In this document: positions 1 to 64,000 of the stretch, one piece after another | How the letters are laid out: each line of letters begins with the position of its first letter | How positions within the stretch are numbered: the first letter of the stretch is position 1 | Assembly (NCBI GenBank): GCA_034717495.1 | Contig: JAYELL010000025.1 | Span: 25,900-89,899, forward strand | From: Chloroflexota bacterium | Lineage (GTDB): Bacteria; Chloroflexota; Anaerolineae; JAAEKA01 | Direction: 5' to 3' | Length of the DNA: 64,000 nucleotides | Notes under the pieces: model-generated | Told to the model about the DNA's origin: nothing | Seen by the model: the letters and a program-made list of their open reading frames with translations, nothing else | Databases searched by the model: none | Position numbers and translations under genes: made by a program

Positions 1-1104
1 GCGTGGTTGCACCGCAGTCCCATGGCCCGCAGCGGCAAGCAGAAGGCCCGCAAACAACGGCTGGATGAGCTCCAGAAAATACATCATGATGGCGGGCAGG
101 GACGAGTGTCAATGATTCTCGCCAGCCGACGTCTGGGGAAAAAGGTGCTTTCGGCCCGAGGTCTGAAAAAATCCTATGGCGACCACACTGTGATCAACGG
201 ACTGGACTTTGAGTTGGAACCGGGCGACCGGATCGGGATCATCGGGCCCAACGGCGCTGGAAAGAGCACCTTCCTGGACATTCTGGCCGGTACTCGCAAA
301 CCGGACAGCGGTGAGCTGGATTGGGGAAAGACAGTCCAGCTGGGCTACTACGACCAGCGCAATCTAGACCTGGACGAATCCATGCGTGTCATCGACTTTG
401 TCCAGGAACAGGCGTCGCTTATCCTCACGGACAACGGACAGCGGGTGGAGGCAGCGCAAATGCTGGAGTGGTTTCTCTTTCCCAGGCCACAGCAGTGGGC
501 AAGAATCGCTGCTCTGAGTGGTGGGGAACGGCGCCGGCTATACCTGCTTCGAACACTGATTCACCAACCAAATGTCCTGTTGCTGGACGAGCCGAGCAAT
601 GATCTTGACATCCAGACCTTGACCGTTTTGGAGGAATTCCTGGATCACTTCAAGGGTTGTCTGATCGTCGCAAGCCATGACCGCTACTTCCTGGATCGAA
701 CAGTGGACTATCTGGTCAACTTCGAAGCAGGCGGGAGGGTCAGCGGGCGCTACCCGACCCCCTTCAGCCTCTACCGCCAGATGCGAGAAGAAAATATCCG
801 GCAAACCCAGGAAAGGGCCCACGGCCGTGCGTCCGGATCAGTATCTACGACAAGAGATGCAAGGGCGCACACTGGCGCACCCCGACCTCAAAAACTGAGC
901 TGGAAAGAAGAACGAGAGTTGGAAGCGCTCGAGGTCAGTATCGAGGAAATGGAAGGGGAAAAAGAAACGCTCCAGTCCCAGATCAATGCCAGTGGCGACG
1001 ATTACGCTCGCCTGCAGACACTGGCTGAGCGTTTGCAGGAAATCGATGCCAAACTGGACCGTGCCATGGAGCGCTGGCTGGAGCTGTCCGAATTGACAGC
1101 GTAA
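1..1104 (+). CDS. ABC-F family ATPase (energy-dependent translational throttle / Uup-like), C-terminal part; 5' end truncated by window edge
   Basis: Second ABC domain motifs (GPNGAGKST Walker A, LSGGERRRLYLL signature, LLLDEPSNDLD Walker B, ASHDRYFL) followed by a charged coiled-coil C-terminal extension typical of ABC-F; ORF open to base 1. Confidence 0.8.
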   Translation, partial: AWLHRSPMARSGKQKARKQRLDELQKIHHDGGQGRVSMILASRRLGKKVLSARGLKKSYGDHTVINGLDFELEPGDRIGIIGPNGAGKSTFLDILAGTRKPDSGELDWGKTVQLGYYDQRNLDLDESMRVIDFVQEQASLILTDNGQRVEAAQMLEWFLFPRPQQWARIAALSGGERRRLYLLRTLIHQPNVLLLDEPSNDLDIQTLTVLEEFLDHFKGCLIVASHDRYFLDRTVDYLVNFEAGGRVSGRYPTPFSLYRQMREENIRQTQERAHGRASGSVSTTRDARAHTGAPRPQKLSWKEERELEALEVSIEEMEGEKETLQSQINASGDDYARLQTLAERLQEIDAKLDRAMERWLELSELTA

Positions 1105-1158
1105 GTATAGGACAGCTACAGGCTGGTGGTCCAACCACGGAACATACGTTCTTTTGAT

Positions 1159-1187
1159 TTGACAGAAACCGCATCCTGCGCTATACT
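1159..1187 (+). promoter_or_regulatory. sigma70-type promoter TTGACA-N17-TATACT upstream of ssb
   Basis: Read directly: ttgaca(1159-1164), 17-nt spacer, tatact(1182-1187); ~220-nt leader before ssb. Confidence 0.5.
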
Positions 1188-1415
1188 TCTGGCAACGATA
1201 CAGTCGCAGCGGTCTGCACCATTCACGCACGAAAACCTGGGAAGACACGCACGAAAAAGGCCGTTGCGGATCCCCTCTTTGGGCGGTTTCCGCAACTCTT
1301 CACTGCCCACCTGCTACGCTTCCCCGGTAACCTGTTGCATTTCGGTCATTCCGCCACACTGGCGATTCCCTGATATTCTGTATTTCCCGGCATTGCTTGG
1401 GACAAGGAGGCACCT

Positions 1416-1823
1416 GTGGTATACAGCAAAACAACGATCGTAGGACACTTGGGGCGCGATCCCGAATTGAGGTACACGCCCAGCGGCGCAGCCGTTTGCA
1501 GCTTCACCGTTGCTACCAACCGCCGATGGACCGGACAGGACGGTGAGCAACAGGAAAAGACCACGTGGTTCCGGGTGACCGCCTGGCGCAAGCTGGCCGA
1601 ACTGTGCAACCAGTATCTGTCCAAGGGCCGGCTGGTGCTTGTCGAGGGCGACATCGAGGCTTCTGCCTGGACCTCGCAGGATGGCGAGGCGCGCGCAAGC
1701 CTGGAACTGACGGCCCGAAACGTCCGGTTCCTCGGCGGGCGTGACATGGTAGGCCAGGTTCCCGGTCAAATGGCCGGTGATCAGGAGGCGCCCACCATAG
1801 ACGAAGAAGAGATCCCCTTCTAA
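1416..1823 (+). CDS. ssb: single-stranded DNA-binding protein
   Basis: OB-fold SSB sequence (TIVGHLGRDPELRYTPSGAAVCSFTVATN...TTWFRVTAW) with acidic C-terminal tail DEEEIPF; GTG start 5 nt after AAGGAGG. Confidence 0.9.
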   Translation: MVYSKTTIVGHLGRDPELRYTPSGAAVCSFTVATNRRWTGQDGEQQEKTTWFRVTAWRKLAELCNQYLSKGRLVLVEGDIEASAWTSQDGEARASLELTARNVRFLGGRDMVGQVPGQMAGDQEAPTIDEEEIPF

Positions 1824-2056
1824 AACGACACCAGGTTTACCTCCTGGCTGACGTACACAAGGTCGGATTATCATTGCCTCTTTGGTCGCCAATGTTCGAT
1901 CATCGGAACATGGATGCTGATCGTTGGCATTGATGAATTTTGGCATTGTTGTGAAAACGCCTTGTTTTTGCTTGACGGCGCGCGCCAGTTGTGGTAATAT
2001 CGAGACATAACATTGGAAGAATGTCACCGTTTACCTGTCGGGGCAGGAGTACACTT

Positions 2057-2902
2057 ATGAACTGTAACATGCGCCGTTTGGCCGTCATCCTCGCGCTGCT
2101 TCTCATCATCGCTTCATTGCTTGCGGCGTGCCAGCGGGATCGACCGGAGGTGGAGGAGGAAGGATGGACGGTTTCCCCTCTGCCGGAAACGACCAATACA
2201 CCGATCGTCGAAAAAGGAACACCGTTGCCGGAAACGGTCGTAACAACAGTGTCCGTCGACGGCAGTCAGCCGGTGGTTGAGCCTGTGACAGGTCTCGAAT
2301 CCGAGATCACGCCGGTGGTCAACACCCCCATCCCTCTGCCAACCAATACGCCCGTGGGCGCGGTTGGTACTATCATCGATAGTGGGCCAACATTCGAGTA
2401 TCTGGTGCAGGGAGGGGATACGCTTTTCTCCATTGCCCTGGCCCAGGACACAGATATCGAGACCATTCGCCGACTCAACAACTTAGCAGATCACACAATT
2501 CACAGCGGCCAGGTTCTGATTGTGCCCGGGTTGGGTAACTCAGGCGATTCCTCAGGGCAGGCCGGTGCGGGGGCTGAGGTCTTCGTCTACACTGTGGCTT
2601 CCGGAGACACATTGAGTAGCATCGCCGAGCAGTTCGCCGTGGATTGGCGAGATGTTGCATCCGCCAACGACATTGGCGGTCCTAATTTCACGATCTTCCG
2701 TGGACAGAACCTGGAGATCCCGGGTGTTGTGCCGACAGCAATCCCGCGATCTGCCTTGAACCTCCACGTGGTGCTGCCCGGAGAATCCTTGTACGCCATC
2801 GCTATTCAATATGGCGTCACATTGCAGGATCTGATGGCGGCCAACCAGATCACTAATCCTGACTTGATCCAGCGAGGCCAGGAGATCATCATCCCTGATT
2901 GA
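2057..2902 (+). CDS. LysM-domain lipoprotein (3 LysM repeats; peptidoglycan-binding)
   Basis: Signal peptide with lipobox LLAAC; three LysM motifs (YLVQGGDTLFSIA, YTVASGDTLSSIA, HVVLPGESLYAIA); Thr/Pro-rich linker. Confidence 0.8.
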   Translation: MNCNMRRLAVILALLLIIASLLAACQRDRPEVEEEGWTVSPLPETTNTPIVEKGTPLPETVVTTVSVDGSQPVVEPVTGLESEITPVVNTPIPLPTNTPVGAVGTIIDSGPTFEYLVQGGDTLFSIALAQDTDIETIRRLNNLADHTIHSGQVLIVPGLGNSGDSSGQAGAGAEVFVYTVASGDTLSSIAEQFAVDWRDVASANDIGGPNFTIFRGQNLEIPGVVPTAIPRSALNLHVVLPGESLYAIAIQYGVTLQDLMAANQITNPDLIQRGQEIIIPD

Positions 2903-3121
2903 TGCGGGTCCGGCAGGCAGGTTCGAAACCTAACTGGAAAAGAGACGTCGTCGAAAGGCGGCGTTCTTTTTTCGTTGCATGGATTTACTGACAGGAGGTT
3001 GTCAGCGCCATGCCAGCGTGCTGTCTAGAATGGGATGCGCAAGTGTGGTATCATATGGGTAATGATGCGGTTGGCACCAGGCCTGCTGCAGAGCTAAGCT
3101 AATCGAAAGGGAAAGGTAATC

Positions 3122-4207
3122 ATGGGTTCGTTAATAACGGTAATCACGGCTGCTGTTCTGTTGGGAGGTCTGTTGGCCGTTCTCATAGCGGTAGTTGGCA
3201 GCCGAAATGGGAACATGAACCTGGGAGCGGCCATTATCGCCGGCATCCTCGTGGCGGTGCTTGTCTTTGGCCTGGCTGCGATTTTGGACTCTTTCACTCA
3301 GGTGGAAGCAGGATCGGTGGCAGTGGTCAAACAATTCGGTGAGGTTGTGGATGTCTTCAAGCCCGGGTTGAACTGGAAACTCCCCTTTATCCAGGATACG
3401 GTCACCTACCGTACCCAGGAGATCATCTACGAAACCAGTGAAGATCCGAGTTCGTCAAGAGCCGACTACACCGATTATGAGGTTGACACGGCCACTTCTG
3501 ACGGACAGCAGATCCTCGCCAGGTACACGGTGCGCTTCCGCATTGACCCGAATCAGGCTGCCCAGATCATCCGGAACCTGGGTACCGAATCCGAGCTGGT
3601 TGAGAAGGTGATCAAGGCTGACAGCCGCGTCCGAGTCCGCAACATTCTCAAACAATACCCCGCAAGGGACCTGTACTCTGGCAATGTCGAGCGTGCAGAA
3701 GAGGCCATCGGCGAGCGGCTGAAGGGAAATTTCGCCGCGGAGGGCATCGAGCTTGTGTTTTTCGGCCTACGGTCCATTCAGTTCACAGACGAATATAAGA
3801 ACGCGGTCGAACTGAAGCAGATCGAGGCTGAGAACATTGTAACCAAGGAGAACCTGGCCAAACAGGCCGAGTTCGAGAAGGATCGAACCATCACCCAAGC
3901 CCAGGGTGAGGCAGAACGCCAAAAGCTGGAGCGAATCGGTATTGCCCAGGGTGAAGCCGAGTCGATCAAGGTCAAGGCTGAGGCCGATGCCGGGGCCACG
4001 CTTATCAAAGCCCAGGCCCAGGCGGAAGCCAATCGTCTCATTGCCGAAAGCCTGACTGGGGAGGTGATAAACTGGCAGGCGATCCTGGGCTGGAACGGGC
4101 AATTCCCCCTGGTCACAGGTGGCGGCGACTATATCCTTCCAGGCGATCTATTCAATCTTTCGACACCGTTGGCTCTGCCAACACCCCTGCCACCTCCGGT
4201 CCAGTAG
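3122..4207 (+). CDS. SPFH/band-7 (prohibitin/HflC-like) membrane protein with coiled-coil C-terminus
   Basis: Two N-terminal TM helices, SPFH core (AVVKQFGEVVDVFKPGLNWKLPFIQDTVTY...), Ala/Glu-rich coiled coil. Confidence 0.8.
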   Translation: MGSLITVITAAVLLGGLLAVLIAVVGSRNGNMNLGAAIIAGILVAVLVFGLAAILDSFTQVEAGSVAVVKQFGEVVDVFKPGLNWKLPFIQDTVTYRTQEIIYETSEDPSSSRADYTDYEVDTATSDGQQILARYTVRFRIDPNQAAQIIRNLGTESELVEKVIKADSRVRVRNILKQYPARDLYSGNVERAEEAIGERLKGNFAAEGIELVFFGLRSIQFTDEYKNAVELKQIEAENIVTKENLAKQAEFEKDRTITQAQGEAERQKLERIGIAQGEAESIKVKAEADAGATLIKAQAQAEANRLIAESLTGEVINWQAILGWNGQFPLVTGGGDYILPGDLFNLSTPLALPTPLPPPVQ

Positions 4208-4297
4208 GCAACGGGATCAACCCGGGACCTGGAAAACCAATAGCCCCAAGTGCCTGACTGAGCACTCGGGGCTATTTTGCCGTCAAGGGAATTTGAC

Positions 4298-4942
4298 TTA
4301 TGCTGCGATAGCCACTGAGCTACCGTTGCTGCTGCCGATGCCTATTAACAGAAGGTCGATTACCTGCTCCAGGCGGTCACCCAGCTCAAAGTTGAAATCC
4401 TCCTGGCACCAGAGCACAAGTTGTTGGTAATACAAGCCCTCCAGCATTTGAGCGACCAATTCCGGGTCGATCGCTGGATGGAATTCACCGGTGCGTTGTC
4501 CCCGGCTGATGAGGATGGCTACCAGGCCCTGAAAGCTGAAGCGTCCACTTCCTGTTGAGGGCGCCAAATGCGCAATCTTCATCGCCTTGTTAACAGCCAA
4601 TTTGACCAGGTCCTTGTCCTCTTCCAGGCTGTCGGCCAATGCCCGCATGAGGAACTTGAGCGCAGCTACCATGCTGCGTTCCTGTGAAAGCGAGGCTCCT
4701 GAGCCATTAGCCAGGGCCGCGCCCAGTCGCGACATATGTCGTTCCCCGATGTAAAGCAGGACATCTTCCTTCGAGGGGAAATAGTTGAAGAATGTGCCTT
4801 TGGCCACGCCGGCTGCCTGGGTGATATCCTCTACCCGTGTTTCCTCAAAGCCTTGACGACGGAAAAGATCCATCGCCACACTATACAGCATCTCTTTGCG
4901 CTGTCGCTTTTTTGTCTGTCGTTTACCAAGGGGCTTGTTCAT
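4298..4942 (-). CDS. TetR/AcrR family transcriptional regulator
   Basis: N-terminal TetR HTH (ITQAAGVAKGTFFNYFPSKEDVL). Confidence 0.85.
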   Translation of the reverse strand: MNKPLGKRQTKKRQRKEMLYSVAMDLFRRQGFEETRVEDITQAAGVAKGTFFNYFPSKEDVLLYIGERHMSRLGAALANGSGASLSQERSMVAALKFLMRALADSLEEDKDLVKLAVNKAMKIAHLAPSTGSGRFSFQGLVAILISRGQRTGEFHPAIDPELVAQMLEGLYYQQLVLWCQEDFNFELGDRLEQVIDLLLIGIGSSNGSSVAIAA

Positions 4943-4987
4943 GGTACGCTGCCATCATCCCTATGAAAAACCAGTTCAATAACTAAT

Positions 4988-5006
4988 GTTAACCGAATAT
5001 GTTAAC
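4988..5006. promoter_or_regulatory. candidate TetR operator: GTTAAC-N7-GTTAAC inverted repeat
   Basis: gttaaccgaatatgttaac lies ~45 bp upstream of the TetR start codon; each half-site is itself palindromic. Confidence 0.35.
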
Positions 5007-5290
5007 CAACTTGCTATCCAAATAGACGCAAGCAGGGTAAAAAGGACGCGCTCGTTTGAAAAACCGCCCGCAATCGGGTTGAGGCATCAACAATCCGCCA
5101 CGCAATCCACGGTCAATGGACCCACGGGCTACAGTGCGATGTGGCGGACGTTGCTGATCGATTGGGATATGGAGCCACTGGGGTATGGTGGAATCAGCGA
5201 TTGGTAGTGGCTCAACCCCAGTATAGCACAGAGAGGAATGGCAGGCAAGAGTGAATTTTGGTGATTCGTCAAAAAACGAAGCTGTGCATG

Positions 5291-5330
5291 AAAAACGAGA
5301 GTGTCCCATTGACACTCTCGTCGTTTTGGA
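5291..5330. terminator. bidirectional intrinsic terminator downstream of sodA
   Basis: 11-bp perfect stem ACGAGAGTGTC/GACACTCTCGT with 5-nt loop, flanked by AAAAA (5') and TTTT (3'). Confidence 0.7.
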
Positions 5331-5385
5331 TTTCTATTTTGTGGTCAGGAATCGCGCCTGACAGGCAAAACCATGGCTCTTGCTC

Positions 5386-5997
5386 TTACCCGCGAGCAGC
5401 GGCGTATTTCCCTGTAACCGCGTCCCAGTTGACGACGTTCCACCAGGAGCTCACGTAATCAGGACGGCGATTCTGGTAGTTCAGGTAGTAAGCATGTTCC
5501 CATACATCGATGCCCAGAATAGGGATGTCTCCCTGCATGAAGGGGCTATCCTGGTTGGGCGTGCTGTATGCGTCCAGGCTACCATCGGGCTTGACAACCA
5601 GCCAGGCCCAACCGCTACCAAAGCGGGTGCCAGCAGCAGCACTGAACCTGGCCTGGAATTCGGCGAAACTGCCGAAGGCGTCATCGATGGCAGCAGCCAA
5701 TTGGCCACTGGGAGCGCCACCAGCATTGGGGCCCATAATTTCCCAGAAGAGGCTATGGTTCACATACCCACCGCCGTTGTTGCGCACTGCGGTGCGGATA
5801 TCCTCGGGAAGGTCGTCCAGCTGCGCCAGCAACGAGGGGACGGGCAGATTCTCGAATTTGCTGCCCTCGATAGCGGCATTCAACTTGTTGGTATAGCCGG
5901 CGTGATGCTTGTCGTGGTGAATCTCCATGGTCCTGGCGTCGATGTAAGGCTCCAGGGCATCGAAAGCATAGGGAAGCGCGGGAAGTTCGTGTGCCAT
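5386..5997 (-). CDS. sodA: Fe/Mn superoxide dismutase
   Basis: [15 protein letters not shown] motifs; full-length 203 aa. Confidence 0.95.
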
Positions 5998-6144
5998 TTT
6001 GACAGCTCCTTGTTTGTCTTAACTAATGGTTTCCAATTGATGCTGCCCTCAATTATACCAGGTTTTGCTAAGTTGTCAAACTTAAGATAGTTTATAAACT
6101 TTTATGTTTGCAAACTATCATAGATTCACTGGGATCGAGGCGTG

Positions 6145-7545
6145 TTACAGTTCGAAACTCTGGCCGCGTTCAGGAAACTCGATGTCGCGATAACCCTCTT
6201 TATAGAGCATGCCGCTCAGGGCATAGCCAGCATCTTGCTCGCCGTGAACCAGGAAGATATTCTGAAGCCGATCCTTGTCTATGTTACTCACCCACGCTAT
6301 CAGTTCATCGCTATCGGCATGGGCGCTGTACCCATCGATCTTCTCCACTTTGGCGCGGACATCGTATTCCTCGCCGAAGATACGCACTCGCGGATGGCCG
6401 TCAAGGATACGGCGCCCCAGGGTATGCTCTGCCTGGAAACCGGAGAAAAGTATGGTGTTATCCGCATCCTCTATGTTGTTTTTCAGATGGTGGAGAATCC
6501 GACCTGCTTCACACATGCCAGAGGCACTGATGATAACGGCTGAATCGCGCAGGAAGTTGAGTTTTTTCGAGTCTCCCACATGGCGTACATAGGTTAATTG
6601 CTCAAAACCGAACGGGTCCCGATGGCGATCGTTCAGCATAAACTCCTGGATCTTCGGGTTGTAATATTCGGGATGGAGCCGGAAGGTCTCGGTGACATTG
6701 ACTGCCAGAGGGCTATCCACGTAGATATCGATTTTTGGAATCTTCTGGGTATCGGAAAGCAGGTGGAGGGCAAAAACCAATTGTTGTGTGCGCCCCACGG
6801 CAAATGCAGGCACAATGACCTTGCCCCGCCGTTTGTAGGTCTTTGAGATCACCCGCCTGAGAATGGCCATTGCCTCACTCTTACTCTCATGCTGACGATT
6901 GCCATAGGTCGATTCCATGATCAGGAAGTCGGCTTCGTTGATGATCTGAGGTTCTCTCAGGATAATAGACTTTGGCCGTCCTAAGTCACCGGAAAAGACC
7001 AGCCGTCGCGTGGTTCCGTTTTCGGTGATATCGAGTACCGTGATGGCGGATCCCAGTATGTGTCCGGCGTCGAGAAAATGGGCAGTCACTCCTGGAACGA
7101 CAGGAAACTGGCGCTCATAACCGAGTGAAAAAAAACTTTTCAGGGAATTTAAGGCGTCCTGGCGCGTATAGAGCGGCTCGACGGGCGGTTCGCCTTTTCG
7201 GGCGCGTTTGCGGTTCACATACTCGATGTCCTTTTCCTGGATGTAGCCACTATCCAGGAGCATAGATGCGCAGAGGTCCCGCGTTGCAGAGGTGCACCAG
7301 ACCGGGCCTGTGTAGCCTAACTTGATCAGATTTGGCAGATTGCCTGAATGGTCAATGTGGGCATGAGAAAGGATGACGGCATCAATAGATTCTGGTTCGA
7401 AGGGAAAGTTCAAGTTTCTTTCGTAGGTAAGACTTCGTCGACCCTGGAACAGGCCGCAATCGAGAAGAATACGCTGGCCGTTGACCTCCAGCAAGTGCAT
7501 GGAGCCGGTGACTGTTCGGGCTGCGCCCCAAAAAGTAAGTTGCAT
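6145..7545 (-). CDS. MBL-fold beta-CASP family ribonuclease (RNA-metabolising metallo-beta-lactamase)
   Basis: HAHIDHSG (HxHxDH) motif, beta-CASP and C-terminal RMMBL-like regions; likely start MQLTFWG at 7545 (the longer ORF to 7665 overlaps rnd). Confidence 0.75.
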   Translation of the reverse strand: MQLTFWGAARTVTGSMHLLEVNGQRILLDCGLFQGRRSLTYERNLNFPFEPESIDAVILSHAHIDHSGNLPNLIKLGYTGPVWCTSATRDLCASMLLDSGYIQEKDIEYVNRKRARKGEPPVEPLYTRQDALNSLKSFFSLGYERQFPVVPGVTAHFLDAGHILGSAITVLDITENGTTRRLVFSGDLGRPKSIILREPQIINEADFLIMESTYGNRQHESKSEAMAILRRVISKTYKRRGKVIVPAFAVGRTQQLVFALHLLSDTQKIPKIDIYVDSPLAVNVTETFRLHPEYYNPKIQEFMLNDRHRDPFGFEQLTYVRHVGDSKKLNFLRDSAVIISASGMCEAGRILHHLKNNIEDADNTILFSGFQAEHTLGRRILDGHPRVRIFGEEYDVRAKVEKIDGYSAHADSDELIAWVSNIDKDRLQNIFLVHGEQDAGYALSGMLYKEGYRDIEFPERGQSFEL

Positions 7546-7579
7546 GAGTACCCTTCCAGAAACGAATCTTTGTCTTCGA

Positions 7580-8755
7580 TTACGCAGAGGCGATGATGTC
7601 AAGAATTTCAGCGCCATATTCCTGGAGCTTCCACGGGCCCAGGATTTCGGAATTTGCCAACTCATCCATCGTCGCGGGGCAGAGGCGTGCGATTGTCATG
7701 AGCGTATCGTTGGTAAAAACGATATCGGAATCCACCCCTCGTTGTTGGGCCCGTTTCTTGCGCCAGCCCCGCAACGCCTCGTAACGGCTCAACGCTTCAG
7801 GAGTTGGGCGATCTTTGTTGTTTGTGCGGCGACGAGGTTGCTCCGGAAAAGGGGCCCTTTGGCCTCGCTCTACCGCTTGCACGATACCCTTGCCGTGCCT
7901 TCGCAGCTGCTGCGCACTGAGGCCATGCGTATCCCGAAGCTGATTCATGTTGGCGGGTTGATTCTGGCTAATAGTCAGCAGAACCCGTTGGTTCAGCACT
8001 TTGAATGGGGGACGATCCAGCTGCTGCGCCCGCTGTTCGCGGTAGAGGAATACCTCTTTCAAAATCGCTCGCTCTCGATGAGAAAGCTCTCTTGCGCCAT
8101 TGATCTTCCAGAAGGCATCGGGGTTGAAGGGTTTTTCGGACCATTCCAGGCCAGGTAGGCGCTCAAAGGTTTCCAGAGCCTCCTCCCAACGACCTATTGC
8201 CCGAAGTTCCTGTTCCTGCTCATTGCGAAGGGATAATAAGTAATGGGTATCCAACTGGGCATAGGCCAGAAGGTCTGCCGGAATCGGGCGGCGACCCCAA
8301 TTGGCGCGCTGCAACCGCTTGTTGGTCTTGATGCCGTAGCGCTCTTGCAGGATTGCTGCCAGGCTTGCTCGAGGCCATCCCAGGATTCGCGCTGCCATCA
8401 TGGTATCAAAGATATTGGCGAACTCGAAATCGAAGTCTCGCTTCAATCCCAGGATGTCGTTTTCGGCGGCATGAAATATCTTTTGGTACTGAGGAGAGCT
8501 GAACAGCTCATTCAGTGGCAGTATATCGACCGCCAGTGGGTCTATCAGATAGTCCGCACCTGGGAAAGAGACCTGGATAAGGCAGATTTGATGGTAATAA
8601 GCGTACAAGCTGTTGGATTCGGTGTCCACGCTCAAGATGGGCGCACGCCTGGCAACAGCCATAAAGGAGTGCAGGTCATTTTCGTTTGTCACCAGGATGG
8701 GCGTGCCGAGGGTGTCCCGGTGATCCCCAGTGCGTTTGACGCCAGTCTTACTCAT
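7580..8755 (-). CDS. rnd: ribonuclease D (DEDDy 3'-5' exonuclease + HRDC domain)
   Basis: Exo motif ILSVDTESNSLYAY, YAQLDTHYLL, C-terminal HRDC-like region. Confidence 0.8.
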   Translation of the reverse strand: MSKTGVKRTGDHRDTLGTPILVTNENDLHSFMAVARRAPILSVDTESNSLYAYYHQICLIQVSFPGADYLIDPLAVDILPLNELFSSPQYQKIFHAAENDILGLKRDFDFEFANIFDTMMAARILGWPRASLAAILQERYGIKTNKRLQRANWGRRPIPADLLAYAQLDTHYLLSLRNEQEQELRAIGRWEEALETFERLPGLEWSEKPFNPDAFWKINGARELSHRERAILKEVFLYREQRAQQLDRPPFKVLNQRVLLTISQNQPANMNQLRDTHGLSAQQLRRHGKGIVQAVERGQRAPFPEQPRRRTNNKDRPTPEALSRYEALRGWRKKRAQQRGVDSDIVFTNDTLMTIARLCPATMDELANSEILGPWKLQEYGAEILDIIASA

Positions 8756-8951
8756 GGGCGAGGCAATGTTGTAGTTCGCTGAACCGAATGCGGACAGAAT
8801 TGTATCTTCGACGCAGCCCCATCTGCGAACGTGAAGTAATGAGTCATTCCGCTGGAAGTCAGCACATAGTTCGTGATGACAATGGGGATAATCGGAAGAA
8901 CACGGCTATTATGCCTGTGATTTTCGGAGATGTCAATTAGTCGTTCCCTCG

Positions 8952-8981
8952 TTTGACTCCTGTGTGGGTCTTGCGCTATAA
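8952..8981 (+). promoter_or_regulatory. sigma70-type promoter TTGACT-N18-TATAAT ~270 nt upstream of hppA
   Basis: Read directly: ttgact(8952-8957), 18-nt spacer, tataat(8976-8981). Confidence 0.5.
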
Positions 8982-9251
8982 TCCGCAAGCTGTTCGGGCG
9001 TCACCAGGTGGCGCTCATGGCTCATGAGTGATGTCGATTCTGGTTTATTTCATAGCGTTATTCACTACGCCTCAAGGAGCCTCTGACTTGCGTCCCAAAG
9101 CAGCGGCTTCTTTTTGTTTAACAACTGTCCATTTTCCTGTTTTGCCAATTACCTTTATCGACTGGTGATGGCAATAGCAGGATTCGCCGGCGTATCCAGC
9201 CAAATGAGCTGGACGCTATAATCTCTTTCAGGGAGGTATGAAGCAAGTCCT

Positions 9252-11528
9252 ATGTATCAAATGGGCCTAACTCAGTTTGAGCTCATCGCCGTCTGGGTCG
9301 TGTTCGGCATCGCCATTATTGGGCTCCTCTATGCTTTGTTCCTGCGCAGGCAGGTACTGGCAGAACCCAAGGGCACAGCCGAAATGATGGAGGTCTGGAA
9401 TGCGATCCGCACTGGTGCGGATGCTTATCTCAGCCGCCAGCTGCGATCGATCATTCCCTTTATCGCTTTACTCACTATTGCGCTGTTCCTCAGTGTCTAC
9501 ATTGTCCCGCCCAGCCACGAAGCTATGGAGCGGTTCAAGGCAATGTCAGATGACCAGATTCGTCTGATTGTTGGCTTTGGGCGCGCCGGTGCCTTTGTCA
9601 TGGGTGCGTTGTTTAGTTTGACGGTGGGACAGATCGGTATGCGCATGGCTGTTCAGGCGAATGTGCGCGTGGCCCAGGCTGCGCGTGTTGGCTTCGCCGG
9701 CGCTCTCAAGGTCGGATACCGCGCAGGCACCATCACAGGCATGTTGACCGATGGCCTTGGCCTGCTCGGAGGTACCTTGATCTTCATCATCTTTGGTGTT
9801 GCCTCACCCGACGTTCTGCTGGGTTTCGGTTTTGGCGGTACACTGATCGCTCTCTTCATGCGTGTAGGTGGTGGTATCTATACCAAGGCTGCTGATGTCG
9901 GCGCCGACCTGGTGGGCAAGGTTGAGCAAGATCTGCCCGAAGATGATCCTCGCAACGCTGCCGTCATCGCTGACCTGGTTGGCGACAACGTTGGCGACTG
10001 CGCTGGTATGGCGGCTGATATCTTCGAGAGCTACGAAGTAACCATTGTTTCCGCCCTGATTCTGGGCCTGGCTTTGCGAGCCCTCACCGGCCATAATGCC
10101 TGGATGATCTATCCACTATTGGTTCGAGGCGTCGGGGTTTTGGCATCCATTGTTGGCACTTATATGGTGCGAACGGAACCGGGAAAACCGGGCGACGCCA
10201 TGGGAGCAATCTTCAAGGGATTTCTCACCTCTGCGGCCATATCAGTTGTCCTGTTCGGCATCATCGCCTTCCTGTATTTGGACACAGTGCCTGGCGGTTG
10301 GTGGCGGCCTTTCCTGGCAACCGCTGTCGGTGTTGCTTTGGCAATTGCCATTGACCGTGTCACTGAATACTTTACCGGGACCCATGGCGCCCCTGTGCAG
10401 GAGGTCTATAATTCTACCGACACCGGTTCAGCTACCACGATTCTTTCTGGCCTCAGCCTGGGAATGGAAGCTACGGTGTGGGCTACTCTGACTATCGCAG
10501 CGGCGATCGCTGCTTCCATCATCCTCTACTCGGGCGTTGGCCAGAATCCGGCTGAGCAGTTCGTATTTGTGCTCTATGGTGTGGCTTTGACGGGCATCGG
10601 CATGCTGACACTGACAGGCAACAACGTCGCAATGGACTCCTTCGGTCCCATTGCCGACAACGCCAATGGCATCGGCGAAATGGCCGGCCTTGAGGATGAT
10701 GCCCGCCAGATCATGGCAGATCTCGATGCGGTTGGCAACACGACCAAAGCGATCACCAAGGGAATCGCGATTGGTTCCGCAGTCATCGCAGCCGTTGCGC
10801 TGTTCGGCGCCTTCATCACCGATGTCGGCCGGATCGATCCGACGGCCCTTCTTCATGGGATTCGCGTTTCCGATCCAAAGGTCTTCGTCGGGTTGCTGAT
10901 CGGTGGTTCAGTACCATGGCTCTTCTCCTCCCTTTCGATCAAGGCAGTCACCCGGGCAGCCAGCCAGATCGTGCAGGAAGTTCGCCGTCAATTCCAGATC
11001 CCCGGGATTTTGGAAGGCACGGTCAAGCCGGACTATGAGCGGCCAGTTGCCATTACCACTTTGGCTGCCCAGAAAGAACTTGCCCCGTTGGCCTGGCTGG
11101 CGGTCGGCACGCCAATCCTGGTCGGTCTGGCGCTCAACGTGGAGGCCCTTGGTGGCTTCCTGGCAGGTGTGATCCTTTCCGGTCAGTTGCTGGCGGTCTT
11201 TATGTCCGATGCTGGCGGCGCCTGGGATAATGCCAAAAAACTTATCGAGGACGAGCCTACCGATCCAGCCAACGATCTGGGCAAGGGCTCGGAGCGGCAC
11301 AAGGCCAGCGTGGTCGGCGACACGGTTGGTGACCCGCTGAAAGACACCGCAGGTCCCGCGCTTAACCCGATGATCAAGGTGATCAACCTGGTTAGCTTGA
11401 TCATTGCACCCATCGTGGTGGCGCAGGAGGGCTTCAGTCTTGGCAGTGCTTTGGTTGTCATCGCTCTGCTGGTGTCTATTGTTTTGGCCATTCGCACCAG
11501 CAAGAGAGAGGTTGAACCAATGACCTAA
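9252..11528 (+). CDS. hppA: membrane-bound H+-translocating pyrophosphatase
   Basis: 16-TM H+-PPase signatures (GGIYTKAADVGADLVGKVE, DNVGDCAGMAADIFESY, GDTVGDPLKDTAGP). Confidence 0.95.
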   Translation: MYQMGLTQFELIAVWVVFGIAIIGLLYALFLRRQVLAEPKGTAEMMEVWNAIRTGADAYLSRQLRSIIPFIALLTIALFLSVYIVPPSHEAMERFKAMSDDQIRLIVGFGRAGAFVMGALFSLTVGQIGMRMAVQANVRVAQAARVGFAGALKVGYRAGTITGMLTDGLGLLGGTLIFIIFGVASPDVLLGFGFGGTLIALFMRVGGGIYTKAADVGADLVGKVEQDLPEDDPRNAAVIADLVGDNVGDCAGMAADIFESYEVTIVSALILGLALRALTGHNAWMIYPLLVRGVGVLASIVGTYMVRTEPGKPGDAMGAIFKGFLTSAAISVVLFGIIAFLYLDTVPGGWWRPFLATAVGVALAIAIDRVTEYFTGTHGAPVQEVYNSTDTGSATTILSGLSLGMEATVWATLTIAAAIAASIILYSGVGQNPAEQFVFVLYGVALTGIGMLTLTGNNVAMDSFGPIADNANGIGEMAGLEDDARQIMADLDAVGNTTKAITKGIAIGSAVIAAVALFGAFITDVGRIDPTALLHGIRVSDPKVFVGLLIGGSVPWLFSSLSIKAVTRAASQIVQEVRRQFQIPGILEGTVKPDYERPVAITTLAAQKELAPLAWLAVGTPILVGLALNVEALGGFLAGVILSGQLLAVFMSDAGGAWDNAKKLIEDEPTDPANDLGKGSERHKASVVGDTVGDPLKDTAGPALNPMIKVINLVSLIIAPIVVAQEGFSLGSALVVIALLVSIVLAIRTSKREVEPMT

Positions 11529-11555
11529 CGACGCCATTCGGGCGTGATAGGATGC

Positions 11556-11593
11556 AAAAGGCTGGGTGAGTCTGAACTCACCCAGCCTTTATG
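11556..11593. terminator. intrinsic terminator after hppA
   Basis: 11-bp stem GGCTGGGTGAG/CTCACCCAGCC, loop tctgaa, followed by TTT; preceded by AAAA. Confidence 0.6.
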
Positions 11594-11612
11594 CTAAGAA
11601 GATCATTATCTG

Positions 11613-12737
11613 GTGCGAAAGAGACTTGTCCACACTGAACCGAGGGAAAAGATGAGCGAGCAAGGCCAATCTGAAAGGCAAGATGCGATGGTGCAAGAGC
11701 AAGGTAATCTGCCGGCAGCCTATTGTTATGACCCCTTCAACCTGCGGCATCATATGACGGGGCATCCTGAAAACCGGGAGCGCCTGCGGGGAACCTGGGA
11801 TCTGCTGCAACAAGATGGTGTTTTGCAGAATATGTTGGAGATACCCTCTACACCTGTGAGCGACGAGCGCTTGCTGAGAATCCACACGAAACGCCATCTT
11901 TCCCGGGTAAGACAGGCTGCAGAACGGGGCACCCACCTGGACCCGGACACCTACGTTGGATCCGATTCTGAAGAGGCCGCCAGGTTAGCTTGCGGCGGCC
12001 TATGCAATCTGGTCAACGCGGTGCTCAGCGGCACAGCTCGCAATGGATTTGCCCTGGTGCGTCCTCCGGGTCATCACGCTACCCCCGATCACGCCATGGG
12101 TTTCTGTTTGTACAACAATGTGGCTGTGGCTGCTCGGGCCGCACAGGAAGAGCATGGCGTGGAGCGAGTCTTGATCGTGGACTTCGACGTTCACCATGGG
12201 AACGGCACCCAGGATGCCTTCTACCAGGATGGCAGCGTGATGTTCTTCAGCACCCACCAGTATCCCTATTATCCCGGCTCAGGAGACTGGAACCAGACCG
12301 GCCTCGGGCAGGGCACTGGCGCGACGGTGAATGTTCCCTTCTCCGCCGGCGTGGGCGACGAGGGGTATCAAAGTGCGTTCGCGCAGATATTGTTGCCCCT
12401 GGCTCATCGGTTTCGACCCGATTTGATCCTGGTCTCCGCCGGCTATGATGCACACTGGAATGATCCGTTGGCGAGCATGCAACTTACCCTGACAGGCTAT
12501 GCCGATCTGGTGGGCCGCTTGATCGAGATGGCAGATGAGTTAAACAATGGACGGATTGTTTTTTCTCTGGAAGGTGGCTATCATCTGGAAGTGTTGGCCC
12601 ATGCCGTGCTCAATACGTTGCGTCTGTTGAGTGACGGGTCCCAGGAAATCAGTGATCCCCTGGGGCCGTGCCCATGGCCTGACCGGGAGCATCATGAGGT
12701 AGTGATGCAGGTGCGCCATGTCCATGGGCTGCGGTGA
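11613..12737 (+). CDS. histone deacetylase-family protein (AcuC/acetylpolyamine amidohydrolase-like)
   Basis: HDAC motifs (GFCLYNNVAVA, DFDVHHGNGTQ, SAGYDAH); start could be the internal ATG at ~11652. Confidence 0.85.
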   Translation: MRKRLVHTEPREKMSEQGQSERQDAMVQEQGNLPAAYCYDPFNLRHHMTGHPENRERLRGTWDLLQQDGVLQNMLEIPSTPVSDERLLRIHTKRHLSRVRQAAERGTHLDPDTYVGSDSEEAARLACGGLCNLVNAVLSGTARNGFALVRPPGHHATPDHAMGFCLYNNVAVAARAAQEEHGVERVLIVDFDVHHGNGTQDAFYQDGSVMFFSTHQYPYYPGSGDWNQTGLGQGTGATVNVPFSAGVGDEGYQSAFAQILLPLAHRFRPDLILVSAGYDAHWNDPLASMQLTLTGYADLVGRLIEMADELNNGRIVFSLEGGYHLEVLAHAVLNTLRLLSDGSQEISDPLGPCPWPDREHHEVVMQVRHVHGLR

Positions 12738-12793
12738 TCCTGCCATCTACAACCACTTGCTGATCTTGGCTGCGTGGGTGACCTCATGTTAAA

Positions 12794-13288
12794 ATGGACT
12801 TCACAACCCATAACATTCAGAGATTTAAGGAGAAAAACGTGGAACGAACCCTGGTGATCATCAAACCTGATGGTGTACAGCGAGGCTTGATCGGTGAAAT
12901 TATCACGCGATTGGAAAGACGCGGCCTGCGAATTGCCGGTATGAAGCTGTTGCAGGTCAGCAATGAGTTGGCGCACACACATTATGCCGTGCATGAGGGC
13001 AAGCCCTTTTTTGCCGGCCTGATCCAGTTCATTACTTCGGGTCCTGTGGTCGTGATGGCTCTGGAGGGCAGCAACGCTATCGCGGTGACCCGCAAGACTC
13101 TGGGAACGACCTCGCCGGGTCAGGCTGAGCCGGGCACCATTCGGGCAGATTTCGGCATGGATATCGGATTCAATCTCGTTCACGGATCTGATGGTGCTGA
13201 GACCGCAGCGCAGGAACTGGCATTATGGTTCGGCGAGAATGAACTGGTGAGTTTCGAGCGAGCCATCGATCCCTGGATCTATGAGTGA
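12794..13288 (+). CDS. ndk: nucleoside diphosphate kinase
   Basis: [28 protein letters not shown] motifs; N-terminal start uncertain (possibly GTG ~12838). Confidence 0.9.
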
Positions 13289-13314
13289 TACCTGATTCCC
13301 GGCCTGATCAGGCC

Positions 13315-13681
13315 CTACTGGATCTTCAAGACCACCTGTGCGTCCTTCCAGAGCTGCTCGAGGTCATAGAATTGACGGGTGGATTCGTTAAAGACGTGTA
13401 CGACGACGTCCCCGTAATCGAGTAGCGTCCAGCCGGCATCGGGCTTGCCTTCCGGTGGCCTGAGAGGAAGAATATCCTCTTTTTTGAGATCCGATGCGAT
13501 CGAATCGAGTATCGCTTTGGTCTGGCGGGTACTATCCGACGTACAGATCACAAAGTAGTCGGCCAGCACCGAAATCTCACGCAGGTCGAGCAACGTGATG
13601 GCCGATGCCTGCTTTTCTTCAGCCAATTCGATGATCTTTCGTGCGAGTTCAGATGAGTTCAGAGTGGTATCTCCTGATATG
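13315..13681 (-). CDS. rsfS: ribosomal silencing factor RsfS (Iojap)
   Basis: DLREISVLADYFVICTSDSTRQ...VVVHVFNESTRQFYDLEQLW; start codon uncertain (GTG candidate at 13681). Confidence 0.8.
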
Positions 13682-13751
13682 CTGGAACTGTTTTGACCCA
13701 CTGGCGACCCGAATTTTAGCACAGGGTGGGCGCTAGCACAAAGGAACCGGA

Positions 13752-15320
13752 TCAGGGTGCTTGTTCCCCTTCGATGGTACAACTGGTGTCGATAGGGGAG
13801 GGAAGAGAAAGCCCCCATCGGTGCGCCTGGGTTGGTTCCGAAACAGGCTGGCGAGTTGTGGTATGGTCATAGGCTCGACCGGCGATACCGGGCCACTGTA
13901 ACTCAGCGGCTATCTTCCGGGAAGCGGCGAACTCTGCCGGCAGGGTTGCGTTCAGGTCCCGATAGGGGGAGACCGTACCGACGACCCAGGCCCGTTGGCC
14001 TGCGGGAATCTGATTGAGGGCTTCCAGGTTGTTGGCGAAGAGAGGATGCCAACTCAGAGCCTGTTGCCAGTAATAGTTGAATACCGGTGCATCCAATTCG
14101 TCGACCCAGAGCGAATCATCCGGCCGGGTTTCTCTCGCCAGCGCGGCAGCAACCTGGTTCCAGGGAGGTTTGGGCGCCGTCAGAATAGTCATCAGGCTTA
14201 GCGTCAATAATATAGCAAACAGGCCTGTCGCGAGAATTCCCCACCTGTTTCGGTGTTGGCTGAATGACGGCCTGTCACGTACGATTACCCACGCGGCGGC
14301 CACCGCCGCGAAGGGAAGCAGGATGACGAGATGCCTCTTGATAGTGAAGAGCGCTGGCAGCACGCCCAGGATTGCCAACCCTGCGAACAGAACAAGCAGG
14401 ATGACCCCGGCCGGTAGACTTCGCAACCCATCGCGGGACCGAGGATACCTCGCCAGGATGAAAGCCAGGACAAACGCCAGGCAGATAGCTGCCAGCAAGG
14501 TGAAGGAAAGTAATGGTCGGGCCAGCTCCGGCGTCAAAGATACCCCCAGTGCCTGTGCCCGGACCGCCAGAAAATCGGCCTGGTAGGAGAACCTTCTCAG
14601 AACCTGCCGTTGAGGTGAGATCAGCCACCAGCCCACGAAGGGCAGCAACAATGCTGCCTGCAACAGCGCCCACCGCAACCCCCTGTTGTGTGGTTGGTTC
14701 TTCTCCTGTTCTCTCCAGGGCCAACCGCTGGCGAGAATCAGGTTCAGGCCACCCCAAATGACCAGGGCCCCATACTCCACGAAAAGCGCTGACCATCCAA
14801 GGATCAGGTAAATGAAGGCGCTGACCAATCTCGGGTGTTTCCACCAGCGTAATCCGGCCAGCACCATGCCCAGGGCCAGCGTAGTCAGAAGCGCGTATGG
14901 ACGAGCCTCTTGACTGTACCACACGTGAAGGGGAGCCACGGCAATCAGGGCGGCAGTGGCGATAGCCGCCCACTCTCTCCACCGGCTATCCAGTGAAGCT
15001 GGGATAACTTCTCTCGCCAGCGTCCAGGTCAAGGGCACGGCAAGCGCTCCCAACAGCGCTGACGGGAAACGAAGCCACCATTCACTGGTGCCCAGCGTTG
15101 TCACTGCGCGCAGCATGAGGTAGTACCCGGGAGGATGAGGGTCGCAGAGTTGCCAGATGAGCCTCTGGAGGGGAAGTTGAGAGAAGAAGTAGCTGCTACC
15201 CTCGTCGGGAACCAGCGATTTGCTTCCCAGTGCCAGCAGTCGAAGCAGAAATGCCCCAAGGGTCAGCAGAATCAACAGATAGATGAAAAGGTTAGGAGGT
15301 TTGCTCTGGGTCTTCACGAG
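13752..15320 (-). CDS. GT-C fold glycosyltransferase (GT39/ArnT/PMT-like, polyprenyl-phosphate-sugar dependent)
   Basis: Multi-TM PMT_2-like N-terminus (SKSLVPDEGSSYFFSQ...), large C-terminal extracytoplasmic domain; start ambiguous (GTG ~15320 or TTG just downstream of ligase stop). Confidence 0.6.
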   Translation of the reverse strand, partial: LVKTQSKPPNLFIYLLILLTLGAFLLRLLALGSKSLVPDEGSSYFFSQLPLQRLIWQLCDPHPPGYYLMLRAVTTLGTSEWWLRFPSALLGALAVPLTWTLAREVIPASLDSRWREWAAIATAALIAVAPLHVWYSQEARPYALLTTLALGMVLAGLRWWKHPRLVSAFIYLILGWSALFVEYGALVIWGGLNLILASGWPWREQEKNQPHNRGLRWALLQAALLLPFVGWWLISPQRQVLRRFSYQADFLAVRAQALGVSLTPELARPLLSFTLLAAICLAFVLAFILARYPRSRDGLRSLPAGVILLVLFAGLAILGVLPALFTIKRHLVILLPFAAVAAAWVIVRDRPSFSQHRNRWGILATGLFAILLTLSLMTILTAPKPPWNQVAAALARETRPDDSLWVDELDAPVFNYYWQQALSWHPLFANNLEALNQIPAGQRAWVVGTVSPYRDLNATLPAEFAASRKIAAELQWPGIAGRAYDHTTTRQPVSEPTQAHRWGLSLPSPIDTSCTIEGEQAP

Positions 15321-16791
15321 AATCGCTGTCGCCGGATGATGATGTTGATGCCCCACTGCTCTCGTCCAAACAAGGTCGCGTGAGCAGGTGGGTCGAGACT
15401 GCTGCTGCTGCGCCAAACACGGCGAAGCTCAAGGCATACCCCCGCTGGGCCACCAGGGGTGCATCGGTCAGTCCATGGCTGGCATAGGCGATCAGACTGC
15501 CAAACAAACCAATGGCCAGCGCGGTCAGATCAGCGGTCGCTGAGTCCTTTTGCTCCCGACTCTGCCAGCTTTTTGATGCAACAACAAGACCGGCCGCCAG
15601 AGCCAGAAACATGGCAAGTTGTGCGATCAATCCCGGAATCCCCAGTTCAGCAGCTGTCAACAGGAAGATGTTGTGGGCGTGAATGAACTCCCCGGTGAAC
15701 TCGTTGAAGAAAGGAGGATAAAGTACCATGACGACCCGTTCGAACATACCAGGTCCCACGCCCGAAAGGCCGAAGTCCCTGACAATCGCCAGGGATCGGA
15801 TCCACAGTTCAATGCGGCTGGGCAAGGTATCAAGCGACGTGCCTGTTGTCTGTACAGGTTCGAAGAGGTTGGAGACCAGCCATCCAGGCCTGGTTAGCAG
15901 AAGGATCACACCTCCGACGATACCGGCGATGACCACGACCATCCACCAGCGCCGGTATCGCAGCAACGGCATCAGCAACAGTGCCACAACCGCAGCAACC
16001 CAGGCGCCTCTTGACTGGGTAAGCATCAAGACCAATGCCACCAGAATCACGGCGATGATGGCAAGGATGCGCAGCCAACGAGTCCTGGACCATGCTGCCA
16101 GTGCGACTGCCGGCGGCAACAGAATTACCATAGCGCCCCCGGTCAGGTTGGGATGGGTCCCTTCCGATTGCCATGGCAGAAACCTGGTGGGCAGGAAGTC
16201 ATAGAGGATTGATGGCAGAAGCCCTTTCCCGGGAAACCAGCGTGTGCCTGCCACCATGAGCAAGGCCAGGACAAGCGAACCTGTCAGGAACACCCCCGGC
16301 AGATACCGCATCCAGGCGCTGCCGGCCAACCCAGCCAGGCCGTACAAGATTGCCCACCCGGCGATGATCTTGTACACCGCTGGCCAACTGGTCATTGGAT
16401 CGGCGCTGGCCCAGACTCCCAGCGGCAACAGGAGCAGAAAAAGTAGATTGGGCCAGTCGACAGGGGTTCTCGGTACCAGGGTGCCGCTGCTCAAGGCCCG
16501 CCAGGCAAACAGCGTCGCAAGCCCCGCCAGCGCGGCAACGAGGACAGCACCGGGAATGCGACCTGGAAACAGCAACGGGACCGCCAAGGCTGCACAACCC
16601 ATCAAGAAGGCCAGGGCGCGCCATTCCACAGCCAGGTGTGTTCTGAAATTAGAGGGGGATGTTTCGCCGGCGTGCGTCATGTGAGCCCCACTATAACATA
16701 TTGCCAGAACTGATGCAAAGCGTTTTACCTGTCGAATGGCATACGGCCTGGCAACGCTAAGCTGACCACTCGATGAACAGGGAACAAGCAT
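15292..16791 (-). CDS. O-antigen ligase/Wzy_C family membrane protein
   Basis: 10-12 TM with LTQSRGAWVAAVVALLLMP Wzy_C motif region; alternative start MTHAGETS at 16680. Confidence 0.65.
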   Translation of the reverse strand: MLVPCSSSGQLSVARPYAIRQVKRFASVLAICYSGAHMTHAGETSPSNFRTHLAVEWRALAFLMGCAALAVPLLFPGRIPGAVLVAALAGLATLFAWRALSSGTLVPRTPVDWPNLLFLLLLPLGVWASADPMTSWPAVYKIIAGWAILYGLAGLAGSAWMRYLPGVFLTGSLVLALLMVAGTRWFPGKGLLPSILYDFLPTRFLPWQSEGTHPNLTGGAMVILLPPAVALAAWSRTRWLRILAIIAVILVALVLMLTQSRGAWVAAVVALLLMPLLRYRRWWMVVVIAGIVGGVILLLTRPGWLVSNLFEPVQTTGTSLDTLPSRIELWIRSLAIVRDFGLSGVGPGMFERVVMVLYPPFFNEFTGEFIHAHNIFLLTAAELGIPGLIAQLAMFLALAAGLVVASKSWQSREQKDSATADLTALAIGLFGSLIAYASHGLTDAPLVAQRGYALSFAVFGAAAAVSTHLLTRPCLDESSGASTSSSGDSDSREDPEQTS

Positions 16792-16976
16792 AGAGTATGT
16801 TGCGTCTGAAACTGAGATGAACCCTGTACCCGGACAACATCAGAAATCACCGAAGAGACCGCATGGCAGAGCTGTGTCATGCTTCTCCTGGTTTGGTGAT
16901 AATGACCTTTGATGTTAGAATCTCTGCACGTTCTTCAAAAGAACACCCCATTCCAGAAAGGAGGATGCGGTATCTT

Positions 16977-19421
16977 ATGAATATGTTCAAGAAGCCAGGT
17001 CTGCCAATTCTCATAGCCACCTTGTTGGTGGTAAGTGTGTTGGCTGCCTGTGCCACCGCAAGTGCCGAAACAATCGTCGAACATGAAGCGGCCGCTGCTC
17101 AGAGCAGTGGCGAGACTATCGTCCTGTACGTCGGACCAACCCTGGTTGATTGTGTGGGCGCATCGCCCCAGAAGTGCATGCTCGTCAAACAGAATCCTGA
17201 AGACGACTACCAGTATTTCTATGATCAGATCGAGGGCTTCGACTACGAGGAAGGCTACGAATACCAACTGTTGGTCAACGTCCAGCAGGTGGAGAACCCA
17301 CCGGCCGATGCCTCCAGCCTGAAGTTCACCCTGGTGGAGATGGTCGAGAAAACACCTGTCGATGCCGCCGTTGGCACCGGCGAGTCCGCTGGCAGCCATG
17401 AAGGCACCCTTTGGGTGCTTCAATCCTACGCCAACGTTGATGGAGAGACGGTGTCCGTCTTGCCAAATACGCGCGTTACCGCTGAATTCCTGGAAGGTCA
17501 AGTTGCCGGGGACACCGGATGCAACCGCTATTTCGGAACTTACGTTCTTGATGGGAGCAACCTGACTGTTGAACTCGGAGGGGTCACCATGAGGGCTTGT
17601 CCTGGGCTCATCATGACCCAGGAGAAGGATTTCCTGGATGCACTGGCCAGTTCGGCGACCTATGCGGTCGATGGTGAACAGTTGGAAATTTCCAACACCG
17701 ACGGTGACGTCGTTCTCACCTTCGCGGCTGATCAGCCCCTGTCTCTGACAGGCACCCCCTGGCAATTGATCTCCTTCAACACCGGCAATGCCCTGTTGTC
17801 CAGCCTGACAACCGAGTTGATCACGGCCGAATTCGGTGAAGATGGAAACATGACCGGGTTTGCCGGTTGCAACAATTATACAGCACGCTACCGCACCAAG
17901 GATGATAGCATCGAGATCGGTCCGGCGGCCACCACACGCAAGATGTGTGCGGAGCCGCAGGATGTGATGGAAACGGAAGCAGGCTATCTGGCTGCCCTGG
18001 AGCGAGCTGCCAGCTACCAGATCGAGGGAATCGAGCTGACTCTGCTAGACCAGGATGGCACGCGGGTTGCAATCTATCGGGCTTCAGGCGAGACAGCGGA
18101 AGTTGCACCTGATACTGAAGTGATTGCACCAGCAGTTCCCGTGGCAGAGCCAACACCGGAGGTAGTGGACACCTATCACGCCCTGCTGCCGTCGGCCGAC
18201 AGCCGGGGCCGCGTGGTTGAGCTCGATTTGATGGATGATGGCAGCGCTACGCTGATCATCGATTACCTCAATGATGAGCCACCGATTGTTGAGACGGGCA
18301 CCTGGCAGGCTAACGACGATGGCACAGTGACTCTCACATTGCTTGCCATAGATGATCGTGCCCTTAACGATCCCGATGTGATCACCTTCGAAACAGACGG
18401 GGATAACTTGCGGGCGGTTGACTATGACGCGGAGCTTTACGGCTCGGCCGGCCTGCCGCTCAGCAGACAAGGGGACTACCACGAGCAGATCGAAGGCGCG
18501 AAGCGTGCATTCCTGATACTTGATCTGGAAGCAGGCTTCCCGCTGGATCCCTTCTTCGTCAGTGTCAACGGTGGCGGTGAGCTGGATGCCAGCACCTATG
18601 TGGATGGCTGCACCGGCTTCGTGCATAAGGATCCAATTGTCAGCGTTGATTGGGAAGGTGAAACCGACTTCATCGAGGTCTTCTTCTACAGCGATCATGA
18701 CCCGACCTTGATCATTCAGAAGCCGGACGGCAGCTTCGTCTGCAATGACGATGCCAATGCCCTGCTTCTGGATCCGGTCGTCGAGATGGCGAATCCTGAG
18801 AAGGGTATCTATAACATCTGGGTCGGTAGTTACCACGAGAATCAGTTGATTCCCGGTGTGTTGGTGATTACGACGCGACCCGATGTGAACATCGGAACCT
18901 TCACCCTGGACGGGCTGGTCAGCCGTGAAGCCATCCCCGAGGTTTTGCAGACGCCTGAAGGGCGCAAGGCTGCGGAAGAGTTGCTGGCCATGATCGAAGC
19001 CCGGCAAGGCGACATCGAGAAGCTGACCTCTGGCAGCGAGCCGAAGCAGGTGGATATCACCGCCGAGGGCGATGTTGCTGCCTTTGAGTTCGACATCGAA
19101 GGTGCGATCTGTAACGGACATATCGGGGAAATCCCTGACTACGTCTTTGACTGGTCGGGTACCGATCCTTTTGCCGTGTACTTCGAGGGTAATCAGGATG
19201 CGACCCTGGTTTTGGTCCAGCCTGGCGGCGCTGTGGTCTGCAACGACGACGCAGTTGCCGGGGAAAACCTCAATCCCTACGTGGTGCTCGAACAACCCCC
19301 TGAGGGCCTGTACGCCATCTTCGTCGGGCGAATCGATCCGGAGACCCCGGTCACAGGCCAATTGACGATCGCCGGAATTCCTGACGCGGACGTCGATGTC
19401 CTGGAACCGGCCGGCGAGTAA
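16977..19421 (+). CDS. large secreted lipoprotein with two META/HslJ-like domains and two C-terminal pre-peptidase-like repeats
   Basis: Lipobox LAAC; META motifs (TGCNRYFGTY...MRACP; AGCNNYTARY...RKMC); internal C-terminal repeat (DWEGETDF...VCNDD / DWSGTDPF...VCNDD); SD AAGGAGG 12 nt upstream. Confidence 0.6.
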   Translation: MNMFKKPGLPILIATLLVVSVLAACATASAETIVEHEAAAAQSSGETIVLYVGPTLVDCVGASPQKCMLVKQNPEDDYQYFYDQIEGFDYEEGYEYQLLVNVQQVENPPADASSLKFTLVEMVEKTPVDAAVGTGESAGSHEGTLWVLQSYANVDGETVSVLPNTRVTAEFLEGQVAGDTGCNRYFGTYVLDGSNLTVELGGVTMRACPGLIMTQEKDFLDALASSATYAVDGEQLEISNTDGDVVLTFAADQPLSLTGTPWQLISFNTGNALLSSLTTELITAEFGEDGNMTGFAGCNNYTARYRTKDDSIEIGPAATTRKMCAEPQDVMETEAGYLAALERAASYQIEGIELTLLDQDGTRVAIYRASGETAEVAPDTEVIAPAVPVAEPTPEVVDTYHALLPSADSRGRVVELDLMDDGSATLIIDYLNDEPPIVETGTWQANDDGTVTLTLLAIDDRALNDPDVITFETDGDNLRAVDYDAELYGSAGLPLSRQGDYHEQIEGAKRAFLILDLEAGFPLDPFFVSVNGGGELDASTYVDGCTGFVHKDPIVSVDWEGETDFIEVFFYSDHDPTLIIQKPDGSFVCNDDANALLLDPVVEMANPEKGIYNIWVGSYHENQLIPGVLVITTRPDVNIGTFTLDGLVSREAIPEVLQTPEGRKAAEELLAMIEARQGDIEKLTSGSEPKQVDITAEGDVAAFEFDIEGAICNGHIGEIPDYVFDWSGTDPFAVYFEGNQDATLVLVQPGGAVVCNDDAVAGENLNPYVVLEQPPEGLYAIFVGRIDPETPVTGQLTIAGIPDADVDVLEPAGE

Positions 19422-19471
19422 GCTGGGAGCTTTCGATGACTAACTCAACTATGGTTAAACAAGGAGCCTGA

Positions 19472-20248
19472 ATGATGAAACGCTTCTTTCTGATACTGAT
19501 AATCGTGGCGCTCCTGGCGGTGATCCCCCTGGCAACTACGGACGTGGGGGCCCAGAGCGGAAACCAGTGGCGCGCCGACTACTACCCCAATCTGGACTGG
19601 GCAGGCAATCCGGTCTTCACCCAGGTTATTCCCTACCTGAACCTGAATTGGGGTGCAGGGGTACCTGGGCCCAACATGCCGGCCGACAACTGGACGATGC
19701 GGGGCACTTCCGATGCCTACTTCTACAGCGGCGTCTATCGTTTCTCGGCATTGGCTGACGATGAGGTTTTGCTGATGATCGACAACGCGGTCTATCTGGA
19801 CACGCGAGGTAAAGGTCAGTCCGGCAAAAACCAGATGATCGACGTTACCATGACCCAGGGAACCCACCACGTTCAGGTGGATTTCCGGGAGTACACCGGG
19901 AACGCCTATATCACGATAAACTGGGAGCTGATCAAGGGCCCAACACCTCCTCCGCCATCCTCCTCCTGTCCCTATCCACCAGCGTCGGCGCCAAGCGTGC
20001 AGACGCAATTTGGTGACTATACACCCTGCATTCAGAGCGGCTCACACCAATCGCAGTGTTATGTTTCAGACGGTGCATGGGATTCACCCAATCAGGGTTC
20101 CATTCAGATGGAGCCAAAGATCACCATCTGGGGCAATTGCCAACCGGCAGACAGCGATACGACCTGGGCACTTGACTGCTCAACAGATCCGTGGAAGACC
20201 CAGAACTACCGTTGTTCGAAGACTCTGTCAGGGTGGTTCCCCTCTTAG
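19472..20248 (+). CDS. secreted PA14-domain protein with Pro-rich linker and 8-Cys C-terminal module
   Basis: Signal peptide; PA14-like region (NWTMRGTSDAYFYSGVYRFSALADDEVLLMIDNAVY...HVQVDFREYTGNAYITINWE); PPPPSSSCPYPP linker. Confidence 0.6.
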   Translation: MMKRFFLILIIVALLAVIPLATTDVGAQSGNQWRADYYPNLDWAGNPVFTQVIPYLNLNWGAGVPGPNMPADNWTMRGTSDAYFYSGVYRFSALADDEVLLMIDNAVYLDTRGKGQSGKNQMIDVTMTQGTHHVQVDFREYTGNAYITINWELIKGPTPPPPSSSCPYPPASAPSVQTQFGDYTPCIQSGSHQSQCYVSDGAWDSPNQGSIQMEPKITIWGNCQPADSDTTWALDCSTDPWKTQNYRCSKTLSGWFPS

Positions 20249-20295
20249 AGCTATGAACTGACCCCCGGTGCGTCAACGGGACAAAATCGAATCAA

Positions 20296-20335
20296 CCGCA
20301 CCCGAGAGTCGACTCTCGGGTGCGGTTTGTATTTT
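20296..20335. terminator. strong bidirectional intrinsic terminator between convergent PA14 gene and serine-hydrolase gene
   Basis: Perfect 13-bp stem CCGCACCCGAGAG/CTCTCGGGTGCGG, loop tcga, then tttgtatttt. Confidence 0.8.
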
Positions 20336-20414
20336 CAACAGTGTTGCACCTCGCCCCCGCCCGGATAAACGTACGGTTTGCGAGACAGATCCTGGATACG
20401 TCAGTGAGGTCAGG

Positions 20415-21959
20415 TCAGCTTGTTTCAGGTGCAGCAGGAAACTCGACAGGCTCAACTGTTTCCTCTTCGGGAGAGCTTTCCACTTTGGGTGGCTCGCCCC
20501 CATTTGCCACCAGCGTGAAGTAGTCCCAGGCAGCTTTGCTGACGTCAGCCATGATGCTGCTGCTCAGGTCCCACTCGACCCAACCGAATTTGTGGATAAA
20601 GACGGCGACGACATAAGGACCTGCCGGACTCCAGACGATGGCTGCATCACTGTGGCTGTCCTCTACAAAACCGTGCTTGTGGACCATCCTTACATCGGGT
20701 GGAAGACCTGTTTCCAGTAGAATGTCCTTTTTGTTCAAGTCCATGAATTCCAGCATCTGGCTGCACTCGTCCGCAGTCAATTGATCTGGATAGATTGCCA
20801 GCAAAGTCCCCCCACCTTCACTACACTGAACAAGCCACTCGAGCAACAAGGCACTGTCTTTGGCCGTAGTCTGCATGTGTTTGTCGGGCGCCGTGGAAAC
20901 ATCGGTGCGGCTATTGGCAGGAGTAGAGTAAGTTTTGGGCAAGGAGTCTTTGTCGTAGGGTGTGGCCATGAAACTGTTCTCCAGACCCAGGTTACGCAGG
21001 GTAGCGGTGACCCGATCCGCGCCACTCCATTCATCACCGATATTGCCCCCCCCGATCAATCGCAACAGCAGATTGGCTGTAAAATTGCCGCTCAGGCCCA
21101 TGGTGCTGGTCAGTAGCTTGGTGGTCTCCACGCCAGGCCCCTTTCCCAGCACGCTGCGGTAGAGTTCCGCCATGATCGGTACCTTCATGGTACTCATGCC
21201 GGCGAAGGCAATATCGGGATCGACGCTGACCTCCTCATCTCCCCCCACCTGGCGCACGAAGATACTCACCAGACCGGGGAACTGATCGGCGCGATTGGCC
21301 AGAAGGCGCTCCAGCTCCTTGATAGTGGGCGGTGGTGGCGGAATCTCCACCAATACGAGATGTGCCTCACGCTGCACTGGATCCTCCAGCGCGTCCAATA
21401 GACCTGGCATCGACAGGTTCGGTTCCAGTTCCAAACCCGGTTTCCCTGCCTGGAACATGAAGGTGGATGTATATGGGGTGCCCGGCACCAGGGCCACCCC
21501 GGAGGGAGGACGCGGCTCCTGGTCGAAATCCTGAGCCACCTCGTAGAACCAGGCACCCAGCTTCTCTTCGTCCAACGTGTATTTCAACGGGATATCGAGT
21601 GGGTCGGGAGGGTGGTCCATCAACTGGCTGGGAAATGGACGCCAGAATCCCAATCCCTCTCCAAAGGGCACCGCTTCGGCGATCATCGCGTTGACGTCTG
21701 GTTGGAAGCCGATGTCCTCTGGATAGAGGATAATGCGTTCACCATCGTAATAGACGGCAACCGGCTGCATGAAGGTCTCGTGCAAATTGCCGGCGATCTC
21801 CTCCAGGTCCTGGCCCGAGGGATCGAGACCTGCCAGTGAAATCCCCCCGGGCAGTGGTCCCTGGCTGTTGTAATACGCGAGGGCACTGGGGCCCAGCAAA
21901 ACAGCCACGGCCACAAGGATCACGAGAAGGAGCAGCAGTAGATTGCGCATCACTCCCAC
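20415..21959 (-). CDS. membrane-anchored class-A beta-lactamase-fold serine hydrolase with N-terminal accessory domain
   Basis: N-terminal TM; SxxK (STMK), SGN (SDN-like) and KHG (KTG-like) motifs in the C-terminal half. Confidence 0.55.
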
Positions 21960-23595
21960 TCGATAGTTCCAGGCGGCTTGCTGGTGATGTCGTATACCAC
22001 CCGGTTTATCCCTGCTACCTCATTGACGATGCGGTTGCTGATGCGAGCGAGCAGGGCATGAGGAAGCCGCGCCCAATCGGCGGTCATGAAATCATCTGTT
22101 GTCACCGCCCGAAGGGCTACCACATCAGCGTAAGTGCGATTGTCTCCCATGACGCCTACGCTCTTGACCGGCAACAAGACGGCAAAAACCTGGGCAGTCT
22201 TTCTATATAAGCCAGCCTCCCGCAGTTCTTCCAGCAGAATGGCGTCGGCCTGGCGCAGGGTCTCCAGCCGTTCCCAGGTGACTTCTCCCAGGATACGTAT
22301 GGCCAATCCCGGACCAGGGAATGGGTGTCGCCAGACAATCTCCTCCGGTAGGCCCAGGGCTTCGCCGACTGCACGAACCTCGTCCTTGAACAGGAGCCGA
22401 AGAGGCTCGATCAGGGTGAAAGCCATATCCTCTGGCAATCCCCCTACGTTGTGATGGGTCTTGATGGTACGTGCGGCCCGTTCTTTGCCGCCGCTGGCGC
22501 TCTCGATCACATCGGGGTACAGCGTGCCCTGGGCCAGGAATCCGATAGTCTCTCCGGAGTGTTTGCCGTCCCTGGACCAATCTAACGCAATACGGGCTGC
22601 TTCTTCCTCAAAAACACGGATAAAACGATGGCCAATCTGGCGCCGCTTCTGCTCAGGATCGCTGACTTCGGCCAGGTCCGCGAGAAAGGCCTCAATGGCA
22701 TTGACCGCGACTAATTGCATCTGCATGTTTCGTTCGAATGTGTCGATCACTTGCTGCGCTTCGCCAAGGCGCAGCAACCCATGGTCCACGAAAAAGCATG
22801 TCAATTGATCGCCGATCGCTTCATGAAGCAGGGCCGCCACCACCGACGAGTCGACCCCGCCCGATAGACCACAGATCACATGCTGCCCTCCAACCCGTTC
22901 GCGAATACACAGCACGCTTTCCTCGATGAAATTGCTGGCAGTCCAATCGGGGATGGCGCCACAGATATCCACCGCGAAGGCGCGCAACATCTCGGATCCT
23001 TGGGGCGTGTGGGTTACTTCAGGATGGAATTGCAAGCCGTAACAGCTGCTTTCCTGGTCTCCTATGGCTGCGCAGGGTGAATTTTGCGAGGTAGCCAGGA
23101 CCTGCCAGCCCGGCGGCAAGGCCTCGAGTCGATCGCCGTGGCTCATCCAGACAGACATGGGATTGGCGACCGGGGCATGGGATTGTGCGGTTGCAGTCGA
23201 ACTGCCCTCCCGCTCGGTCCGCTCGCCAATCCTGGCAAACAGCGCATTGTCCGGCTGCAGCAACTCTATATCGGCCGGCCCGTACTCACGGGCGGCAGCC
23301 GGAGCCACGCGGCCACCCAGGTTGTGAGCCAGAAGTTGCATGCCGTAACAGATGCCCAAAACCGGCAGGCCCGACTCGAGAACATAGGAGGGCAGGGCTG
23401 GCGCGCCAGGCTCGTAGACACTGGCCGGGCCACCGCTGAGAATGAAACCCTTGATGGTCCTGTTAGCCAACACCTCTTCAGCGGGTTCATCCCAATAAAC
23501 CAGTTCTGAAAAGACGTTCTGCTCTCGCACCCGCCGGGCGATCAGCTGGGCGTATTGAGAGCCGAAATCGAGCACGATAATGGTGTCGTGGGGCA
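21950..23595 (-). CDS. guaA: GMP synthase (glutamine-hydrolysing)
   Basis: GATase domain (GICYGMQLL), ATP-PPase SGGVDSSV motif, C-terminal dimerisation domain ending ...KPPGTIEWE; start [15 protein letters not shown]. Confidence 0.95.
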
Positions 23596-23642
23596 TGATA
23601 GAACTGCCATTTACTCCAGAGCTCTTGGGGACTCGTGCAATC

Positions 23643-24215
23643 TTAATCCTGAAAAACGATCCTGCCGTTGTCCATATTGCTGATAATGGCCAGGGATTCG
23701 ATGGGCACTTGCCAGTGGCCAAGGTCGTTCCTGCCGCTTTCGAAGGACTTTTCGATGACAGCGCCGATTCCAACCATGGTTGCACCAGCGGTTAAAACCA
23801 GGCGAGCCATAGCTTCGATGGTTTTACCGGTAGCCAGGAAGTCGTCGATCACCAGCACACGGTCTCCAGGTCCGAGGAACTCTGGCGAGACGGTTAATGT
23901 TACCTCCCGGCCTTTGGTGTGGCTGGGTGCGGTTTCGACTATGGCATTGGGGTGCATGGTGATCGGTTTTGTCTTGCGCGCGTAGACGACCGGTACTCCC
24001 AGGGCCAGGGCTGTGGTTAGCGCAGGCGCAATGCCGCTAATCTCCGCGGTGAACACCTTGTTGGGTTGAAGGTGAGCAAAGCGGGCTGCAAGCGCTCCAC
24101 CCACAGCCAACATCAGGGTGGGATCCACCTGGTGGTTGATGAAGCTGTCAACTTTCAGGATGCCGTTCCCCAAATTGACGCCGTCGCGCCGAATGCGTTC
24201 CTTGAGGATTTCCAC
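23643..24215 (-). CDS. xpt: xanthine phosphoribosyltransferase
   Basis: Full-length Xpt ([17 protein letters not shown]-binding motif); GTG start. Confidence 0.9.
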
Positions 24216-24288
24216 AGGAGCTCTCCTCTACTAATAAAGCGAAAAGGGTAACTGAACAACTTGTGCTGAGTTGCAAACATTGTAGCCC

Positions 24289-24317
24289 ACGGTGACGTGC
24301 ACGGCAAGTTCCCTCCT
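24289..24317 (-). promoter_or_regulatory. sigma70-type promoter TTGCCG-N17-TACAAT for xpt-guaA
   Basis: Read on minus strand; leaves only a ~65-nt leader. Confidence 0.5.
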
Positions 24318-24557
24318 TTTATGTACTCAAAAGTACTCAGCAATTCTCAATATGCAGGGGAGTCGAGGCTGTACGAAGTCCCCACTTTTCTGGGTTAGCC
24401 GGGTTGATCTTGCACAAACTCAGCTGACAAACCGCCTGACCCAAAGAATGGGGGCTACGCACAGGCTAGACTCCAGCCCCCAGATTCGTCATATTGAGAA
24501 TTGCTGCTTTGTACTTCCAGCTTCCTAGAGGAAATTAGAGGGACCTGGTCGACTTCA

Positions 24558-24566
24558 TGGTATAAT
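24558..24566 (+). promoter_or_regulatory. extended -10 promoter element TGgTATAAT upstream of ammonia-lyase gene
   Basis: tggtataat ~110 nt upstream of ATG 24675. Confidence 0.4.
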
Positions 24567-24674
24567 CCAACCAACCGCAACAGTGGCGGTCCTTGGGAAA
24601 AGGCAGGTCTGTGGCTAAACTGATTCGCTGAACCACTGGTTTGCCATTCCCCACTAATTCGAGGAGACTTGTCA

Positions 24675-26264
24675 ATGGTGACATACCTATTGGATGGCCA
24701 ACACTTGACGATAGAAGATGTCGTGGCAGTGGCAGCAGCGCCACCAAACACGGTCAAGCTTGATCTGACGGCAGATGCGCGAAAGAGAGTGGCTCGATCC
24801 CGAGAGGCCGTGGAGGATTTCGTGCAGCGCCGTCAGGTGGTCTATGGGATTACCACCGGATTTGGCGCATTCTGTGACCGGTTCATCGATCCCGAGCAAG
24901 CAGCACAGCTTCAGCGCAACATCGTGATGAGCCATGCGGTCGGAGTCGGGGATCCTCTGGAACGGCAAGAGGTGCGGGCCATGATGCTGATTCGCGCCAA
25001 TACCCTGGCAAAAGGCTATTCCGGTTGCCGGCAGGATCTGATCGATCTTTTGCTGCGCATGTTGGAGCAAGGGGTTCACCCAGTGATCCCCCGACAAGGT
25101 TCTCTGGGAGCCAGCGGAGACCTGGCGCCCCTGGCCCACATGGCCCTGGTGATGATAGGATTAGGGGAAGCGGAGTATCAGGGAGAGATCATGCCCGGGG
25201 CAACTGCCCTGGCGGTTACCGGGTTGGCACCAGTATCCTTGCAGCCCAAGGAGGGACTTGCATTGACCAATGGTACAACCTTGATGGCCGCTCTGGGGTC
25301 CCTGGCAGTAGTTGAGGCGGAGAACGCCGCCAGCATCGCCGACATCGCAGGCTGCCTGAGCCTGGAGGCCTTGCACGGCACAGCGACCGCGTATGATCCG
25401 CGGCTTCAGGCTGTGCGTCCCCATCCCAGAGCCGGGGAGTGTGCGGCTCATCTGCGGCGCCTGTTGGGGGGATCGACCTTTGTACGCGATGTCGCCGTGG
25501 ACGTGGCGGGACCGCAAGCGAACGTTTCCCGGGAGCCGCAGGATGCCTATACCTTACGGTGTATCCCCCAGGTGCACGGCGCGTGTCACGATGCAATCAA
25601 ATACGCGCGCTGGGTGGTAGAGATCGAACTCAACGCCGCCACGGACAACCCACTGATCTTCGTCGACGAGCAGAGCGGTCAAGTGGATGTCATAAGCGGA
25701 GGCAATTTCCATGGCGAGCCCCTCGCTATTGCCTTCGACTATCTGGCCCTCGCGCTGACGGAGTTGGGCAATATGTCGGAGCGGCGATTGTGTCGATTGA
25801 CCGACGGGGCCAGCAATCGACACGTTCTTCCCGATTTTCTGACAGCCGAAGGAGGGTTGAACAGCGGCTTCATGTTGGTCCAATACACAGCAGCTGCTCT
25901 GGCTTCGGAGAACAAATCGCTTTCCCATCCTGCCAGCGCTGATACGATCCCTACCAGTGCCAACTGGGAGGACCACGTCAGCAATGGGCCGATTGCGGCC
26001 CGCCAGGCGCGACGGGTGCTTCGCAACGTAGAGACCATGTTGGCCATCGAACTGATGGCAGCCGCCCAGGGTATCGATTTTCGACGCGAGGCGTTGCCTG
26101 ATGCAACATTGGGACGCGGTACCCTGGTGGCTTACGATCTGATTCGCCAGGAGGTACCCTTTCTGGAGCAAGACGCGGTCATGTATCCTCACATTGAGGC
26201 CTCGCGTCGCCTGGTGGCAGAGGGCAGATTGCAGGCAGCAGTGCGCGATGCCTTGGATTCGTGA
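24675..26264 (+). CDS. hutH: histidine ammonia-lyase / aromatic amino acid ammonia-lyase (MIO-cofactor enzyme)
   Basis: ASG MIO-forming triad in GSLGASGDLAPLAHMAL; full-length; SD GAGGAG 8 nt upstream; no hutU/hutI nearby so substrate (His vs Tyr/Phe) unresolved. Confidence 0.8.
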   Translation: MVTYLLDGQHLTIEDVVAVAAAPPNTVKLDLTADARKRVARSREAVEDFVQRRQVVYGITTGFGAFCDRFIDPEQAAQLQRNIVMSHAVGVGDPLERQEVRAMMLIRANTLAKGYSGCRQDLIDLLLRMLEQGVHPVIPRQGSLGASGDLAPLAHMALVMIGLGEAEYQGEIMPGATALAVTGLAPVSLQPKEGLALTNGTTLMAALGSLAVVEAENAASIADIAGCLSLEALHGTATAYDPRLQAVRPHPRAGECAAHLRRLLGGSTFVRDVAVDVAGPQANVSREPQDAYTLRCIPQVHGACHDAIKYARWVVEIELNAATDNPLIFVDEQSGQVDVISGGNFHGEPLAIAFDYLALALTELGNMSERRLCRLTDGASNRHVLPDFLTAEGGLNSGFMLVQYTAAALASENKSLSHPASADTIPTSANWEDHVSNGPIAARQARRVLRNVETMLAIELMAAAQGIDFRREALPDATLGRGTLVAYDLIRQEVPFLEQDAVMYPHIEASRRLVAEGRLQAAVRDALDS

Positions 26265-26788
26265 CTGGTTTGCATCGCGGTGGCGTCGAGGATGTAGGGG
26301 GCGTGGATGACGGTTTTCTGACCGTTCTCTTTGTTCAACAGGGTAACGGACAACATCCGGTCACCGTCGGTCTCGGCAAAAATGGGTCGATGGCGCAAGA
26401 GCACCTCTATTTGCCGGCCAGAGCGGTAGGGGGCCAGCATCTCCTCCAGCGCGGCCAGAGCTACGCGTGGTTCGTGACACAAGGGGCTGACGCCGCCCAG
26501 GCCCGGATTGAGATTCACATCGGCGCGGGCCGCAGGTGTGAGCGGGTAGTTTCGCCGGTAATAATTACGAATCTTGTACCGGAGTTGGCGATAGCTGGCC
26601 GTGCAGCCGGTGGTCTCGATCCAGGGATGTTCATCCGGCGGTACGGCCTGGGCCGTCAATTGGCCGCCCATCCAATCGGTTTCTTCGGTCATGATGACTT
26701 TTTTACCCAGGCGCAGGGCAGCCAGCGCTGCGCCCACACCGCCCAAACCGGCGCCTACAATCAGAATGTCTGTTTGTTGTTCTTTCAT
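26189..26788 (-). pseudogene. truncated FAD-dependent oxidoreductase fragment (N-terminal ~190 aa only)
   Basis: Rossmann FAD motif DILIVGAGLGGVGAALAALRLG; homologous proteins are ~450 aa; reading frame runs antisense into the 3' end of the ammonia-lyase gene. Confidence 0.45.
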
Positions 26789-27150
26789 TGGTATGGATTT
26801 TCCGTCGGTTTTGAGCTCGGTACCGGGTTTAGGGCAACCCATCATACCCTTGCCTGCTGGATTCACGCTCGATGCCCAGGAGGAACGTATGGTAGAAATC
26901 CTCTTCTTCGCAAGGGGAATTGGGCTTGTAGGTCAAGACACTGATCAAGCGGCTACTACGTATTCTAAACGTATATCATACTTCAATATTTGCTGTCAAC
27001 AGCCCCCCGGCGACGCTAGATCGGGTTTCAGCGACGATGGAGCGGAATTCGGGTAGTTAGAAAGTACTAACCTTGCCTTAATGCTTCATTAAGGTTGGCG
27101 CACTAGAATATGGTTAAGTCGTTCGGTAAGACGAATGATGCTCCTTCCTT

Positions 27151-27193
27151 CCTCCTTGCGGGGCGGTGGTTTGGGACGGACCGCCGCCCCTCT
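27151..27193 (+). terminator. strong intrinsic terminator (possible 3' end of a small RNA)
   Basis: 10-bp GC stem GGGGCGGTGG/CCGCCGCCCC (one G-U), 11-nt loop, then tctttcttttct. Confidence 0.6.
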
Positions 27194-27293
27194 TTCTTTT
27201 CTACACATTTTGCCTTTACTTTGCCAAAGAGATATAATCTCGCAGCGGAACAGGTCAATCCTGTTCTGAAAAGTTTGCATTTTGGAGGCACCC

Positions 27294-27443
27294 GTGAGTA
27301 AGGAAACAAGCGCTTCTCCGGTAGCAGCAGATGTCGAAAGCCTGAAGTCTCAGGTCAAGGCACTCAAGGAGGCGATCCGCCGTCTTGAACTGCACATGGA
27401 AGAAATCGAAGAGGAACTCGCTTCGTTACGCAATTTGATCTAG
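27294..27443 (+). CDS. 49-aa coiled-coil small protein (hypothetical)
   Basis: GGAGG 5 nt upstream of GTG; heptad-like sequence SLKSQVKALKEAIRRLELHMEEIEEELASLRNLI; own promoter-like TTGCCT-N17-TATAAT at ~27209-27240; terminator follows. Confidence 0.4.
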   Translation: MSKETSASPVAADVESLKSQVKALKEAIRRLELHMEEIEEELASLRNLI

Positions 27444-27485
27444 CGCCGTTAAATCGCTGATCCAATTGAGTTAGAAGCCAGCCTT

Positions 27486-27539
27486 CCGCGCTGGATGTAG
27501 ACCGATTGAGGCCTGCATCCAGCGCGGTTTGCTTTCTCC
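27486..27539 (+). terminator. intrinsic terminator after small coiled-coil ORF
   Basis: 12-bp stem CCGCGCTGGATG/CATCCAGCGCGG, 18-nt loop, then tttgctttctcc. Confidence 0.55.
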
Positions 27540-27679
27540 GTTGACCGATCCGTAACCCAGGCGGTAGCTCATGCATCCAAGAAGTGCCGAGGGCAGACAA
27601 GAGTCTGGCTGCCCAGGTTGAAACAAAAAAGAACACCGATTATTGCATTATGCAGGAATACAGGAAATAGGAGTGAACA

Positions 27680-28336
27680 ATGGCATTGTTAACAGAACAA
27701 GACGCCGCTGCCGTCAAAGAGCAATTTGATGAGGCGCTGAGCCAACCGATAAAACTGGTCATGTTTACCCAGGAGTTTGAGTGTTCCTACTGCCGGGAGA
27801 CACGGGAGATTCTGGAGGAACTGGCGGGACTCTCTTCACTGATCACCGTCGAGGTCTACGACTTCGTCGAGGACAAGGAATTGGCCGATCAATATGGCGT
27901 GGACAAGATACCGGCGGTCTTGGCGTTGGGGACTGGTGAGGATGGCGACATCGACTTCGGCATTCGCTTCTTCGGCATTCCCAGCGGCTATGAGTTTGTG
28001 AGTCTTCTGGAGGCCATCAAGTTGGTGGGCGGTGGCGACGTCGAGTTAAGCCAGGCAACCCTGGACAAGTTGGCAACTCTGGAAGAGCCATTGCACCTCC
28101 AGGTATTTGTGACGCCGACCTGCCCCTATTGCCCCCGGGCGGTAGTGCTGGCGCATCAACTGGCTTTTGCCAGCCCGAAGGTGACTGCAGATATGGTGGA
28201 AGCGACCGAATTCCCCCACCTGTCAAACAAATACAATGTGATGGGTGTACCTCGAACCATCGTCAATGAGGACACGCACATCGAGGGCGCGGTCCCAGAG
28301 CCAATGTTGATGGCTCGCCTGCCAATCGGCGACTGA
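27680..28336 (+). CDS. two-domain thioredoxin-fold protein disulfide oxidoreductase (glutaredoxin-like, two CxxC sites)
   Basis: CSYC and CPYC active sites in tandem thioredoxin folds, PDO-like architecture. Confidence 0.75.
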   Translation: MALLTEQDAAAVKEQFDEALSQPIKLVMFTQEFECSYCRETREILEELAGLSSLITVEVYDFVEDKELADQYGVDKIPAVLALGTGEDGDIDFGIRFFGIPSGYEFVSLLEAIKLVGGGDVELSQATLDKLATLEEPLHLQVFVTPTCPYCPRAVVLAHQLAFASPKVTADMVEATEFPHLSNKYNVMGVPRTIVNEDTHIEGAVPEPMLMARLPIGD

Positions 28337-28447
28337 ATTCATCACACACCCCCTGTTTGAACCGGGCGCGTGCGTTCCAGGGAACCCATTCGCCCGGTTT
28401 TTGATTCCCGGCTGTATCGACTGAGGCAGCAAACATGAGTCTCTCTG

Positions 28448-28477
28448 TTGGACAGGGTGAACTGCTGAGAGTATAAT
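28448..28477 (+). promoter_or_regulatory. sigma70-type promoter TTGGAC-N18-TATAAT for ECF transporter operon
   Basis: Read directly; ~100-nt leader to S-component start. Confidence 0.5.
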
Positions 28478-28574
28478 GAAATCGCAGGTATGGTTGCGGA
28501 GGATTGGCCTGCTTGGTGTATTGTTGCCTTGAAATACATTGAACGATCCGTGGACAAGGAGTGAACGAGTAGAT

Positions 28575-29108
28575 ATGTCCGATCGCGCTTCTCCTCGCGA
28601 TATTGCGTTGGCGGCGCTGATGATTGCCTTGGTAGCCGTTGTAACCCGTTTCCTGATCGTGCCGATCGGACAAGGGTTCTTCAATTTTTCCGATACCGCC
28701 GTCTATTTCGCGGCATTCACTTTTGGTCCATGGATTGGCTTCGTAGCAGGCGGCGTTGGCGGCGCCATTGCCGATCTCTCGGCGGGTTATCCCAGTTTTG
28801 CTCCCCTGACCTTTCTTGCCCATGGCTTACAGGGCCTGGTGGCCGGATGGCTGGTGAGGCGGACTCTTGGCTCTTTGTTTCAACGGATGATCATCGGTTT
28901 GATTGGTGGCACCGTAGTTATGGCGGGTGTTTATTTTCTGGGCGAGTATTTCTTTTTGATCTGGGGGGGTCCACCTCAGGCAGTTACTGAATTACCCTTC
29001 AATCTGCTTCAGAATGTAATAGGCGGCATCATCGCCATTCCCCTTTCTTTCTTTGTTCGGCGGGCCTATCCTCCTCTGTCTCGTTATACCGACCCACCGC
29101 AGGAATAA
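28575..29108 (+). CDS. ECF transporter S (substrate-capture) component, substrate unknown
   Basis: 6-TM small hydrophobic protein with Gly-rich helices, immediately upstream of EcfAA'T; ATG 28575 after AAGGAG (alt TTG 28539). Confidence 0.65.
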   Translation: MSDRASPRDIALAALMIALVAVVTRFLIVPIGQGFFNFSDTAVYFAAFTFGPWIGFVAGGVGGAIADLSAGYPSFAPLTFLAHGLQGLVAGWLVRRTLGSLFQRMIIGLIGGTVVMAGVYFLGEYFFLIWGGPPQAVTELPFNLLQNVIGGIIAIPLSFFVRRAYPPLSRYTDPPQE

Positions 29109-29114
29109 ACGGCC

Positions 29115-30863
29115 TTGATGTCCGCCATCGTTCTGGACGACGTAAGCTTCGCCTATCCCTCCTATTCATCCGACACACCCCCCTCCAATCTTTTGCGGGG
29201 GCTGTCCCTTTCTGTTCCCAAGGGCCAGCGTATAGCTGTGATGAGCGCTATCGGCGCTGGCAAGACCACCCTGGCGCTCATTCTGACCGGCCTGGCCCCT
29301 GCCATGACAGGCGGAAAACTGCAAGGTTCTGTTTCTATCGACGGGCTGGATGCTCGCCTGATGTCGGCCGCTGAATTGAGCACCCACGTGGGACTGATTT
29401 TCCAGGAACCGGAACGGCAGTTGTTCACTATGGCTGTGGACCAGGAAGTTGCCTTTGGTCTGGAGGGCCTGGCCCTGGCACCTGTCGAAATTAGAGAGAG
29501 GGTGGCATGGATCCTTGACCGTACCGGGCTGACCGGTTTGGAGGACCGGCCACCATGGCAACTGTCTGGAGGCGAAAAGAAACGTCTAGCCATTGCTGCC
29601 GTACTGGCCATGGAACCCTCCGTCCTGGTACTGGACGAGCCCATGGCCGGATTGGACCCTCAGGGGCGTCGTCAGGTTGCCAGGCTGCTGGCAGAACTGA
29701 CCGGCATGACGCAGGTGGCCTTGGAAAAAAACGCTGAATTTGTTGCTCGCTGGGCCGATCGCGTTGTCGTTCTGGCTGATGGCAAGATCGCCATGGATGG
29801 TACGCCCCACGTCATCTTTCGAGACGTAGCCTCTCTGAAGGAACTGGGGATTGCCGTTCCGCAGATTGCCGAGCTGGCAGATCGACTGAGGCAGGCCGGT
29901 GAGCAGGTGGACTTTCTTACCGCCCAGGCTGCTTTTGATCGGCTGCCGCAGCAGTCATCTGACACAGGGCCGGTGACCATGCCAGCCGTCGATTGTGGGG
30001 AAAAGGCCGATGCCTCGCCCGAGCTTCGGTCCGGTGCAATAGACATTCGCGAGCTCGTATTCAGTTACGAAGACGGCCCTCGTGCACTTGACGGAGTCGC
30101 GCTTCAAGTGCCGGCTGGACAGTTTGTGGCAATCGTGGGGCCTAATGGCAGTGGAAAGAGTACCCTTGCGCGCCACTTGAATGGCCTGCTTCGTCCCCAA
30201 TCGGGAACGGTCAGCGTCAATGGCTTGCCCACCGAGGGGAGGCATGTCGGTGATCTTGCCAGGGATGTGGGCTATGTGTTTCAGAATCCCGATCACCAGA
30301 TCTTTGCTGCGACGGTACGGGAGGAGATAGCGTTCGGCGCCAGCAACCTGGGCTTTTCGGGCGATGCTCTGGAATCACGGGTCGACCAGGCACTTTCGGA
30401 CTTTGGCCTGGAAGCAGTCGCTGAAACACCCCCGGCGATCCTCAACTATGGCATGCGCAAGCTGGTTACGACAGCCTCCGTATGGGTCATGCAGCCATCT
30501 ATCTGGGTGTTGGACGAGCCCTTTGTCGGTCTTGACGGCCGCTATACAGGCGTATTGAAACAGCATCTGCAGTCGCTCCATGAGGACGGTTATACCATCG
30601 TGTTAATAAGCCACGATTTAAGCATCGTGGCTGAGGTCGCCGAGCGGCTGGTTGTTCTCAATCGAGGAGAGGTTGTGATGGATGGATCGGTGGCTTCGGT
30701 CCTGGCCAGGACGGGGGAGTTGGCTCGCTACGGCCTTCGTCCACCACCCATCACGCGTCTTTCCAGGCAACTCGCTCCCCTGGGGTTTCCCCACCCGATT
30801 CTGACGGTGGATCAGTTTATGCAGCAACGGCGATCCTATTCAGAGGCTCTTGTCCAGGGTTAA
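29115..30863 (+). CDS. ECF transporter fused tandem ATPase (EcfA-EcfA')
   Basis: Two ABC domains (Walker A GAGKTT / GPNGSGKST; LSGGEKKRL signature; Walker B). Confidence 0.9.
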   Translation: MMSAIVLDDVSFAYPSYSSDTPPSNLLRGLSLSVPKGQRIAVMSAIGAGKTTLALILTGLAPAMTGGKLQGSVSIDGLDARLMSAAELSTHVGLIFQEPERQLFTMAVDQEVAFGLEGLALAPVEIRERVAWILDRTGLTGLEDRPPWQLSGGEKKRLAIAAVLAMEPSVLVLDEPMAGLDPQGRRQVARLLAELTGMTQVALEKNAEFVARWADRVVVLADGKIAMDGTPHVIFRDVASLKELGIAVPQIAELADRLRQAGEQVDFLTAQAAFDRLPQQSSDTGPVTMPAVDCGEKADASPELRSGAIDIRELVFSYEDGPRALDGVALQVPAGQFVAIVGPNGSGKSTLARHLNGLLRPQSGTVSVNGLPTEGRHVGDLARDVGYVFQNPDHQIFAATVREEIAFGASNLGFSGDALESRVDQALSDFGLEAVAETPPAILNYGMRKLVTTASVWVMQPSIWVLDEPFVGLDGRYTGVLKQHLQSLHEDGYTIVLISHDLSIVAEVAERLVVLNRGEVVMDGSVASVLARTGELARYGLRPPPITRLSRQLAPLGFPHPILTVDQFMQQRRSYSEALVQG

Positions 30864-30869
30864 CCCCTG

Positions 30870-31682
30870 TTGTCAATCATTATGCTCTTTGACCTATACA
30901 CGCATCCGGAAGGCTGGCTTCATCGCCTGGATCCTCGCACCAAGATCGCTATTCTGCTCTTTGGTTCGGTGCTATTCGTCGTGATCAACAATGTGTGGTT
31001 GTTGGCAGGGCTGCTGGTGATCGTTCAATTGATGTTGCTGAGCTCGCATGTGCCTTTCCATGACATCGTTCGGGCGTGGCGACAATTGCTCAGGCTGATC
31101 GTCGTCGTCGTGCTGCTGTGGCCCTTTTTCGCCAGAACTGGCGACCCTGCGCTGTTTTCCATAGGCCCACTCACCGCAACCAGAACAGGTATCCTGATGG
31201 GTGTCACCACAGCCATGCGCATCGTGGGCACCTCGTTTCTCTTTTATCTCATCCTCTTTACGACCCGTCAAAATGACCTGGTGGCCGGGTTGCGTCGACT
31301 CGGGCTGCCTTTCGAGTGGGCACTGACACTGGCAACCGCTCTACGATTCATTCCCTCCTTCTCCGCAACCATCACCCAGATCCAGGCCGCTCAGGCTGCA
31401 CGCGGCTGGCAGGTAGATCGCGGGGACCTGATTGGGCGTTTTCGGGGCATGATCCCGGTGTTGACAGCCCTCATTATCAGCATATTACGTACCAGCGATA
31501 CCCTGGGAATGGCGCTGGCAGCCCGCGGTGTGGGCAGTGGACGCCCCCGCACCGTGTGGCAAGACGTGAAGATGCAGCCTCTGGATTGGATCGTGCTGGT
31601 GACCATCGGCTTTTTTTTCGTTTCTCTTTTGATCGCTCGGCTGAGATTCGGAATGGGCGCCGAACTCGTGGACGTGTTCTAG
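30870..31682 (+). CDS. ECF transporter transmembrane component EcfT (CbiQ family)
   Basis: CbiQ-like 5-6 TM protein directly after EcfAA'. Confidence 0.85.
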   Translation: MSIIMLFDLYTHPEGWLHRLDPRTKIAILLFGSVLFVVINNVWLLAGLLVIVQLMLLSSHVPFHDIVRAWRQLLRLIVVVVLLWPFFARTGDPALFSIGPLTATRTGILMGVTTAMRIVGTSFLFYLILFTTRQNDLVAGLRRLGLPFEWALTLATALRFIPSFSATITQIQAAQAARGWQVDRGDLIGRFRGMIPVLTALIISILRTSDTLGMALAARGVGSGRPRTVWQDVKMQPLDWIVLVTIGFFFVSLLIARLRFGMGAELVDVF

Positions 31683-31686
31683 GCTC

Positions 31687-32211
31687 ATGCAGGAAGCGAC
31701 CCTCTGTTTACTTCTGCAGGAAGGAAACCCTGGCGTACTCTTGTTGGGGAAGAAAAAGCGCGGTTTCGGTAAAGGAAAGATAGTCGGTTTTGGCGGCAAG
31801 ATTGAGCATGGAGAGACCAGTGCCATGGCCGCAGTACGGGAACTGGAGGAGGAAACAGGCCTTCGCGTGCGAGAGGATGAGTTACACCAGCTTGCCCGCC
31901 TGACCTTCCTGTTCCCTGCCAGGCCTGAGTGGAACCACCTGGTGGCTGTCTATGTGACGACCATCTGGCATGGCGATTTGACCGAGAGTCACGAAATCAC
32001 GCCGGCATGGTTCCGACTCGATGCGATCCCCTTCGAAGAAATGTGGGATGACGCCTATTACTGGATGCCCTACGTGTTGAACGGGAAACGTATCCAGGCC
32101 ACCTTCACCTTCAATGATGACAACGAATCCGTTGACCGTTACGTGATCGAGCCGTGGACTGGCAAAACAGACACAGTGAGAAAATCAGGTCCTTCAACGA
32201 GCGGGGTTTAG
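31687..32211 (+). CDS. NUDIX hydrolase (MutT/8-oxo-dGTPase-like)
   Basis: Nudix box GGKIEHGETSAMAAVRELEEETGL. Confidence 0.85.
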   Translation: MQEATLCLLLQEGNPGVLLLGKKKRGFGKGKIVGFGGKIEHGETSAMAAVRELEEETGLRVREDELHQLARLTFLFPARPEWNHLVAVYVTTIWHGDLTESHEITPAWFRLDAIPFEEMWDDAYYWMPYVLNGKRIQATFTFNDDNESVDRYVIEPWTGKTDTVRKSGPSTSGV

Positions 32212-33368
32212 GGCAGAAGACCGGCCTGGCTGAGACCGCTGAACAACTCCTGTGCCATGAGCCGGTGCCCCTCTTCGCTGGGATGGCCCATATCGAGAAA
32301 GACAGAGAGGTCGGGTCCGCTGGCAGCGCGCATGGCAGGCAGGGGATCGACCACGATCCAGCCATTTTGCGCTGCCCTGTCGCCAATTGCCTCTTGAAAG
32401 AGGGTATCGTCGATCCATGTCCGCGAGTCCTCGATGCCAGTATCTATCTGCCAGCGCATTGGAGAGACCAACAACACCAGCGGGACATCCTGTTCAGTGA
32501 CCGTGGCCTGGATATCATCCAGTAGCTGGGTCGTCCGATCCCAGCATACCTCGCTTGAATCGATCTTCCAGTCGCTGCCACAGGGTTCGTCGCTGCTGCC
32601 AGCCTGGTTGGATGATAAAACCCGTTGTGCCAGCCGAGCCAACATGCTGTAACGCGCCAGTCCTTTTTCGCCTCCCCTGTCCCAACCGAGCGTTCCCCAC
32701 AGGTTGTCTGCTGCGTCGTTGAGATGTAATTGCACGACGACAACATCTGGCTTGAGATCCATTCCGTTGGCATCCAGCCACAGCGCTTCCTGCCATGTAC
32801 TGTAACCGCTAACCCCAGCGTTGATAACTTCGAATCCCTGGTCCGGGCTTAAGGTAGCCAACAGACTGGCCAGCTGGCTGGGAAAGGTATCCTCGCCACG
32901 TACCCCCCAGCCGAAAGTGACTGAGTCGCCCAGGATGAGGATGCGATAGCTTCCCGCCGGCTTTGGATCCAGTACCTCCGGTGAACGCAGGCCGATGCTG
33001 TTGATGCGAATGGGAATATTGGCGCGTCCGACCTGCTCCATGATCTCATCAGGGAAAAAGCCCGACCAGTTGGGCATCATTTGATGGTGAAATCTGTCAT
33101 CGCCGATGTATAAGGGCTGATTACCACCTGGATCTTCCAGAGAGACCTGATCCTCGATCTCCTCCGGTGTGGGAATGTCCGCCAGGGTTGGCGCCAGATT
33201 GACCACGCCGACGCTGTCTGCCAGGCGCACCAATCCTTCCGCAAGGAAGAGGGAAACCACTATGGAGAAGAGTAGAATCGCCAGACCGGGCAGAAGTTGC
33301 CGTGCGGATCCTGTCTCAGTCTGTTCCGGTTCCGTTTCGTGTACGTTCTGGTCAGCTTGCTGTGCCAT
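32208..33368 (-). CDS. membrane-anchored SGNH/GDSL-family hydrolase
   Basis: N-terminal TM, GDSVTFG block I, SGNH fold motifs. Confidence 0.7.
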   Translation of the reverse strand: MAQQADQNVHETEPEQTETGSARQLLPGLAILLFSIVVSLFLAEGLVRLADSVGVVNLAPTLADIPTPEEIEDQVSLEDPGGNQPLYIGDDRFHHQMMPNWSGFFPDEIMEQVGRANIPIRINSIGLRSPEVLDPKPAGSYRILILGDSVTFGWGVRGEDTFPSQLASLLATLSPDQGFEVINAGVSGYSTWQEALWLDANGMDLKPDVVVVQLHLNDAADNLWGTLGWDRGGEKGLARYSMLARLAQRVLSSNQAGSSDEPCGSDWKIDSSEVCWDRTTQLLDDIQATVTEQDVPLVLLVSPMRWQIDTGIEDSRTWIDDTLFQEAIGDRAAQNGWIVVDPLPAMRAASGPDLSVFLDMGHPSEEGHRLMAQELFSGLSQAGLLP

Positions 33369-34356
33369 TGAGCCTTTCTTCAGGGATGCTTACATCCAGG
33401 AGATGTGTGGTGTGAATGTGCCGTCGGGTACGGGTTTCGGCGCGCAATACCAGGGATTCCGTCTCGGCCACCGTGCCATGGTATATCGCACCGGAAAGCA
33501 GCAAGCCGTCGGTGATACCGGTAGCGGCAAAAAAGATCTCGTCGGTTCTGACCAATTCGTCGCAGTCGACGACCTGTTTTGGATCGAGTCCCGCGGCTTG
33601 AACAGCAGTCCACTCAGATTCGCTTTGTGGGGCCAATCGACCCAGCATATGCCCGCCCAATGACTTCACTGCACAGGCCGAAATGACACCTTCTGAAATG
33701 CCTCCAACTCCCATGAGAATATCAACATTGGATGTGGGGTGAGCCGCTATCAGAGCGCCGGCAACATCGCCATCGGAACGCAGAAGAACCCGAGCGCCGG
33801 CAGAACGTATCTCTTCCACCAAATCTCGATGCCGGGGGCGATCCAGAATGAAGACCACCAGGTCCCGTACCGATTTTCTTTTTACCCGGGCTACCAGGGC
33901 AAGGGTCCAGGCAGCAGGTGCGTCCATGCATTCCGGAACCAGTGCGTCGGCCGCAGCATAATCTACCACGATCTTTTCCATGTAGGCGGCCGGTGCAGGT
34001 GCCCACATGGTATCCCTTGGCGCTACCCCGACAACTGAGATAGCGTCCGAATACCCCAGGGCCAAACGATTCCTGCCATCGATGGGATCGACGACAACGT
34101 CCACTTCCGGCCCCTCACCGTTTCCGACGCGGGTTCCACTGTCCAACAGGGAATGTTGGCCAAGTCTACCCTCCTCGCCAATTACAATCCGCCCTTCCAT
34201 CGAAAGAGAGTTCAACGCGCGAAACATGGCTTCAGAGGCTTCATTGTCTGCCGCATCAGGGTTTCCGAGACCCATCCAGCGTCCGGCTTTCAGGGCAGCT
34301 GCTTCGGTAACCCTAACCAGATCCAGACCCAGATTACGGGGGGGATGATCTGACAT
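33352..34356 (-). CDS. glpX: class II fructose-1,6-bisphosphatase (GlpX)
   Basis: Full-length GlpX homology (VVDPIDGRN..., GGHMLGRL...); start MMSDHPP. Confidence 0.85.
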   Translation of the reverse strand: MSDHPPRNLGLDLVRVTEAAALKAGRWMGLGNPDAADNEASEAMFRALNSLSMEGRIVIGEEGRLGQHSLLDSGTRVGNGEGPEVDVVVDPIDGRNRLALGYSDAISVVGVAPRDTMWAPAPAAYMEKIVVDYAAADALVPECMDAPAAWTLALVARVKRKSVRDLVVFILDRPRHRDLVEEIRSAGARVLLRSDGDVAGALIAAHPTSNVDILMGVGGISEGVISACAVKSLGGHMLGRLAPQSESEWTAVQAAGLDPKQVVDCDELVRTDEIFFAATGITDGLLLSGAIYHGTVAETESLVLRAETRTRRHIHTTHLLDVSIPEERLNGTAS

Positions 34357-34399
34357 CATTATAACTCCTGTGAGCAAAGTTGGCGAAAATCGTCCACTT

Positions 34400-36574
34400 T
34401 TAATCAACTGCTTCCAGTAGCTTCGCTGCTTCCCAGGCCACCAGCCCACCCTCCAGAACCATCACGTTCTCGTAGCCCTCGCTTCGTAGTTTCTGGGCTG
34501 CCCGGGTACTGCGACGGCCAGTTTGGCACGTCAGCACGACCGGACGATCCGACGGGATTTCGACCCCGTTCATCAAAATCTGGGGCAACGGCAGAAGCTC
34601 AGCCTGGGGAACATGTGCTCGACGGTACTCCCTCGGTTCCCTTACGTCCAGGACCAGGGGTGGACCCTCGCTGCTCAGCTCTTTCCACAGATCCGCGGGA
34701 GCGATGGTGGGAATCGAGCTAGCGGGAACAGCGGTGTGGAGCGCAGGATCCACCGGCAGCGTGCGTTTCGGGAGGTTTTGGCATTCTTTGAAGACCCGAA
34801 CCTCACATTCATAGATACATATGGCAGGATCCAACACCTTATGGAAAAGGTATCCCAGGGCTCCATCCTCATCCAGGATATGGTCCGTTCCAACCATGTC
34901 AATGAAATCGACCGATTCCATCAACTCCAGTACCGGTTCTCTAACTCGAACGAAGAAGACATCGCCGCCCATATCCCGGTAGATGCGCACGACATTTTCC
35001 AGCATGTGAATGCCGCTGATATCGATCTCGTTCACGCTGTGCATGCGGAGGACGAGATAGCGCTGACCAGGATGGGCGTCCAGATTCTCGATAATCGCAT
35101 CCTCTATGTTGTTGGCTGCGCCAAAATAGATGTCGCCCATGATCTCCAGCATACCCAGTTGAGGGCAGGCAGGTCGTGCTTCGCTTCCGGAACTACTGAC
35201 CTCCTCAACCATGTGCTGATAGCTCTCATCGGGCACGACCGAGCGAACCTGGGGTACACTTGTGCGCCAAAGGTAGAAGGCCAGGGACATCAGGATGCCT
35301 GTTAAAACGGCAAATTGAAGGGGAAGCAACAGGGTCGCAAGCAGGGTCGCAAGCATTATGATCTTGTCCCCCTGGGTGCCTTGCCAGATGCGACTGATCT
35401 CAGCGCGATCGATCATACCCAACGCTGTCACGATCAAGACAGCTGCCAGCGCTGTGCGGGGCACATAGGTGGCCATCGGAGCCACCGCCAGCATGATGAC
35501 CATGACAAGAAGCCCGGAGATTACTGAAGCCACCTGTGAGCGCGCCCCTGACTCGAAGTTTACGGCGGAACGGGTGAATGAACCAGAACATGGATAGCCA
35601 GAAAAGAAACCGCACGCGATATTGGCGAGACCCTGCCCGATGAACTCCTGATTGCTGTCCAATCGCTGCCCGGTCTGGCTGGCGATAGAGCGCGAGATGG
35701 ACATAGCTTCAATCAAACCGATAACCGACACGGCCAGCGCACCGGTTGAGAGATCGGCGATCAACTCAAAATTAAAGATCGGCGGAACAGCGAACTGCGG
35801 CAACGTGCGTGGCAATTCGCCCAGCACCCTGACTCCTTGTTGGTCCGCACCCGATAGGGCCACGACCACTGAGGCCGCTATCATGCCGAGCAGGGGTGCC
35901 GGCAGCTTGGGCCAGAATCGTCGTATCAACAGGATCAAGATCAGCGTGCCGATACCCAGGAGGATGGTCTGGGCATGCGTTTCTGGCAGGTGGATGATAA
36001 TTGCCCCGGAGGTCGTGATCAGGCTGGGAGAACTGGGAATATTCAGGCCCAACAGGTGACTCAGCTGACTGACACAGATTAGTATTCCCGCACCGGCAGT
36101 AAAGCCAACAACCACGGAATCTGACACAAAGTTTACGAGAACGCCAAGCCCTGCCAGGCCCATCACGAGGCGAAAGACCCCTATCATGACCGCCATCAGG
36201 GCCGCTGCCGCCACATATTCCTGCGGTCCGGCCACGGCGAGAGGCAGCAAGACCGAAAGAGCCAACAAGGACGATGTGTTGGTGGGGCCTGTATGGAGTT
36301 GATGGGATGACCCCCAGAGCGCGCCGACGATAGCTGCGACGACGGCTGTGTACAGGCCGACTTGTGGTGGCAAGTCGGCAACCAGCGCAAATACGATGGC
36401 TTGTGGCACCAACACCACAGCCACCGTTAAACCAGCGATGAAATCGGGGCGAAAATTGCTGCGATCGTATGATCGGAGGATACGAGCGGGTTGGAAAAAG
36501 AAGGAGGACGCCTTGCCCAGACTTGCCAGGAGCGACTTATCCAGAGGTCGGCGCTGGGCCACACTACCTTCCAC
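34400..36574 (-). CDS. SulP-family anion transporter fused to STAS and C-terminal rhodanese domains
   Basis: SulP TM core, STAS region (YLVLRMHSVNEIDISGIHMLENV), rhodanese (LVLDVREPREY...LTCQTGRRS active-site Cys loop). Confidence 0.8.
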   Translation of the reverse strand: MEGSVAQRRPLDKSLLASLGKASSFFFQPARILRSYDRSNFRPDFIAGLTVAVVLVPQAIVFALVADLPPQVGLYTAVVAAIVGALWGSSHQLHTGPTNTSSLLALSVLLPLAVAGPQEYVAAAALMAVMIGVFRLVMGLAGLGVLVNFVSDSVVVGFTAGAGILICVSQLSHLLGLNIPSSPSLITTSGAIIIHLPETHAQTILLGIGTLILILLIRRFWPKLPAPLLGMIAASVVVALSGADQQGVRVLGELPRTLPQFAVPPIFNFELIADLSTGALAVSVIGLIEAMSISRSIASQTGQRLDSNQEFIGQGLANIACGFFSGYPCSGSFTRSAVNFESGARSQVASVISGLLVMVIMLAVAPMATYVPRTALAAVLIVTALGMIDRAEISRIWQGTQGDKIIMLATLLATLLLPLQFAVLTGILMSLAFYLWRTSVPQVRSVVPDESYQHMVEEVSSSGSEARPACPQLGMLEIMGDIYFGAANNIEDAIIENLDAHPGQRYLVLRMHSVNEIDISGIHMLENVVRIYRDMGGDVFFVRVREPVLELMESVDFIDMVGTDHILDEDGALGYLFHKVLDPAICIYECEVRVFKECQNLPKRTLPVDPALHTAVPASSIPTIAPADLWKELSSEGPPLVLDVREPREYRRAHVPQAELLPLPQILMNGVEIPSDRPVVLTCQTGRRSTRAAQKLRSEGYENVMVLEGGLVAWEAAKLLEAVD

Positions 36575-36817
36575 GGCCTGCCGGTCCTTTGGTTCCAGGT
36601 CTACGCGATGGCTTCGGATGCGGCGATATTATTCTGCAACCTGAATCGATCCATCGAACCCGATCGGCCAGAGCAGCATGGGTGTGGTTGGGAAAAGGCT
36701 TGGCGTTGCGATAGGCGATATAACCACAAGTAATACAGACCACTCGCCGCCGTTGATCGCCGGGCGGCAGACGTTCCTCCAATGCCTGACCACAGTGCGG
36801 ACAATAGAGGGGAAACA
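36575..36817 (-). CDS. small zinc-ribbon protein (hypothetical)
   Basis: CPHCG...(18)...CITCG four-Cys ribbon right after start MFPLY; no SD, TACAAT 6 nt upstream (possible leaderless); 3' end uncertain. Confidence 0.3.
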
Positions 36818-37009
36818 TGAGCAAATTGTAACACAAGGCTTGTGAAATGGGAAGGGTTGAAACCTTGACAAACAGGATGGTTCGATCTAGAATTGCCTCG
36901 CGAGCGAAGGCTCGCATCAGGGTTCCTGATGGCTCTGCCCATCTAGCCACGTTGCAGCCACTGTGAGGGCAATGTCACTGGAAAGTCCTCGTCCCGCATC
37001 GTCCGGTTC

Positions 37010-37798
37010 ATGGTCGTCCAGTTTATTATGTCGGTTAATACATCACCCAGATCTAACAATGTTCAGCAAGAGAACCAGCCTCCTGGTCAAATGCGTGCCA
37101 GCGGCGGTGCTTTGCCTAACCTGCTGCTCTACGTAAATCGTCAGGCGAGCAACCCTTTGCGATATGCTTGGGAACAGGCGATCATGGCACTGATCGGCTG
37201 GATTCCCACGGTTGTGGGGGTTGCATTGCGCTCCGCCCTTTACCGGTTTATTCTGCGCATGGACGGTGTGGCTGCTGTCGAAAACAGTGTGCGGCTGCGT
37301 TTTGCCAGCAATATCAGGTTGGGTGACGGTGTCTATCTGGATCAGGGCAGCTATCTGCATGCAACCCCTGGCGGAATCGAGATTGGTAGCGGTAGTTTCG
37401 TCATGCACGGGGCTGTTTTGCATGTCTACAATTTTCGTGCTTTGCCCCACGCCTTTATTCGTATTGGCGAGGATAGTCTGATTGGCGAATACTGTGTGTT
37501 GCGAGGGCAGGGCGGCATCTCCATTGGTGATCGGGTCTATTTTGCCCCTCAGGTTCAGGTGTTGGCGGTGAATCACAACTACGACGATCCGAAAAGACCG
37601 ATGGTAGATCAGGGCCTCACCGCGGACGGAATTGTGATCGAGGACGATGTTTGGATCGGAGCCGGTGCTATCATCACCGATGGCGTGCATATCGGCAAGC
37701 GTTCAATCGTTGCGGCTGGAGCCGTGGTTACCTCGGACGTGCCGGACCGAACTGTAGTGGGTGGTGTGCCAGCCCGCCCTTTGAAGACCCTGTCCTGA
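37010..37798 (+). CDS. left-handed beta-helix (hexapeptide-repeat) O-acetyltransferase, WcaF/NeuD-like
   Basis: Hexapeptide repeats ([13 protein letters not shown]...[27 protein letters not shown]). Confidence 0.8.
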
Positions 37799-37859
37799 TG
37801 TCGCGAATGGATTATCCACGCACACTGTGCAAAAAAAAGAAGAAATGGGAGATTTCTCC

Positions 37860-39062
37860 ATGACAACACTTTCCGTCGTCATTCCGGCTCTTAACGAAGA
37901 AGACGGCATTGCGGAAATAATGGCGCGGGTGCTGGCGGTTGGTTCCGACCTGGCGTCCATGGGCGTCGATGATCTGGAGTTGATCGTGGTAGATGACGGT
38001 TCCACCGACCGCACCGCTGAGATCGTGGAATCCACACCGGGCGTAAAGCTTGTGCAGCATCCGGTGAACAAAGGTTATGGTGCCGCTCTGAAATCGGGTT
38101 TTCGTTCAGCCGAAGGTGAGTTTTTGGGCTTTCTTGATGCTGATGGCACCTATCCGCCCGAGTATTTCCCTCAGTTGTGCCAGGTTTTGCTGCAAAATGG
38201 CAACGATATTGTCGTGGGGTCGAGAATGGCTGGCGCTGACAGCGATATGCCAATGACCCGCCGTATCGGCAATACCGTTTTTGCCAGCATGATCAGTATT
38301 CTCAGCCGTCAACGGATCACTGATAGCGCCAGCGGTATGCGGGTTTTCCGTCGAGAGGCCCTTGAGAAGCTCTATCCGCTGCCCGATGGCCTCAACTTCA
38401 CACCGATCATGAGTACTCGCGCCCTTCACGAGGATATTCACATGGTGGAGGTGCCGATTCCCTACAGCGAGCGAGTGGGCGATTCCAAGCTTAGCGTCGT
38501 ACGGGATGGAACTCGCTACGTCCAGACCATTACCTGGACGGCGATGAACTACAATCCTGTGCGAATTTTGGGTGGCCTGGGTCTTATTGCACTGGGCCTG
38601 GCAGGCGTGATCGCACTGGTCACCTTCGTTGCCCGGCTTAGCGGGGTGACTGAGGTCGGTCCTATTGGAGCGTTTGCCCTGTTTTCGATGATGATATTGG
38701 CAATGACCGGAGTCAGTCTCTTCAACCTGGGGGCAACTTTCAATTATCTCGTGTCTCTATTTCACCATCGCCCCGTCAAGCAGGGGTTGTTCGGTAAGCC
38801 GATTTTTGATCCATCCCTGGATCGCCATTTTTGGTGGATGGGATTGCTCTTGGGCGTTGCCGGGCTTTTGCTGGGCGTTGCGAGTCTGATTATGGCGCTC
38901 AACGGCTGGCCCGCGGGCAAGATGTGGTTTTACTACCTTCTCAGCGCTGTACTCTTTCTCTTGGGACTCCAGTTTGTCATGTCGTGGATTCTGATGCGGG
39001 TTCTCGAGGAGTTGAGTGAGCGTGATGCGCTGGCAGCTAAGGACCTTGGTACCAAGTTTTAG
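37860..39062 (+). CDS. GT2 polyprenyl-phosphate sugar synthase (DPM1/GtrB-like) with C-terminal TM anchor
   Basis: LSVVIPALNEE, VVDDGSTDRT, DAD motifs; 4 C-terminal TM helices as in GtrB/ArnC. Confidence 0.8.
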   Translation: MTTLSVVIPALNEEDGIAEIMARVLAVGSDLASMGVDDLELIVVDDGSTDRTAEIVESTPGVKLVQHPVNKGYGAALKSGFRSAEGEFLGFLDADGTYPPEYFPQLCQVLLQNGNDIVVGSRMAGADSDMPMTRRIGNTVFASMISILSRQRITDSASGMRVFRREALEKLYPLPDGLNFTPIMSTRALHEDIHMVEVPIPYSERVGDSKLSVVRDGTRYVQTITWTAMNYNPVRILGGLGLIALGLAGVIALVTFVARLSGVTEVGPIGAFALFSMMILAMTGVSLFNLGATFNYLVSLFHHRPVKQGLFGKPIFDPSLDRHFWWMGLLLGVAGLLLGVASLIMALNGWPAGKMWFYYLLSAVLFLLGLQFVMSWILMRVLEELSERDALAAKDLGTKF

Positions 39063-39105
39063 TGTTTGAGGGGATAACGTCTGAGGTGAAAGTGGAGAGT
39101 TCGAT

Positions 39106-40815
39106 ATGACTGAAAAAGACCAACTGAAGCGCAATCTGGGTACTCGCCGGATGCCTGCACTGCGCCCGTCCAGTTTTCCTGATGCCGGTGCCATCGTGGA
39201 GACACTGACCTCGTCAGCACGTCCCCCGGTCGGTGTAGATATTCTGCTCGTCAACCCACCATCACCCGATGGTGGGATATGGATCCGCAGCCAGCATCGG
39301 GTAGGCCGACGCAGCCGGGAGAACATGATATGGCCTCAGATCGGTCTTGCTCAAATGGCTGCCTTGTTGGCCCCAGACTATACTGTCGAGGTCGTTGATG
39401 CCATCGCGAGCAGGATGTCCTGGCAGGAATTCGAACGTTTGCTGGAAGAAAAATATCCCAGGTATTACCTTACTCAGGTTACGGCGCCGACGTTGCGCAA
39501 CGATATGTATGGTGTCTTTCTGGCCAAATCCTTGGGGTCTCAGACGATTGCGTTCGGAACCCACGTCACGCCCATGACCCTCGAGACCATGCGCCCTTTT
39601 CCTGCGCTGGACTTCATTCTGCGCGGCGAACCGGAGGCCACACTACGCGAACTACTGGATACTTTGCAGGATCAGGAACCCAGTGACCCTCACGTCGCCA
39701 AGATGGTGGAAGACACCAGGTTGGCCAGAGGCACCACGGCACGCAAGACCAGGGACAGCGACCTGGAGCTGCAGTTGTCACCGTTCGCGCCTGCCACACT
39801 TGAACGAATAGGGAAGGCAACGACGGCATCGGCCATGGAGTCGCCGCTTGCCGGTATTCTGGGCCTTGCATGGCGGTATGATAATGAGATCATAATCAAC
39901 CGGGATCGCCCCTTTTTTCCCGATCTGGACGATCTGCCCATGCCACTGCACCATCTGTTGCCATATGAAAAGCAGCATATGCCGATGCTGAAGGGCCCAT
40001 TTACGTTCATCGTGACCAGCCGCGGCTGCCCTGCAGGTTGTAAATATTGCATCAAACATGTGTCGTACCAGAACAGCGTTCGCCTGCGCTCGCCAGAGAA
40101 GCTATACGAAGAACTGGTTATCCTTTCAGAACTGGGGATTCACAATGTTCATATGTACGCCGATCTGTTCACGGTCAGCCGCGAGCAAGTTGTAACTTTG
40201 TGCAATCTCATCATCGAAAATGGCTTGAAGGTGACCTGGACCTGCAACAGCCGTGTCGACTTCGTTGACGCGGAAATGTTGCAACTGATGGGGCAAGCCG
40301 GGTGCTTCATGATTTCCTGGGGAATCGAAAGCGCCAATGAGGAGATATTGAAACGGGCTCGCAAGGGCTATCGCAAGGAACAGGCCTACGATGCACTTGT
40401 GTGGGCCAGAGAAGCCGGAATCAAGAATTGGGGCTATTTCATCATTGGACTGCCCGGTGAAACCGAGGAGTCGATCCAGGAAACGATCACGTACAGCAAA
40501 ATGCTGCCCCTTGACATCGCCCTGTTCCACATTGCGGCACCCTATCCTGGCACCCCTTTCTTCTACGATGTGGTGGAGAATGGTTGGTTTCGACCGGGTA
40601 CCAAGTGGGAGGAGGTCGACATGGATCAGTCTACCGTGCTCGACTATAGTAATCTGTCGGCTGAAAGGCTCGAGTATTGGCAGAAGCGTGCCACGCGGGA
40701 ATGGTCCTTCAGGCCGGGCCCGATGTGGACCTTTGTTAAAGGCCTCAATAGCTGGGAGGGGTTCAAGAGCGCCATGAGTATCGGCGTTCAGACGCTTAAG
40801 TACGTATGGAGCTAG
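39106..40815 (+). CDS. B12-binding domain radical SAM enzyme
   Basis: N-terminal cobalamin-binding-like domain (ILLVNPP...), radical SAM CxxxCxxC (TSRGCPAGCKYC); stop 2 nt before next gene. Confidence 0.8.
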   Translation: MTEKDQLKRNLGTRRMPALRPSSFPDAGAIVETLTSSARPPVGVDILLVNPPSPDGGIWIRSQHRVGRRSRENMIWPQIGLAQMAALLAPDYTVEVVDAIASRMSWQEFERLLEEKYPRYYLTQVTAPTLRNDMYGVFLAKSLGSQTIAFGTHVTPMTLETMRPFPALDFILRGEPEATLRELLDTLQDQEPSDPHVAKMVEDTRLARGTTARKTRDSDLELQLSPFAPATLERIGKATTASAMESPLAGILGLAWRYDNEIIINRDRPFFPDLDDLPMPLHHLLPYEKQHMPMLKGPFTFIVTSRGCPAGCKYCIKHVSYQNSVRLRSPEKLYEELVILSELGIHNVHMYADLFTVSREQVVTLCNLIIENGLKVTWTCNSRVDFVDAEMLQLMGQAGCFMISWGIESANEEILKRARKGYRKEQAYDALVWAREAGIKNWGYFIIGLPGETEESIQETITYSKMLPLDIALFHIAAPYPGTPFFYDVVENGWFRPGTKWEEVDMDQSTVLDYSNLSAERLEYWQKRATREWSFRPGPMWTFVKGLNSWEGFKSAMSIGVQTLKYVWS

Positions 40816-40816
40816 C

Positions 40817-42526
40817 TTGAGTCATCAATACGGCGATCCAACCCTGGGCGATGGCGTTGGGCCACACTCGCCGGTCACTCTCTTTCGGCCACTGCCACTG
40901 CTCATTTCGGGGGGCTTGATCATTAGCGCTTTGATAGGTGTTTGGGCAGCCTACGACCGGGAACAAGCCTGGATGCGGTTCTCGCTCATCTCCATCGGTG
41001 TGGCACTGATGCTCGGCATTGCCTGGATGGGTTGGCGGGGACGAATGGATATACTGGGCATCTTTGGCCTGCTCTGTGCACTGCTTGGGGCAGCAATCGG
41101 TGCCTATTTCCTTCTGACCTTCGACTGGGCGGGCAATCAGGGAAAATTTGCGCCGATCCAAGCGGCAGGCCTCTGGCTTCAGGTCCATCGCCCCGCAATC
41201 CCGGTTCCCGAGGATATCAACGCCAATGTGGCTGGTAGCAGTCTGGCGATTCTTCTTCCACTGGGGGCTGTGGGCCTTTTCTGGGGATGGAGTCGCGACA
41301 AGCGTACCGTGGCGATCATCGCTGCCCTGTCGTTGCTCTTCGGGTTTCTGATTCTATTCCTGACGCAGTCCCGAGCAGCCTGGCTCGGACTGGCAGCCGG
41401 CCTGGCTGTGGCCCTCTACCTGGCAGTGCGACCAGGCCTGGAAAACTTCCCGCGCCGGCGTCTGCTGTTGGACCTGGTTGCTTTGGCAGGGGGGCTTCTT
41501 GTCCTTGTCCTCTTCTGGCTGGTGGCATCGAGCCCCACTCTTGCCGAATCGTTGGGCTCGATCGGCGTTGGTGTCAGCCTCACCAATCGCGCCGAGCTCT
41601 GGCGCGACGGGATGAACCTGGTAGCAGATTACCCCTTCACGGGCAGCGGCCTGGGCAGCACCATGATGGTCTACTCCACCTATGGACGGTTGTTGCATGT
41701 CGGATTTATCACCCATATGCACAATCTGTTCTTGCAGATCACCATCGAGCAGGGAATACCCGGGCTTCTTTTTTTTCTGCTGTTGCTTGTCCTGGCCTGG
41801 TGGAGTCTGCTAAGCGCCTACCGGTCGGGTGAAAACCGCTGCTTCTGCGTACCGGTGGCAGCATCCTTGGTCGCCCTGGTGGTGCAAGGCCTTGTCGACG
41901 TTGGTATTTATGCCAGCTACGCGCTTCCGGTTCTTTTCTTGCCCATCGGGTTTGCACTGGCCCTGGGGCAGCCACCCAGGGTACTCCGGCGAAGCAAGAA
42001 TGTCACCCTGGCACTGACGAGTGTATCGATCATCGTCGTGGCAATGTGTGTAGTGTTGATTGTACCTTCCAGTCAGGCTGCATTGCAAGCCAATCTGGGC
42101 GCCGTTGCCCAAACACAGCGGGAACTCTCCGCTTACAGCTGGCCCGAGTGGCCCATTCAGGATGCCCTCAGGCGCTCACCTGATATTGACCTGTCAGCTG
42201 CAATTGCCCGATACAAAGCAGCACTTGATCGTGATCCAAAGAATGCAACCGGCAACCGGCGACTGGGGCAGATTGAGCTTTCAAGAGGCAGGTATGAAGC
42301 GGCCCGATGGTACCTGGAAGCAGCGTATGCGACATCACCTCGTCAATCGGTGACCCGGCATCTGCTGGGCGAGGTATATGCCATCGATGGCGATCTGGAC
42401 CTGGCAACGTCCTTTCTTCGCAGCGTCGACATCGGCCATGGCCAGTTTCAGACCAGGGTATGGTGGTACGAAACTGTCGGCGAGACTGAAGGAGCTCAGC
42501 GGTTACGGGAAGCTGGCGGGTTTTGA
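40817..42526 (+). CDS. WaaL/O-antigen-ligase-family (Wzy_C) membrane protein with C-terminal TPR domain
   Basis: ~11 TM with LTQSRAAWLGLAAGLAVALYL Wzy_C block; C-terminal soluble TPR-like repeats. Confidence 0.7.
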   Translation: MSHQYGDPTLGDGVGPHSPVTLFRPLPLLISGGLIISALIGVWAAYDREQAWMRFSLISIGVALMLGIAWMGWRGRMDILGIFGLLCALLGAAIGAYFLLTFDWAGNQGKFAPIQAAGLWLQVHRPAIPVPEDINANVAGSSLAILLPLGAVGLFWGWSRDKRTVAIIAALSLLFGFLILFLTQSRAAWLGLAAGLAVALYLAVRPGLENFPRRRLLLDLVALAGGLLVLVLFWLVASSPTLAESLGSIGVGVSLTNRAELWRDGMNLVADYPFTGSGLGSTMMVYSTYGRLLHVGFITHMHNLFLQITIEQGIPGLLFFLLLLVLAWWSLLSAYRSGENRCFCVPVAASLVALVVQGLVDVGIYASYALPVLFLPIGFALALGQPPRVLRRSKNVTLALTSVSIIVVAMCVVLIVPSSQAALQANLGAVAQTQRELSAYSWPEWPIQDALRRSPDIDLSAAIARYKAALDRDPKNATGNRRLGQIELSRGRYEAARWYLEAAYATSPRQSVTRHLLGEVYAIDGDLDLATSFLRSVDIGHGQFQTRVWWYETVGETEGAQRLREAGGF

Positions 42527-42626
42527 CATCGGCATGGCCCTGGAATTTGATCATTTTGGCATTGGAGACTATCATGAGGGTTCGTGATGTATCTAGCATC
42601 TTGTGATGGCGAAAAAACTACTGGCT

Positions 42627-42656
42627 TTCGCAAGCGACCTGGTGGGTTGCTAACAT
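42627..42656 (+). promoter_or_regulatory. candidate promoter TTCGCA-N18-TAACAT abutting sulfotransferase ATG (leaderless start?)
   Basis: -10 hexamer ends 1 nt before ATG 42657; no SD. Confidence 0.3.
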
Positions 42657-43307
42657 ATGAAAAAACTATTCAGAAACCTTAGAAAATCCAAGCCTTCCTT
42701 GCCTGTGATCGTCGTTTCCGGTTTGCCTCGATCTGGAACGTCGATGATGATGAAAATGTTGGAAGCAGGTGGCCTGACGGTGGTAACCGACCAGATTCGT
42801 ACCGCGGACGAGGATAATCCAAAGGGATACTATGAGTTCGAACGGGTAAAACAGCTTGATAAGGGTGATACATCATGGGTATCCGACGCGCAGGGAAAAG
42901 TGGTCAAAGTAATCTCGGCCTTGTTGGAACACCTGCCACCTGACTATGACTACAACGTAATCTTCCTGCAGCGCAGTATCGAGGAAGTTTTGGCATCCCA
43001 GAAGAGAATGCTGGAACGTCGCGGGGAACCAACCGATCGGGTAAGTGATGAGGAGATGGCCCGCTTGTTTGCCAAGCACACTCAGAAAGTGGATCTGTGG
43101 TTAAACAGTCAGCCGAATATCTCAGTTCTCTATGTAGATTACAACGAGGTGGTGAGTAACCCCCATCAATCCGTAGGTCAGGCGAATCGATTCCTGGGCG
43201 GGCATTTGGATGAGCAAGCGATGATCTCAGCTGTCGATCCTCAACTCTATCGAAATCGGGCAAACCTGAACCAAATCTCAACTCGAGAAGACTCATTGTC
43301 AAAATGA
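42657..43307 (+). CDS. sulfotransferase-family protein (Sulfotransfer_3-like)
   Basis: 5'-PSB-like VVSGLPRSGTSMM near N-terminus, later RSIEEV.. 3'-PB-like block; soluble 216 aa; stop overlaps next start (ATGA). Confidence 0.6.
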   Translation: MKKLFRNLRKSKPSLPVIVVSGLPRSGTSMMMKMLEAGGLTVVTDQIRTADEDNPKGYYEFERVKQLDKGDTSWVSDAQGKVVKVISALLEHLPPDYDYNVIFLQRSIEEVLASQKRMLERRGEPTDRVSDEEMARLFAKHTQKVDLWLNSQPNISVLYVDYNEVVSNPHQSVGQANRFLGGHLDEQAMISAVDPQLYRNRANLNQISTREDSLSK

Positions 43308-43696
43308 ACCAACAGCTTCTGTCGTCATTGTGGCTGATCCTGGTGTCCACGATAGCTGGGGTAGCCGGTCAGGTTTCGCTCAAGCTGGGCATGAGCCAGC
43401 CGGGCGCTGAGGAGACGGTCTCAGAGGGTGTGTTGTCTCTGATAGCTTTGATTCTGCGCACTCCCCTGGTGTGGCTCGGACTGATGTTTTACGGGATAGG
43501 AGCGCTTGCCTGGATCGCCGTCTTGTCTCGTCTGGATCTTAGCGTGGCATACCCCTTTCTTGCCTTAAACTTTGTGTTGATTACTATCATATCCCGCCTG
43601 TTCCTTGGCGAGACTGTGCCCCTCCTTCGATGGGCAGGGATCGGTGTAATCGTAGTTGGTATTCTTCTGGTGGCGCGCAGCACTACGGCGTCATAA
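43304..43696 (+). CDS. 4-TM SMR/EamA-like flippase subunit (ArnE/ArnF/GtrA-like)
   Basis: 130 aa, 4 TM, EamA-like signature (LALNFVLITIISRLFLGE). Confidence 0.6.
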   Translation: MNQQLLSSLWLILVSTIAGVAGQVSLKLGMSQPGAEETVSEGVLSLIALILRTPLVWLGLMFYGIGALAWIAVLSRLDLSVAYPFLALNFVLITIISRLFLGETVPLLRWAGIGVIVVGILLVARSTTAS

Positions 43697-45233
43697 AAAC
43701 AAAGTGCACGAATCGCTTAGAAAACGCCACAACCGCTCCAAAGCTGGTACTTTGGTTTCCCTTTGTCTGCTGCTGGCAATTGCCGTGCCCTGGCTGGCTG
43801 GCACTGCCAAGGTATCGGCTGACCAACCAGTGATCTGGTCCAAACCGGTCAACTTATCCCAATCGGACGAGAGCTCGGTTCACCCGGCCATTGTCGCCGA
43901 CAGCATGGGGAATATCCACCTCTTTTGGAGTGAAGAGGTGGGTGGGGAACCGATGCTGCAGGACGAAATGGCCCGGCCTGGTAATACGATCCTCTATACT
44001 CGCTGGGACGGCCAATCATGGATCGAACCAAGGGATGTTCTGTACGTGCGGGGTGAATACCTTGGTGACTATGTTTCGGTCGCAATCGATGACAACAACC
44101 GGCTCCATGCAGTGTGGACGGGACTGGATAACATTTACTACAGTTCGGCGCCGGCGGCTGTAGCTGAGACAGCCCAGTCGTGGAGCAAACCGGTGGTGGT
44201 TGGAACCGGCAGCGCCCGCTCCGCCTTCGAGTCTGCTGTTGCTGTTGATTCACAAGGTGTTATTCATGTTGCCTATGGCGCCCGACGCGATGTGCCGGGA
44301 GTCAACTACGTGCAATCGAGCAACGGCGGCGAGACCTGGTCGGCGCCAGTGACATTGTCACTTCCCCTGGATCGTTTGGAGAGTGGCTATTCGCAGGTGC
44401 GCTTGGTGGTAGACAGTGCAGACCGAATCCATGCTACCTGGACAACCTTCCAGAGACAAGGCTTTGGCCAAGGTGTCTATCATAGTCGCAGCACAGATGG
44501 TGGTCTTACATGGAATACGCCCTACCGGCTCGCTTATCGAGAGGATGACGATATTTTCGTGGAGTGGCCCTATCTCACCGAGTTTGCCGACCAGGAACTG
44601 CGTGTGATCTTCACCGATGGTGATGGCAAGGGCCGGTTGCAGCGCATATCGACCGACGGGGGCGAAACCTGGGGTGAACCAACGGTCATCCTGACCGAAT
44701 TGGAAGGCATTAACGGCTATATCATTTCTCTGCTCGATGCCGCCGAGCAACCCCACTTGATCGCAAACATGCGTACCCGGTCTGACGGCACCGTCGGCCT
44801 GTTTTATGCCCCCGGCGCCGGGGGAGGCTGGCAACCGACTGTTCCGATCGCAACCGATCTACCCTACGGCCCCTCATCACACTATCCTGCAGCCGCCGTT
44901 CGCCTGGGCAATGAGATACACATCGTGTGGACCCAGTTGCGACGGGGTGAGATATGGCATATGAAGGGGGAGGTCTCCGGGGTTGAACCTCTTCCGGTGA
45001 TGGAGAGGCTTCCGCCACAAGAAGTTGTGCAGCCATCGCCTACGATTAGCATCTCTACACCAACCCCAGAACCGCTGGAAACGGTGGCACCATCCCGGGA
45101 GCGGGGCGTTGCCGGGCCGACGCCCGCGCCCGTTGCACCGCCATCGCCGCTCGGCGCAGTGCTACCCGGTATAACACTTTCGCTGCTCCTGGTGCTTGGT
45201 GTGATCGTTTGGAAGGGTGTTCGCGCCAGATAG
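43656..45233 (+). CDS. BNR/Asp-box repeat (sialidase-fold) exported protein with C-terminal TM anchor
   Basis: Asp-box repeats SNGGETWSAP, STDGGLTWNTP, STDGGETWGEP; signal peptide; C-terminal hydrophobic anchor; true start likely downstream of 43696 (non-ATG). Confidence 0.65.
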   Translation: MVFFWWRAALRRHKNKVHESLRKRHNRSKAGTLVSLCLLLAIAVPWLAGTAKVSADQPVIWSKPVNLSQSDESSVHPAIVADSMGNIHLFWSEEVGGEPMLQDEMARPGNTILYTRWDGQSWIEPRDVLYVRGEYLGDYVSVAIDDNNRLHAVWTGLDNIYYSSAPAAVAETAQSWSKPVVVGTGSARSAFESAVAVDSQGVIHVAYGARRDVPGVNYVQSSNGGETWSAPVTLSLPLDRLESGYSQVRLVVDSADRIHATWTTFQRQGFGQGVYHSRSTDGGLTWNTPYRLAYREDDDIFVEWPYLTEFADQELRVIFTDGDGKGRLQRISTDGGETWGEPTVILTELEGINGYIISLLDAAEQPHLIANMRTRSDGTVGLFYAPGAGGGWQPTVPIATDLPYGPSSHYPAAAVRLGNEIHIVWTQLRRGEIWHMKGEVSGVEPLPVMERLPPQEVVQPSPTISISTPTPEPLETVAPSRERGVAGPTPAPVAPPSPLGAVLPGITLSLLLVLGVIVWKGVRAR

Positions 45234-45251
45234 CGCGTTGAGGCATTACGG

Positions 45252-46031
45252 ATGCATCATTTCACTGAGCTGTTTGGGTATCGTGACCTGCTCTGGCTAT
45301 GGACCTTGCGAGAAGTCAGGGTACGGTATAAACAATCTTTCCTGGGCGTTGCCTGGGCGATCATTCAACCGCTGGCCCTGACTGTCGTCTTTACCGTCGT
45401 TTTTTCTTTTCTGCTTAAGATCGATACCGGGGATGTGCCCTATCCGGTTTTTGCCTATACTGGACTGGTCCCCTGGACGTTCTTTGCAACCTCGCTGGCT
45501 TTCGGGATTCCCAGCCTTGTCAACAATATGAATCTGGTCACAAAAATCTACTTTCCCCGGGAGATACTGCCCCTTGCCAGTATCGGAGCCGCCTTTGTAG
45601 ATTTTCTGATCGCCTGCGCGATTCTGGCCGGGTTGATGTTGATTTATCGGGTCTTTCCAGGAATCGAGGCCTTGTGGCTCGGCCCGCTGCTCTTGCTGCA
45701 GATCATTCTGAGTATCGGTGTGATTTTGCTGGGCGCTGCGCTCATTGTGTTCTTCCGCGATATTCGTTTCGTCGTACCCTTATTGACGCAGGTCTGGATG
45801 TATGCTACGCCAATCATCTACCCGGTGGATTTCGTACCTGAACAGTTGCGACCCTTCTATTTTCTGAATCCAATGGCCGGTATCATCGACGGATATCGAC
45901 GGGTGCTGATTTATGGTGAGGCGCCCAATATGCAAGCGCTGACATTGGCCACGATAGTGTCCGTGATACTGTTTGTGGTAGGATACCTGGTTTTCAAGCG
46001 AACAGAACCGGTATTTGCGGATATCATATGA
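45252..46031 (+). CDS. wzm: ABC-2 type polysaccharide exporter permease
   Basis: ABC-2 membrane protein (YKQSFLGVAWAIIQP...). Confidence 0.85.
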   Translation: MHHFTELFGYRDLLWLWTLREVRVRYKQSFLGVAWAIIQPLALTVVFTVVFSFLLKIDTGDVPYPVFAYTGLVPWTFFATSLAFGIPSLVNNMNLVTKIYFPREILPLASIGAAFVDFLIACAILAGLMLIYRVFPGIEALWLGPLLLLQIILSIGVILLGAALIVFFRDIRFVVPLLTQVWMYATPIIYPVDFVPEQLRPFYFLNPMAGIIDGYRRVLIYGEAPNMQALTLATIVSVILFVVGYLVFKRTEPVFADII

Positions 46032-47275
46032 CCGATCAACTTCCATTGGGGTCTGTAATTTGTGATAAGGTTTCCAAACGCTATCGACTGGGTGCGTTTG
46101 GATCATTGCGCGGCACGGTGTCATCCCTTTTCGAGCGGCGGAGTGAGGAAGAAGAGGCACAGCGTACTCTGTGGGCATTGCAGGATGTTAGCTTTCGGTT
46201 GCAGCCTGGCGAGTCACTGGGCTTGCTGGGTCCCAATGGTGCCGGAAAGACGACCACCCTGAAGCTCCTGTCGAAGATTACCAGGCCAACATCGGGCAAC
46301 ATTACACTGCTTGGGCGCTCCTCATCCTTAATCGAGTTGGGGGCGGGATTCCATCCGGAACTTACTGGCAAGGAGAATATCTTTCTGAATGGAGCGATTC
46401 TGGGATTGAGTCGCCACGAGATTCAACGGCGTCTTGATGAGATTATTGCATTCTCTGAATTGGAAAGGTTCATCGATACCCCTGTCAAACGTTACTCTTC
46501 AGGCATGTATGTCCGTCTTGGCTTTGCCGTGGCTGCCTACGTCGAGCCGAATGTGCTTCTGGTTGATGAAGTGTTGGCAGTGGGAGATATTAGCTTTCGG
46601 CAGCGCTGCATCAAACGAATGAAGGAGTTGCAGGAATCGGGCACGACAGTTATCTTTGTCTCTCACAACATGCATCTGGTTCGCAACATGTGTCAACGCT
46701 CGTTGCTCCTGGTTCATGGACAGATCCAGTCAGAGGGTCCCACAGATGATGTGATCGCAGACTATGAACGGCTAATCATGGGAACTGCCGAATTGGCGAA
46801 TGACAAGTCCCAGGACAAGGACCAGTCCCAGGTGTTGTCCGATGTCATTGTGCTGAATGTCGACGTAGCTCCCCTGACACCAAACGATAGGAACCTCATC
46901 GATTCGCATCAGTCTGGTGTAGTGACAATTCGTTACCGTACCCAGGCGCCCCGGGAAATCGGGCGTATCGATGTCCGCGTATTACGCGACGATGGCACAC
47001 TGTGTAGTTCACTTGATGCCAGGGCAGCCGCCAAAAACGATCCTCGATTCCGCCACCTGGATCGGGAAGGTTCGTTTGTCTTGACCTTTTCACCCATGCA
47101 GTTGACTTCAGGCACCTATTTCGTGCTCGTTCGTATTACCGACTCATCCGATGCCCTGGTTATCGCATCCGGACAATCCAAGTTATTTCAGGCCTACGCA
47201 GGCGACCTGCCTTCGCCGCCGGGGGTTTTTGTTCCCTCAGTTGCATGGGACGTCGGGAAAGAGAATCGAAGTTAG
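46028..47275 (+). CDS. wzt: polysaccharide exporter ATP-binding protein with C-terminal extension (Wzt)
   Basis: NBD (GPNGAGKTT, YSSGMYVRLGFA, LLVDEVLAVGD) plus ~170-aa beta-rich C-terminal extension. Confidence 0.8.
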   Translation: MTDQLPLGSVICDKVSKRYRLGAFGSLRGTVSSLFERRSEEEEAQRTLWALQDVSFRLQPGESLGLLGPNGAGKTTTLKLLSKITRPTSGNITLLGRSSSLIELGAGFHPELTGKENIFLNGAILGLSRHEIQRRLDEIIAFSELERFIDTPVKRYSSGMYVRLGFAVAAYVEPNVLLVDEVLAVGDISFRQRCIKRMKELQESGTTVIFVSHNMHLVRNMCQRSLLLVHGQIQSEGPTDDVIADYERLIMGTAELANDKSQDKDQSQVLSDVIVLNVDVAPLTPNDRNLIDSHQSGVVTIRYRTQAPREIGRIDVRVLRDDGTLCSSLDARAAAKNDPRFRHLDREGSFVLTFSPMQLTSGTYFVLVRITDSSDALVIASGQSKLFQAYAGDLPSPPGVFVPSVAWDVGKENRS

Positions 47276-47372
47276 TTGAAAATCCACAGCTTCAGGGGAA
47301 AGACTTTTCGTGACCCACGCAGGGTTTCGCGGAGTCTCGAAATCGGACAAACAGTTCCCGGGTGAGAATCGC

Positions 47373-49109
47373 ATGGATATTGGCGCAATAGGTTGGTGGC
47401 ATCACGATAACCACGGTGACTGGGCGATGCTGAATGCCCTGACGCACGCTATGAAGCCACATCGCATCGTGCCGATTGATACCGGCTTTGAGGTCAATGA
47501 GGACACGCTCTATCGTCTAAATCGGCTTGATTTTCTTATCCTTGGCGGTGGCACGTTGATGCGCGAGAGGCCTGTCGAACCCTTTGACCGATTCGATAGT
47601 TGGGGCGAATATCTTACAACTCCTATTGGCATTGCGGGGATGGGTGTCGAGACCGTGGCCCCTAACTATGCAGACGCGATGGGAGCATTGTTGGACAAAA
47701 GTGAGTTCTTCTACGTCCGGGATCAGACCAGCCTGGCGTTGCTGGATCATCCCAAAGCCCGTTATGCTCCCGATCTCACATTTTCTCAGCCGTTGCCAAT
47801 TGCCGGGGCCAGGTCCGTGGTCGAAGGACGATCACCTCTTTGCGGTGTCAATCTTCGTCGGCTTCCCGGGGATGTTTTGACGAACTGGATCGATGTTCTT
47901 CAACAATTGCCGGTGGAGTTTCGGGGCATTTCGCTCTCTTCCCATCCCGAGTTCTCTGAGGGCGGGTTGTTGCGACAACTGGATCCTCAGTATCCGGATG
48001 GCTTTGACCCGCGCTCTTATGCCGATCTTAACCTGATGATTGGCACCGCCTTTCATTCGGTGGTCTACGCCATTCAATCGGCGATCCCCGTGATCGCGAT
48101 CGCCTATGCGCCAAAGGTCCGACGGTTGATGACTGATATCGGTCTCGGCGACTTCGTGCTTGAGCCAACGGAGTGGGACCTCCTGCCCGGGCTGGTACAG
48201 ACGGCCATCGAGAGGCAAGAGGAAATGGCCGAGCGGTTGAGGGAGACCACGACTGAGTTGACTCGGGCCGCCAACGCCAACGCAACAGCGATCAAAGAAC
48301 ATATCGAGGCCGTCGCCCAACCACATGAACGGCTTGGTCCCAGGGTCAGCATCGCCGTTCTGGTAACGGGCAGTGATGAAGAAACCAGGCGAACGATCCA
48401 ATCCTGTTTGGACCAGACCCATGAGAATGTAGAAGTGGTCGTTGTAGCCAATCAAGCTGGTGAGCCAGAGCTCGGAACGGAACATTCTGACCAGATCCGT
48501 ATCATTCGAATGGAACGCGAGTCAGAGGCGGGCGATCTTCTGCAAGCCGGGTTGCTAGAAGCTGACGGTTGCTATGTGACCTGGATCCGCTCCGGGGATC
48601 GTTTCACGCGGGATGCTATTGACTGCATGGTCAGCTGGCTGGAAGCCGATAGCATGTGCGATATGGTCTATTCGGATTATTTCGTGACCGGTGGTCATGA
48701 TCGCATCTTGGATTGGCAAGTAGTACACCCTGCCTACAAACTCTTTCGGCGCAACGTGGTTGGACCCTGTTTCCTGCTGCGGACATCACTTATGTCGGAC
48801 CTTGGCATGCACCATGCTACCTCGCTCTTGCCCGACTATGACTACTGGTTGCGTGCCCAGAACGAGGGTGAGCTCGAACCCCGGCATACCAGGCTCTTTT
48901 ACCGTCACATTTCCAATGGCGCCATCGATGATCCGGTCGAGGAACAGCAGGTGCGACGGGAGTGGATTGCCGGTTTGCCGCTATCGCGTCAAGTAGTGTG
49001 GCGGGTCCGGGATAACAATTTTATCAACCAACAGGTGATTCCCTGGTCGATGGCAGCTGCTCGCAACGTGGCAGGAACACTCAAGCAAAGCCGCAGGGAC
49101 CAGGACTAA
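47373..49109 (+). CDS. fusion protein: polysaccharide pyruvyl transferase (CsaB/WcaK-like) + GT2-like domain
   Basis: N-terminal IGAIGWWHHDNHGDWAMLNAL...ILGGGTL (PS_pyruv_trans); C-terminal VSIAVLVTGSDEE...VEVVVV, DYDYW (GT2-like). Confidence 0.65.
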   Translation: MDIGAIGWWHHDNHGDWAMLNALTHAMKPHRIVPIDTGFEVNEDTLYRLNRLDFLILGGGTLMRERPVEPFDRFDSWGEYLTTPIGIAGMGVETVAPNYADAMGALLDKSEFFYVRDQTSLALLDHPKARYAPDLTFSQPLPIAGARSVVEGRSPLCGVNLRRLPGDVLTNWIDVLQQLPVEFRGISLSSHPEFSEGGLLRQLDPQYPDGFDPRSYADLNLMIGTAFHSVVYAIQSAIPVIAIAYAPKVRRLMTDIGLGDFVLEPTEWDLLPGLVQTAIERQEEMAERLRETTTELTRAANANATAIKEHIEAVAQPHERLGPRVSIAVLVTGSDEETRRTIQSCLDQTHENVEVVVVANQAGEPELGTEHSDQIRIIRMERESEAGDLLQAGLLEADGCYVTWIRSGDRFTRDAIDCMVSWLEADSMCDMVYSDYFVTGGHDRILDWQVVHPAYKLFRRNVVGPCFLLRTSLMSDLGMHHATSLLPDYDYWLRAQNEGELEPRHTRLFYRHISNGAIDDPVEEQQVRREWIAGLPLSRQVVWRVRDNNFINQQVIPWSMAAARNVAGTLKQSRRDQD

Positions 49110-49120
49110 GAAGATGAGTC

Positions 49121-50320
49121 ATGCTCACAGTTAGCGCCATCGTGGTGACCTTCAATCGAGCAGACTATCTTCCCGAGGCGCTTGACAGCATTTTCTCGCA
49201 GGAGATGCCGCCGCTGGAAGTCATTGTCGTCGACGACGGATCCGTTGACGATACGAAGGAAGTCGTTGGCAGCTATGGCGACCGGATTCTGTATGTATGG
49301 CAGGAGAACCAGGGTGTATCCGCTGCGCGGAATCGGGGTCTTTCTGTTGCTCAAGGCGACTTGATCGCCTGGCTTGACTCGGATGATGCCTGGCAGCCTG
49401 CGTTCCTGTCGACCCTTGTGCAGCGCATCGAGCGTGATCCAGGTGTCGATGGCGCCTACAGCGGGAGAGTTTATATCGACAGCGAAGGAAAGGCACTTTC
49501 CCAATCGGTGCGAGTGGAACCGGACGAAGCGTTATATGCCAGTTTGATTGAGGATAACTTCCTCACGACTTCCTCGCTTATCGTTAAACGAAGCTGTTAT
49601 GAATCGGCCGGTCCATTTGACCGTCAGTTCCGTATCGGTGAGGATTACGATATGTGGCTTCGTTTCGCCCGGCGACACAGGATTGTTGGCATGCCGGAAC
49701 CTCTGGTAAGATACAGGGTGCACAGTGGCAATACCGTGGCGGATGCCGACAAATATAAATACTACCGGCTTGCGTTGACCGGGAAGCAGTTTGGTGAACT
49801 GGGCAGTGACCGCGATCAATGGACCGAAGAAGCACGACTTGCCCACGGATTTTCCTTTCGATCCGTTGCCTTCAACTACTTCCAGGCAGGTCAGATGGAC
49901 GAAGGGTGGTACTACCTGCAGCAGGCGATATCGATATATCCGGATATTCTGGAGCGCCTTGACACCTACTACGAAGTGCTCTGCGGAGATCAGCCCTTGG
50001 GTCTGCGAGGCCAGGCGCAATTGTTGGATATCGATGCCAATAGTGCAGATTTGCTAAGACGGTTGGATGCCCTGTTTTACGAAGGTGGCAATACTCTGCA
50101 GCCGCGACGGCCCGCCGCTTACGGCAACGCTTACCTCGCCATGGCCATGCTGAATGATCAGGCTGGCAATTGGTCGCAGGCCCGGCGTTGCATCGCCCGA
50201 GCGATTCGGCACTATCCCGCTTTGCTTGGCCAGCAAGGTGTGTTGCGGCGTTTCGTCAAGTTGTCGGTGGGCCAGTCAGGAGCAGAACTGGGAAGATCGT
50301 TTTTGGATCGGTCGCCCTGA
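49121..50320 (+). CDS. GT2 glycosyltransferase with C-terminal helical/TPR-like domain
   Basis: VSAIVVTFNRADYL, VIVVDDGSVDDT, DSDD motifs. Confidence 0.8.
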   Translation: MLTVSAIVVTFNRADYLPEALDSIFSQEMPPLEVIVVDDGSVDDTKEVVGSYGDRILYVWQENQGVSAARNRGLSVAQGDLIAWLDSDDAWQPAFLSTLVQRIERDPGVDGAYSGRVYIDSEGKALSQSVRVEPDEALYASLIEDNFLTTSSLIVKRSCYESAGPFDRQFRIGEDYDMWLRFARRHRIVGMPEPLVRYRVHSGNTVADADKYKYYRLALTGKQFGELGSDRDQWTEEARLAHGFSFRSVAFNYFQAGQMDEGWYYLQQAISIYPDILERLDTYYEVLCGDQPLGLRGQAQLLDIDANSADLLRRLDALFYEGGNTLQPRRPAAYGNAYLAMAMLNDQAGNWSQARRCIARAIRHYPALLGQQGVLRRFVKLSVGQSGAELGRSFLDRSP

Positions 50321-50359
50321 CGATTGAGTTCGTTGCTGTTGTCGATTGAGAAGAAATCA

Positions 50360-51613
50360 ATGCGTTTCCTTTTCTTATCCAATTTATATCCGCCGGCCCA
50401 TTTGGGAGGCTGGGAGTTGATGTGTCGCGACATTGCGGGCGCGTTCATTGACCGCGGTCACCAGGTGGAGGTTTTGACGAGTCGCTTCCAAAAGGAAATG
50501 ATTGAGCAGGATGATCCCAATATCCATCGGGAACTGTATCTGGAAAGCGATGTCCACCATTACAATCCAGTTGACTATTTCCTGCAATCGCAACGGAACG
50601 ACGAACGAAACTTCGAGACGCTAACCCGGAATATTCAGGACTTCCAGCCCGATGCTGTGGTGGTGTGGGGCATGTGGCTGCTGAATCCGCAGTTGGCTGC
50701 GCTGGCGGAAAAGCTATGTCCCGGCCGGGTTGCCTATTATTTCTGCGGCTATTGGCCCATCGAAGAGGACCCGCACAGCCAGTACTGGCGCGCCTTCGTT
50801 GATAACAAGCGGTTGCCGGGATGGCTCAGTCAACGAATCAGCCGGCAGGCGTTGGCACGGCAGGAGAACCGCTCGAAAGATCAACTCGAATTCCGACATG
50901 TGACATGCGTGAGCCAGGCGGTACTGGACATACTGAGAGAAGGTGGTATCCCCTTACCGAATGCAACTGTAACCTACAATGGCATCGATCTGGATGAGTT
51001 CTATGCGCCCCTGGACCAAAAGGGATTCCACACCCCATTGCGCTTGATGTATGCGGGCAGCCTGGGTGCCAACAAGGGTGTGGATACAGCGGTACAGGCG
51101 GTTGCGCTGCTTTCCAAGAAGTTCAGCCCGGGAGATGTTCACCTGACTCTTGTTGGGAAAGGGCATCCCGCCTTCGAGGATCAGTTGCACCAGATTATCG
51201 GGGATGCCGGGATTGAGCAGTTTGTGACGATGACCGGCTGGATCGATCGCGTTGAGATGCCGCAAGTTTTGCACCAGCACGACGTACTGCTGTTTCCTTC
51301 CAGATGGCCTGAACCATTGGCGCGCATGATGATGGAGGGCATGGCGGCCGGCTTAACCCTGGTGAGCACCACCACCGGTGGCACTGCGGAGTTCCTTGAA
51401 CATCGTCAAAACAGCCTGACATTTGAAGCTGGCGATGCAGTGGATCTGGCTCATCAGATTGACTGCCTGCTTTCCGAGCCCGGCCTGGCAAGGCGATTGG
51501 CGAAGGCTGGCCAGGAATTAGCCCTTGAGCAGTTTGACGAGAATCGCATGTACGACGAAATCGAAGAATTCGCTGTGCAGGCCGCGCAGCAGACCTCTTC
51601 GGTCTCGCCATAG
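50360..51613 (+). CDS. GT4 (GT-B) glycosyltransferase
   Basis: MRFLFLSNLYPPAHLGGWE N-terminus; C-terminal EPLARMMMEGMAAGLTLVSTTTGG (E-x7-E region). Confidence 0.8.
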   Translation: MRFLFLSNLYPPAHLGGWELMCRDIAGAFIDRGHQVEVLTSRFQKEMIEQDDPNIHRELYLESDVHHYNPVDYFLQSQRNDERNFETLTRNIQDFQPDAVVVWGMWLLNPQLAALAEKLCPGRVAYYFCGYWPIEEDPHSQYWRAFVDNKRLPGWLSQRISRQALARQENRSKDQLEFRHVTCVSQAVLDILREGGIPLPNATVTYNGIDLDEFYAPLDQKGFHTPLRLMYAGSLGANKGVDTAVQAVALLSKKFSPGDVHLTLVGKGHPAFEDQLHQIIGDAGIEQFVTMTGWIDRVEMPQVLHQHDVLLFPSRWPEPLARMMMEGMAAGLTLVSTTTGGTAEFLEHRQNSLTFEAGDAVDLAHQIDCLLSEPGLARRLAKAGQELALEQFDENRMYDEIEEFAVQAAQQTSSVSP

Positions 51614-51641
51614 AGACCTGGTCAGGAGGCCACCGGAAGTC

Positions 51642-52895
51642 GTGCGTATCCTTTTCCTGAGCAATTACTATCCACCCCTGGAAGTGGGCGGATATGAGCA
51701 GTTGTGCCGGGATGTCGCTGAACGCCTTGCCGGGCGTGGCCATACAATTGCGGTTTTGACGTCGACTTACGGCCTGGGAAAAGAGCCGGTCGGACAGGAT
51801 GTGGATTACGATGTGCATCGGTTGCTGAGGTTACAGCCCGATTTCGACCGCCGGCTTGGTGCCACGCTGCAGTTCTTTTTGACGCGTCAACCGGATGAAC
51901 AATACGACCTGGCATGCTTCAGGAAGGTTATTGCCGAATTCGATCCCGTTGTGATCTCGATCTGGAACATGCAAAGGTTGCCCCGGTCCCTGGCGCTGGA
52001 GGCGGAGGCACTCCCGGATACAGGCGTGGCCTATTGGGTGGCCAGTTCTACCCCGGCCGAACCCGACGAGTTCTGGCGGTATTGGGACCTGGTTCCCCCC
52101 AACCCGTGGAAGGCCCGCTTCAAAGGGTTGTTTAGCGATCGGGCCTTGCGCACTATGCAAGCCGAAGGCCATCCCCTGCAGCCCGAGATGAAACACGTGG
52201 GCGTTGTCAGTAATTTCATGCGCGAGAGAGGAATCGACGACGGAACATTGCCTTCCTGGACGAAGGTCATCTATAACGGCGTGGAGATCGATTCCTTTTT
52301 TCAACCAGTGCAGCCGTTAGGCGAGGGGCCAATGTGTTTCCTGCAGGCCGGCCGTGTCAGTGATGACAAAGGTGTGCATACAGCCATTGAGGCGGTCGGA
52401 TTGGCGGTTCAGAAATCGGGCCTCGGAAACGTCCGCCTTGTTATTGCAGGATCTGGTCCGGCGGATTACCGGCAGCGACTGGACGAGTTGGTAAAGCGGT
52501 ACCAGATAGAGGAACAAGTCGTTTTCACTGGCTGGTTGCCGCGGGAACAGATGCCGGCGCTTATGGCTGAAAGCCATGTGCTGCTGTTGCCGACTACTCA
52601 TCAGGAGCCCTTTGCCCGGGTAGTCCTGGAAGCAATGGCCAGCGGGCTGGCTGTTGTCGCCACGCCTACTGGCGGAACCGAAGAGATCGTCCAGCATGGC
52701 AAAACGGGCCTGCTGTTTCCGGTCGGTGACAGCAAAAAACTCACTGACCAAATTGGAGGCCTGGTTGAAAACGACGATTTCAGAATTCAACTGGCTGAAG
52801 CAGGCCAACATCTGGTCGCTCAGCGGTATAGCCTGGAGCATATGGTCGACGAGATCGAGAATCTGCTGAATCTGGCGACCAGTGACGGATCATAA
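51642..52895 (+). CDS. GT4 (GT-B) glycosyltransferase
   Basis: GTG start after AGGAGG; VRILFLSNYYPPLEVGGYE; EPFARVVLEAMASGLAVVATPTGG. Confidence 0.8.
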   Translation: MRILFLSNYYPPLEVGGYEQLCRDVAERLAGRGHTIAVLTSTYGLGKEPVGQDVDYDVHRLLRLQPDFDRRLGATLQFFLTRQPDEQYDLACFRKVIAEFDPVVISIWNMQRLPRSLALEAEALPDTGVAYWVASSTPAEPDEFWRYWDLVPPNPWKARFKGLFSDRALRTMQAEGHPLQPEMKHVGVVSNFMRERGIDDGTLPSWTKVIYNGVEIDSFFQPVQPLGEGPMCFLQAGRVSDDKGVHTAIEAVGLAVQKSGLGNVRLVIAGSGPADYRQRLDELVKRYQIEEQVVFTGWLPREQMPALMAESHVLLLPTTHQEPFARVVLEAMASGLAVVATPTGGTEEIVQHGKTGLLFPVGDSKKLTDQIGGLVENDDFRIQLAEAGQHLVAQRYSLEHMVDEIENLLNLATSDGS

Positions 52896-52976
52896 TGTCA
52901 CCATGTCAATATGTCAAAATGATATCTTGGCATCATGACATTGTAGCATCATGACATTGTGACATTCTTGCAACTC
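52893..52976. repeat. array of direct repeats (gcatcatgacattgt x2) and 6 TGTCA/TGACA half-sites in intergenic region
   Basis: cataatgtcaccatgtcaatatgtcaaaatga...gcatcatgacattgtagcatcatgacattgtgacattc read directly. Confidence 0.6.
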
Positions 52977-54197
52977 ATGCGCATCTTATTCCTGGCAACG
53001 TGGTTCCCGTTCCCACCTGATAATGGCTCAAAAATCAGGGACTTCAACCTGTTAAGAGAATTAGGAAGGACTCACGATGTGACATTGGTGGCCTTCGCTT
53101 TTGACACCGCCACTCCCGATCGAGCAGAGCCATTGAATGAGTTTTGCACACAGATTGAGGTGGTCCCGATCGATCCGTTCGATCGGGGAGAGCAGGCTGA
53201 AATTTTCAGGTTTTTGTCCCCCGCGCCCATTGTCGATAAACCGGTGCCCGAGATGGAAGCGCTGGTGGAAAAAATCCTCCGGGACAACACCTTTGATGCT
53301 GTAATTGCGTCTACAACAGTGATGGCAACCTATGCCCTCCAGGCCAGGAATGCCTGCAAGATTCTACAGGAGCACAATTTTCACACCATCTGGACATTGG
53401 ACCGGTACCAAAATGAAACAACTTTGCCTGGCAAAATGCAGGCCTGGGTGAGTCTGCAAAAACGGCGCCGCTATGACGACAAGCTGTTCTCCCAGTTTGA
53501 TCTCTGTGCCATGGTATCGGAGAGGGATCGGGATGCCACGCTCAGGATGTTGCCTCGCTTCGACGGTCCTGTGGCCGTGGTTCCCAATGGTGTAGATTGT
53601 CAGCACAATCATCCCGGGCTGGCCGGGGTGGTACCCGATAGCCTGATTTACAACGGAGCTCTCACCTATTACACCAATCATGATGCCATGGCTTTCTTTC
53701 TCTCGGAAGTCTTCCCCCTGGTGCGCCAACAGGTGCCACAGGCACAGGTGACCATCACGGGATCGACCAAGGGTGTTGATGTTGACTCCCTGCCATTGGG
53801 CGGCGGCGTCCATCTCAGCGGGTATGTCGACGATATTCGGCCATTGGTAGCGGCAGCCAGGGTCTGTATTGTGCCCTTGCGGCTAGGTGGTGGATCCAGG
53901 CTGAAGGTGTTGGAAGCGATGGCACTTGGAACGCCAGTGGTAGCCACAAAAAAGGGTGCAGAAGGCCTGGACGTCGTGGACGGCAAGCATATCCTGGTGG
54001 CCGACAGTCCGTTGGAATTCGCGTCGGCCACCATCAGGTTGCTGCAAGAGGACGCGTTGAGAGATGAATTGTCCGCCAACGCACGCCAGCTGGTCGAGCA
54101 GCAGTATGACTGGTCCAGGATAGGGCAGCAATTCGTATCGTTGGTTGAACAGACTACTCGCGAGTGCCAGGACCCTGAGCGGGACAAGTTAGTATGA
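52977..54197 (+). CDS. GT4 (GT-B) glycosyltransferase
   Basis: MRILFLATWFPFPPDNGSKIR; ...GGGSRLKVLEAMALGTPVVATKKG. Confidence 0.8.
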   Translation: MRILFLATWFPFPPDNGSKIRDFNLLRELGRTHDVTLVAFAFDTATPDRAEPLNEFCTQIEVVPIDPFDRGEQAEIFRFLSPAPIVDKPVPEMEALVEKILRDNTFDAVIASTTVMATYALQARNACKILQEHNFHTIWTLDRYQNETTLPGKMQAWVSLQKRRRYDDKLFSQFDLCAMVSERDRDATLRMLPRFDGPVAVVPNGVDCQHNHPGLAGVVPDSLIYNGALTYYTNHDAMAFFLSEVFPLVRQQVPQAQVTITGSTKGVDVDSLPLGGGVHLSGYVDDIRPLVAAARVCIVPLRLGGGSRLKVLEAMALGTPVVATKKGAEGLDVVDGKHILVADSPLEFASATIRLLQEDALRDELSANARQLVEQQYDWSRIGQQFVSLVEQTTRECQDPERDKLV

Positions 54198-55627
54198 ATC
54201 TATCCAACCGTGACGTGCGGCAATTTACAGCCAATCGAAACTTGCTGATCATCATGGTAATCGTCGGCGTATTGGCGTCCGCCTGGTTCCTGGGTCAGCG
54301 AGCGTCAATACTATGGCTTGGGCTGTTGGTCGTTGGAATCGGCGCGACCCTTGTGTTGAAGCAGCCATTGATCGGCCTGCTGGCCCTGGTGGTCATAGCT
54401 CTTGTGGGACCCATAAAAATCAACACAGGGACGACCGTACAGATAAACCCAACTACTTTGGTTATCCCTGCTCTCCTGGTTTTGTGGGTCCTGGTAATGA
54501 TCCTGCAAAAGGATGTCCGATTGGTCCCTTCGGCGGTTAACAAGCCGCTGATAGCTTTCGTAATTGCCGGTCTGATCTCATTATTGGTGGGAAGTGTTCT
54601 GTGGAATCCGCTGGTACCCCGCTCGGGTAACTTTCTATTGGTGCAGATGGCCCAGTGGGCGATCTTCGCTTTCTCGGCCGGAGCGTTTCTGTTGACTGCG
54701 AATCTGGTGAAGGACGAGTTGTGGCTCCAGCGTCTGACCTTTGCTTTTCTGGTAGTGAGCGGCGGCCTGGCCATTCTCAGTCTCATTCCGGTCACACGAA
54801 GTCTGGTCTATGACATTTCGACGATTGCATTCATTCGGGCCCCTTTCTGGATGTTGATCGCCGCTTTGGCCGGTGGACAACTTCTTTTCAATGGCAAGCT
54901 GTCCGCTGGATGGCGCATTTTTCTGATAGTCTCACTGCTTGCGGTGGTAAATTATGCGTTCTTTCTGTCGCGCGACTCGGCATCGACCTGGGGCGGCGTG
55001 GGAACCGCCTTTGCAGTGCTGATTTGGTTTCGTTTTCCGCGTGTGCGCTGGCTCCTGGTGCTCTTTGTACTTGCCCTGGCAGCCACCGGCGCTCTTTTCC
55101 CTGCCCTATGGGATTTTGCCGGTGGGGATACAGAGTGGAAAACCACAGGCGGCTCGCGGATTGCATTGATCGAGCGGGTGATGCAAGTGTCAATGTTCAA
55201 TCCAGTTACAGGTTTGGGACCTGCCGCGTATCGCAAATATGCCGCAATGGAGCCGCTGAAATACGGTAACGCCTTCTGGGTGGCGCCTCAGGTGAACTCT
55301 CACAACAACTTTGTCGATCTCTTTTCCCATGTTGGCATCGTTGGCCTGGTACTTTTTGCCTGGTTTGTTTGGGAGATGAGCAAAATCGGTGGTAAGCTGC
55401 GCAGCTGTTACCTGGAGGGTTTTTCGGCAGGCTACGTAAATGGCACGCTGGCGGCCGGTGTTGGGGCACTGGTTTTGATGATGTTCGCGGACTGGATTCT
55501 GCCGTTCGTCTACAATATAGGGTTTCATGGTTTTCAGGCGAGTGTCCTTGTCTGGCTGTTCCTGGGAGGGCTGGTGGCTCTTGAGCAAATGATGCCGGCG
55601 CCTGAAGCTTGCCCGCCGGGGGCATAG
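54194..55627 (+). CDS. Wzy_C-family membrane protein (O-antigen polymerase/ligase-like)
   Basis: ~12 TM, central large loop; start overlaps preceding stop. Confidence 0.6.
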   Translation: MNLSNRDVRQFTANRNLLIIMVIVGVLASAWFLGQRASILWLGLLVVGIGATLVLKQPLIGLLALVVIALVGPIKINTGTTVQINPTTLVIPALLVLWVLVMILQKDVRLVPSAVNKPLIAFVIAGLISLLVGSVLWNPLVPRSGNFLLVQMAQWAIFAFSAGAFLLTANLVKDELWLQRLTFAFLVVSGGLAILSLIPVTRSLVYDISTIAFIRAPFWMLIAALAGGQLLFNGKLSAGWRIFLIVSLLAVVNYAFFLSRDSASTWGGVGTAFAVLIWFRFPRVRWLLVLFVLALAATGALFPALWDFAGGDTEWKTTGGSRIALIERVMQVSMFNPVTGLGPAAYRKYAAMEPLKYGNAFWVAPQVNSHNNFVDLFSHVGIVGLVLFAWFVWEMSKIGGKLRSCYLEGFSAGYVNGTLAAGVGALVLMMFADWILPFVYNIGFHGFQASVLVWLFLGGLVALEQMMPAPEACPPGA

Positions 55628-55676
55628 GTTTGGTTTGCGATTTCCACTGTCTGCATGACACGTCCGTTGGTCGTGT

Positions 55677-56648
55677 TTGCCGCAAGGATTCTCCCTGGTG
55701 ACCTCAAAAAAAGATCTTTCTGTCATCATTGTGAACTGGAATACCTGTGATTTTCTGGCTCAGTGTCTGGAATCAGTACCTGGCGGCCAGCTGTCAGAAA
55801 CCGGGTTGGGCCAGCATGTTGAGGTTGGTACCCGTAACCTCGATATTGAGGTCATCGTCGTTGACAATGCTTCCAGTGATGGCAGCGCGGAGATGGTGCG
55901 CCGGAGGTTTCCACAGGTTAAGCTGATTGAAAACAGCCGGAACATCGGATTCGCCATGGCCAACAACCAGGCTATCGCTTATAGCAGAGGGCGTTATGTT
56001 CTCCTGCTGAACAGCGATACGGTGGTGCATTCGGGCGCGTTGCAGCGAATGGTCGCTTTCATGGAAGATCATTCCAGGGCTGGGGCAGTCGGTCCTCGAT
56101 TGCTGAACGAAGATGGAACGCTTCAACCCTCGGTACACCCGATGATGACGCCGGCGCGGGAGTTCTGGCGTTTGATCTTTCTGGAGAAACTCTGGCCCCT
56201 TGCACGCTATCAACAGGAGCAGTGGGATACAGAAACGCCTCGTCTCGTCGATGTCATAAAGGGCGCCTGCTTGATGGTGCGTCGCCGTGCCCTGGAGCAA
56301 ACCGGCCTGTTGGATGACCGGTACTTTATGTATACTGAGGAAGTTGACCTTTGTTATCGACTGGCACGCGATGGCTGGAATCTTTGTTACGTGCCGGCAG
56401 CAGTGGTAACCCATTTCGGTGAGGCCAGTAGCCGTCAGATGGCCGAGGATATGTATATTCAACTCTATCGCAGCAAACTTCAGTTTTTCCGCAAATTCGG
56501 TGGAGCTGGCCGAGCGCGCCGGTTCAAGGTCCTCGTGAGCCTTGCCTATGCACCGCGAGCCATGGTGGCGACAACCAGTGGCCTGATAAGCGAGCCATGG
56601 CGCACCCGTGGCAAAACATACCGTCGATTGCTTCGAGAACTTGATTGA
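55677..56648 (+). CDS. GT2 glycosyltransferase (rhamnosyltransferase-like)
   Basis: SVIIVNWNT, VIVVDNASSDGS, NSDTVV motifs. Confidence 0.8.
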   Translation: MPQGFSLVTSKKDLSVIIVNWNTCDFLAQCLESVPGGQLSETGLGQHVEVGTRNLDIEVIVVDNASSDGSAEMVRRRFPQVKLIENSRNIGFAMANNQAIAYSRGRYVLLLNSDTVVHSGALQRMVAFMEDHSRAGAVGPRLLNEDGTLQPSVHPMMTPAREFWRLIFLEKLWPLARYQQEQWDTETPRLVDVIKGACLMVRRRALEQTGLLDDRYFMYTEEVDLCYRLARDGWNLCYVPAAVVTHFGEASSRQMAEDMYIQLYRSKLQFFRKFGGAGRARRFKVLVSLAYAPRAMVATTSGLISEPWRTRGKTYRRLLRELD

Positions 56649-56654
56649 TCCTTT

Positions 56655-58109
56655 ATGAAACAACGACTGAATAGCCAGAATGGAAAAGTAAAAGCGCTGG
56701 CACCCCTGCTTCTCATCATTATTCTCGCAGTATTGTTGAGGGTTGCTGTCGCCTTCTACCTTGGAAACAGCATCGAAGAGGTGCGCGGTGGGACCTTCGA
56801 CCAGATATCCTACGATGCGTTGGCATTGCGAGTGATGGACGGCCACGGTTTCAGCTTTGCCACTGACTCATGGCCGTATGCCAAGGCAAATCAGCCAACT
56901 GCCTTCTGGTCCTATCTCTTCACCCTGTTTCTGGCCGGAATTTACAGCCTGGCCGGCCATGAGCCTCTGGTCGCGCGAATCATCCAGGCTATCCTGGTGG
57001 GCATTGTGATGCCCTGGTTGGTATATCGTATCGGTGCGCGGGTATTTGATCGACGCGTGGGCCTCATAGCGGCCCTGATTGCTGCCATCTACTTCTATTT
57101 CATCAACTATGCAGCCTCGTTGATGACGGAGTCGCTCTATATCGTCGGAATACTGTGGACTATCGATGTGGCAATGCGTTTGGCTATCCAGGCAGAAGGG
57201 TGCAGTGCCGGGGAGTTGACCTGTTCACAAAGGCACATGCTGCGTCTGGGGCTCGAGTTGGGTCTGGCGATGGCTTTCACACTCCTGATGCGTCAAGTGA
57301 TCGTGATTTTCCTTCCAGTGCTCGGCTTGTGGCTACTCTGGATTGCATGGCGACGAAATCAACTCAAGGGCACCATCCTGGCGCTGGCGGTTGCAGCCTT
57401 TGTAACAGCGCTGGCACTTTTGCCTTTCGTGATCCGGAACTACCGGGCCTTTGGTCAGGTAAGCATGCCAAATACCAATGTTGGTTTCAATTTCTTCTGG
57501 AGCAACCACCCCATCTACGGCACAACCTTTGTGCCCGTCATCTATGAGTCCAGCGGTATCACCTACCCGGAATTGATTCCTCCCGAGCTGCGCCATCTCA
57601 ACGAAGCGGAGCTGGACCGTGCCTTGTTGGCCCGTGGAATACAGATCGTGCTGGAGGATCCGACACGCTATCTACAGCTCTCCTTGAGCCGCTTCCCAGT
57701 ATACTTCCTTTTCTGGCCTACCGGGACCTCGTCGACGCTGAGCAACGCGGCCCGGGTTCTCAGTTTTGGCATTTTTCTGCCCTTTATGATTTACGGTTTG
57801 ATCACTGCCTTCTTGCGGGCGAAAATCGGCAAATCGGAACAAGTCGCAGACACCCAGGATCCCGTTTCGATGGCCTGTGCTCATCTTCATTGCGAATTTC
57901 TTGCGCTGCTTGGCGCTTACATGATAGTCTATACGGCCATCCATATTGCGTCGTGGGCAAACGTACGCTACCGGTTACCGGTAGATGTGTTTCTCATCAT
58001 TTTCGCCGCCTATGCCATCGATGACCTCCTGTGGAGAGTGTTGAAGATCGGTTCGGGAAAGCAAAAGCGGCAGAATCCTGACCTTGTTTTTCCGATGGAA
58101 GGCTCATGA
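56655..58109 (+). CDS. GT-C fold glycosyltransferase (GT39/GT83 ArnT/PMT-like)
   Basis: Multi-TM with conserved N-terminal loop (NSIEEVRGGTFDQISYDALALRVMDGHGF). Confidence 0.7.
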   Translation: MKQRLNSQNGKVKALAPLLLIIILAVLLRVAVAFYLGNSIEEVRGGTFDQISYDALALRVMDGHGFSFATDSWPYAKANQPTAFWSYLFTLFLAGIYSLAGHEPLVARIIQAILVGIVMPWLVYRIGARVFDRRVGLIAALIAAIYFYFINYAASLMTESLYIVGILWTIDVAMRLAIQAEGCSAGELTCSQRHMLRLGLELGLAMAFTLLMRQVIVIFLPVLGLWLLWIAWRRNQLKGTILALAVAAFVTALALLPFVIRNYRAFGQVSMPNTNVGFNFFWSNHPIYGTTFVPVIYESSGITYPELIPPELRHLNEAELDRALLARGIQIVLEDPTRYLQLSLSRFPVYFLFWPTGTSSTLSNAARVLSFGIFLPFMIYGLITAFLRAKIGKSEQVADTQDPVSMACAHLHCEFLALLGAYMIVYTAIHIASWANVRYRLPVDVFLIIFAAYAIDDLLWRVLKIGSGKQKRQNPDLVFPMEGS

Positions 58110-58855
58110 ACGCAATGGAATTTGACGAGGTTGCCCTGCAAAAGGTGCGTGAAGATCGACTTCTGATCGACGAGCTCGACCGCTGGCTCTACGACGAGAT
58201 CAGGCCTTTTTTCGGCCAACGGGTTCTCGATGTCGGTTGCGGCCTGGGTAATTTCGCACGGCATTTAACTGCTAAGGACTTATATATTGGCACCGATGTT
58301 TCGCCGGCCAGTGTCGCTGCCGTGAACAAGACCTACGGTGCCTATCCGAATATGCACGCCCAGGTCGCAAACGCTACCGATCCCCGCTTTCGAAAATTCA
58401 AACGATTCGAGATCGACACGGTATTTTCTTTGAACGTGTTTGAACACATAGACGATCATGAGACCGCTCTTGAGAATGTGGCCTATGTTCTGAAACCAGG
58501 TGGTGTATTGATCCTGGTCGTTCCCGCCCACAAGTGGCTTTATGGAAGTATCGATCGCTCCATTGGGCACTACAGGCGCTATGACATGACGTTGCTAGCC
58601 GAAATGTTTCGAGAGGTTGGCATCAATTGTGTCAAACTGAAGTACATCAACGCCCTGGGCGCGGTGGGATGGTTTGCAAATGGGCGTGTTCGCAGGCAGG
58701 ATACACCGCCTTCGGGCCAGTTAAAGCTGTTCAACAAGTTGGTTCCGTTGATCAGGCGATTCGAGAGTCTGGTGCCGGTTCCCTTCGGTATCTCCTTGCT
58801 GGCTGTCGCCAGAAAGGGATCATCATTGGCGCCGGAATTGAACGGCAAATCATGA
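58106..58855 (+). CDS. class I SAM-dependent methyltransferase
   Basis: Motif I VLDVGCGLGNF; stop overlaps next start (ATGA). Confidence 0.8.
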   Translation: MNAMEFDEVALQKVREDRLLIDELDRWLYDEIRPFFGQRVLDVGCGLGNFARHLTAKDLYIGTDVSPASVAAVNKTYGAYPNMHAQVANATDPRFRKFKRFEIDTVFSLNVFEHIDDHETALENVAYVLKPGGVLILVVPAHKWLYGSIDRSIGHYRRYDMTLLAEMFREVGINCVKLKYINALGAVGWFANGRVRRQDTPPSGQLKLFNKLVPLIRRFESLVPVPFGISLLAVARKGSSLAPELNGKS

Positions 58856-60063
58856 TTGTCCTCCATCTGCTTTTTTTTGTGGTCACTCTGGTCATCGCGG
58901 GCGGCCTGGCTTATCACTATTTCCTGTTGATCGCAGGCAAACCCCAACAGGCAGGAGATATCGATGAGTTGCCACAACCCAACCTCCGGTTTGCGTTGGC
59001 AGTACCGGCACACGATGAAGAGGATGTGATCGCTGCCACTGTCCGGCAGATGCAGGAGATAGACTACCCGGAGCGGTTGTTTGATGTCCATGTCGTTGCT
59101 GACCATTGCAGCGATGACACTGCGGTGGTGGCAGAGGATGCGGGTGCAACTGCTCATCTCCGTACAGATGAGCCTAGCGGGCGAAAGGGCTTCGCCGTGG
59201 ACTGGCTCATCAAAAGATTATTGGCTGATCCAATAGGCTATGACATCATTGCTGTTTTCGACGCGGACAGCAAGGTCGATTCACTTTTTTTGACCGCGGT
59301 CAGCCATGTTTTGGCCGATGGTTCCCGGGTGGTTCAGGGGAAACATGTCATCGCCAACCCCGACAGCAGCATGTTTAGTACGCTGGCCGATGCCGATATG
59401 AAGCTCAACAACCGGATCCGCAATCAGGCCAAGGAAAACCTCGGATTGTCGGCCCGGCTTATGGGCGACGCGATGGTGTTTCGGCGCGGGATTCTTGATG
59501 AGCAATCCTGGATCGGTGCAGAATCCCTGGCGGAAGACCGGGATTTCGGTATTTTCCTGGTTACCCAGGGCGTTCGCATTCGCTTCGCTCCTGATGCTGT
59601 TTCTGAAGGACAGGCGGTCACGGCCTGGGCCGACGCGACACCCCAACGCATGCGCTGGTACGGAGGTGCATTCGATTTGCAAAAACGTTATCTCGGGAAA
59701 TTGGGATCTCTGGTTGTGAGTGAGGGTAACCTGGATGCCCTGGATAAGTTTTTGGAACTCGCGCTACCTCCATTCTCACTGATAGCAATCGGCTGCGTTA
59801 CCTTGTTGCTTGTTCAAGGGTTGCTGCTCATGCTTGGTTTGCCGATTACCGGCTGGATCGTTGCCACTGCCCTGTTAACACTGCTGGCAATACTATTCCC
59901 CTTCCTGGGGTTGGCAATGACAGGAGCACCTCGCCATGCCTATAAGGCTATGATTGCAGGGCCATTTTATGTGCTATGGCGCGTGTGGATTGGACTTGTA
60001 GTGCGAGTACGGCACGGAAGTGTTTCCTGGGTTCGGACAAAACGGATCGAGCCTGAGCCCTAG
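58852..60063 (+). CDS. processive-type GT2 synthase (QxxRW; cellulose/chitin/PNAG-synthase-like) with N- and C-terminal TM helices
   Basis: DEEDVIAATV, D.D (FDADSKVD), QGKHV, QRMRWYGG motifs; TM helices flank the catalytic domain. Confidence 0.75.
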   Translation: MIVLHLLFFVVTLVIAGGLAYHYFLLIAGKPQQAGDIDELPQPNLRFALAVPAHDEEDVIAATVRQMQEIDYPERLFDVHVVADHCSDDTAVVAEDAGATAHLRTDEPSGRKGFAVDWLIKRLLADPIGYDIIAVFDADSKVDSLFLTAVSHVLADGSRVVQGKHVIANPDSSMFSTLADADMKLNNRIRNQAKENLGLSARLMGDAMVFRRGILDEQSWIGAESLAEDRDFGIFLVTQGVRIRFAPDAVSEGQAVTAWADATPQRMRWYGGAFDLQKRYLGKLGSLVVSEGNLDALDKFLELALPPFSLIAIGCVTLLLVQGLLLMLGLPITGWIVATALLTLLAILFPFLGLAMTGAPRHAYKAMIAGPFYVLWRVWIGLVVRVRHGSVSWVRTKRIEPEP

Positions 60064-60120
60064 TTGTTATCCCAGAATGGACAAGAGGTAATTTTCAAAA
60101 GCGAATAGGGTTGACCGGTG

Positions 60121-60129
60121 TGTTATAAT
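60121..60129 (+). promoter_or_regulatory. extended -10 element TGtTATAAT (internal promoter within cluster)
   Basis: tgttataat ~110 nt upstream of GT4 GTG start. Confidence 0.4.
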
Positions 60130-60236
60130 TGGGTTGTTCAGGTTGTTTGTTCCAATTGGTGCTTTCAGTGCGTGGTCTCCTTACTCGTGACGACTCTTCG
60201 AGTTGGCCGCGTTTTGGGCTGCCAGGTGGGCCTGCT

Positions 60237-61337
60237 GTGCGTATAGTCTACGTATTGCCCTCGCCTACCTTTGGTATGCATCAGTACACGGCGGACCTCG
60301 CCAATCGCATGGCCGCGGCGGGACATGATGTAAGTCTGGTTACGACGTCCACCTTGCCGAGGGATCGATACAGCCCTGCAGTTACCATCGAAGCTCCCAT
60401 CACTACTCACAATACCGGATTTTCTTCCGAGGGACTGCATATCGAACCATACCGTGTGTTGGAGCGGACGATTCGGGACCTGGTTCCGGACGTTGTTCAT
60501 ATCACCGGTGTTCACCTTTGGAATGTGTTGCTGGTGCGTCGGTTGCGAACCCAGGGGCTTCCAGTTATCCATAGTTTGCATGATCTCGATCCCCACTTTG
60601 GGGTGCGTTTCGGGAGACTGATCCGGCTGTGGAACCGGCTCATCGTTGCCAACGCAAGCCATGTTCTCGTTCATGGGCAGATATACAAGGAACGGCTGCT
60701 GGCCGGTGGTATGGCGCCCGATCGGGTTAGCTATACCCCGCTGCTTCATTTGTTTCTGAGCTACGATGAATTTGCCGAATTGGTGGATGGTGAAGTAAAC
60801 TACGAACAATGGGCGCTCTTTTTTGGTCGTTTCGAGCCATATAAGGGCGTTGCCCAACTCCTCGACGCTGTTACCAAAGAACCGTCCTTTCAAAGTCACA
60901 CGCCCAGATTGGTACTGGCAGGGAATGGGGCACTTCCAACCAGGTGTCTAGAGGAGAATCCGCCAGGGATTGAGGTGCGAAACCGGCAAATAGAAGACCG
61001 GGAGGCCATAGACCTCTTTTCCCGGTGCGGCTTGCTGGTACTGCCCTACCTTGATGCTTCGCAATCAGCCTTGATTGGCGCGGCGTATTATTTCCGGAAA
61101 CCGGTGATTGTTACCCGTACCGGCGCACTGGCGGAGTACGTCATAGATGGTGAGACCGGTTGGATCGTTTCACCAGGAGACGTCACAGCTCTGGGAAACC
61201 GTCTGTCTGAGGCACTGTCAGATCCAACTGAAATGAAACGCATGGGAATGGCGGGTCGGGCGTGGTATGATCGGCAGCGCATTCTGGAATTCGGCATCTT
61301 ACTGGATATGTATCAGAGTGTTGTTGCTTCAGCGTAG
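60237..61337 (+). CDS. GT4 (GT-B) glycosyltransferase
   Basis: GTG start after AGGTGG; VRIVYVLPSPTFGMHQYTADL; C-terminal GT-B donor-binding region. Confidence 0.75.
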   Translation: MRIVYVLPSPTFGMHQYTADLANRMAAAGHDVSLVTTSTLPRDRYSPAVTIEAPITTHNTGFSSEGLHIEPYRVLERTIRDLVPDVVHITGVHLWNVLLVRRLRTQGLPVIHSLHDLDPHFGVRFGRLIRLWNRLIVANASHVLVHGQIYKERLLAGGMAPDRVSYTPLLHLFLSYDEFAELVDGEVNYEQWALFFGRFEPYKGVAQLLDAVTKEPSFQSHTPRLVLAGNGALPTRCLEENPPGIEVRNRQIEDREAIDLFSRCGLLVLPYLDASQSALIGAAYYFRKPVIVTRTGALAEYVIDGETGWIVSPGDVTALGNRLSEALSDPTEMKRMGMAGRAWYDRQRILEFGILLDMYQSVVASA

Positions 61338-61352
61338 TTTGCGGAAAATATC

Positions 61353-62843
61353 ATGAGACTTGAGACTTCGGGAACCCGGCCACCGGGTTCTGCAGGACAG
61401 TCGGGAGAACTGGAGCGGCGCTTTACTCTTCCATTCCCCCGTCTTCGCACATCGGAACGCAAACTGCTGCTGGTCGTGGTGGATGCAGTGATCATCAATG
61501 CTGCATTGTTGCTGGCCTGGCGCCTGGGCTCTGATCTGGATGCAACGGTGCTGGACCTTCTCGCTCCATACAAGTGGTATATCACACTCACCATAGTCTG
61601 GTATCTCTCCGCACTCCTGTTTGACCTCTACGACCTTGCTCGAGCCGCCAGCACATACAATATTGTTCGCAATAGCCTGGCTGCGGTGCTCGTTACAGTG
61701 CTGGTCTATTCACTCATTCCAAGCCTCTCCCCCCCGTTGCTGCGGCGTACCCTGATCTTCCTGTTCACAGGCTTTGCCGTGGTGGGTATTGTTGGGTGGC
61801 GTATAGCCTACGTACAGCTTTTTGTTCAGCCCTGGTTCACGCAACGGGCGCTTGTCGTGGGAGCCGGATGGGCCGGGCGCACCCTTGTTCAGGAGATGGC
61901 ATTGGCGCCCCAGGACGCCAACCCCTACCGGGGAACCGGGTACGAGCTATTGGGTTTCATTGACGACGACCCCAACTATGAGGGCACAGACGTGGATGGC
62001 ATTCCCGTGTTGGGCGGGCAAGAGGTGTTGATACCCATGGCCGAAGCCCTGCAGGTTGAAGAGGTGATCGTGGCCATCACGCATCGCCACGCCATGGCGG
62101 ATGAACTCTTCGACGATCTGCTTCGTTGTCGTGAATTGGGAATTCACGTCTCCCCAATGTCCACTGTCTACGAGCGTTTGCTGGGCCGGGTTCCGGTTCT
62201 GCACGTCGGTCGCGATCTCTTCACGGCCCTACCTACAAAAGACGAGTCCTCATACCGGCTCTATCGAATCTTCAAGCGTGGCGTAGACCTGCTTTCGGCG
62301 TCTGTGGGTTTGCTGGTGCTTGCCGTCGTCGCGCCGCTGATCGCATTGGTGAATGCTGTTACCTCGCCTGGCCCTCTGTTTTACGACCAGGAGCGGGTCG
62401 GCAAGGGTGGGCGCACTTTTGGCTGCTACAAATTCCGCTCCATGATTCCCGATGCTGAGGCTGACACCGGTGCCGTTTGGGCGCAATCGGATGACGATCG
62501 GATCACACCGGTCGGCCGCGTGATCCGGCGGGCGCGCATTGACGAGTTACCTCAATTCATCAATGTACTGAAGGGTGACATGAGTCTGATCGGCCCCCGC
62601 CCGGAACGCCCCCAATTCGTGGAAACCTTGTCCCATACAATTCCCTTTTACCGGGCACGTCATGCTATGCGGCCGGGCATCACCGGCTGGGCCCAGGTCC
62701 AGTACGACTATGGCAGTTCCGAAGAGGATTCCAGGATCAAACTGGAGTATGATCTTTATTACGTGAAACATGCCGGTCCCATGTTGGATCTTCGCATACT
62801 CCTTCAGACCGTATCGGTCATGTTGCAGTTCAAGGGTCGTTGA
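61353..62843 (+). CDS. polyprenyl-phosphate hexose-1-phosphate transferase (WbaP/WcaJ-like initiating enzyme)
   Basis: N-terminal 4-5 TM, central Rossmann-like region, C-terminal sugar-transferase motifs (FRSMIPDAE, DELPQFINVLKGDMSLIGPRP). Confidence 0.85.
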   Translation: MRLETSGTRPPGSAGQSGELERRFTLPFPRLRTSERKLLLVVVDAVIINAALLLAWRLGSDLDATVLDLLAPYKWYITLTIVWYLSALLFDLYDLARAASTYNIVRNSLAAVLVTVLVYSLIPSLSPPLLRRTLIFLFTGFAVVGIVGWRIAYVQLFVQPWFTQRALVVGAGWAGRTLVQEMALAPQDANPYRGTGYELLGFIDDDPNYEGTDVDGIPVLGGQEVLIPMAEALQVEEVIVAITHRHAMADELFDDLLRCRELGIHVSPMSTVYERLLGRVPVLHVGRDLFTALPTKDESSYRLYRIFKRGVDLLSASVGLLVLAVVAPLIALVNAVTSPGPLFYDQERVGKGGRTFGCYKFRSMIPDAEADTGAVWAQSDDDRITPVGRVIRRARIDELPQFINVLKGDMSLIGPRPERPQFVETLSHTIPFYRARHAMRPGITGWAQVQYDYGSSEEDSRIKLEYDLYYVKHAGPMLDLRILLQTVSVMLQFKGR

Positions 62844-62958
62844 CTCGATCGGGTCTCTGCTTTCGAATCGCGCGGTAAGGCCTGCTGGTACATTGTTATT
62901 GCCATCTCCGGTTCTTTCCTCAGCACCGTGAGCCTCAAACCCCAAAGATCAATCTGTT

Positions 62959-64000
62959 GTGAACGAGGCGATATCATTGCACCCCACCAATGATGCAACA
63001 TCGAAAACAATTGATCGGAGGAAGAGCAATTGGTCAGGGCGTTGGACCTTTCTGGCCATTGTAGCCAGCATCGGCGTAGCTCTTCTGCTTGCCTACCTCA
63101 AGATGCTTCAGGTGCCTGGGATCTGGGGAGCCGATGCCTATACCTATATTCAGGCTGCACTTCAATTTCCTCGTGGCGAGACCACCTTCATCGGCAGTCT
63201 GGTCGGAGATCGGCACCTGGCAATCTGGTTCTATCACCTCTTTTTCGACCTATTGGGTGAAAACCTAGATTCGCTATCTGTGGCACTAGGAGTATTGCTT
63301 GCAATCAATGGTAGTCTTATTACTGGCATTTCATTCCTGGTATTCCGCTCTCCTCTTTGGGCTTTTCTGATAGCTAGCATTACTAATCTTCTTACCTTTG
63401 GCAGTCAACATTGGTTTTTCCCCACAACCGATCCTCCTTTCATCGTTACCATGTCATTGCTCCTTCTATTGTGGGTTGTCGGATCCAAACATTGGAATTG
63501 GTTCGTGCTGATTTCACTCGCATTGATCGCTGGTATCGCTTCCTCGATTCGTCCAGGACCTGTACTTTTTGTTTCTGGCATGGTCGTTACTGTGATATTG
63601 CTGTCCTCAAGCCCTGTGCTTGAGGACAGTGAAAAAGAAACAAGAACACTCCTGTCCTTCAAGCGCTGGCTGCCGCCTGCGGTGCTTCTGTTCCCTCTGA
63701 TCATCGGTATGATTTTTGGAAACTGGGCATGGAACCTCTGGGTGCCTGCAGAAAAGCCACCAGGTTATACCTTTGCCTATTTATTAGTTGATCCAATCGT
63801 GGGCTACGCAGACTGCGAAAACGGCCCTGTGAGTGCACTTGCATGCCAGGTCTCCAATTCGACACCATCTGGTCCGGCAACCAAAGAAGATCGGTTTGCC
63901 TGGTGGCACGCGGTAATGCAGTCTACCTACCTTTCGTACGGAACGGACCGGAGCGACTCAATCATGAGAGACGTGGGTATAGAGACCCTATCACGCTTCC
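62959..64000 (+). CDS. polytopic membrane protein, function unknown; 3' end beyond window
   Basis: Open frame (not in supplied track because no stop) encoding ≥8 hydrophobic helices (WTFLAIVASIGVALLLAYL...); GTG start candidate 62959. Confidence 0.4.
   Translation, partial: MNEAISLHPTNDATSKTIDRRKSNWSGRWTFLAIVASIGVALLLAYLKMLQVPGIWGADAYTYIQAALQFPRGETTFIGSLVGDRHLAIWFYHLFFDLLGENLDSLSVALGVLLAINGSLITGISFLVFRSPLWAFLIASITNLLTFGSQHWFFPTTDPPFIVTMSLLLLLWVVGSKHWNWFVLISLALIAGIASSIRPGPVLFVSGMVVTVILLSSSPVLEDSEKETRTLLSFKRWLPPAVLLFPLIIGMIFGNWAWNLWVPAEKPPGYTFAYLLVDPIVGYADCENGPVSALACQVSNSTPSGPATKEDRFAWWHAVMQSTYLSYGTDRSDSIMRDVGIETLSRF

Follow-up and report, generated by a model that had tools for sequence, protein, structure and literature searches.

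HpnJ works beside the GT2 HpnI, and the site of action of AprD4 is an aminosugar ring. A ring contraction of lipid-linked glucosamine has been proposed for HpnJ (PMC9204698), and AprD4 does not bind cobalamin (PMC12931638). In S-layer glycosylation (slg) clusters, a WbaP-type initiator and Wzm/Wzt occur together with a methyl cap and a Wzy_C(+TPR) O-oligosaccharyltransferase (PMC2943079). The Citrobacter three-component system shows that the sugar to be incorporated can be varied with the help of auxiliary enzymes (PMC11127046), and in the Pgf system proteins can be targets (PMC11092751).

The locus described here lies in a window of 64,000 nucleotides, the whole stretch of DNA that was analysed. 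Positions 37010-64000 hold 22 successive plus-strand genes, as determined by ORF listing and translation, rather than the roughly 24 counted in a sequence-only reading. That reading had described a co-directional glycan assembly cluster, which is borne out by tight packing and by Pfam. In kind the locus is ordinary, a standard variable glycan locus. With slightly better than even confidence, we interpret it as a composite envelope-glycan assembly locus of an uncultured, Anaerolineae-type member of the Chloroflexota, which would combine an ABC-transporter-dependent glycan with extracytoplasmic sugar addition. The features are as follows.

34400-36574, divergent from g1: SulP-STAS-rhodanese gene, upstream neighbour
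36865-36893, plus: candidate promoter TTGACA-17-TAGAAT inside the divergent gap (11/12 matches, the best in the region)
37010-37798, plus: g1, hexapeptide-repeat acetyltransferase, triad gene 1 (Pfam Hexapep 65 bits)
37827-39062, plus: g2, GT2 polyprenyl-phosphate glycosyltransferase of ArnC/DPMS/GtrB/AglJ type, triad gene 2 (Glycos_transf_2 122 bits)
39106-40815, plus: g3, radical SAM enzyme, triad gene 3 (Radical_SAM 97 bits)
40817-42526, plus: g4, Wzy_C (O-antigen ligase/O-oligosaccharyltransferase family) with C-terminal TPR (Wzy_C 84 bits, TPR_16/19)
42657-43307, plus: g5, cytoplasmic sulfotransferase (Sulfotransfer_3 38.8 bits, Sulfotransfer_1 34.3 bits)
43304-43696, plus: g6, EamA/ArnE-ArnF-like small membrane protein, 130 aa (EamA 29.3 bits, cut-off 28.2)
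43704-45233, plus: g7, BNR_2 beta-propeller (46 bits; longest ORF from 43656)
45252-46031, plus: g8, Wzm, ABC-2 permease (ABC2_membrane 63 bits)
46028-47275, plus: g9, Wzt ATPase with C-terminal carbohydrate-binding-type extension (ABC_tran 81 bits)
47310-49109, plus: g10, fusion of polysaccharide pyruvyltransferase (N-terminal, PS_pyruv_trans 43 bits) and GT2 (C-terminal, Glycos_transf_2 34 bits)
49121-50320, plus: g11, GT2 with C-terminal TPR-like region (Glycos_transf_2 118 bits; TPR matches below cut-off)
50360-51613, plus: g12, GT4 (Glyco_trans_1_4 and Glycos_transf_1 92-94 bits; longest ORF from 50324)
51642-52895, plus: g13, GT4 (Glycos_transf_1 122 bits; longest ORF from 51525)
52959-54197, plus: g14, GT4, TIGR03087 (stp1)-like (Glyco_trans_1_4 89 bits)
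54194-55627, plus: g15, second Wzy_C membrane protein, without TPR, polymerase or ligase type (Wzy_C 40 bits)
55677-56648, plus: g16, GT2 (Glycos_transf_2 91 bits)
56655-58109, plus: g17, GT-C of the PMT_2 (GT39/ArnT-like) family (PMT_2 31.5 bits, cut-off 26.1)
58106-58855, plus: g18, SAM-dependent class I methyltransferase (Methyltransf_11/23/12, about 61 bits)
58852-60063, plus: g19, membrane GT2 of EpsU type (Glyco_tranf_2_3 78 bits; transmembrane helices predicted)
60237-61337, plus: g20, GT4 (Glyco_trans_4_4 69 bits, Glycos_transf_1 62 bits; longest ORF from 60129)
61353-62843, plus: g21, polyprenyl glycosylphosphotransferase, WbaP/WcaJ-type initiating enzyme (Bac_transf 215 bits, with CoA_binding_3)
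62977-64000, plus: g22, membrane glycosyltransferase with a GT-C fold, from a rare family that lacks annotation (truncated where the window stops)

Layout and domain content

Genes g1-g21 are complete (37010 to 62843), and g22 begins at TTG 62977 and overruns the window end; the whole protein, retrieved as P0121, has 519 aa. All intergenic gaps within the locus are at most 130 nt, and the 4-nt start/stop overlaps noted in the sequence-only reading are present as five ATGA junctions (g5/g6, g8/g9, g14/g15, g17/g18 and g18/g19). The start of g13 is likely GTG 51642, with AGGAGG ahead of it. A 435-nt gap separates g1 from the divergent SulP-STAS-rhodanese gene. The promoter-like site in this gap is a candidate only, because the total of such sites in the region is not above the shuffled expectation. 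We found no convincing intergenic terminator across the locus, and no internal one stands out. Over the initial 37 kb of the window, gene orientation is mixed; the locus itself probably has a single long transcription unit or a few of them. It runs past the window end on its 94-kb source contig, and genes missing here, such as a Wzx flippase or those for sugar-nucleotide synthesis, may lie beyond.

Pfam gathering scores served as the threshold for domain calls, and NCBIfam cut-offs were used for finer family names. Almost every domain call exceeds its gathering threshold, and the gene-by-gene assignments made earlier are essentially right. Pfam supports the acetyltransferase (g1), sulfotransferase (g5), EamA/ArnE-like protein (g6) and methyltransferase (g18), the two Wzy_C proteins (g4 and g15), the Wzm/Wzt pair, four GT4 enzymes (g12, g13, g14 and g20) and five GT2 enzymes, with the GtrB-like one counted (g2, the C-terminal half of g10, g11, g16 and g19). 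The expected QxxRW-type GT2 is g19, which has QRMRW at residue 265 (window position 59644). The WbaP-like initiator is g21, which passes TIGR03025 (362.7 bits, cut-off 295.6). A single GT-C enzyme had been recognized rather than the two present, g17 and g22.

The conserved head, g1-g9

The most distinctive feature of the locus, missed by the first reading, is a cross-phylum triad of acetyltransferase, GT2 and radical SAM enzyme. In 57 of the 64 informative loci, namely those with enough upstream sequence, the acetyltransferase and GT2 genes immediately precede the radical SAM gene, and the triad is found in Chloroflexota, Acidobacteriota, Verrucomicrobiota and Binatia. To judge from sequence comparison, g1-g3 are an uncharacterised three-gene unit, almost unchanged in four bacterial phyla.

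The acetyltransferase g1, with a homologue in 64 of about 80 loci (median identity 67%), has a single predicted N-terminal hydrophobic helix (residues 57-75) and resembles WcaF and maltose O-acetyltransferase, yet falls under the NCBIfam cut-offs. Its neighbour g2 has transmembrane helices at its C-terminal end and a homologue in 75 loci (median identity 59%). The solved proteins nearest to it are ArnC (9hwj, 6.6e-22, residues 14-330 aligned), PfDPMS (5mlz) and GtrB (5ekp), and its top NCBIfam matches, AglJ, ArnC and PgfS, are all under cut-off. The third protein, g3, carries the CxxxCxxC motif as CPAGCKYC at residue 308, and six Cys show little or no variation across 66 orthologues; more than 120 database clusters fall at 71% identity or above. 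It had been read as a B12 radical SAM enzyme. The radical SAM assignment stands, whereas the B12 part does not reach threshold: the N-terminal Rossmann domain is B12-binding-like but earns only 17 of the 32 bits that the B12-binding model requires. The top NCBIfam match is HpnJ (194 bits, cut-off 578), and the nearest solved protein is AprD4 (6fd2, 3e-25), an apramycin-biosynthesis enzyme in its PDB record and a radical SAM diol-dehydratase by NCBIfam name.

With HpnJ as the best named relative of g3, the triad could make a stand-alone modified glycolipid as its end product, comparable to bacteriohopanetetrol cyclitol ether (HpnI/J/K), its proximity to glycan genes being incidental. The triad outconserves its surroundings by far (median identities 59-71%) and sits beside very different gene sets, with unrelated genes following it in locus L002. 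However, g2 resembles polyprenyl-phosphate glycosyltransferases and not HpnI, and the window holds no hopanoid genes. Among the 56 loci with at least 6 kb past the radical SAM gene, moreover, 32 have the small ArnE/F-like flippase gene g6 downstream and 33 a Wzy_C gene, and GT-C genes recur in related loci. We regard a stand-alone glycolipid as quite improbable.

In these 33/56 loci the Wzy_C gene, a g4 homologue of about 42% identity, is no more than 6 kb from the radical SAM gene. The g4 protein has about 11 predicted transmembrane helices, and its Wzy_C+TPR architecture is also that of the O-oligosaccharyltransferases WsfB and PglL (PMC2943079). The sulfotransferase g5 has a PAPS-type P-loop, PRSGTS, at residue 24 and the lowest GC of the cluster (0.485); outside this locus it is confined to the five closest relatives, where its gene always separates g4 from g6 and identity is about 70%. 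A g6 homologue occurs in 37 loci (median identity 57%). Its ArnE and ArnF scores of 48 and 47 bits do not reach the cut-offs of 92 and 99, and its family makes it a candidate flippase for a polyprenyl-phosphate sugar.

Besides its propeller, g7 has an anchor at the N-terminal end, a linker rich in Pro, Thr and Ser, and a transmembrane helix at the C-terminal end (helices at residues 14-32 and 484-502), and weak homologues (23-32% identity) occupy the same place in 19 loci. Its BNR_2 family holds; the label of hydrolase given to it earlier derives solely from the beta-propeller fold family. Wzm (g8) has a homologue in 24 loci (median identity 44%) and follows the radical SAM gene in 20/56. For Wzt (g9), Pfam Wzt_C is sub-cut-off at 19 bits and NCBIfam gives a TagH/Wzt-like name, but the family profile aligns with full-length Aquifex aeolicus Wzt (8dku/7k2t) over residues 32-377 of 404 (E = 4e-99), an alignment that takes in the carbohydrate-binding domain.

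The variable tail and a mosaic locus

Synteny presents the locus as a mosaic: relatives have the head g1-g9 in common, and even the closest of them have different tails (g10-g22). The 27 kb do not form a single conserved unit; conservation holds for the head, especially g1-g3, whereas among the closest relatives tail genes occur as singletons and parts of the tail (g14-g17 and g19-g21) turn up elsewhere as separate blocks, arranged differently. On these comparisons the conserved core consists of g1-g3, which g4 and g6 usually join; the BNR protein and Wzm/Wzt are often part of it as well. The GT-rich tail is, by analogy with O-antigen and capsule loci, the strain-specific, exchangeable part.

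In Acidobacteriota, orthologues of g15-g16-g14-g17-g21 and a Wzc-type co-polymerase kinase come after the triad, and Wzm/Wzt are lacking. There g14 is syntenic with g15-g17, the g17 homologues show 42-43% identity, and g15 matches the Wzy_C gene after the triad in locus L062 (33% identity, E = 2e-54). The g14 protein aligns over its full length with TIGR03087 (247 bits, cut-off 317), as does g19 with EpsU (192 bits, cut-off 700), and g17 has about 9 transmembrane helices. In L034, L038, L080 and L081, the g19-g21 block stands upstream of the triad in divergent orientation.

These differing phylogenetic distributions would suit two or more independent glycan pathways side by side, an ABC-dependent polymer (g7-g13) and a Wzy_C-dependent oligo- or polysaccharide (g14-g22), with g1-g6 serving one or neither. 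The presence of two GT-C enzymes and of two Wzy_C proteins, g4 and g15, which are unrelated apart from the shared domain, fits the same scheme. Nevertheless, all 22 genes are co-directional with short gaps and no internal terminator that stands out, overlaps at g14/g15, g17/g18 and g18/g19 cross the module borders, and within the window there is a single priming enzyme and a single exporter or flippase suited to long lipid-linked chains. We consider separate pathways unlikely, though well within consideration.

The product could instead be a polysaccharide that is either attached to the wall or released, as a secondary cell-wall polymer or as EPS, with no protein glycosylation. The Wzy_C proteins would then be a polymerase and a ligase to a non-protein acceptor, and the BNR protein a processing glycosidase. 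Related loci do hold typical EPS genes (Wzc-like kinase, UDP-GlcNAc 2-epimerase, DegT aminotransferase and oxidoreductase), tail genes resemble EpsU, EPS_sugtrans and the stp1-3 glycosyltransferases of PEP-CTERM-type loci, and pyruvyl- and sulfotransferases suit anionic polysaccharides. Yet the window contains no exosortase or Wza, the window ORFs scanned give no Pfam match to SLH, S-layer or LCP proteins, there is no Pfam match to a Wzx/MOP flippase or Wzz among the 22 genes, and g4 has the architecture of O-oligosaccharyltransferases. The link to secondary cell-wall polymers proposed earlier is also weak because the pyruvyltransferase domain of g10, though confirmed, scores far below the cut-off of the CsaB equivalog model (38.8 bits, cut-off 213); we found no g10 homologue in 80 related loci. 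Such a polysaccharide is possible, on balance doubtful.

Proposed assembly route and comparison with known systems

For the composite locus that we favour, the protein families are established and each step of the route below is inferred from their known roles. The initiating enzyme g21 would transfer a sugar-1-phosphate to polyprenyl phosphate, and soluble or peripheral GT4/GT2 enzymes (g10-g14, g16, g19 and g20) would extend the chain at the cytoplasmic face, where g10 could add pyruvyl, g18 methyl and g5 sulfate groups; g18 is a candidate O-methylase or chain terminator by family. Wzm/Wzt (g8/g9) would export the finished chain, the C-terminal carbohydrate-binding domain of Wzt suggesting recognition of a capped chain end. 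A Wzy_C enzyme, g4 with its TPR or g15, would then transfer the glycan en bloc to an acceptor. This is most likely a surface protein, by analogy, because the host is presumably a monoderm without lipid A and g4 is built like WsfB and PglL. In a parallel branch, g2 would load polyprenyl phosphate with a monosaccharide, the membrane-anchored acetyltransferase g1 and the HpnJ/AprD4-like g3 would alter this lipid-linked sugar, g6 would flip it, and the GT-C enzymes g17 and g22 would add it to polymer or protein outside the membrane.

This reading is supported by the co-directional packing and overlaps, the Pfam families, the TIGR03025 match of g21, the full-length ArnC/DPMS/GtrB likeness of g2, the alignment of the g9 family to Wzt, the GT-C enzymes, the lack of Wzx and Wzz and the synteny census. 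Against it, a WbaP-type primer with Wzm/Wzt is non-classical for O-antigen, though known from slg loci; no WbdD-type capping enzyme is present, Pfam Wzt_C is sub-threshold, and 18-24 kb separate g2 from g17 and g22. The cluster has no acceptor gene, the window has no S-layer, SLH or LCP gene, and the locus continues past it. Modules of separate evolutionary history could serve more than one glycan, and g3 could act on a nucleotide sugar or a non-sugar substrate.

The likeness to slg clusters (Geobacillus stearothermophilus NRS 2004/3a and Paenibacillus alvei; WsaP/WsfP, Wzm/Wzt, WsaE and WsaB/WsfB) suggested by the sequence-only reading is upheld: both have a WbaP-type initiator with Wzm/Wzt, tight packing with stops overlapping starts, a methyltransferase that may cap the chain, and a Wzy_C transferase with C-terminal TPR, as in WsfB (PMC2943079). 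In contrast to those clusters, the present one, from another phylum, has no S-layer gene, rml or other nucleotide-sugar synthesis genes in the window, and includes many more modifying enzymes, two GT-C enzymes and the radical SAM triad, which slg clusters do not contain. Any glycoprotein product here is putative.

With ABC-transporter-dependent O-polysaccharide export of the Aquifex aeolicus WzmWzt (PDB 7k2t/8dku) or E. coli O9a type, in which Wzt has a carbohydrate-binding domain, the locus shares Wzm and a Wzt (its family aligning with full-length A. aeolicus Wzt through the C-terminal domain), and it has no Wzx or Wzz. Here, however, the primer is a PHPT (g21) and not WecA, there is no WbdD-like terminator, Pfam Wzt_C is below cut-off, and lipid A-core is presumably absent as an acceptor, to judge from the phylum.

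HpnJ is the closest named and AprD4 the closest solved relative of g3. HpnI/HpnK/HpnJ belong to bacteriohopanetetrol cyclitol ether synthesis and AprD4 to apramycin C3' deoxygenation, whereas g3 has no hopanoid or aminoglycoside genes nearby, is partnered by a GT2 of polyprenyl-phosphate type, and reaches about one third of the HpnJ cut-off.

The set of g2, g6 and g17/g22 resembles the three-component systems (GtrA/B/C; ArnC/E/F/T; the Citrobacter youngae GT136 pentofuranose system; streptococcal Pgf). None of these has been described with a radical SAM enzyme, and their counterparts here are predicted in function, with GT-C genes not adjacent to g2. In this locus, unlike in those systems, the most conserved partners of the GT2 are a radical SAM enzyme and an acetyltransferase.

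Gene content and layout of the cluster

From position 37010 to the window end, 22 consecutive genes (g1-g22) occupy the plus strand, 21 of them complete by ORF listing and translation. All junctions are of 130 nt or less, and five (g5/g6, g8/g9, g14/g15, g17/g18 and g18/g19) are ATGA overlaps. The last gene, g22, starts at a TTG and is truncated by the window end; it runs on to about 64536, and its full product of 519 amino acids is the NCBI hypothetical protein U9R25_05230. This co-directional packing, with Pfam support, confirms the surface-glycan cluster recognized in the sequence-only reading, whose family-level domain calls were also largely right.

A divergent gene for a SulP-STAS-rhodanese permease adjoins the cluster upstream; before it come GlpX, a GDSL hydrolase and housekeeping genes whose orientation is mixed. 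The strongest sigma-70-like site of the region (36865-36893) lies in the divergent gap. Counts of promoter-like and terminator-like sites are not above shuffled expectation, no terminator was found in an intergenic gap, and searches for tRNA genes and Rfam families found none anywhere in the window.

Genes of the cluster (plus strand) and its divergent neighbor: assignment, Pfam match ("above" means above the gathering threshold), how many of the 80 related loci have a homologue, and median identity.
Permease; 34400-36574, minus strand; SulP-STAS-rhodanese
g1; hexapeptide acetyltransferase; above; 64 loci; 67%
g2; GT2 with C-terminal transmembrane helices; above; 75 loci; 59%
g3; 39106-40815; Radical_SAM; 97 bits; 78 loci; 71.5%
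g4; Wzy_C with C-terminal TPR; Wzy_C 84 bits; 44 loci; 42%
g5; 42657-43307; sulfotransferase; above; 5 loci; 70%
g6; EamA; 29.3 against a cut-off of 28.2; 37 loci; 57%
g7; BNR_2; above; 19 loci; 27%
g8; ABC2_membrane; 63 bits; 24 loci; 44%
g9; ABC_tran; 81 bits; 11 loci; 52%
g10; 47310-49109; PS_pyruv_trans and GT2 fusion; above; 0 loci
g11, g16, g19; GT2; above; 1 to 8 loci each; identity varies
g12, g13, g14, g20; GT4; above; 1 to 8 loci each; identity varies
g15; Wzy_C; above; 1 to 8 loci; identity varies
g17; PMT_2; above; 1 to 8 loci; identity varies
g18; methyltransferase; above; 1 to 8 loci; identity varies
g21; Bac_transf and CoA_binding_3; above; 1 to 8 loci; identity varies
g22; 62977-64000 in the window; no Pfam match; 0 loci

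Two of the earlier calls stand in part. The propeller family (BNR_2) of the BNR hydrolase proposed for g7 holds, whereas its hydrolase activity is putative. Likewise, the B12-dependent radical SAM enzyme proposed for g3 has the radical SAM core, but its cobalamin binding is putative: the B12-binding domain (PF02310), aligned across the whole profile, gets 17.1 bits where the cut-off is 32.1. The GT2 protein g19 carries QRMRW at residue 265. Of 20 cluster proteins compared with the NCBIfam models (g1-g7 and g9-g21), only g21 reaches a curated cut-off, that of the EPS polyprenyl glycosylphosphotransferase family TIGR03025 (362.7 against 295.6).

A conserved triad in a mosaic locus

Relatives of g3 were sought in a single genome of each species; this gave 80 loci, which we took together with as much as 10 kb of flanking sequence and compared with each of the 22 proteins of the cluster. 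In this census the 27 kb do not form one conserved system: the cluster is a mosaic. The first three genes, encoding an acetyltransferase (g1), a GT2 (g2) and a radical SAM protein (g3), form a triad that is found in four phyla with roughly 60-70% identity and, for the most part, the same order of genes. The acetyltransferase and GT2 genes lie directly upstream of the radical SAM gene, on the same strand, in 57 of the 64 loci with at least 2.6 kb of upstream sequence. Where at least 6 kb of downstream sequence is available (56 loci), a Wzy_C/TPR gene lies within 6 kb of the radical SAM gene in 33, and an EamA gene and a Wzm gene follow it in 32 and 20, respectively. Beyond Chloroflexota, the triad occurs in Acidobacteriota (L059, L062, L066) and Binatia (L063), and in Verrucomicrobiota (L068, L069) with the order GT2-acetyltransferase-radical SAM.

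In the region beyond g6, other loci carry sugar genes of their own, for a UDP-GlcNAc 2-epimerase, a DegT aminotransferase, a Gfo/Idh oxidoreductase and other GT-C-like proteins. O-antigen and capsule loci show the same pattern, in which conserved machinery adjoins a region that can be exchanged and that determines the structure. The five closest relatives (L004, L006, L009, L050, L076) have the left flank of GDSL, GlpX and SulP genes in common and share the head as far as g6, including the sulfotransferase gene that separates g4 from g6; past this point their genes are singleton clusters. The permease and g5 co-occur in exactly these five relatives. A functional link through sulfate supply was considered and set aside, as shared ancestry explains the co-occurrence equally well: synteny in this clade extends over the entire left flank, so that the two explanations are inseparable. 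No PAPS-synthesis genes were found in the window.

Parts of the tail (g10-g22) recur elsewhere. The acidobacterial locus L062 is a compact operon comprising a Wzc-like kinase, acetyltransferase, GT2, radical SAM, Wzy_C, GT2, two GT4, PMT_2 and PGT genes, and its Wzy_C gene is the orthologue of g15 rather than of g4 (33% identity, E = 2e-54), which makes the g14-g17 block itself a travelling module. The g19/g20/g21 block lies divergently upstream of the triad in four loci (L034, L038, L080, L081). That several glycan pathways stand side by side here, instead of one assembly line, has to be weighed with this mosaic composition on one side and the unbroken run of closely spaced genes on the other; we consider it possible, though doubtful.

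In the verrucomicrobial locus L069 (11612-15948), the genes after the triad encode an HYR/Ig-domain protein, a member of the FGE-sulfatase family and a methyltransferase resembling g18 (46-48% identity). The triad has large surface proteins with cadherin-like/Big_9 repeats, and asparagine-synthase homologues, as neighbors in the Chloroflexota locus L002 (11890-14589, 16850-20028) and in L062 (3-2255, 3051-4991); these could be acceptor proteins or amidation enzymes. The P. alvei S-layer glycosylation (slg) cluster also has an asparagine-synthase homologue, WsfA.

The radical SAM enzyme and a possible three-component arm

Residues 14-330 of the triad protein g2 align with ArnC, and there are further matches between g2 and PfDPMS and GtrB; ArnC, DPMS and GtrB are polyprenyl-phosphate glycosyltransferases. 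An N-terminal membrane helix is predicted for g1, which fits action at the membrane. The nearest relatives of g3 come from MAGs of Anaerolineae, Anaerolineales and Caldilineales; Caldilinea-type genomes match at 62%, and orthologues in other phyla are 58-65% identical. Among solved proteins the best relative of g3 is AprD4 (6fd2, E = 3e-25), named a radical SAM diol-dehydratase in NCBIfam; AprD4 acts on an aminoglycoside sugar ring. The best named relative is HpnJ, for which contraction of the six-membered ring of glucosamine linked to bacteriohopanetetrol has been proposed (PMC9204698). Membership of g3 in the HpnJ family was rejected on a TIGR03471 score of 193.7 bits against a cut-off of 577.6; domain scans of the window found neither hpn nor shc genes. 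AprD4 binds no cobalamin (PMC12931638). Since both relatives work on sugar rings and do not methylate, the most likely role of g3 is radical chemistry with a sugar as substrate.

The radical SAM motif of g3, CPAGCKYC at residue 308, conforms to a CxxxCxxC pattern that is invariant in 66 orthologues from four phyla (loci L003-L082). Among the same orthologues Cys366 and Cys380 are invariant and Cys400 is 97% conserved, hinting at a second (auxiliary) metal or Fe-S site. An AF2 model of g3 from 30 orthologues was poor (pLDDT 53), because the alignment was too uniform, and was left out of the fold search. No library model in the NCBIfam scan names the g3 family. In a literature search of incomplete coverage, which leaves absence unproven, we found no account of this family, no radical SAM enzyme in polyprenyl-phosphate or three-component glycosylation, and no described Chloroflexota glycan locus.

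Other putative elements of three-component (Gtr/Arn type) glycosylation accompany the GT2 polyprenyl-phosphate glycosyltransferase g2. The EamA protein g6 is a candidate for the small membrane flippase (GtrA or ArnE/F type), given the small margin of its Pfam match and ArnE/ArnF equivalog scores of 48/47 bits, below cut-offs of 92/99, and the cluster contains GT-C fold transferases. One of these is g22, assigned to GT-C by structure comparison of a confident model only, because Pfam and PDB sequence searches gave no match; nor did hhalign comparisons with g17 and with a GT-C-like family from the related loci. A word-indexed search suggested that g22 is an orphan, which a full HMMER scan overturned by retrieving 31 distant relatives. 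The family is very small, with 32 representatives among 1.84 billion proteins, and Asp53, Tyr57, Arg79, Arg192, Glu336 and Arg487 are invariant in it. The GC3 of g22 is the lowest in the cluster.

Auxiliary enzymes are described as diversifying the sugar that a three-component system incorporates (PMC11127046), and GtrB/PgfS with a GT-C enzyme glycosylates Ser/Thr-rich protein regions (PMC11092751). We tentatively propose that the triad may be the donor-forming arm of a new three-component system, in which the radical SAM enzyme would remodel a sugar carried on polyprenyl phosphate, through a reaction such as dehydration/deoxygenation, ring contraction or C-alkylation, before the sugar is flipped and transferred by a GT-C or Wzy_C enzyme. 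If so, many Chloroflexota, Acidobacteriota, Verrucomicrobiota and Binatia would have an unusual sugar residue in common in their surface glycans. That the triad instead makes a stand-alone glycolipid appears improbable; the kinship of g3 with HpnJ is to be set beside the Wzy_C and EamA genes that follow the triad in over half of the loci assessed. Conservation of the triad across four phyla makes it a well-defined target for new sugar chemistry at the lipid-linked stage.

Proposed assembly and acceptor, and comparison with known systems

The cluster contains two elements of an ABC-transporter-dependent pathway: adjacent Wzm (g8) and Wzt (g9), and a polyprenyl-phosphate priming enzyme (g21). 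It also has two Wzy_C proteins (g4, g15) and a methyltransferase (g18), for which cap chemistry is a candidate role. The g9 profile matches A. aeolicus Wzt and TagH/TarH (E = 1e-99 to 1e-70), and a 12-sequence profile of the g9 family aligns to full-length Aquifex aeolicus Wzt (8dku/7k2t, residues 32-377 of 404; E = 4e-99). This alignment runs through the C-terminal carbohydrate-binding domain, but the corresponding Pfam model, Wzt_C, gives 19.3 where 30.4 is the cut-off. No WbdD-like protein is present, and Pfam gave no match among the 22 genes to the Wzx/MOP and Wzz families, which an ABC-transporter-dependent pathway can do without; the locus runs on past the window end.

A working scheme can be drawn from the known functions of these protein families. 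In it, g21 would prime polyprenyl phosphate and the GT4/GT2 enzymes would lengthen the chain in the cytoplasm, with addition of pyruvyl (g10), methyl (g18), sulfate (g5) and possibly acetyl (g1) groups. Wzm/Wzt would export the chain, the carbohydrate-binding domain of Wzt probably reading its capped end, and a Wzy_C enzyme would move it onto an acceptor. In a parallel arm, g2 would make a polyprenyl-phosphate sugar, g1 and g3 would tailor it and g6 would flip it, and the GT-C enzymes g17 and g22 would add it outside the membrane.

We lean towards a protein acceptor, on three grounds: g4 has an O-oligosaccharyltransferase architecture, the host, judging from its phylum, presumably lacks lipid A, and the window ORFs scanned show no family match to S-layer, SLH or LCP genes. 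One conceivable glycosylation target, speculatively, is g7, which has a Pro/Thr/Ser-rich stalk. A wall-linked or released polysaccharide in place of a glycoprotein is a realistic if less favored outcome; it overlaps the main scheme, because only the acceptor differs. In the same scan, the lack of an LCP match counts against it, as the lack of a linked S-layer or SLH acceptor gene counts against the glycoprotein.

Elsewhere in the window, a third Wzy_C protein (15292-16791, minus strand; 499 aa, Pfam Wzy_C 78 bits) shares 28-29% identity with g4 over about 345 residues. Beside it is a 554-aa multi-transmembrane protein (13752-15416, minus strand) with no Pfam match and a GT-C-like look to its N-terminal region; together (13752-16791) they may be a second, small surface-glycosylation unit. 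Between this unit and housekeeping genes lie genes for an 852-aa META/DUF4377/NlpE-domain protein and then a PA14-domain protein (16863-20248, plus strand), both likely envelope or surface proteins.

Chloroflexota are mostly uncultured and abundant in wastewater, sediment and soil, and to our knowledge almost nothing is known of their cell-surface glycans. The locus provides a concrete parts list, pointing to a glycan that is anionic (pyruvylated, possibly sulfated), methylated and acetylated, and shows where its strain-specific part begins.

Among known systems, two were rejected besides HpnJ. The proposed link to secondary cell-wall polymers through CsaB/SLH pyruvylation fails: g10 reaches 38.8 bits with TIGR03609, whose cut-off is 213, and passes only the general PS_pyruv_trans family (43.4 against 25.3), and the window has no SLH protein. 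XrtA/PEP-CTERM exopolysaccharide synthesis was likewise rejected on the sub-threshold scores of its signature glycosyltransferases, TIGR03087 for g14 (247 against 317) and TIGR03013 for g21 (345 against 393), and the window contains no exosortase. The slg clusters are closer, bringing together a WbaP-type primer, Wzm/Wzt, a methyl cap and a Wzy_C(+TPR) O-oligosaccharyltransferase (PMC2943079). Like the primers of those loci, g21 is of the PHPT rather than the WecA type, and g4 has the Wzy_C domain with C-terminal TPR described for WsfB and PglL (PMC2943079). The locus is of a kind already known, combining ABC-transporter-dependent assembly with extracytoplasmic decoration. Its novelty lies in the conserved radical SAM triad with which it opens and, with less weight, in the rare GT-C family of g22, which no sequence model recognizes.

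Follow-up and report, generated by a model that had tools for sequence, protein, structure and literature searches.

A surface-polysaccharide cluster in the 64-kb stretch of DNA from an uncultured Chloroflexota bacterium that was analysed (the window) encodes a polyprenyl-phosphate glycosyltransferase (PPGT), an ArnE/ArnF-like four-helix protein and a GT-C glycosyltransferase of the PMT_2 family, for which a decoration route of the three-component type, with the lipid-linked sugar probably tailored before flipping, is the best reading and is held with about even confidence. The type of system is already known, and three-component systems acting on ABC-exported polymers have been documented (PMC11127046). 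The original prediction, that the three proteins together make, flip and add a lipid-linked sugar as a decoration of the ABC-dependent pathway, stands with respect to the protein families and the kind of system, but co-occurrence in related loci does not show the three genes as a dedicated module. NCBIfam matches of the route's proteins were all below equivalog cut-offs, so that no substrate could be assigned.

All three genes (37860–39062, 43304–43696 and 56655–58109, each on the + strand) were located, as had been claimed, in one cluster: a co-directional array of 21 genes (37010–62843, +) with short gaps or ATGA overlaps. The array also contains a polymer exporter composed of the ABC-2 permease Wzm and the ATPase Wzt (45252–47275, +; Pfam ABC2_membrane 3.7e-17, ABC_tran 1.4e-22, and a weak Wzt_C match, 1.2e-3), as well as the initiating polyprenyl glycosylphosphotransferase (PGT) of the main polymer (61353–62843, +; NCBIfam EPS_sugtrans 3.4e-108, above cut-off). 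The cluster would make a surface heteropolysaccharide in the cytoplasm, built by the PGT along with several GT2 and GT4 enzymes and tailored with pyruvyl, sulfo and methyl groups, and would export it via Wzm/Wzt. In a parallel lipid-monophosphate branch, the PPGT would place a single nucleotide-sugar-derived sugar on polyprenyl phosphate, the presumed lipid acceptor, at the inner face; a radical SAM enzyme (rSAM) and an O-acetyltransferase would probably tailor this lipid-linked sugar, in parallel to ArnD acting on the ArnC product; the four-helix protein, probably as a homodimer, would take it to the outer face, where a GT-C enzyme (candidates are the one at 56655 and possibly a second one at 13752) would pass it on to a surface protein or the exported polymer.

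The PPGT (37860–39062, +; Pfam Glycos_transf_2 2.6e-35) is a GT2 of the ArnC/DPM1/GtrB type. Its alignment with the solved ArnC structure 9hwj (8.8e-22) runs end to end, with residues 4–319 against residues 10–317 of 322, and takes in the two ArnC membrane helices along with the DAD..PPE and ER.G.SK motifs; further matches were GtrB (5ekp) and the DPM synthase of Pyrococcus (5mlz). The C-terminal membrane anchor, which had been anticipated, consists of four hydrophobic segments, namely the two ArnC-like helices and two extra ones that are conserved among the orthologs. The latter share 54–82% identity, were found in 80 species-level genomes and align from residue 1, which supports the start at 37860. 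It is the sole PPGT-type GT2 in the window, the GT2 at 55677 lacking membrane helices and that at 58852 being EpsU-like.

Directly 5′ of the PPGT ortholog, a left-handed beta-helix O-acetyltransferase of the maltose-acetyltransferase/WcaF type was found in 71/75 loci among 82 related loci compared. In the window (37010–37798, +) it has one hydrophobic N-terminal segment and matches Pfam Hexapep (2.5e-18), PDB 3ect (3.6e-21) and the NCBIfam models for maltose O-acetyltransferase (6.7e-20) and the WcaF family (8.3e-20). Directly 3′, in 60/67 loci of the same comparison, lies the AprD4/HpnJ-like rSAM (39106–40815, +; Pfam Radical_SAM 1.6e-27), with an N-terminal domain that is weakly B12-binding-like (Pfam B12-binding 0.013). 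These two genes and the PPGT form a trio that stays together irrespective of any GT-C, inside export clusters for polysaccharides that also hold Wzm/Wzt and Wzy_C genes. Both partners, which the original prediction had overlooked together with the second GT-C of the window, suggest that the sugar may be modified before it is added. No radical SAM partner of such a decoration system was found in the literature searched.

The protein encoded at 56655–58109 (+) is a true GT-C_A glycosyltransferase (Pfam PMT_2, 31.5 bits, threshold 26.1), in agreement with the original assignment and at odds with a membership in unrelated families. Significant Foldseek matches (E ≤ 0.001) of its AlphaFold model (pLDDT 84, pTM 0.89) were solely GT-C enzymes, likewise down to E about 0.7, with unrelated folds appearing lower down at probabilities near 0.1; the top matches were oligosaccharyltransferases (AglB 1.4e-5), above ArnT (2e-3). 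Asp49 in the first outer loop, just after helix 1, is invariant, and the protein has no large soluble domain, at the C-terminus or elsewhere. This gene belongs to a conserved block of its own (Wzy_C, GT2, GT-C, GT4, PGT), separate from that of the PPGT. A second Wzy_C membrane protein (54194–55627, +; Pfam Wzy_C 4e-10) is found upstream of GT-C orthologs in 19/23 loci, a soluble GT2 (55677–56648, +) accompanies them in 19/23, and the PGT lies 3′ in 11/16. A SAM-dependent methyltransferase (58106–58855, +; Pfam Methyltransf_11 1.1e-16), which overlaps the GT-C gene by ATGA, adjoins the ortholog in L001, L002, L087 and L097. Since its conserved partners are the PGT, GT4 enzymes, the soluble GT2 and the Wzy_C protein, the GT-C could have a core assembly function in that block. 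The soluble GT2 was itself rejected as a PPGT, being rhamnosyltransferase/EpsD-like and predicted to have no membrane helix.

Outside the region first described, a second GT39/PMT_2-like GT-C is encoded on the opposite strand (13752–15416, −; NCBIfam Agl23 2.7e-8). Its 521-aa form is named 'glycosyltransferase family 39 protein' by NCBI, its remoter homologs bear PF13231, PF02366 or PF11028, and 'PDEG' follows the first helix. It overlaps an adjacent third Wzy_C protein (15292–16791, −; Pfam Wzy_C 9.1e-22), a pair kept in L166 and L167, and may share the lipid-linked donor made by the PPGT.

Co-occurrence was assessed in the 82 PPGT-related loci, 44 of them fully flanked, within a distance of 10 kb. 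The four-helix gene was found near the PPGT in 14/82 loci overall and in 6/44 of the fully flanked ones, a GT-C of the window type in 0/44; conversely, the PPGT was near the GT-C in 1/9 fully flanked GT-C loci. A dedicated three-gene module was thus not recovered. Four independent arrangements nevertheless place the four-helix gene with the PPGT block: rSAM, Wzy_C-TPR, sulfotransferase, four-helix gene (the window, L005–L007 and L010–L012); four-helix gene, acetyltransferase, PPGT, rSAM (L072 and L147); acetyltransferase, PPGT, rSAM, four-helix gene (L023, L043, L082 and L084); and rSAM, unknown gene, GT2 paralog, four-helix gene (L051 and L059), where it directly follows a PPGT paralog without membrane helices. 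The sulfotransferase of the first order (42657–43307, +; Pfam Sulfotransfer_3 1.6e-9) is translationally coupled to the four-helix gene by an ATGA overlap, and this pair is the one retained in the six loci named. PPGT and GT-C blocks share one co-directional cluster in three divergent genomes, that is, the window, contig_17743, where L062 and L002 are separated by about 21 kb, and L147, where the distance is about 6 kb and the blocks come in reverse order; from the entire 43-kb syntenic cluster on contig_17743 the four-helix gene is absent. In L043, a compact locus from a cyanobacterium, a different PMT_2 GT-C gene (1.3e-8) comes directly after the four-helix gene. A PMT_2-like gene, just below threshold, lies divergently beside the acetyltransferase in L078 and L082, and L084 has at the same position a similar 504-aa ORF with 7 helices. 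GT-C enzymes in general take their sugars from lipid-linked donors; this, together with the shared cluster in three genomes and the PMT_2 adjacency in L043, forms the link between the three genes.

These distributions bear on a somewhat unlikely, though tenable, alternative, in which the PPGT block serves another outer-face enzyme, the GT-C at 56655 is supplied with its donor by a PPGT encoded elsewhere in the genome, and the three genes are not one system. Besides the second GT-C, a candidate for such an enzyme is the Wzy_C membrane protein with C-terminal TPR and 11 predicted helices (40817–42526, +; Pfam Wzy_C 9.9e-24), which by its O-antigen-ligase-like domain could act as transferase or ligase. 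Its gene, the second one downstream of the PPGT in the window, lies ≤10 kb downstream of the PPGT, after the rSAM, in 27/54 loci, and genes for BNR proteins are found there in 26/54, compared with the complete lack of window-type GT-C genes noted above; moreover, the stretch that begins with the acetyltransferase and closes with the four-helix gene recurs in L005, where it ends at MetRS, with no GT-C. Against this stand the three genomes with both blocks in one cluster and the compact loci L043, L078 and L082, in which PPGT, rSAM and four-helix genes are joined with PMT_2 genes, with the similar ORF in L084. In addition, characterised Wzy_C-family enzymes (WaaL, PglL, Wzy) use polyprenyl-diphosphate donors, whereas a PPGT makes monophosphate sugars.

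For the flipping step of the decoration route, the candidate polyprenyl-phosphate-sugar flippase is the four-helix protein of SMR/DMT fold (43304–43696, +), which has 130 aa and exceeds the Pfam EamA threshold (29.3 against 28.2 bits). Of the earlier label 'ArnE/GtrA-like', the first half was borne out by NCBIfam (ArnE 1.2e-12 and ArnF 2.9e-12 versus QacG 1.2e-3) and the second was dropped for lack of a Pfam match to GtrA (PF04138). That it might be a general SMR/DMT small-molecule exporter, present by chance, with flipping carried out by, e.g., the two extra PPGT helices, is quite unlikely. The fold does match EmrE and Gdx (TM-score 0.55–0.60 on query length), homologs are labelled 'multidrug transporter EmrE-like' in the sources, the extra PPGT helices are conserved, and in L003 and L004 an ortholog (65% identity) stands isolated among ribosomal-protein and phosphate-regulon genes. 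On the other hand, ArnE/ArnF was the best NCBIfam match in 31/31 family members (E down to about 1e-15), with EmrE or MdtJ matching weakly at about 5e-4 in one member each, and the linkage to PPGT-type genes, including the paralog of L051 and L059, arose repeatedly and independently. Glu14 of EmrE is essential; helix 1 of the four-helix protein has no acidic residue at this place, and G22, Q23 and K27 are invariant. The protein was not classed as EmrE-like, nor does it group as a generic DMT drug exporter.

HpnJ, the top NCBIfam hit for the rSAM (5.4e-57), remodels lipid-bound glucosamine (PMC9204698). That the trio, kept as a unit independently of GT-C, makes a terminal membrane glycolipid in the manner of HpnI/HpnK/HpnJ and not a GT-C donor is nonetheless very unlikely, given the end-to-end match of the GT2 to ArnC, DPM synthase and GtrB, the absence of HpnI from its 21 NCBIfam matches at E ≤ 0.01, and the place of the trio within Wzm/Wzt and Wzy_C export clusters, adjoined by PMT_2 and flippase-like genes in several loci. 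In PDB the nearest relative is AprD4 (6fd2, 3.3e-25); AprD4 and HpnJ both alter the sugar ring without methylation, HpnJ on a lipid-bound sugar. The rSAM scores 194 bits with the HpnJ model, whose cut-off is 578, and the partner GT2 is ArnC-like instead of HpnI-like. No hopanoid genes were found in the window, and for the comparison with AprD4 no AprD3-like reductase was identified.

Among known systems, the decoration route resembles the Gram-negative Arn pathway (ArnC, ArnD, ArnE/ArnF, ArnT) in the motifs and membrane hairpin that the PPGT shares with ArnC, in the small four-helix protein with its best matches to ArnE/ArnF, in the PMT_2-type GT-C and, putatively, in tailoring before flipping. 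It differs in having a single flippase-like gene instead of the ArnE/ArnF pair, in scores far below all equivalog cut-offs, in genes spread over 20 kb instead of one operon, and in an rSAM and an O-acetyltransferase as tailoring candidates in place of a deformylase; lipid A cannot be assumed as acceptor. The order PPGT, flippase and GT-C acting on an exported polymer is that of the Gtr (GtrA/GtrB/Gtr*) and Klebsiella Gml systems, the latter likewise with an ABC-transporter-dependent polymer (PMC11127046), although the flippase candidate is ArnE/F-like without PF04138, a compact cassette is lacking, and the PPGT has four membrane helices instead of two. The archaeal type III dolichol-phosphate mannose synthase (DPMS) of Pyrococcus furiosus (5mlz) is matched over the GT2 catalytic domain (residues 4–212, 3.8e-21) and the PPGT has no match to Pfam GtrA_DPMS_TM, yet four C-terminal membrane helices are present in both.

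The genes for a polyprenyl-phosphate glycosyltransferase (PPGT), a small four-helix membrane protein and a GT-C glycosyltransferase lie in a run of 21 co-directional window ORFs (37010–62843), which are separated by short gaps or overlap. The first nine genes encode an O-acetyltransferase, the PPGT, a radical SAM enzyme (rSAM), a Wzy_C-TPR protein, a sulfotransferase, the four-helix protein, a BNR protein and the ABC exporter components Wzm and Wzt; genes 10–14 encode a pyruvyltransferase-GT2 fusion, a GT2-TPR protein and three GT4 enzymes, and genes 15–21 a second Wzy_C protein, a soluble GT2, the PMT_2 GT-C, a methyltransferase, a membrane GT2, a GT4 and an initiating PGT. Among the larger window ORFs scanned, none matched a MOP/Wzx flippase model, so that Wzm/Wzt (45252–47275) is the sole exporter identified. 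A SulP-STAS-rhodanese sulfate permease gene (34400–36574, minus strand) flanks the cluster, and the sulfotransferase gene (42657–43307, plus strand) shows translational coupling with the four-helix gene. Taken with the pyruvyltransferase (47310), this permease and sulfotransferase suggest a sulfated and pyruvylated polymer. For the membrane GT2, the mechanical ORF (58627–60063) opens with a TTG that falls within the methyltransferase gene, and the true start is likely the ATG at 58852, in an ATGA overlap with the methyltransferase stop, giving a 403-aa EpsU-like membrane GT2. Promoter and terminator scans remained at chance level, with one strong sigma-70-like site (36865–36893) 5′ of the acetyltransferase gene, and no tRNA genes were found.

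The PPGT gene (37860–39062, plus strand), whose product had been described as a GtrB/DPM1-like GT2 with a membrane anchor, is a real gene, and the family assignment holds (Pfam GT2, 2.6e-35). Residues 4–319 align end to end with the solved ArnC 9hwj (8.8e-22), and the helices at 240–258 and 269–287 fall on both ArnC membrane helices, up to residue 319. The juxtamembrane ER-x-G-x-SK motif (E204-R205..G207..S209-K210) is shared with the same structure, and D93-A94-D95..P99-P100-E101, a DXD followed by PPE, matches up with ArnC ‘DADLQNPPE’ in the alignment. Pyrococcus DPM synthase and Synechocystis GtrB are matched as well. Two extra C-terminal membrane helices follow, which are kept in the orthologs (aligned over residues 1 to ~397). 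Scores lie below the NCBIfam equivalog cut-offs for AglJ (127.5 vs 325), DPhHxTase (110.9 vs 375), ArnC (91.8 vs 529) and PgfS (90.3 vs 500). From its sequence, the enzyme is predicted to form a polyprenyl-monophosphate sugar.

It is the only PPGT-type enzyme encoded in the window. The soluble GT2 beside the GT-C (55677–56648) was considered as the real PPGT and rejected, since it lacks a membrane helix and resembles rhamnosyltransferases and EpsD; the membrane GT2 (58852–60063) was rejected as a source of lipid-linked donor because of its full-length EpsU match (1.7e-56) and synthase-type architecture. A hopanoid (HpnI/HpnJ) reading of PPGT and rSAM was likewise dismissed, the PPGT being ArnC-like and HpnI not being among its 21 NCBIfam matches (E ≤ 0.01). 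As to the sugar, many Anaerolineales loci carry upstream of the O-acetyltransferase, PPGT and rSAM genes an arrangement as in locus L019 (4451–8581), with genes for a distant PGT paralog, then a NAD-dependent epimerase/dehydratase, a GHMP kinase and a SIS-domain isomerase; these look like a heptose-type nucleotide-sugar pathway, which might supply the sugar of the PPGT. A UDP-GlcNAc 2-epimerase gene adjoins the four-helix gene in L051 (16065–17201) and lies in the same operon in L147 (13255–14418), a linkage that hints at ManNAc-type chemistry.

The four-helix protein (43304–43696, plus strand; 130 aa, four membrane helices) had been called ArnE/GtrA-like, of which the ArnE half can be kept, as ArnE/ArnF-like, and the GtrA half cannot. 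The GtrA model PF04138 gave no match at E ≤ 0.01 to the four-helix protein or to the PPGT C-terminus, and does pick up a GT2-GtrA fusion in the cyanobacterial locus L043. NCBIfam scores favored ArnE (1.2e-12) and ArnF (2.9e-12) over QacG (1.2e-3), and this preference was seen in all 31 family members tested, with EmrE and MdtJ each matching one member at ~5e-4; a generic DMT drug exporter is thereby disfavored. The equivalog cut-offs were missed (48 and 47 bits for ArnE and ArnF vs 92 and 99), and an adjacent ArnE/ArnF-type paralog pair is absent, a single four-helix gene being present in the window and in all related loci. Searches of PDB sequences returned nothing usable for this protein and nothing for the GT-C, and the folds of both were assessed by structure prediction and Foldseek instead. 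The four-helix fold is SMR-like, with EmrE and Gdx as best matches (TM-score 0.67–0.75 on target length). The EmrE-type helix-1 glutamate is missing, with no Asp or Glu in residues 3–30, and the family consensus reads ‘WLILLS...GVAGQTAIKLG’. Taken together, the protein is a candidate flippase for the polyprenyl-phosphate sugar.

The GT-C (56655–58109, plus strand), predicted to be GT39/ArnT-like, does belong to the PMT_2 family (31.5 bits vs a Pfam gathering score of 26.1), and its structural matches speak against a placement in unrelated families. An NCBI entry with 100% identity bears the product name ‘glycosyltransferase family 39 protein’, and most orthologs carry PF13231. The predicted model (pLDDT 84, pTM 0.89) returned GT-C enzymes in all 16 Foldseek matches at E ≤ 0.001, and likewise down to E ~0.7, among them AglB, STT3, ArnT, DPY19, ALG3/9/12, Pmt4, Emb and Aft; matches to unrelated folds were confined to still lower ranks and had probabilities near 0.1. 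Across 35 orthologs D49 is invariant and D54 nearly so. D49 belongs to the first outer loop, and in the model it follows helix 2–36 and sits where helix 48–61 begins; the N-terminus is predicted to be cytoplasmic, since it is rich in Lys and Arg. There was no NCBIfam ArnT match, archaeo_STT3 reached just 1.7e-3, and neither a MIR nor an STT3 Pfam domain was matched, so the enzyme was not placed in ArnT, in PMT with MIR, or in STT3/PglB with a C-terminal WWDYG domain. The chain ends ~13 residues past the last helix of the model, with no large soluble domain. The highest-ranking Foldseek matches are AglB and STT3, which raised the idea of an N-oligosaccharyltransferase role; this was rejected because the window protein has no counterpart of their C-terminal domain. 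The donors of GT-C enzymes are lipid-linked; for small GT-C_A enzymes that lack a soluble domain, they are polyprenyl-monophosphate sugars.

Co-occurrence was assessed in 80 genome loci collected with PPGT orthologs and 80 metagenome loci collected with GT-C orthologs, to which individual neighborhoods of four-helix and GT-C orthologs were added; all 21 window proteins were mapped onto the loci, and counts refer to flanks of up to 10 kb. The GT-C metagenome scan gave no relatives with a single sequence and was repeated with alignment A1. The O-acetyltransferase gene lies directly 5′ of the PPGT gene in 71 of 75 loci and the rSAM gene directly 3′ in 60 of 67, followed downstream by Wzy_C-TPR (27/54) and BNR (26/54) genes. 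Over all 82 loci the four-helix family occurs within 10 kb of the PPGT in 14; of the 44 loci with complete flanks, 6 have it at this distance and none has the window-type GT-C. The latter has a block of its own, with Wzy_C on its 5′ side and the soluble GT2 present in 19 of 23 loci each, a PGT 3′ in 11 of 16 and a methyltransferase adjoining in 7 of 51. Moreover, the four-helix gene of L003 and L004 (65% identity) is a solitary one, flanked by ribosomal-protein and phosphate-regulon genes. Because of these counts, the separate GT-C block and the solitary gene, the three genes do not appear to form a conserved cassette. The original prediction of a Gtr/Arn-like three-component module decorating an ABC-exported polymer is partly supported: the genes share one co-directional cluster, and their co-occurrence in related loci gives a mixed picture within 10-kb flanks.

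The BNR proteins, sialidase-like β-propellers (window copy 43656–45233; L017–L077), have membrane helices at their N- and C-terminal ends and are often found in two or three copies per PPGT locus; they might process glycans or be acceptor glycoproteins. The long-read metagenome contigs L001, L004 and L005 carry several genes in fragments (e.g. a GT2 of 289 + 75 aa and pieces of ThrRS), most likely through assembly frameshifts, and gene absence in such contigs should accordingly be read with caution.

Association of the three genes is nevertheless recurrent. The four-helix gene adjoins PPGT-type genes in four gene orders, that of the window and three others; in L051 and L059 it lies directly 3′ of a PPGT paralog without a membrane helix. 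Such repeated, independent linkage would be difficult to account for if the genes had no function in common. In three divergent genomes, furthermore, the PPGT and GT-C blocks belong to a single co-directional cluster, namely in the window, contig_17743 (990,922 bp, of which L062 and L002 are adjacent pieces), where the two genes are ~21 kb apart in window gene order, and L147, where they are ~6 kb apart in reversed order. The compact cyanobacterial loci described below and the use of lipid-linked donors by GT-C enzymes, with just one PPGT-type gene in the window, count in the same direction. We regard it as an evenly balanced question whether the three genes act in one route.

The order O-acetyltransferase (37010–37798), PPGT, rSAM (39106–40815, plus strand) is nearly invariant across Anaerolineae (window 37010–40815; L005–L085). 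The closest characterized relatives of the rSAM are AprD4 (PDB 6fd2, 3.3e-25) and HpnJ (NCBIfam, 5.4e-57), of which the former is a sugar diol dehydratase (PMC5461906) and the latter contracts the ring of lipid-bound glucosamine (PMC9204698). Both modify sugars without methylation, and the match of the rSAM to a B12-binding domain is weak (0.013). Tailoring of a lipid-linked sugar before flipping has a precedent in ArnD. Epimerization of undP-Ribf to other pentofuranoses has been postulated and would be a second one (PMC11127046).

According to the best-supported reading, the main polymer would be assembled cytoplasmically on polyprenyl diphosphate and leave via Wzm/Wzt, while the PPGT would generate a polyprenyl-phosphate sugar in parallel. 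The rSAM and the acetyltransferase probably tailor this lipid-linked sugar, the ArnE/F-like four-helix protein would carry it to the outer face, and a GT-C would add it to the polymer or to a surface protein; beyond family, fold and synteny, this is what we infer. A further-reaching version, which we put forward only tentatively and consider rather doubtful, takes a five-part system instead of the classic trio as the conserved unit: the rSAM and O-acetyltransferase would remodel the lipid-linked sugar at the inner face, for example through acetylation together with deoxygenation or a rearrangement of the ring, after which an ArnE/F-like homodimer would move it across the membrane for attachment by at least one GT-C enzyme.

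Proteobacteria, Firmicutes and Actinobacteria have well-documented three-component glycosylation, so that the prediction as first stated would add no more than another case. The working logic is the same as in the Arn, Gtr and Gml systems (PMC11127046), of which the window system is no ortholog, since every equivalog cut-off was missed; in contrast to Arn with its ArnE/ArnF pair, it has a single flippase-like gene and its genes are dispersed. The novelty rests in the conserved rSAM and acetyltransferase partners and not in the three genes of the original prediction: the pairing of PPGT, rSAM and O-acetyltransferase is near-invariant in at least 80 species-level Anaerolineae genomes and also occurs in cyanobacterial assemblies. 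If the rSAM acts on the lipid-linked sugar, this would be a new kind of chemistry for glycan donor biosynthesis, and it would predict an uncharacterized envelope sugar in an abundant, poorly cultured phylum. Should the five-part reading be true, a radical SAM enzyme would for the first time be seen to tailor a lipid-linked glycosyl donor, and Anaerolineae as well as some filamentous cyanobacteria would bear an unusual surface sugar. A full-text search of one paper library found no paper combining a radical SAM enzyme with a three-component-type system, which is not proof of absence.

A compact version is present in Aerosakkonema sp. BLCC-F183 (L043; NZ_JBHFNU010000044.1, 1462–16049), where two systems lie side by side. 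The plus strand encodes the acetyltransferase, PPGT, rSAM, four-helix protein, a PMT_2 GT-C (520 aa) of a different subfamily from that at 56655, and a GT2; the minus strand encodes the GT2-GtrA fusion (404 aa) and a PMT_2 protein (594 aa). This may be a cultured strain and might give an experimental entry point. The acetyltransferase, PPGT and rSAM genes recur on contigs from further cyanobacterial assemblies (L023, L031, L058, L078, L082, L084), perhaps through gene transfer and perhaps through binning error. In L078 and L082 they adjoin a PMT_2-like gene with a score slightly below threshold, and a putatively similar ORF (504 aa, 7 helices) occupies the same position in L084.

The window contains a second GT39/PMT_2-like GT-C gene (13752–15416, minus strand), which overlaps a third Wzy_C gene (15292–16791, minus strand). 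Profile comparison of both window GT-Cs was negative, and they are therefore not close paralogs. The second pair is kept in L166 and L167 beside RsfS, NDK, deacetylase and H+-pyrophosphatase genes, housekeeping surroundings with no PPGT or flippase gene near the pair, which makes Wzy_C then GT-C a recurrent gene pair; the same succession is seen at 54194/56655 and in L002 (1-nt overlap). Such pairs may point to two enzymes acting in a conserved step on the outer face of the membrane. Several GT-C enzymes may draw on a single PPGT and a single flippase, which would also account for the four-helix gene often lying outside the clusters. Three tandem GT-C paralogs, with 40%, 26% and 57% identity to the window GT-C, are encoded in L094 and L095 (5882–11290).

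Follow-up and report, generated by a model that had tools for sequence, protein, structure and literature searches.

In the bacteriohopanetetrol cyclitol ether pathway (HpnI/HpnK/HpnJ), the GT2 glycosyltransferase HpnI loads a hexosamine onto a membrane lipid. The sugar is then remodelled by HpnJ, an adjacent radical SAM enzyme of the B12 type with two domains, the proposed reaction being a ring contraction of the glucosamine on the hopanoid-linked sugar (PMC9204698, PMC13459092). Calditol synthase (Cds) of Sulfolobus is a second precedent for a radical SAM enzyme that remodels a sugar on a membrane lipid, genetic evidence supporting that it makes a carbocyclic polyol from the hexose head group of a lipid (PMC13459092). 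HpnJ and BchE are regarded as non-methylases, and AprD4, the radical SAM 1,2-diol dehydratase of apramycin biosynthesis, as a cobalamin-free sugar diol-dehydratase (PMC9204698, PMC12931638). The class-B enzymes GenK and MoeK5 C-methylate sugars, MoeK5 having been implicated in methylation during moenomycin biosynthesis; MoeK5, Fom3 and HpnJ co-localise in a sequence similarity network (PMC9204698).

Here we describe a surface-glycan locus of about 26 kb in the genome of a member of the Anaerolineae (Chloroflexota). It lies within the window, that is, the whole 64-kb stretch of DNA that was analysed, and is headed by four genes encoding an acetyltransferase, a GT2 glycosyltransferase, a radical SAM enzyme and a Wzy_C-family membrane protein with a TPR domain, henceforth Wzy_C-TPR (table 1).

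Table 1. Features of the locus and their positions in the window
Feature	Position	Strand	Basis
Promoter-like site TTGACA-17-TAGAAT, 11/12	36865–36893	+	Consensus match only
Hexapeptide-repeat O-acetyltransferase-like protein, 262 aa	37010–37798	+	Pfam Hexapep, PDB matches
GT2 polyprenyl-phosphate glycosyltransferase (ArnC/DPMS/GtrB/AglJ-like), 411 aa	37827–39062	+	PF00535, NCBIfam, PDB
Radical SAM enzyme, unnamed family near HpnJ, BchE and AprD4	39106–40815	+	Profiles, motifs, AF2 fold
Rossmann-like (B12-binding-like) N-terminal domain, residues ~44–190	39235–39675	+	AF2 model, Foldseek, invariant residues
Low-confidence variable linker between the two domains, residues ~205–250	39718–39855	+	Alignment, pLDDT
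CxxxCxxC [4Fe-4S] motif (C308, C312, C315)	40027–40050	+	Ortholog alignment
GGAG, Shine-Dalgarno-like site for the Wzy_C-TPR gene	40808–40811	+	Read from sequence
Wzy_C (O-antigen-ligase family) membrane protein, C-terminal TPR, 569 aa	40817–42526	+	Pfam, profiles, hydropathy, orthologs
Conserved extracytoplasmic Wzy_C loop, residues 271–313 (DYPFTGSGLG...HVG..H.HNLFLQ..EQG)	41627–41755	+	51 orthologs
Conserved C-terminal TPR domain, residues ~421–551	42077–42469	+	Pfam TPR matches, orthologs
Sulfotransferase, 216 aa	42657–43307	+	PF13469, PF00685
ArnE/ArnF-like small EamA-type membrane protein, 130 aa	43304–43696	+	PF00892; sub-cut-off NCBIfam
BNR_2 beta-propeller protein, N- and C-terminal TM helices, 525 aa	43656–45233	+	Pfam, hydropathy
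Polysaccharide exporter: Wzm (ABC-2 permease) and Wzt (ATPase)	45252–47275	+	Domain profiles
Variable glycan genes	47310–62843	+	Domain profiles

A sequence-only reading of the same DNA had proposed that the radical SAM gene (ATG start, 569 aa) is translationally coupled to the Wzy_C-TPR gene (TTG start), and it placed both reading frames correctly: the single base C (40816) separates the stop codon of the former (TAG, 40813–40815) from the TTG, whose first base thus lies two positions past the last base of the stop. This TTG is the first start codon past an in-frame stop (40775–40777) and the only one 5' of the first TM helix predicted by hydropathy, and starting at either of the next in-frame candidates, codon 34 or codon 39, would truncate that helix. 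Because the GGAG lies 5 nt before the TTG, within the 3' end of the radical SAM coding sequence, coupling is plausible; the one-base abutment, however, is not kept among relatives, in which the first possible start lies anywhere between about 30–60 nt or more before the radical SAM stop, as an overlap, and several hundred nucleotides after it; in most of the closest ones the distance is about 45 nt or less. The pairing is real: both genes run in one direction and are probably co-translated.

Upstream, the promoter-like site sits between the divergent SulP gene (minus strand) and the acetyltransferase gene. The acetyltransferase has a single N-terminal TM helix (residues 57–75, by hydropathy), and its top PDB matches belong to the maltose/galactoside O-acetyltransferase family. 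The GT2 matches PF00535 with 122 bits, has four C-terminal TM helices by hydropathy and scores below the cut-offs of all its NCBIfam matches (AglJ, 127 bits; Dol-P-hexose transferase, 111; ArnC, 92; PgfS, 90); among solved structures, ArnC (9hwj) covers residues 14–330, comprising the catalytic, juxtamembrane and TM parts, and further matches are DPMS (5mlz) and GtrB (5ekp).

Relatives of the radical SAM enzyme are present in 402 species genomes, and 80 loci were examined, among which the enzyme is 62–80% identical. The acetyltransferase gene lies upstream of the radical SAM gene in 61 of 65 species genomes (94%) and the GT2 gene in 64 of 70 (91%), a Wzy_C-TPR ortholog lies downstream in 51 of 63 species-level genomes (81%), and all four genes occur together in 38 of 53 species genomes, with median identities of 72% for the radical SAM enzyme, 67% for the acetyltransferase, 59% for the GT2 and 41% for Wzy_C-TPR. 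When the search was run in reverse, with the TPR motif of the ligase-like protein as seed, a radical SAM gene was found directly upstream in 27 of 39 loci. Exceptions are the 12 of 63 genomes in which the ligase-like gene does not adjoin the radical SAM gene, four Wzy_C-TPR loci without a radical SAM gene for more than 4 kb upstream, and loci L090 and L131, in which the order is permuted (Wzy_C-TPR, acetyltransferase, GT2, radical SAM). Acetyltransferase, GT2, radical SAM enzyme and Wzy_C-TPR, in this order, are a conserved four-gene block. Because it is conserved across species, the adjacency of the radical SAM and ligase-like genes is far beyond chance, and the pairing pointed out earlier, which the sequence-only reading would have given up had it failed to recur elsewhere, was borne out in both directions. 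Since the compared loci come from one class and the enzyme is so similar among them, part of this synteny may be inherited rather than selected. The sequence-only reading had noted the ligase as partner and had missed the acetyltransferase and the GT2, which are more tightly linked. Because these two are the tightest partners and the GT2 is of the polyprenyl-phosphate type, the synteny suggests that the substrate would be a lipid-linked sugar and not a sugar nucleotide.

The locus as a whole combines a very conserved core with a variable part. Sulfotransferase orthologs (54–73% identity) directly follow the ligase-like gene in a subset of loci. In the 52 loci whose flank spans 8 kb or more, an ArnE/F-like gene is found downstream in 27, the BNR_2 protein in 20, Wzm in 20 and Wzt in 14. 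The 130-aa ArnE/F-like protein scores 48 bits against ArnE and 47 against ArnF, both under the cut-off, and is a candidate flippase for a lipid-linked sugar; Wzt has a weak Wzt_C match below the cut-off. The variable genes encode a pyruvyltransferase–GT2 fusion, a GT2–TPR protein, three GT4 enzymes, a second Wzy_C protein (54194–55627), a GT2, a PMT_2 GT-C (56655–58109), a SAM methyltransferase (58106–58855), a GT2, a GT4 and a Bac_transf initiating phosphoglycosyltransferase (61353–62843). They are absent or rare in related loci: none of the 52 loci has a counterpart of the GT4 or pyruvyltransferase genes, and PMT_2 homologs occur in 2 of 84 related loci, a PMT_2 GT-C being present also in locus L004.

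The radical SAM enzyme matches Radical_SAM (PF04055) with 97 bits over residues 302–461. Its best curated profiles are HpnJ (194 bits against a cut-off of 578, aligned only to residues 244–567) and BchE (136 against 481); ApyD is the third-best NCBIfam match (128 bits), and PhpK (113 bits), Sden_1168 (109), AprD4 (108 against 500) and MgmA (102) score lower. In the curated profile search it fell short of every family cut-off by a wide margin, and none of 71 distant representatives attains one. The best solved relative is AprD4 (PDB 6FD2; sequence E 3e-25, 21% identity), which is also the top full-length Foldseek match to the AF2 model (target TM-score 0.81); it is followed by the cobalamin radical SAM enzymes MgmA, TsrM, CysS, OxsB and TokK, MgmA (9ccb) being second-best by sequence and by fold alike. 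Because the cut-offs are missed so widely, transfer of function from HpnJ or AprD4 is weak; these nearest characterised families work on lipid- or aglycone-attached sugars, the substrate of AprD4 being paromamine. Many family members are labelled 'anaerobic magnesium-protoporphyrin IX monomethyl ester cyclase' by JGI, and this name and the two top profiles would fit a BchE or HpnJ ortholog acting in bacteriochlorophyll or hopanoid biosynthesis; however, the scores are far under the equivalog cut-offs, which none of the 71 distant representatives reaches either, no tetrapyrrole or hopanoid gene was seen among the roughly 45 window ORFs scanned, and the conserved context is glycan biosynthesis. 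We find such orthology hardly credible and consider it refuted to the extent that profiles and gene context can decide. The sequence-only reading had named clustering with BchE-type enzymes as grounds for abandoning its proposal, and this clustering was found in part, with BchE among the best profiles but no family cut-off reached.

From its sequence, the enzyme looks active and two-domain. The CxxxCxxC motif is invariant in 30 of 30 orthologs and at least 90% conserved in the 71 distant representatives, and the AF2 model has a pLDDT of 88.7, falling below 50 at residues 212–237 of the linker, whose length differs between orthologs by as much as about 80 residues. The Rossmann domain includes an invariant 28-residue β1–α1 loop (residues 51–78), and G151, which closes β4, and G174–E175, which opens α5, are conserved in orthologs and distant representatives; a glycine on β4 and a Gly-Glu at the start of α5 are defined cobalamin-binding motifs (PMC9204698). 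The earlier description as B12-binding draws weak profile support, PF02310 reaching 17.7 bits (E 0.0033) under a cut-off of 32.1, with a precomputed match on some family members, but a class-B-type Rossmann domain at the N terminus, which probably holds cobalamin, is consistent with the predicted fold and the conserved motifs. No cobalamin riboswitch was found in the 64-kb window.

This architecture and these motifs would also suit a cobalamin-dependent class-B methyltransferase whose C-methyl-branched sugar is incorporated into the glycan and passed on at the ligation step, the chemistry that the sequence-only reading had emphasised. The lesser matches to P- and C-methyltransferases (PhpK, Sden_1168, MgmA), the sugar C-methylation by GenK and MoeK5 and the network position of MoeK5 and Fom3 beside HpnJ point the same way (PMC9204698). 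Against it, the leading profiles are those of non-methylases and the leading structure is that of a dehydratase, the tryptophan that follows the Cys motif in TokK is missing (C315-I316-K317; motif from PMC9204698), and the locus already has a separate SAM-dependent methyltransferase. C-methylation is not favoured, and we judge it improbable.

Radical SAM enzymes are also known to modify proteins and peptides, as MgmA/Mmp10 does with methyl-coenzyme M reductase and ApyD/PoyC with peptides. The ranks of ApyD among the profiles and of MgmA among the structures would be compatible with an enzyme acting on, for example, a surface protein, the ligase-like protein itself or a RiPP. However, neither a precursor-peptide gene nor an RRE or SPASM domain was seen in the window ORF list and Pfam matches, the intergenic gaps are too short to hide an ORF, and it is a lipid-carrier glycosyltransferase and an acetyltransferase that are conserved as the enzyme's partners, so that we give a protein or peptide substrate very little credence.

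Wzy_C-TPR matches Wzy_C (PF04932) with 84 bits over residues 172–321 and, above their cut-offs, TPR_16 and TPR_19 within residues 458–508, and it matches no equivalog model, the best being IctB with 49 bits against 366. Its two most conserved blocks in 51 orthologs are the external loop and the TPR domain, and at each of R258, D271, T275, G276, G278, H294, H300, H302, E311, Q312 and G313 at least 85% of these orthologs have the same residue. By hydropathy and the positive-inside rule, the TPR domain would lie outside the membrane, brought there by an additional TM helix (residues 398–416). By its profile matches the protein is an unclassified Wzy_C-family member, and the earlier name WaaL was too specific; the window contains two further Wzy_C genes, and the Chloroflexota are generally regarded as a phylum without LPS. 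All characterised Wzy_C enzymes known to us take undecaprenyl-diphosphate-linked donors, and there would be no precedent for one that works with a monophosphate-linked unit. The usual consumer of polyprenyl-phosphate sugars is a PMT_2-type GT-C, and the presence of such an enzyme in the window counts against Wzy_C-TPR as their user.

Most likely, the radical SAM enzyme radically modifies a polyprenyl-phosphate-linked sugar, and the ligase-like enzyme uses or accepts the product outside the membrane; given the glycan-locus context, the radical-modified sugar envisaged earlier was a reasonable reading. The mechanism of the four-gene block as a whole, from GT2 loading to Wzy_C-TPR joining, we propose tentatively, at slightly less than an even chance, and its substrate, chemistry, cobalamin use, topology and role for Wzy_C-TPR we infer. 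The ArnC/DPMS-like GT2 would put a sugar on polyprenyl phosphate at the cytoplasmic membrane face, and SAM cleavage at the [4Fe-4S] cluster would lead to abstraction of a hydrogen atom from it; as the outcome, a skeletal rearrangement of the HpnJ kind or a dehydration of the AprD4 kind seems somewhat likelier than C-methylation. The membrane-anchored acetyltransferase would O-acetylate the product, a sulfotransferase may add sulfate in some genomes, and the ArnE/F-like transporter would move the product to the outer face. There, Wzy_C-TPR would link this conserved unit, serving as acceptor or anchor or else as the transferred unit, to a variable polymer that the initiating transferase and the GT2 and GT4 enzymes assemble on another carrier and that Wzm/Wzt exports.

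GT2, small flippase and GT-C form a well-established three-component logic, which suggests a different division of labour: acetyltransferase, GT2, radical SAM enzyme and ArnE/F-like protein would make and flip a modified polyprenyl-phosphate sugar that a PMT_2-type GT-C adds to the polymer as a side branch, as in the Gtr and Arn systems, and Wzy_C-TPR would ligate or polymerise the main polymer, its gene lying beside the radical SAM gene only through a shared operon. The PMT_2 genes of the window and of L004 and the looser linkage of the Wzy gene accord with side-branch decoration, whereas the rarity of PMT_2 homologs in loci that retain Wzy_C-TPR, the persistence of the Wzy gene with the other three despite permuted order and a TPR domain as conserved as the core genes argue against it. 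We regard side-branch decoration as rather unlikely, if deserving of consideration. In the preferred mechanism, the block suggests radical chemistry on a lipid-linked cell-surface sugar by a very conserved, unnamed Anaerolineae radical SAM family.

The enzyme shares its two-domain cobalamin/radical SAM architecture with GenK and MoeK5, of which neither a curated profile nor a solved structure is among its listed matches, and its profile ranking favours non-methylases. Cds is alike in remodelling a lipid-linked sugar and differs in being archaeal and in acting on a tetraether lipid. AprD4 has the same combination of Rossmann domain and radical SAM barrel and a sugar substrate, but it binds no cobalamin (PMC12931638), whereas the window family retains the Gly and Gly-Glu motifs, and it acts on a soluble pseudodisaccharide together with a partner reductase. 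With the HpnI/HpnK/HpnJ system the locus shares a GT2 next to the radical SAM enzyme; however, the latter scores one third of the HpnJ cut-off, the GT2 is ArnC/DPMS-like and not HpnI, an acetyltransferase takes the place of the deacetylase HpnK, and the lipid would be polyprenyl phosphate rather than a hopanoid. The ArnC/ArnD/ArnE-ArnF/ArnT system for lipid A aminoarabinose offers the same sequence of a GT2-made polyprenyl-phosphate sugar, on-lipid modification at the cytoplasmic face, flipping by a small EamA/SMR-type protein and use outside, paralleled here by the ArnC alignment of the GT2 and the ArnE/F-like protein, but its on-lipid step is deformylation instead of the proposed radical SAM reaction and acetylation, and its outside enzyme is the GT-C ArnT and not a Wzy_C protein. 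For a Wzy_C ligase in a locus with Wzm-Wzt, the comparison is the scheme of ABC-dependent S-layer glycosylation. Wzy_C-TPR resembles the WaaL/PglL/WsaB-type ligases in its Wzy_C domain, its conserved external Arg and His-Asn loop and its many TM helices, and the locus resembles theirs in its initiating phosphoglycosyltransferase, Wzm/Wzt exporter and methyltransferase; what sets the window protein apart is the extra TM helix, the conserved TPR domain, predicted to be external, and the tight linkage to a radical SAM enzyme.

The radical SAM gene and the gene downstream of it each comprise 569 codons, and the TAG stop of the former (40813–40815) is followed by one base and then by the TTG at 40817 that starts the latter, which bears out a sequence-only reading of this DNA that had placed the stop 2 nt ahead of the ligase start. 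This TTG is the earliest start codon past an in-frame stop (40775–40777) and the sole one to precede the first predicted membrane helix; GGAG lies 5 nt ahead of it. The domain content assigned in the same reading was likewise recovered: the first protein matches the radical SAM model PF04055 with 97.1 bits (cut-off 29.5), which makes it a member of the radical SAM superfamily, and the second matches the Wzy_C model PF04932 with 84.3 bits (against 31.7) and carries C-terminal TPR repeats. Among orthologs, the interval from the radical SAM stop to the first possible ligase start ranges from overlaps to gaps of several hundred nucleotides, and the closest relatives mostly have a short one. Because this spacing varies so widely, we rejected translational coupling as a conserved feature of the pair.

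An identical copy of the radical SAM protein is recorded in a Chloroflexota metagenome-assembled genome (MAG), and more than 100 relatives with 71–82% identity come from Anaerolineae, Caldilineales, and Candidatus Amarolinea. Scanning one genome per species, we found a relative in 402 genomes; the best 80 of these are nearly all Anaerolineae-class MAGs, and the protein is 62–80% identical across different orders of that class. One locus (L075, 66% identity) bears the label Candidatus Margulisiibacteriota, pointing to mis-binning or horizontal transfer. In an alignment of 30 orthologs with a mean column identity of 75%, the cluster motif C308-x3-C312-x2-C315 (CxxxCxxC) is invariant, as are the 28 residues of the loop that follows the first strand (51–78), G151, and R173-G174-E175-P176-E177. 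Three further cysteines, C366, C380, and C400, are also invariant in the family, with C366 and C400 reaching at least 90% conservation in distant representatives too.

We then compared the protein with curated NCBI profiles. The highest scores were obtained with HpnJ (194 bits), BchE (136), ApyD (128), and PhpK (113), followed by Sden_1168 (109), AprD4 (108), and MgmA (102); the cut-offs for those families are 360–750 bits, and the protein falls far below every one. It does not reach the equivalog level for HpnJ (TIGR03471; 193.7 vs. 577.6 bits, with only residues 244–567 aligning), BchE (TIGR02026; 136.5 vs. 481 bits), or the AprD4 family (NF033070; 108.1 vs. 500 bits), and membership in the HpnJ, BchE, AprD4, ApyD, PhpK, or MgmA families was rejected on the curated cut-offs. 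When 1.84 billion cluster representatives were scanned in full with HMMER, the family proper corresponded to one or two 50% clusters, with a few intermediates at 40–49% identity and, beyond these, a very large cloud at ~30–36%. None of 71 distant representatives reaches any curated cut-off, and an alignment of the 40–49% identical relatives held no stretch conserved enough to seed a metagenome scan. Because the profile scores lie so far below the cut-offs and the HMMER scan gives this cluster picture, we assign the protein, by profile scores and by the fold ranking described below, to an unnamed family in the neighborhood of HpnJ, BchE, and AprD4.

JGI names many members of this family BchE ([quoted passage not shown]) or "YgiQ," and NCBI calls one MiaB; these names look like misannotations. 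That the protein is BchE or HpnJ, as such annotation and the two top-ranking profiles would have it, is unlikely: the scores are those of an outsider to both families, and neither the scanned ORFs of the window nor those related loci that had gene calls showed any hopanoid genes (shc, hpnH, hpnI, hpnK). The automatic BchE annotation of many family members is wrong and could give false phototrophy signals in surveys of Chloroflexota metagenomes. The closest outgroup (P0123, P0132, P0140, P0271–P0273, and P0275) comprises full-length proteins with 40–62% identity that do not have the CxxxCxxC cysteines and carry, for example, TSRGGLADHHHG or NRGYPAIPNN at that position; judged by sequence, they look like radical-SAM-derived proteins without a cluster. 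At one outgroup locus (L158, 10001–11671) a NusG-like gene, GDSL/SGNH esterases, and an AMP-binding enzyme lie nearby, and not the glycan block. With the cluster cysteines missing and the gene context different, the outgroup was dropped as a functional guide.

A first structure model built from the 30 close orthologs had a pLDDT of 52.7 and was discarded; the model used is an AF2 prediction from 71 diverse representatives (pLDDT 88.7). It consists of a five-stranded Rossmann domain (residues ~44–190), a radical SAM barrel in which β/α elements alternate over residues 299–476, as in a partial TIM barrel, and a helical C-terminal cap. The linker between the first two domains (residues ~205–250) differs in length by up to ~80 residues among orthologs, is often rich in Pro, Ser, and Arg, and has very low model confidence. 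Foldseek matched many solved radical SAM enzymes in the PDB at probability 1.0, with AprD4, a radical SAM diol-dehydratase acting on paromamine, at the top (E 2e-26, target TM-score 0.81) and the cobalamin enzymes MgmA, TsrM, CysS, OxsB, and TokK ranking below it; the leaders of a PDB sequence search agree with this ranking.

The label "B12-binding" given to the protein in the sequence-only reading stands on weaker ground than its radical SAM assignment: a Rossmann domain is predicted, but the cobalamin-binding model PF02310 matches residues 75–184 at 17.7 bits, short of its 32.1-bit cut-off. A precomputed PF02310 match exists for some members of the family. Base-off cobalamin binding in OxsB, TsrM, and TokK is associated with a G-x-S/T-x-X motif after strand 3, a Gly on strand 4, and a Gly-Glu starting helix 5 (PMC9204698). 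In the AF2 model G151 lies at the end of strand 4 and G174-E175 at the start of helix 5; all three residues are invariant in the family, and in distant relatives G151 and E175 show at least 90% conservation. After strand 3 the protein reads Q-V-T126-A-P, with the Thr present and the leading Gly absent, and it does not have the TokK-type Trp after the Cys motif. The loop between β1 and α1 of the Rossmann domain, PPSPDGGIWIRSQHRVGRRSRENMIWPQ, contains H64, and its counterpart in solved cobalamin radical SAM enzymes, the "His loop," is much shorter than these 28 residues. The whole-chain fold matches include cobalamin binders, and the best of them is the cobalamin-free AprD4; HpnJ and BchE are members of the cobalamin class that do not methylate, and AprD4 binds no cobalamin (PMC9204698, PMC12931638). 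An Rfam scan of the 64-kb window found nothing, and hence no cobalamin riboswitch. Taken on its sequence and modeled fold, the protein is likely to bind cobalamin.

The Wzy_C-TPR protein is polytopic with ~11 hydrophobic segments, and its Wzy_C signature sits in a 75-residue external loop (residues 239–313). We aligned 51 orthologs taken downstream of radical SAM genes and found that R258, H294, H300, H302, E311, Q312, and G313 in this loop each occur in at least 85% of these proteins. Two parts are strongly conserved, the external loop (DYPFTGSGLG...HVG..H.HNLFLQ..EQG) and the C-terminal TPR domain, and the N-terminal helices are divergent. The signature loop is followed by three more helices, an Arg/Lys-rich loop (residues 385–397), and an extra helix (residues 398–416); because of the positive-inside rule applied to this loop and helix, the TPR domain should lie outside the cell in the predicted topology. 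The protein matches none of the curated ligase, polymerase, or oligosaccharyltransferase models (best IctB, 49 vs. 366 bits), and no WaaL equivalog model either. WaaL proper transfers an undecaprenyl-diphosphate-linked glycan to lipid A-core. Because Chloroflexota are generally regarded as lacking LPS, the acceptor of the Wzy_C-TPR protein must differ from lipid A-core.

The pair lies within a run of co-oriented genes. Upstream are a hexapeptide acetyltransferase (AT) and a family 2 glycosyltransferase (GT2) that matches PF00535 with 122 bits and aligns over residues 14–330 with ArnC (9hwj). Its catalytic domain is followed by juxtamembrane and C-terminal transmembrane helices, and the homology extends through that region, which places it among the polyprenyl-phosphate GT2 enzymes of the ArnC/DPMS/GtrB/AglJ type; it reaches no equivalog cut-off. 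Four C-terminal transmembrane helices are predicted, the number that Pyrococcus DPMS also has, and the match to 5mlz covers the catalytic domain of GT2 only. No Wzx-type flippase was seen among the operon and glycan-locus genes of the window. The divergent SulP permease and the sulfotransferase gene of the operon hint that the glycan is sulfated, and in some of the related loci a sulfotransferase ortholog (54–73% identity) comes directly after the ligase gene. The pyruvyltransferase-GT2 fusion suggests a pyruvylated polymer; pyruvylated secondary cell wall polymers anchor SLH-domain proteins.

Features of the radical SAM/Wzy_C-TPR locus and its surroundings (window positions)
Feature	Position	Strand	Remarks
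ORF of 554 aa	13752-15416	-	No Pfam match
Wzy_C-family gene	15292-16791	-	No TPR; overlaps or abuts the 554-aa ORF
SulP-family sulfate permease	34400-36574	-	Fused to STAS and rhodanese; divergent from the operon
Promoter-like site, strong	36865-36893	+	Precedes run of co-oriented, closely spaced genes
AT	37010-37798	+	Hexapeptide O-acetyltransferase-like; N-terminal TM helix
GT2	37827-39062	+	Aligns with ArnC, also DPMS and GtrB; four C-terminal TM helices
Radical SAM enzyme	39106-40815	+	PF04055
β1-α1 loop (residues 51-78)	39256-39339	+	Invariant in 30 orthologs
Inter-domain linker	39718-39855	+	
C366, C380, C400	40201-40203, 40243-40245, 40303-40305	+	
Wzy_C-TPR	40817-42526	+	O-antigen-ligase family and TPR
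Sulfotransferase	42657-43307	+	
ArnE/F-like protein	43304-43696	+	Small membrane protein
BNR propeller	43656-45233	+	BNR_2, 525 aa; membrane-anchored, hydrophobic helices at both ends
Wzm and Wzt	45252-47275	+	
Variable genes	47310-62843	+	Pyruvyltransferase-GT2, several GT2/GT4, second Wzy_C, PMT_2 GT-C, methyltransferase, initiating Bac_transf enzyme
Pyruvyltransferase-GT2 fusion	47310-49109	+	Polysaccharide pyruvyltransferase domain fused to GT2 domain
Wzy_C-family gene	54194-55627	+	No TPR

To determine co-occurrence, we searched the window proteins with tblastn against 80 species loci, in which the radical SAM protein has a median identity of 72%, and counted only loci with a long enough flank. 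GT2 is encoded directly upstream of the radical SAM gene in 64 of 70 loci (median identity 59%), AT upstream in 61 of 65 (67%), and a Wzy_C-TPR protein within 3.5 kb downstream in 51 of 63 (41%); all four genes occur together in 38 of 53. In the reverse direction, a metagenome scan with the ligase's conserved TPR motif as its seed gave 73 loci, and in 27 of the 39 with at least 400 nt upstream the radical SAM gene lies directly upstream of the ligase gene. The order is permuted to Wzy, AT, GT2, radical SAM in two loci (L090 and L131), and four loci of the reverse scan have no radical SAM gene within more than 4 kb upstream of the ligase. A few metagenome loci duplicate genome loci (e.g., L003 = L104, L081 = L109, L040 = L151, and L060 = L116). 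The pairing of radical SAM enzyme and ligase proposed from the sequence is thus correct and co-conserved in both directions, and the ligase is indeed a partner, but the partner set is larger than that proposal, since it includes AT and GT2 upstream. Because all loci belong to one class, part of this synteny is inherited.

Downstream, among the 52 loci whose flank on that side is 8 kb or longer, we found homologs of the ArnE/F-like protein (27/52), the BNR protein (20/52; 23–31% identity only), Wzm (20/52), and Wzt (14/52), and none of the window's own GT4 and pyruvyltransferase genes (0/52). The PMT_2 GT-C was rejected as a conserved partner, having a homolog in 2 of 84 loci. A conserved core of AT, GT2, radical SAM enzyme, Wzy_C-TPR, and often ArnE/F is therefore located ahead of variable polymer genes. 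In a Caldilinea MAG (L004, 1–2525), NTP_transferase, GHMP kinase, SIS, and HAD-domain genes, a set typical of nucleotide-activated heptose synthesis, lie a few kb upstream of the block and could hint at the sugar used there.

The substrate of the radical SAM enzyme is probably a lipid-linked sugar and not a sugar nucleotide, because the AT and GT2 encoded upstream are membrane-associated and the GT2 group makes polyprenyl-phosphate sugars; a protein or peptide substrate is unlikely beside such neighbors. In the pathway we propose, GT2 would load a sugar onto polyprenyl phosphate, the radical SAM enzyme would abstract a hydrogen atom from the sugar and remodel it, AT and in some cases the sulfotransferase would tailor it, and the ArnE/F-like protein would flip the tailored unit. 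Outside, the Wzy_C-TPR protein would link the conserved unit with the variable polymer that Wzm/Wzt export. The main rival keeps every step through flipping and has a GT-C add the product as a side branch, leaving the Wzy_C-TPR protein as ligase of the main polymer only; a PMT_2 GT-C is at hand in the window, and the gene found next to the radical SAM gene across loci is that of the Wzy_C-TPR protein. For the radical step we have a weak preference for rearrangement or dehydration, because the nearest characterized relatives carry out those reactions, over the C-methylation that the sequence-only reading had put forward, which we do not favor.

A more specific version of the proposed pathway can be drawn, to which as a whole we give little credence. 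The radical SAM enzyme would perform an HpnJ/Cds-type ring contraction or other skeletal rearrangement on a polyprenyl-phosphate-linked hexose, by which the labile glycosyl phosphate would become a stable phosphate lipid with a carbocyclic (cyclitol) head, to be acetylated afterwards. Once flipped, this lipid would be no donor but a conserved membrane acceptor or anchor, to which the Wzy_C-TPR protein would attach the variable polymers exported by Wzm/Wzt. If this is true, the lipid would do the job of lipid A-core in bacteria that are generally considered to have no LPS.

The filamentous Anaerolineae abound in activated sludge, sediments, and hot springs, and to our knowledge almost nothing is known of their cell envelope. 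The conservation of the radical SAM enzyme marks a conserved envelope component whose synthesis requires radical chemistry, probably on a lipid-linked sugar. If the pathway proposed here is true, glycoconjugate biosynthesis would gain an additional type of reaction, and the role of a WaaL-like ligase in bacteria generally considered to have no LPS would become a testable matter. In the literature searched, no paper connects a radical SAM enzyme to an O-antigen (Wzy_C) ligase or describes the four-gene block, which is a real, conserved module found in hundreds of species, new relative to that literature, whose function we infer. The proposed route resembles the Arn pathway, in which a polyprenyl-phosphate sugar is modified on the lipid and then flipped by ArnE/F, and the HpnI/K/J system, in which a sugar attached to a lipid by a GT2 is subsequently remodeled by a B12-type radical SAM enzyme; among archaea, calditol synthase offers a parallel (PMC13459092). 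It differs from these systems in the combination of components, in a Wzy_C-family partner that replaces the GT-C, and in the unnamed family to which its radical SAM enzyme is assigned.
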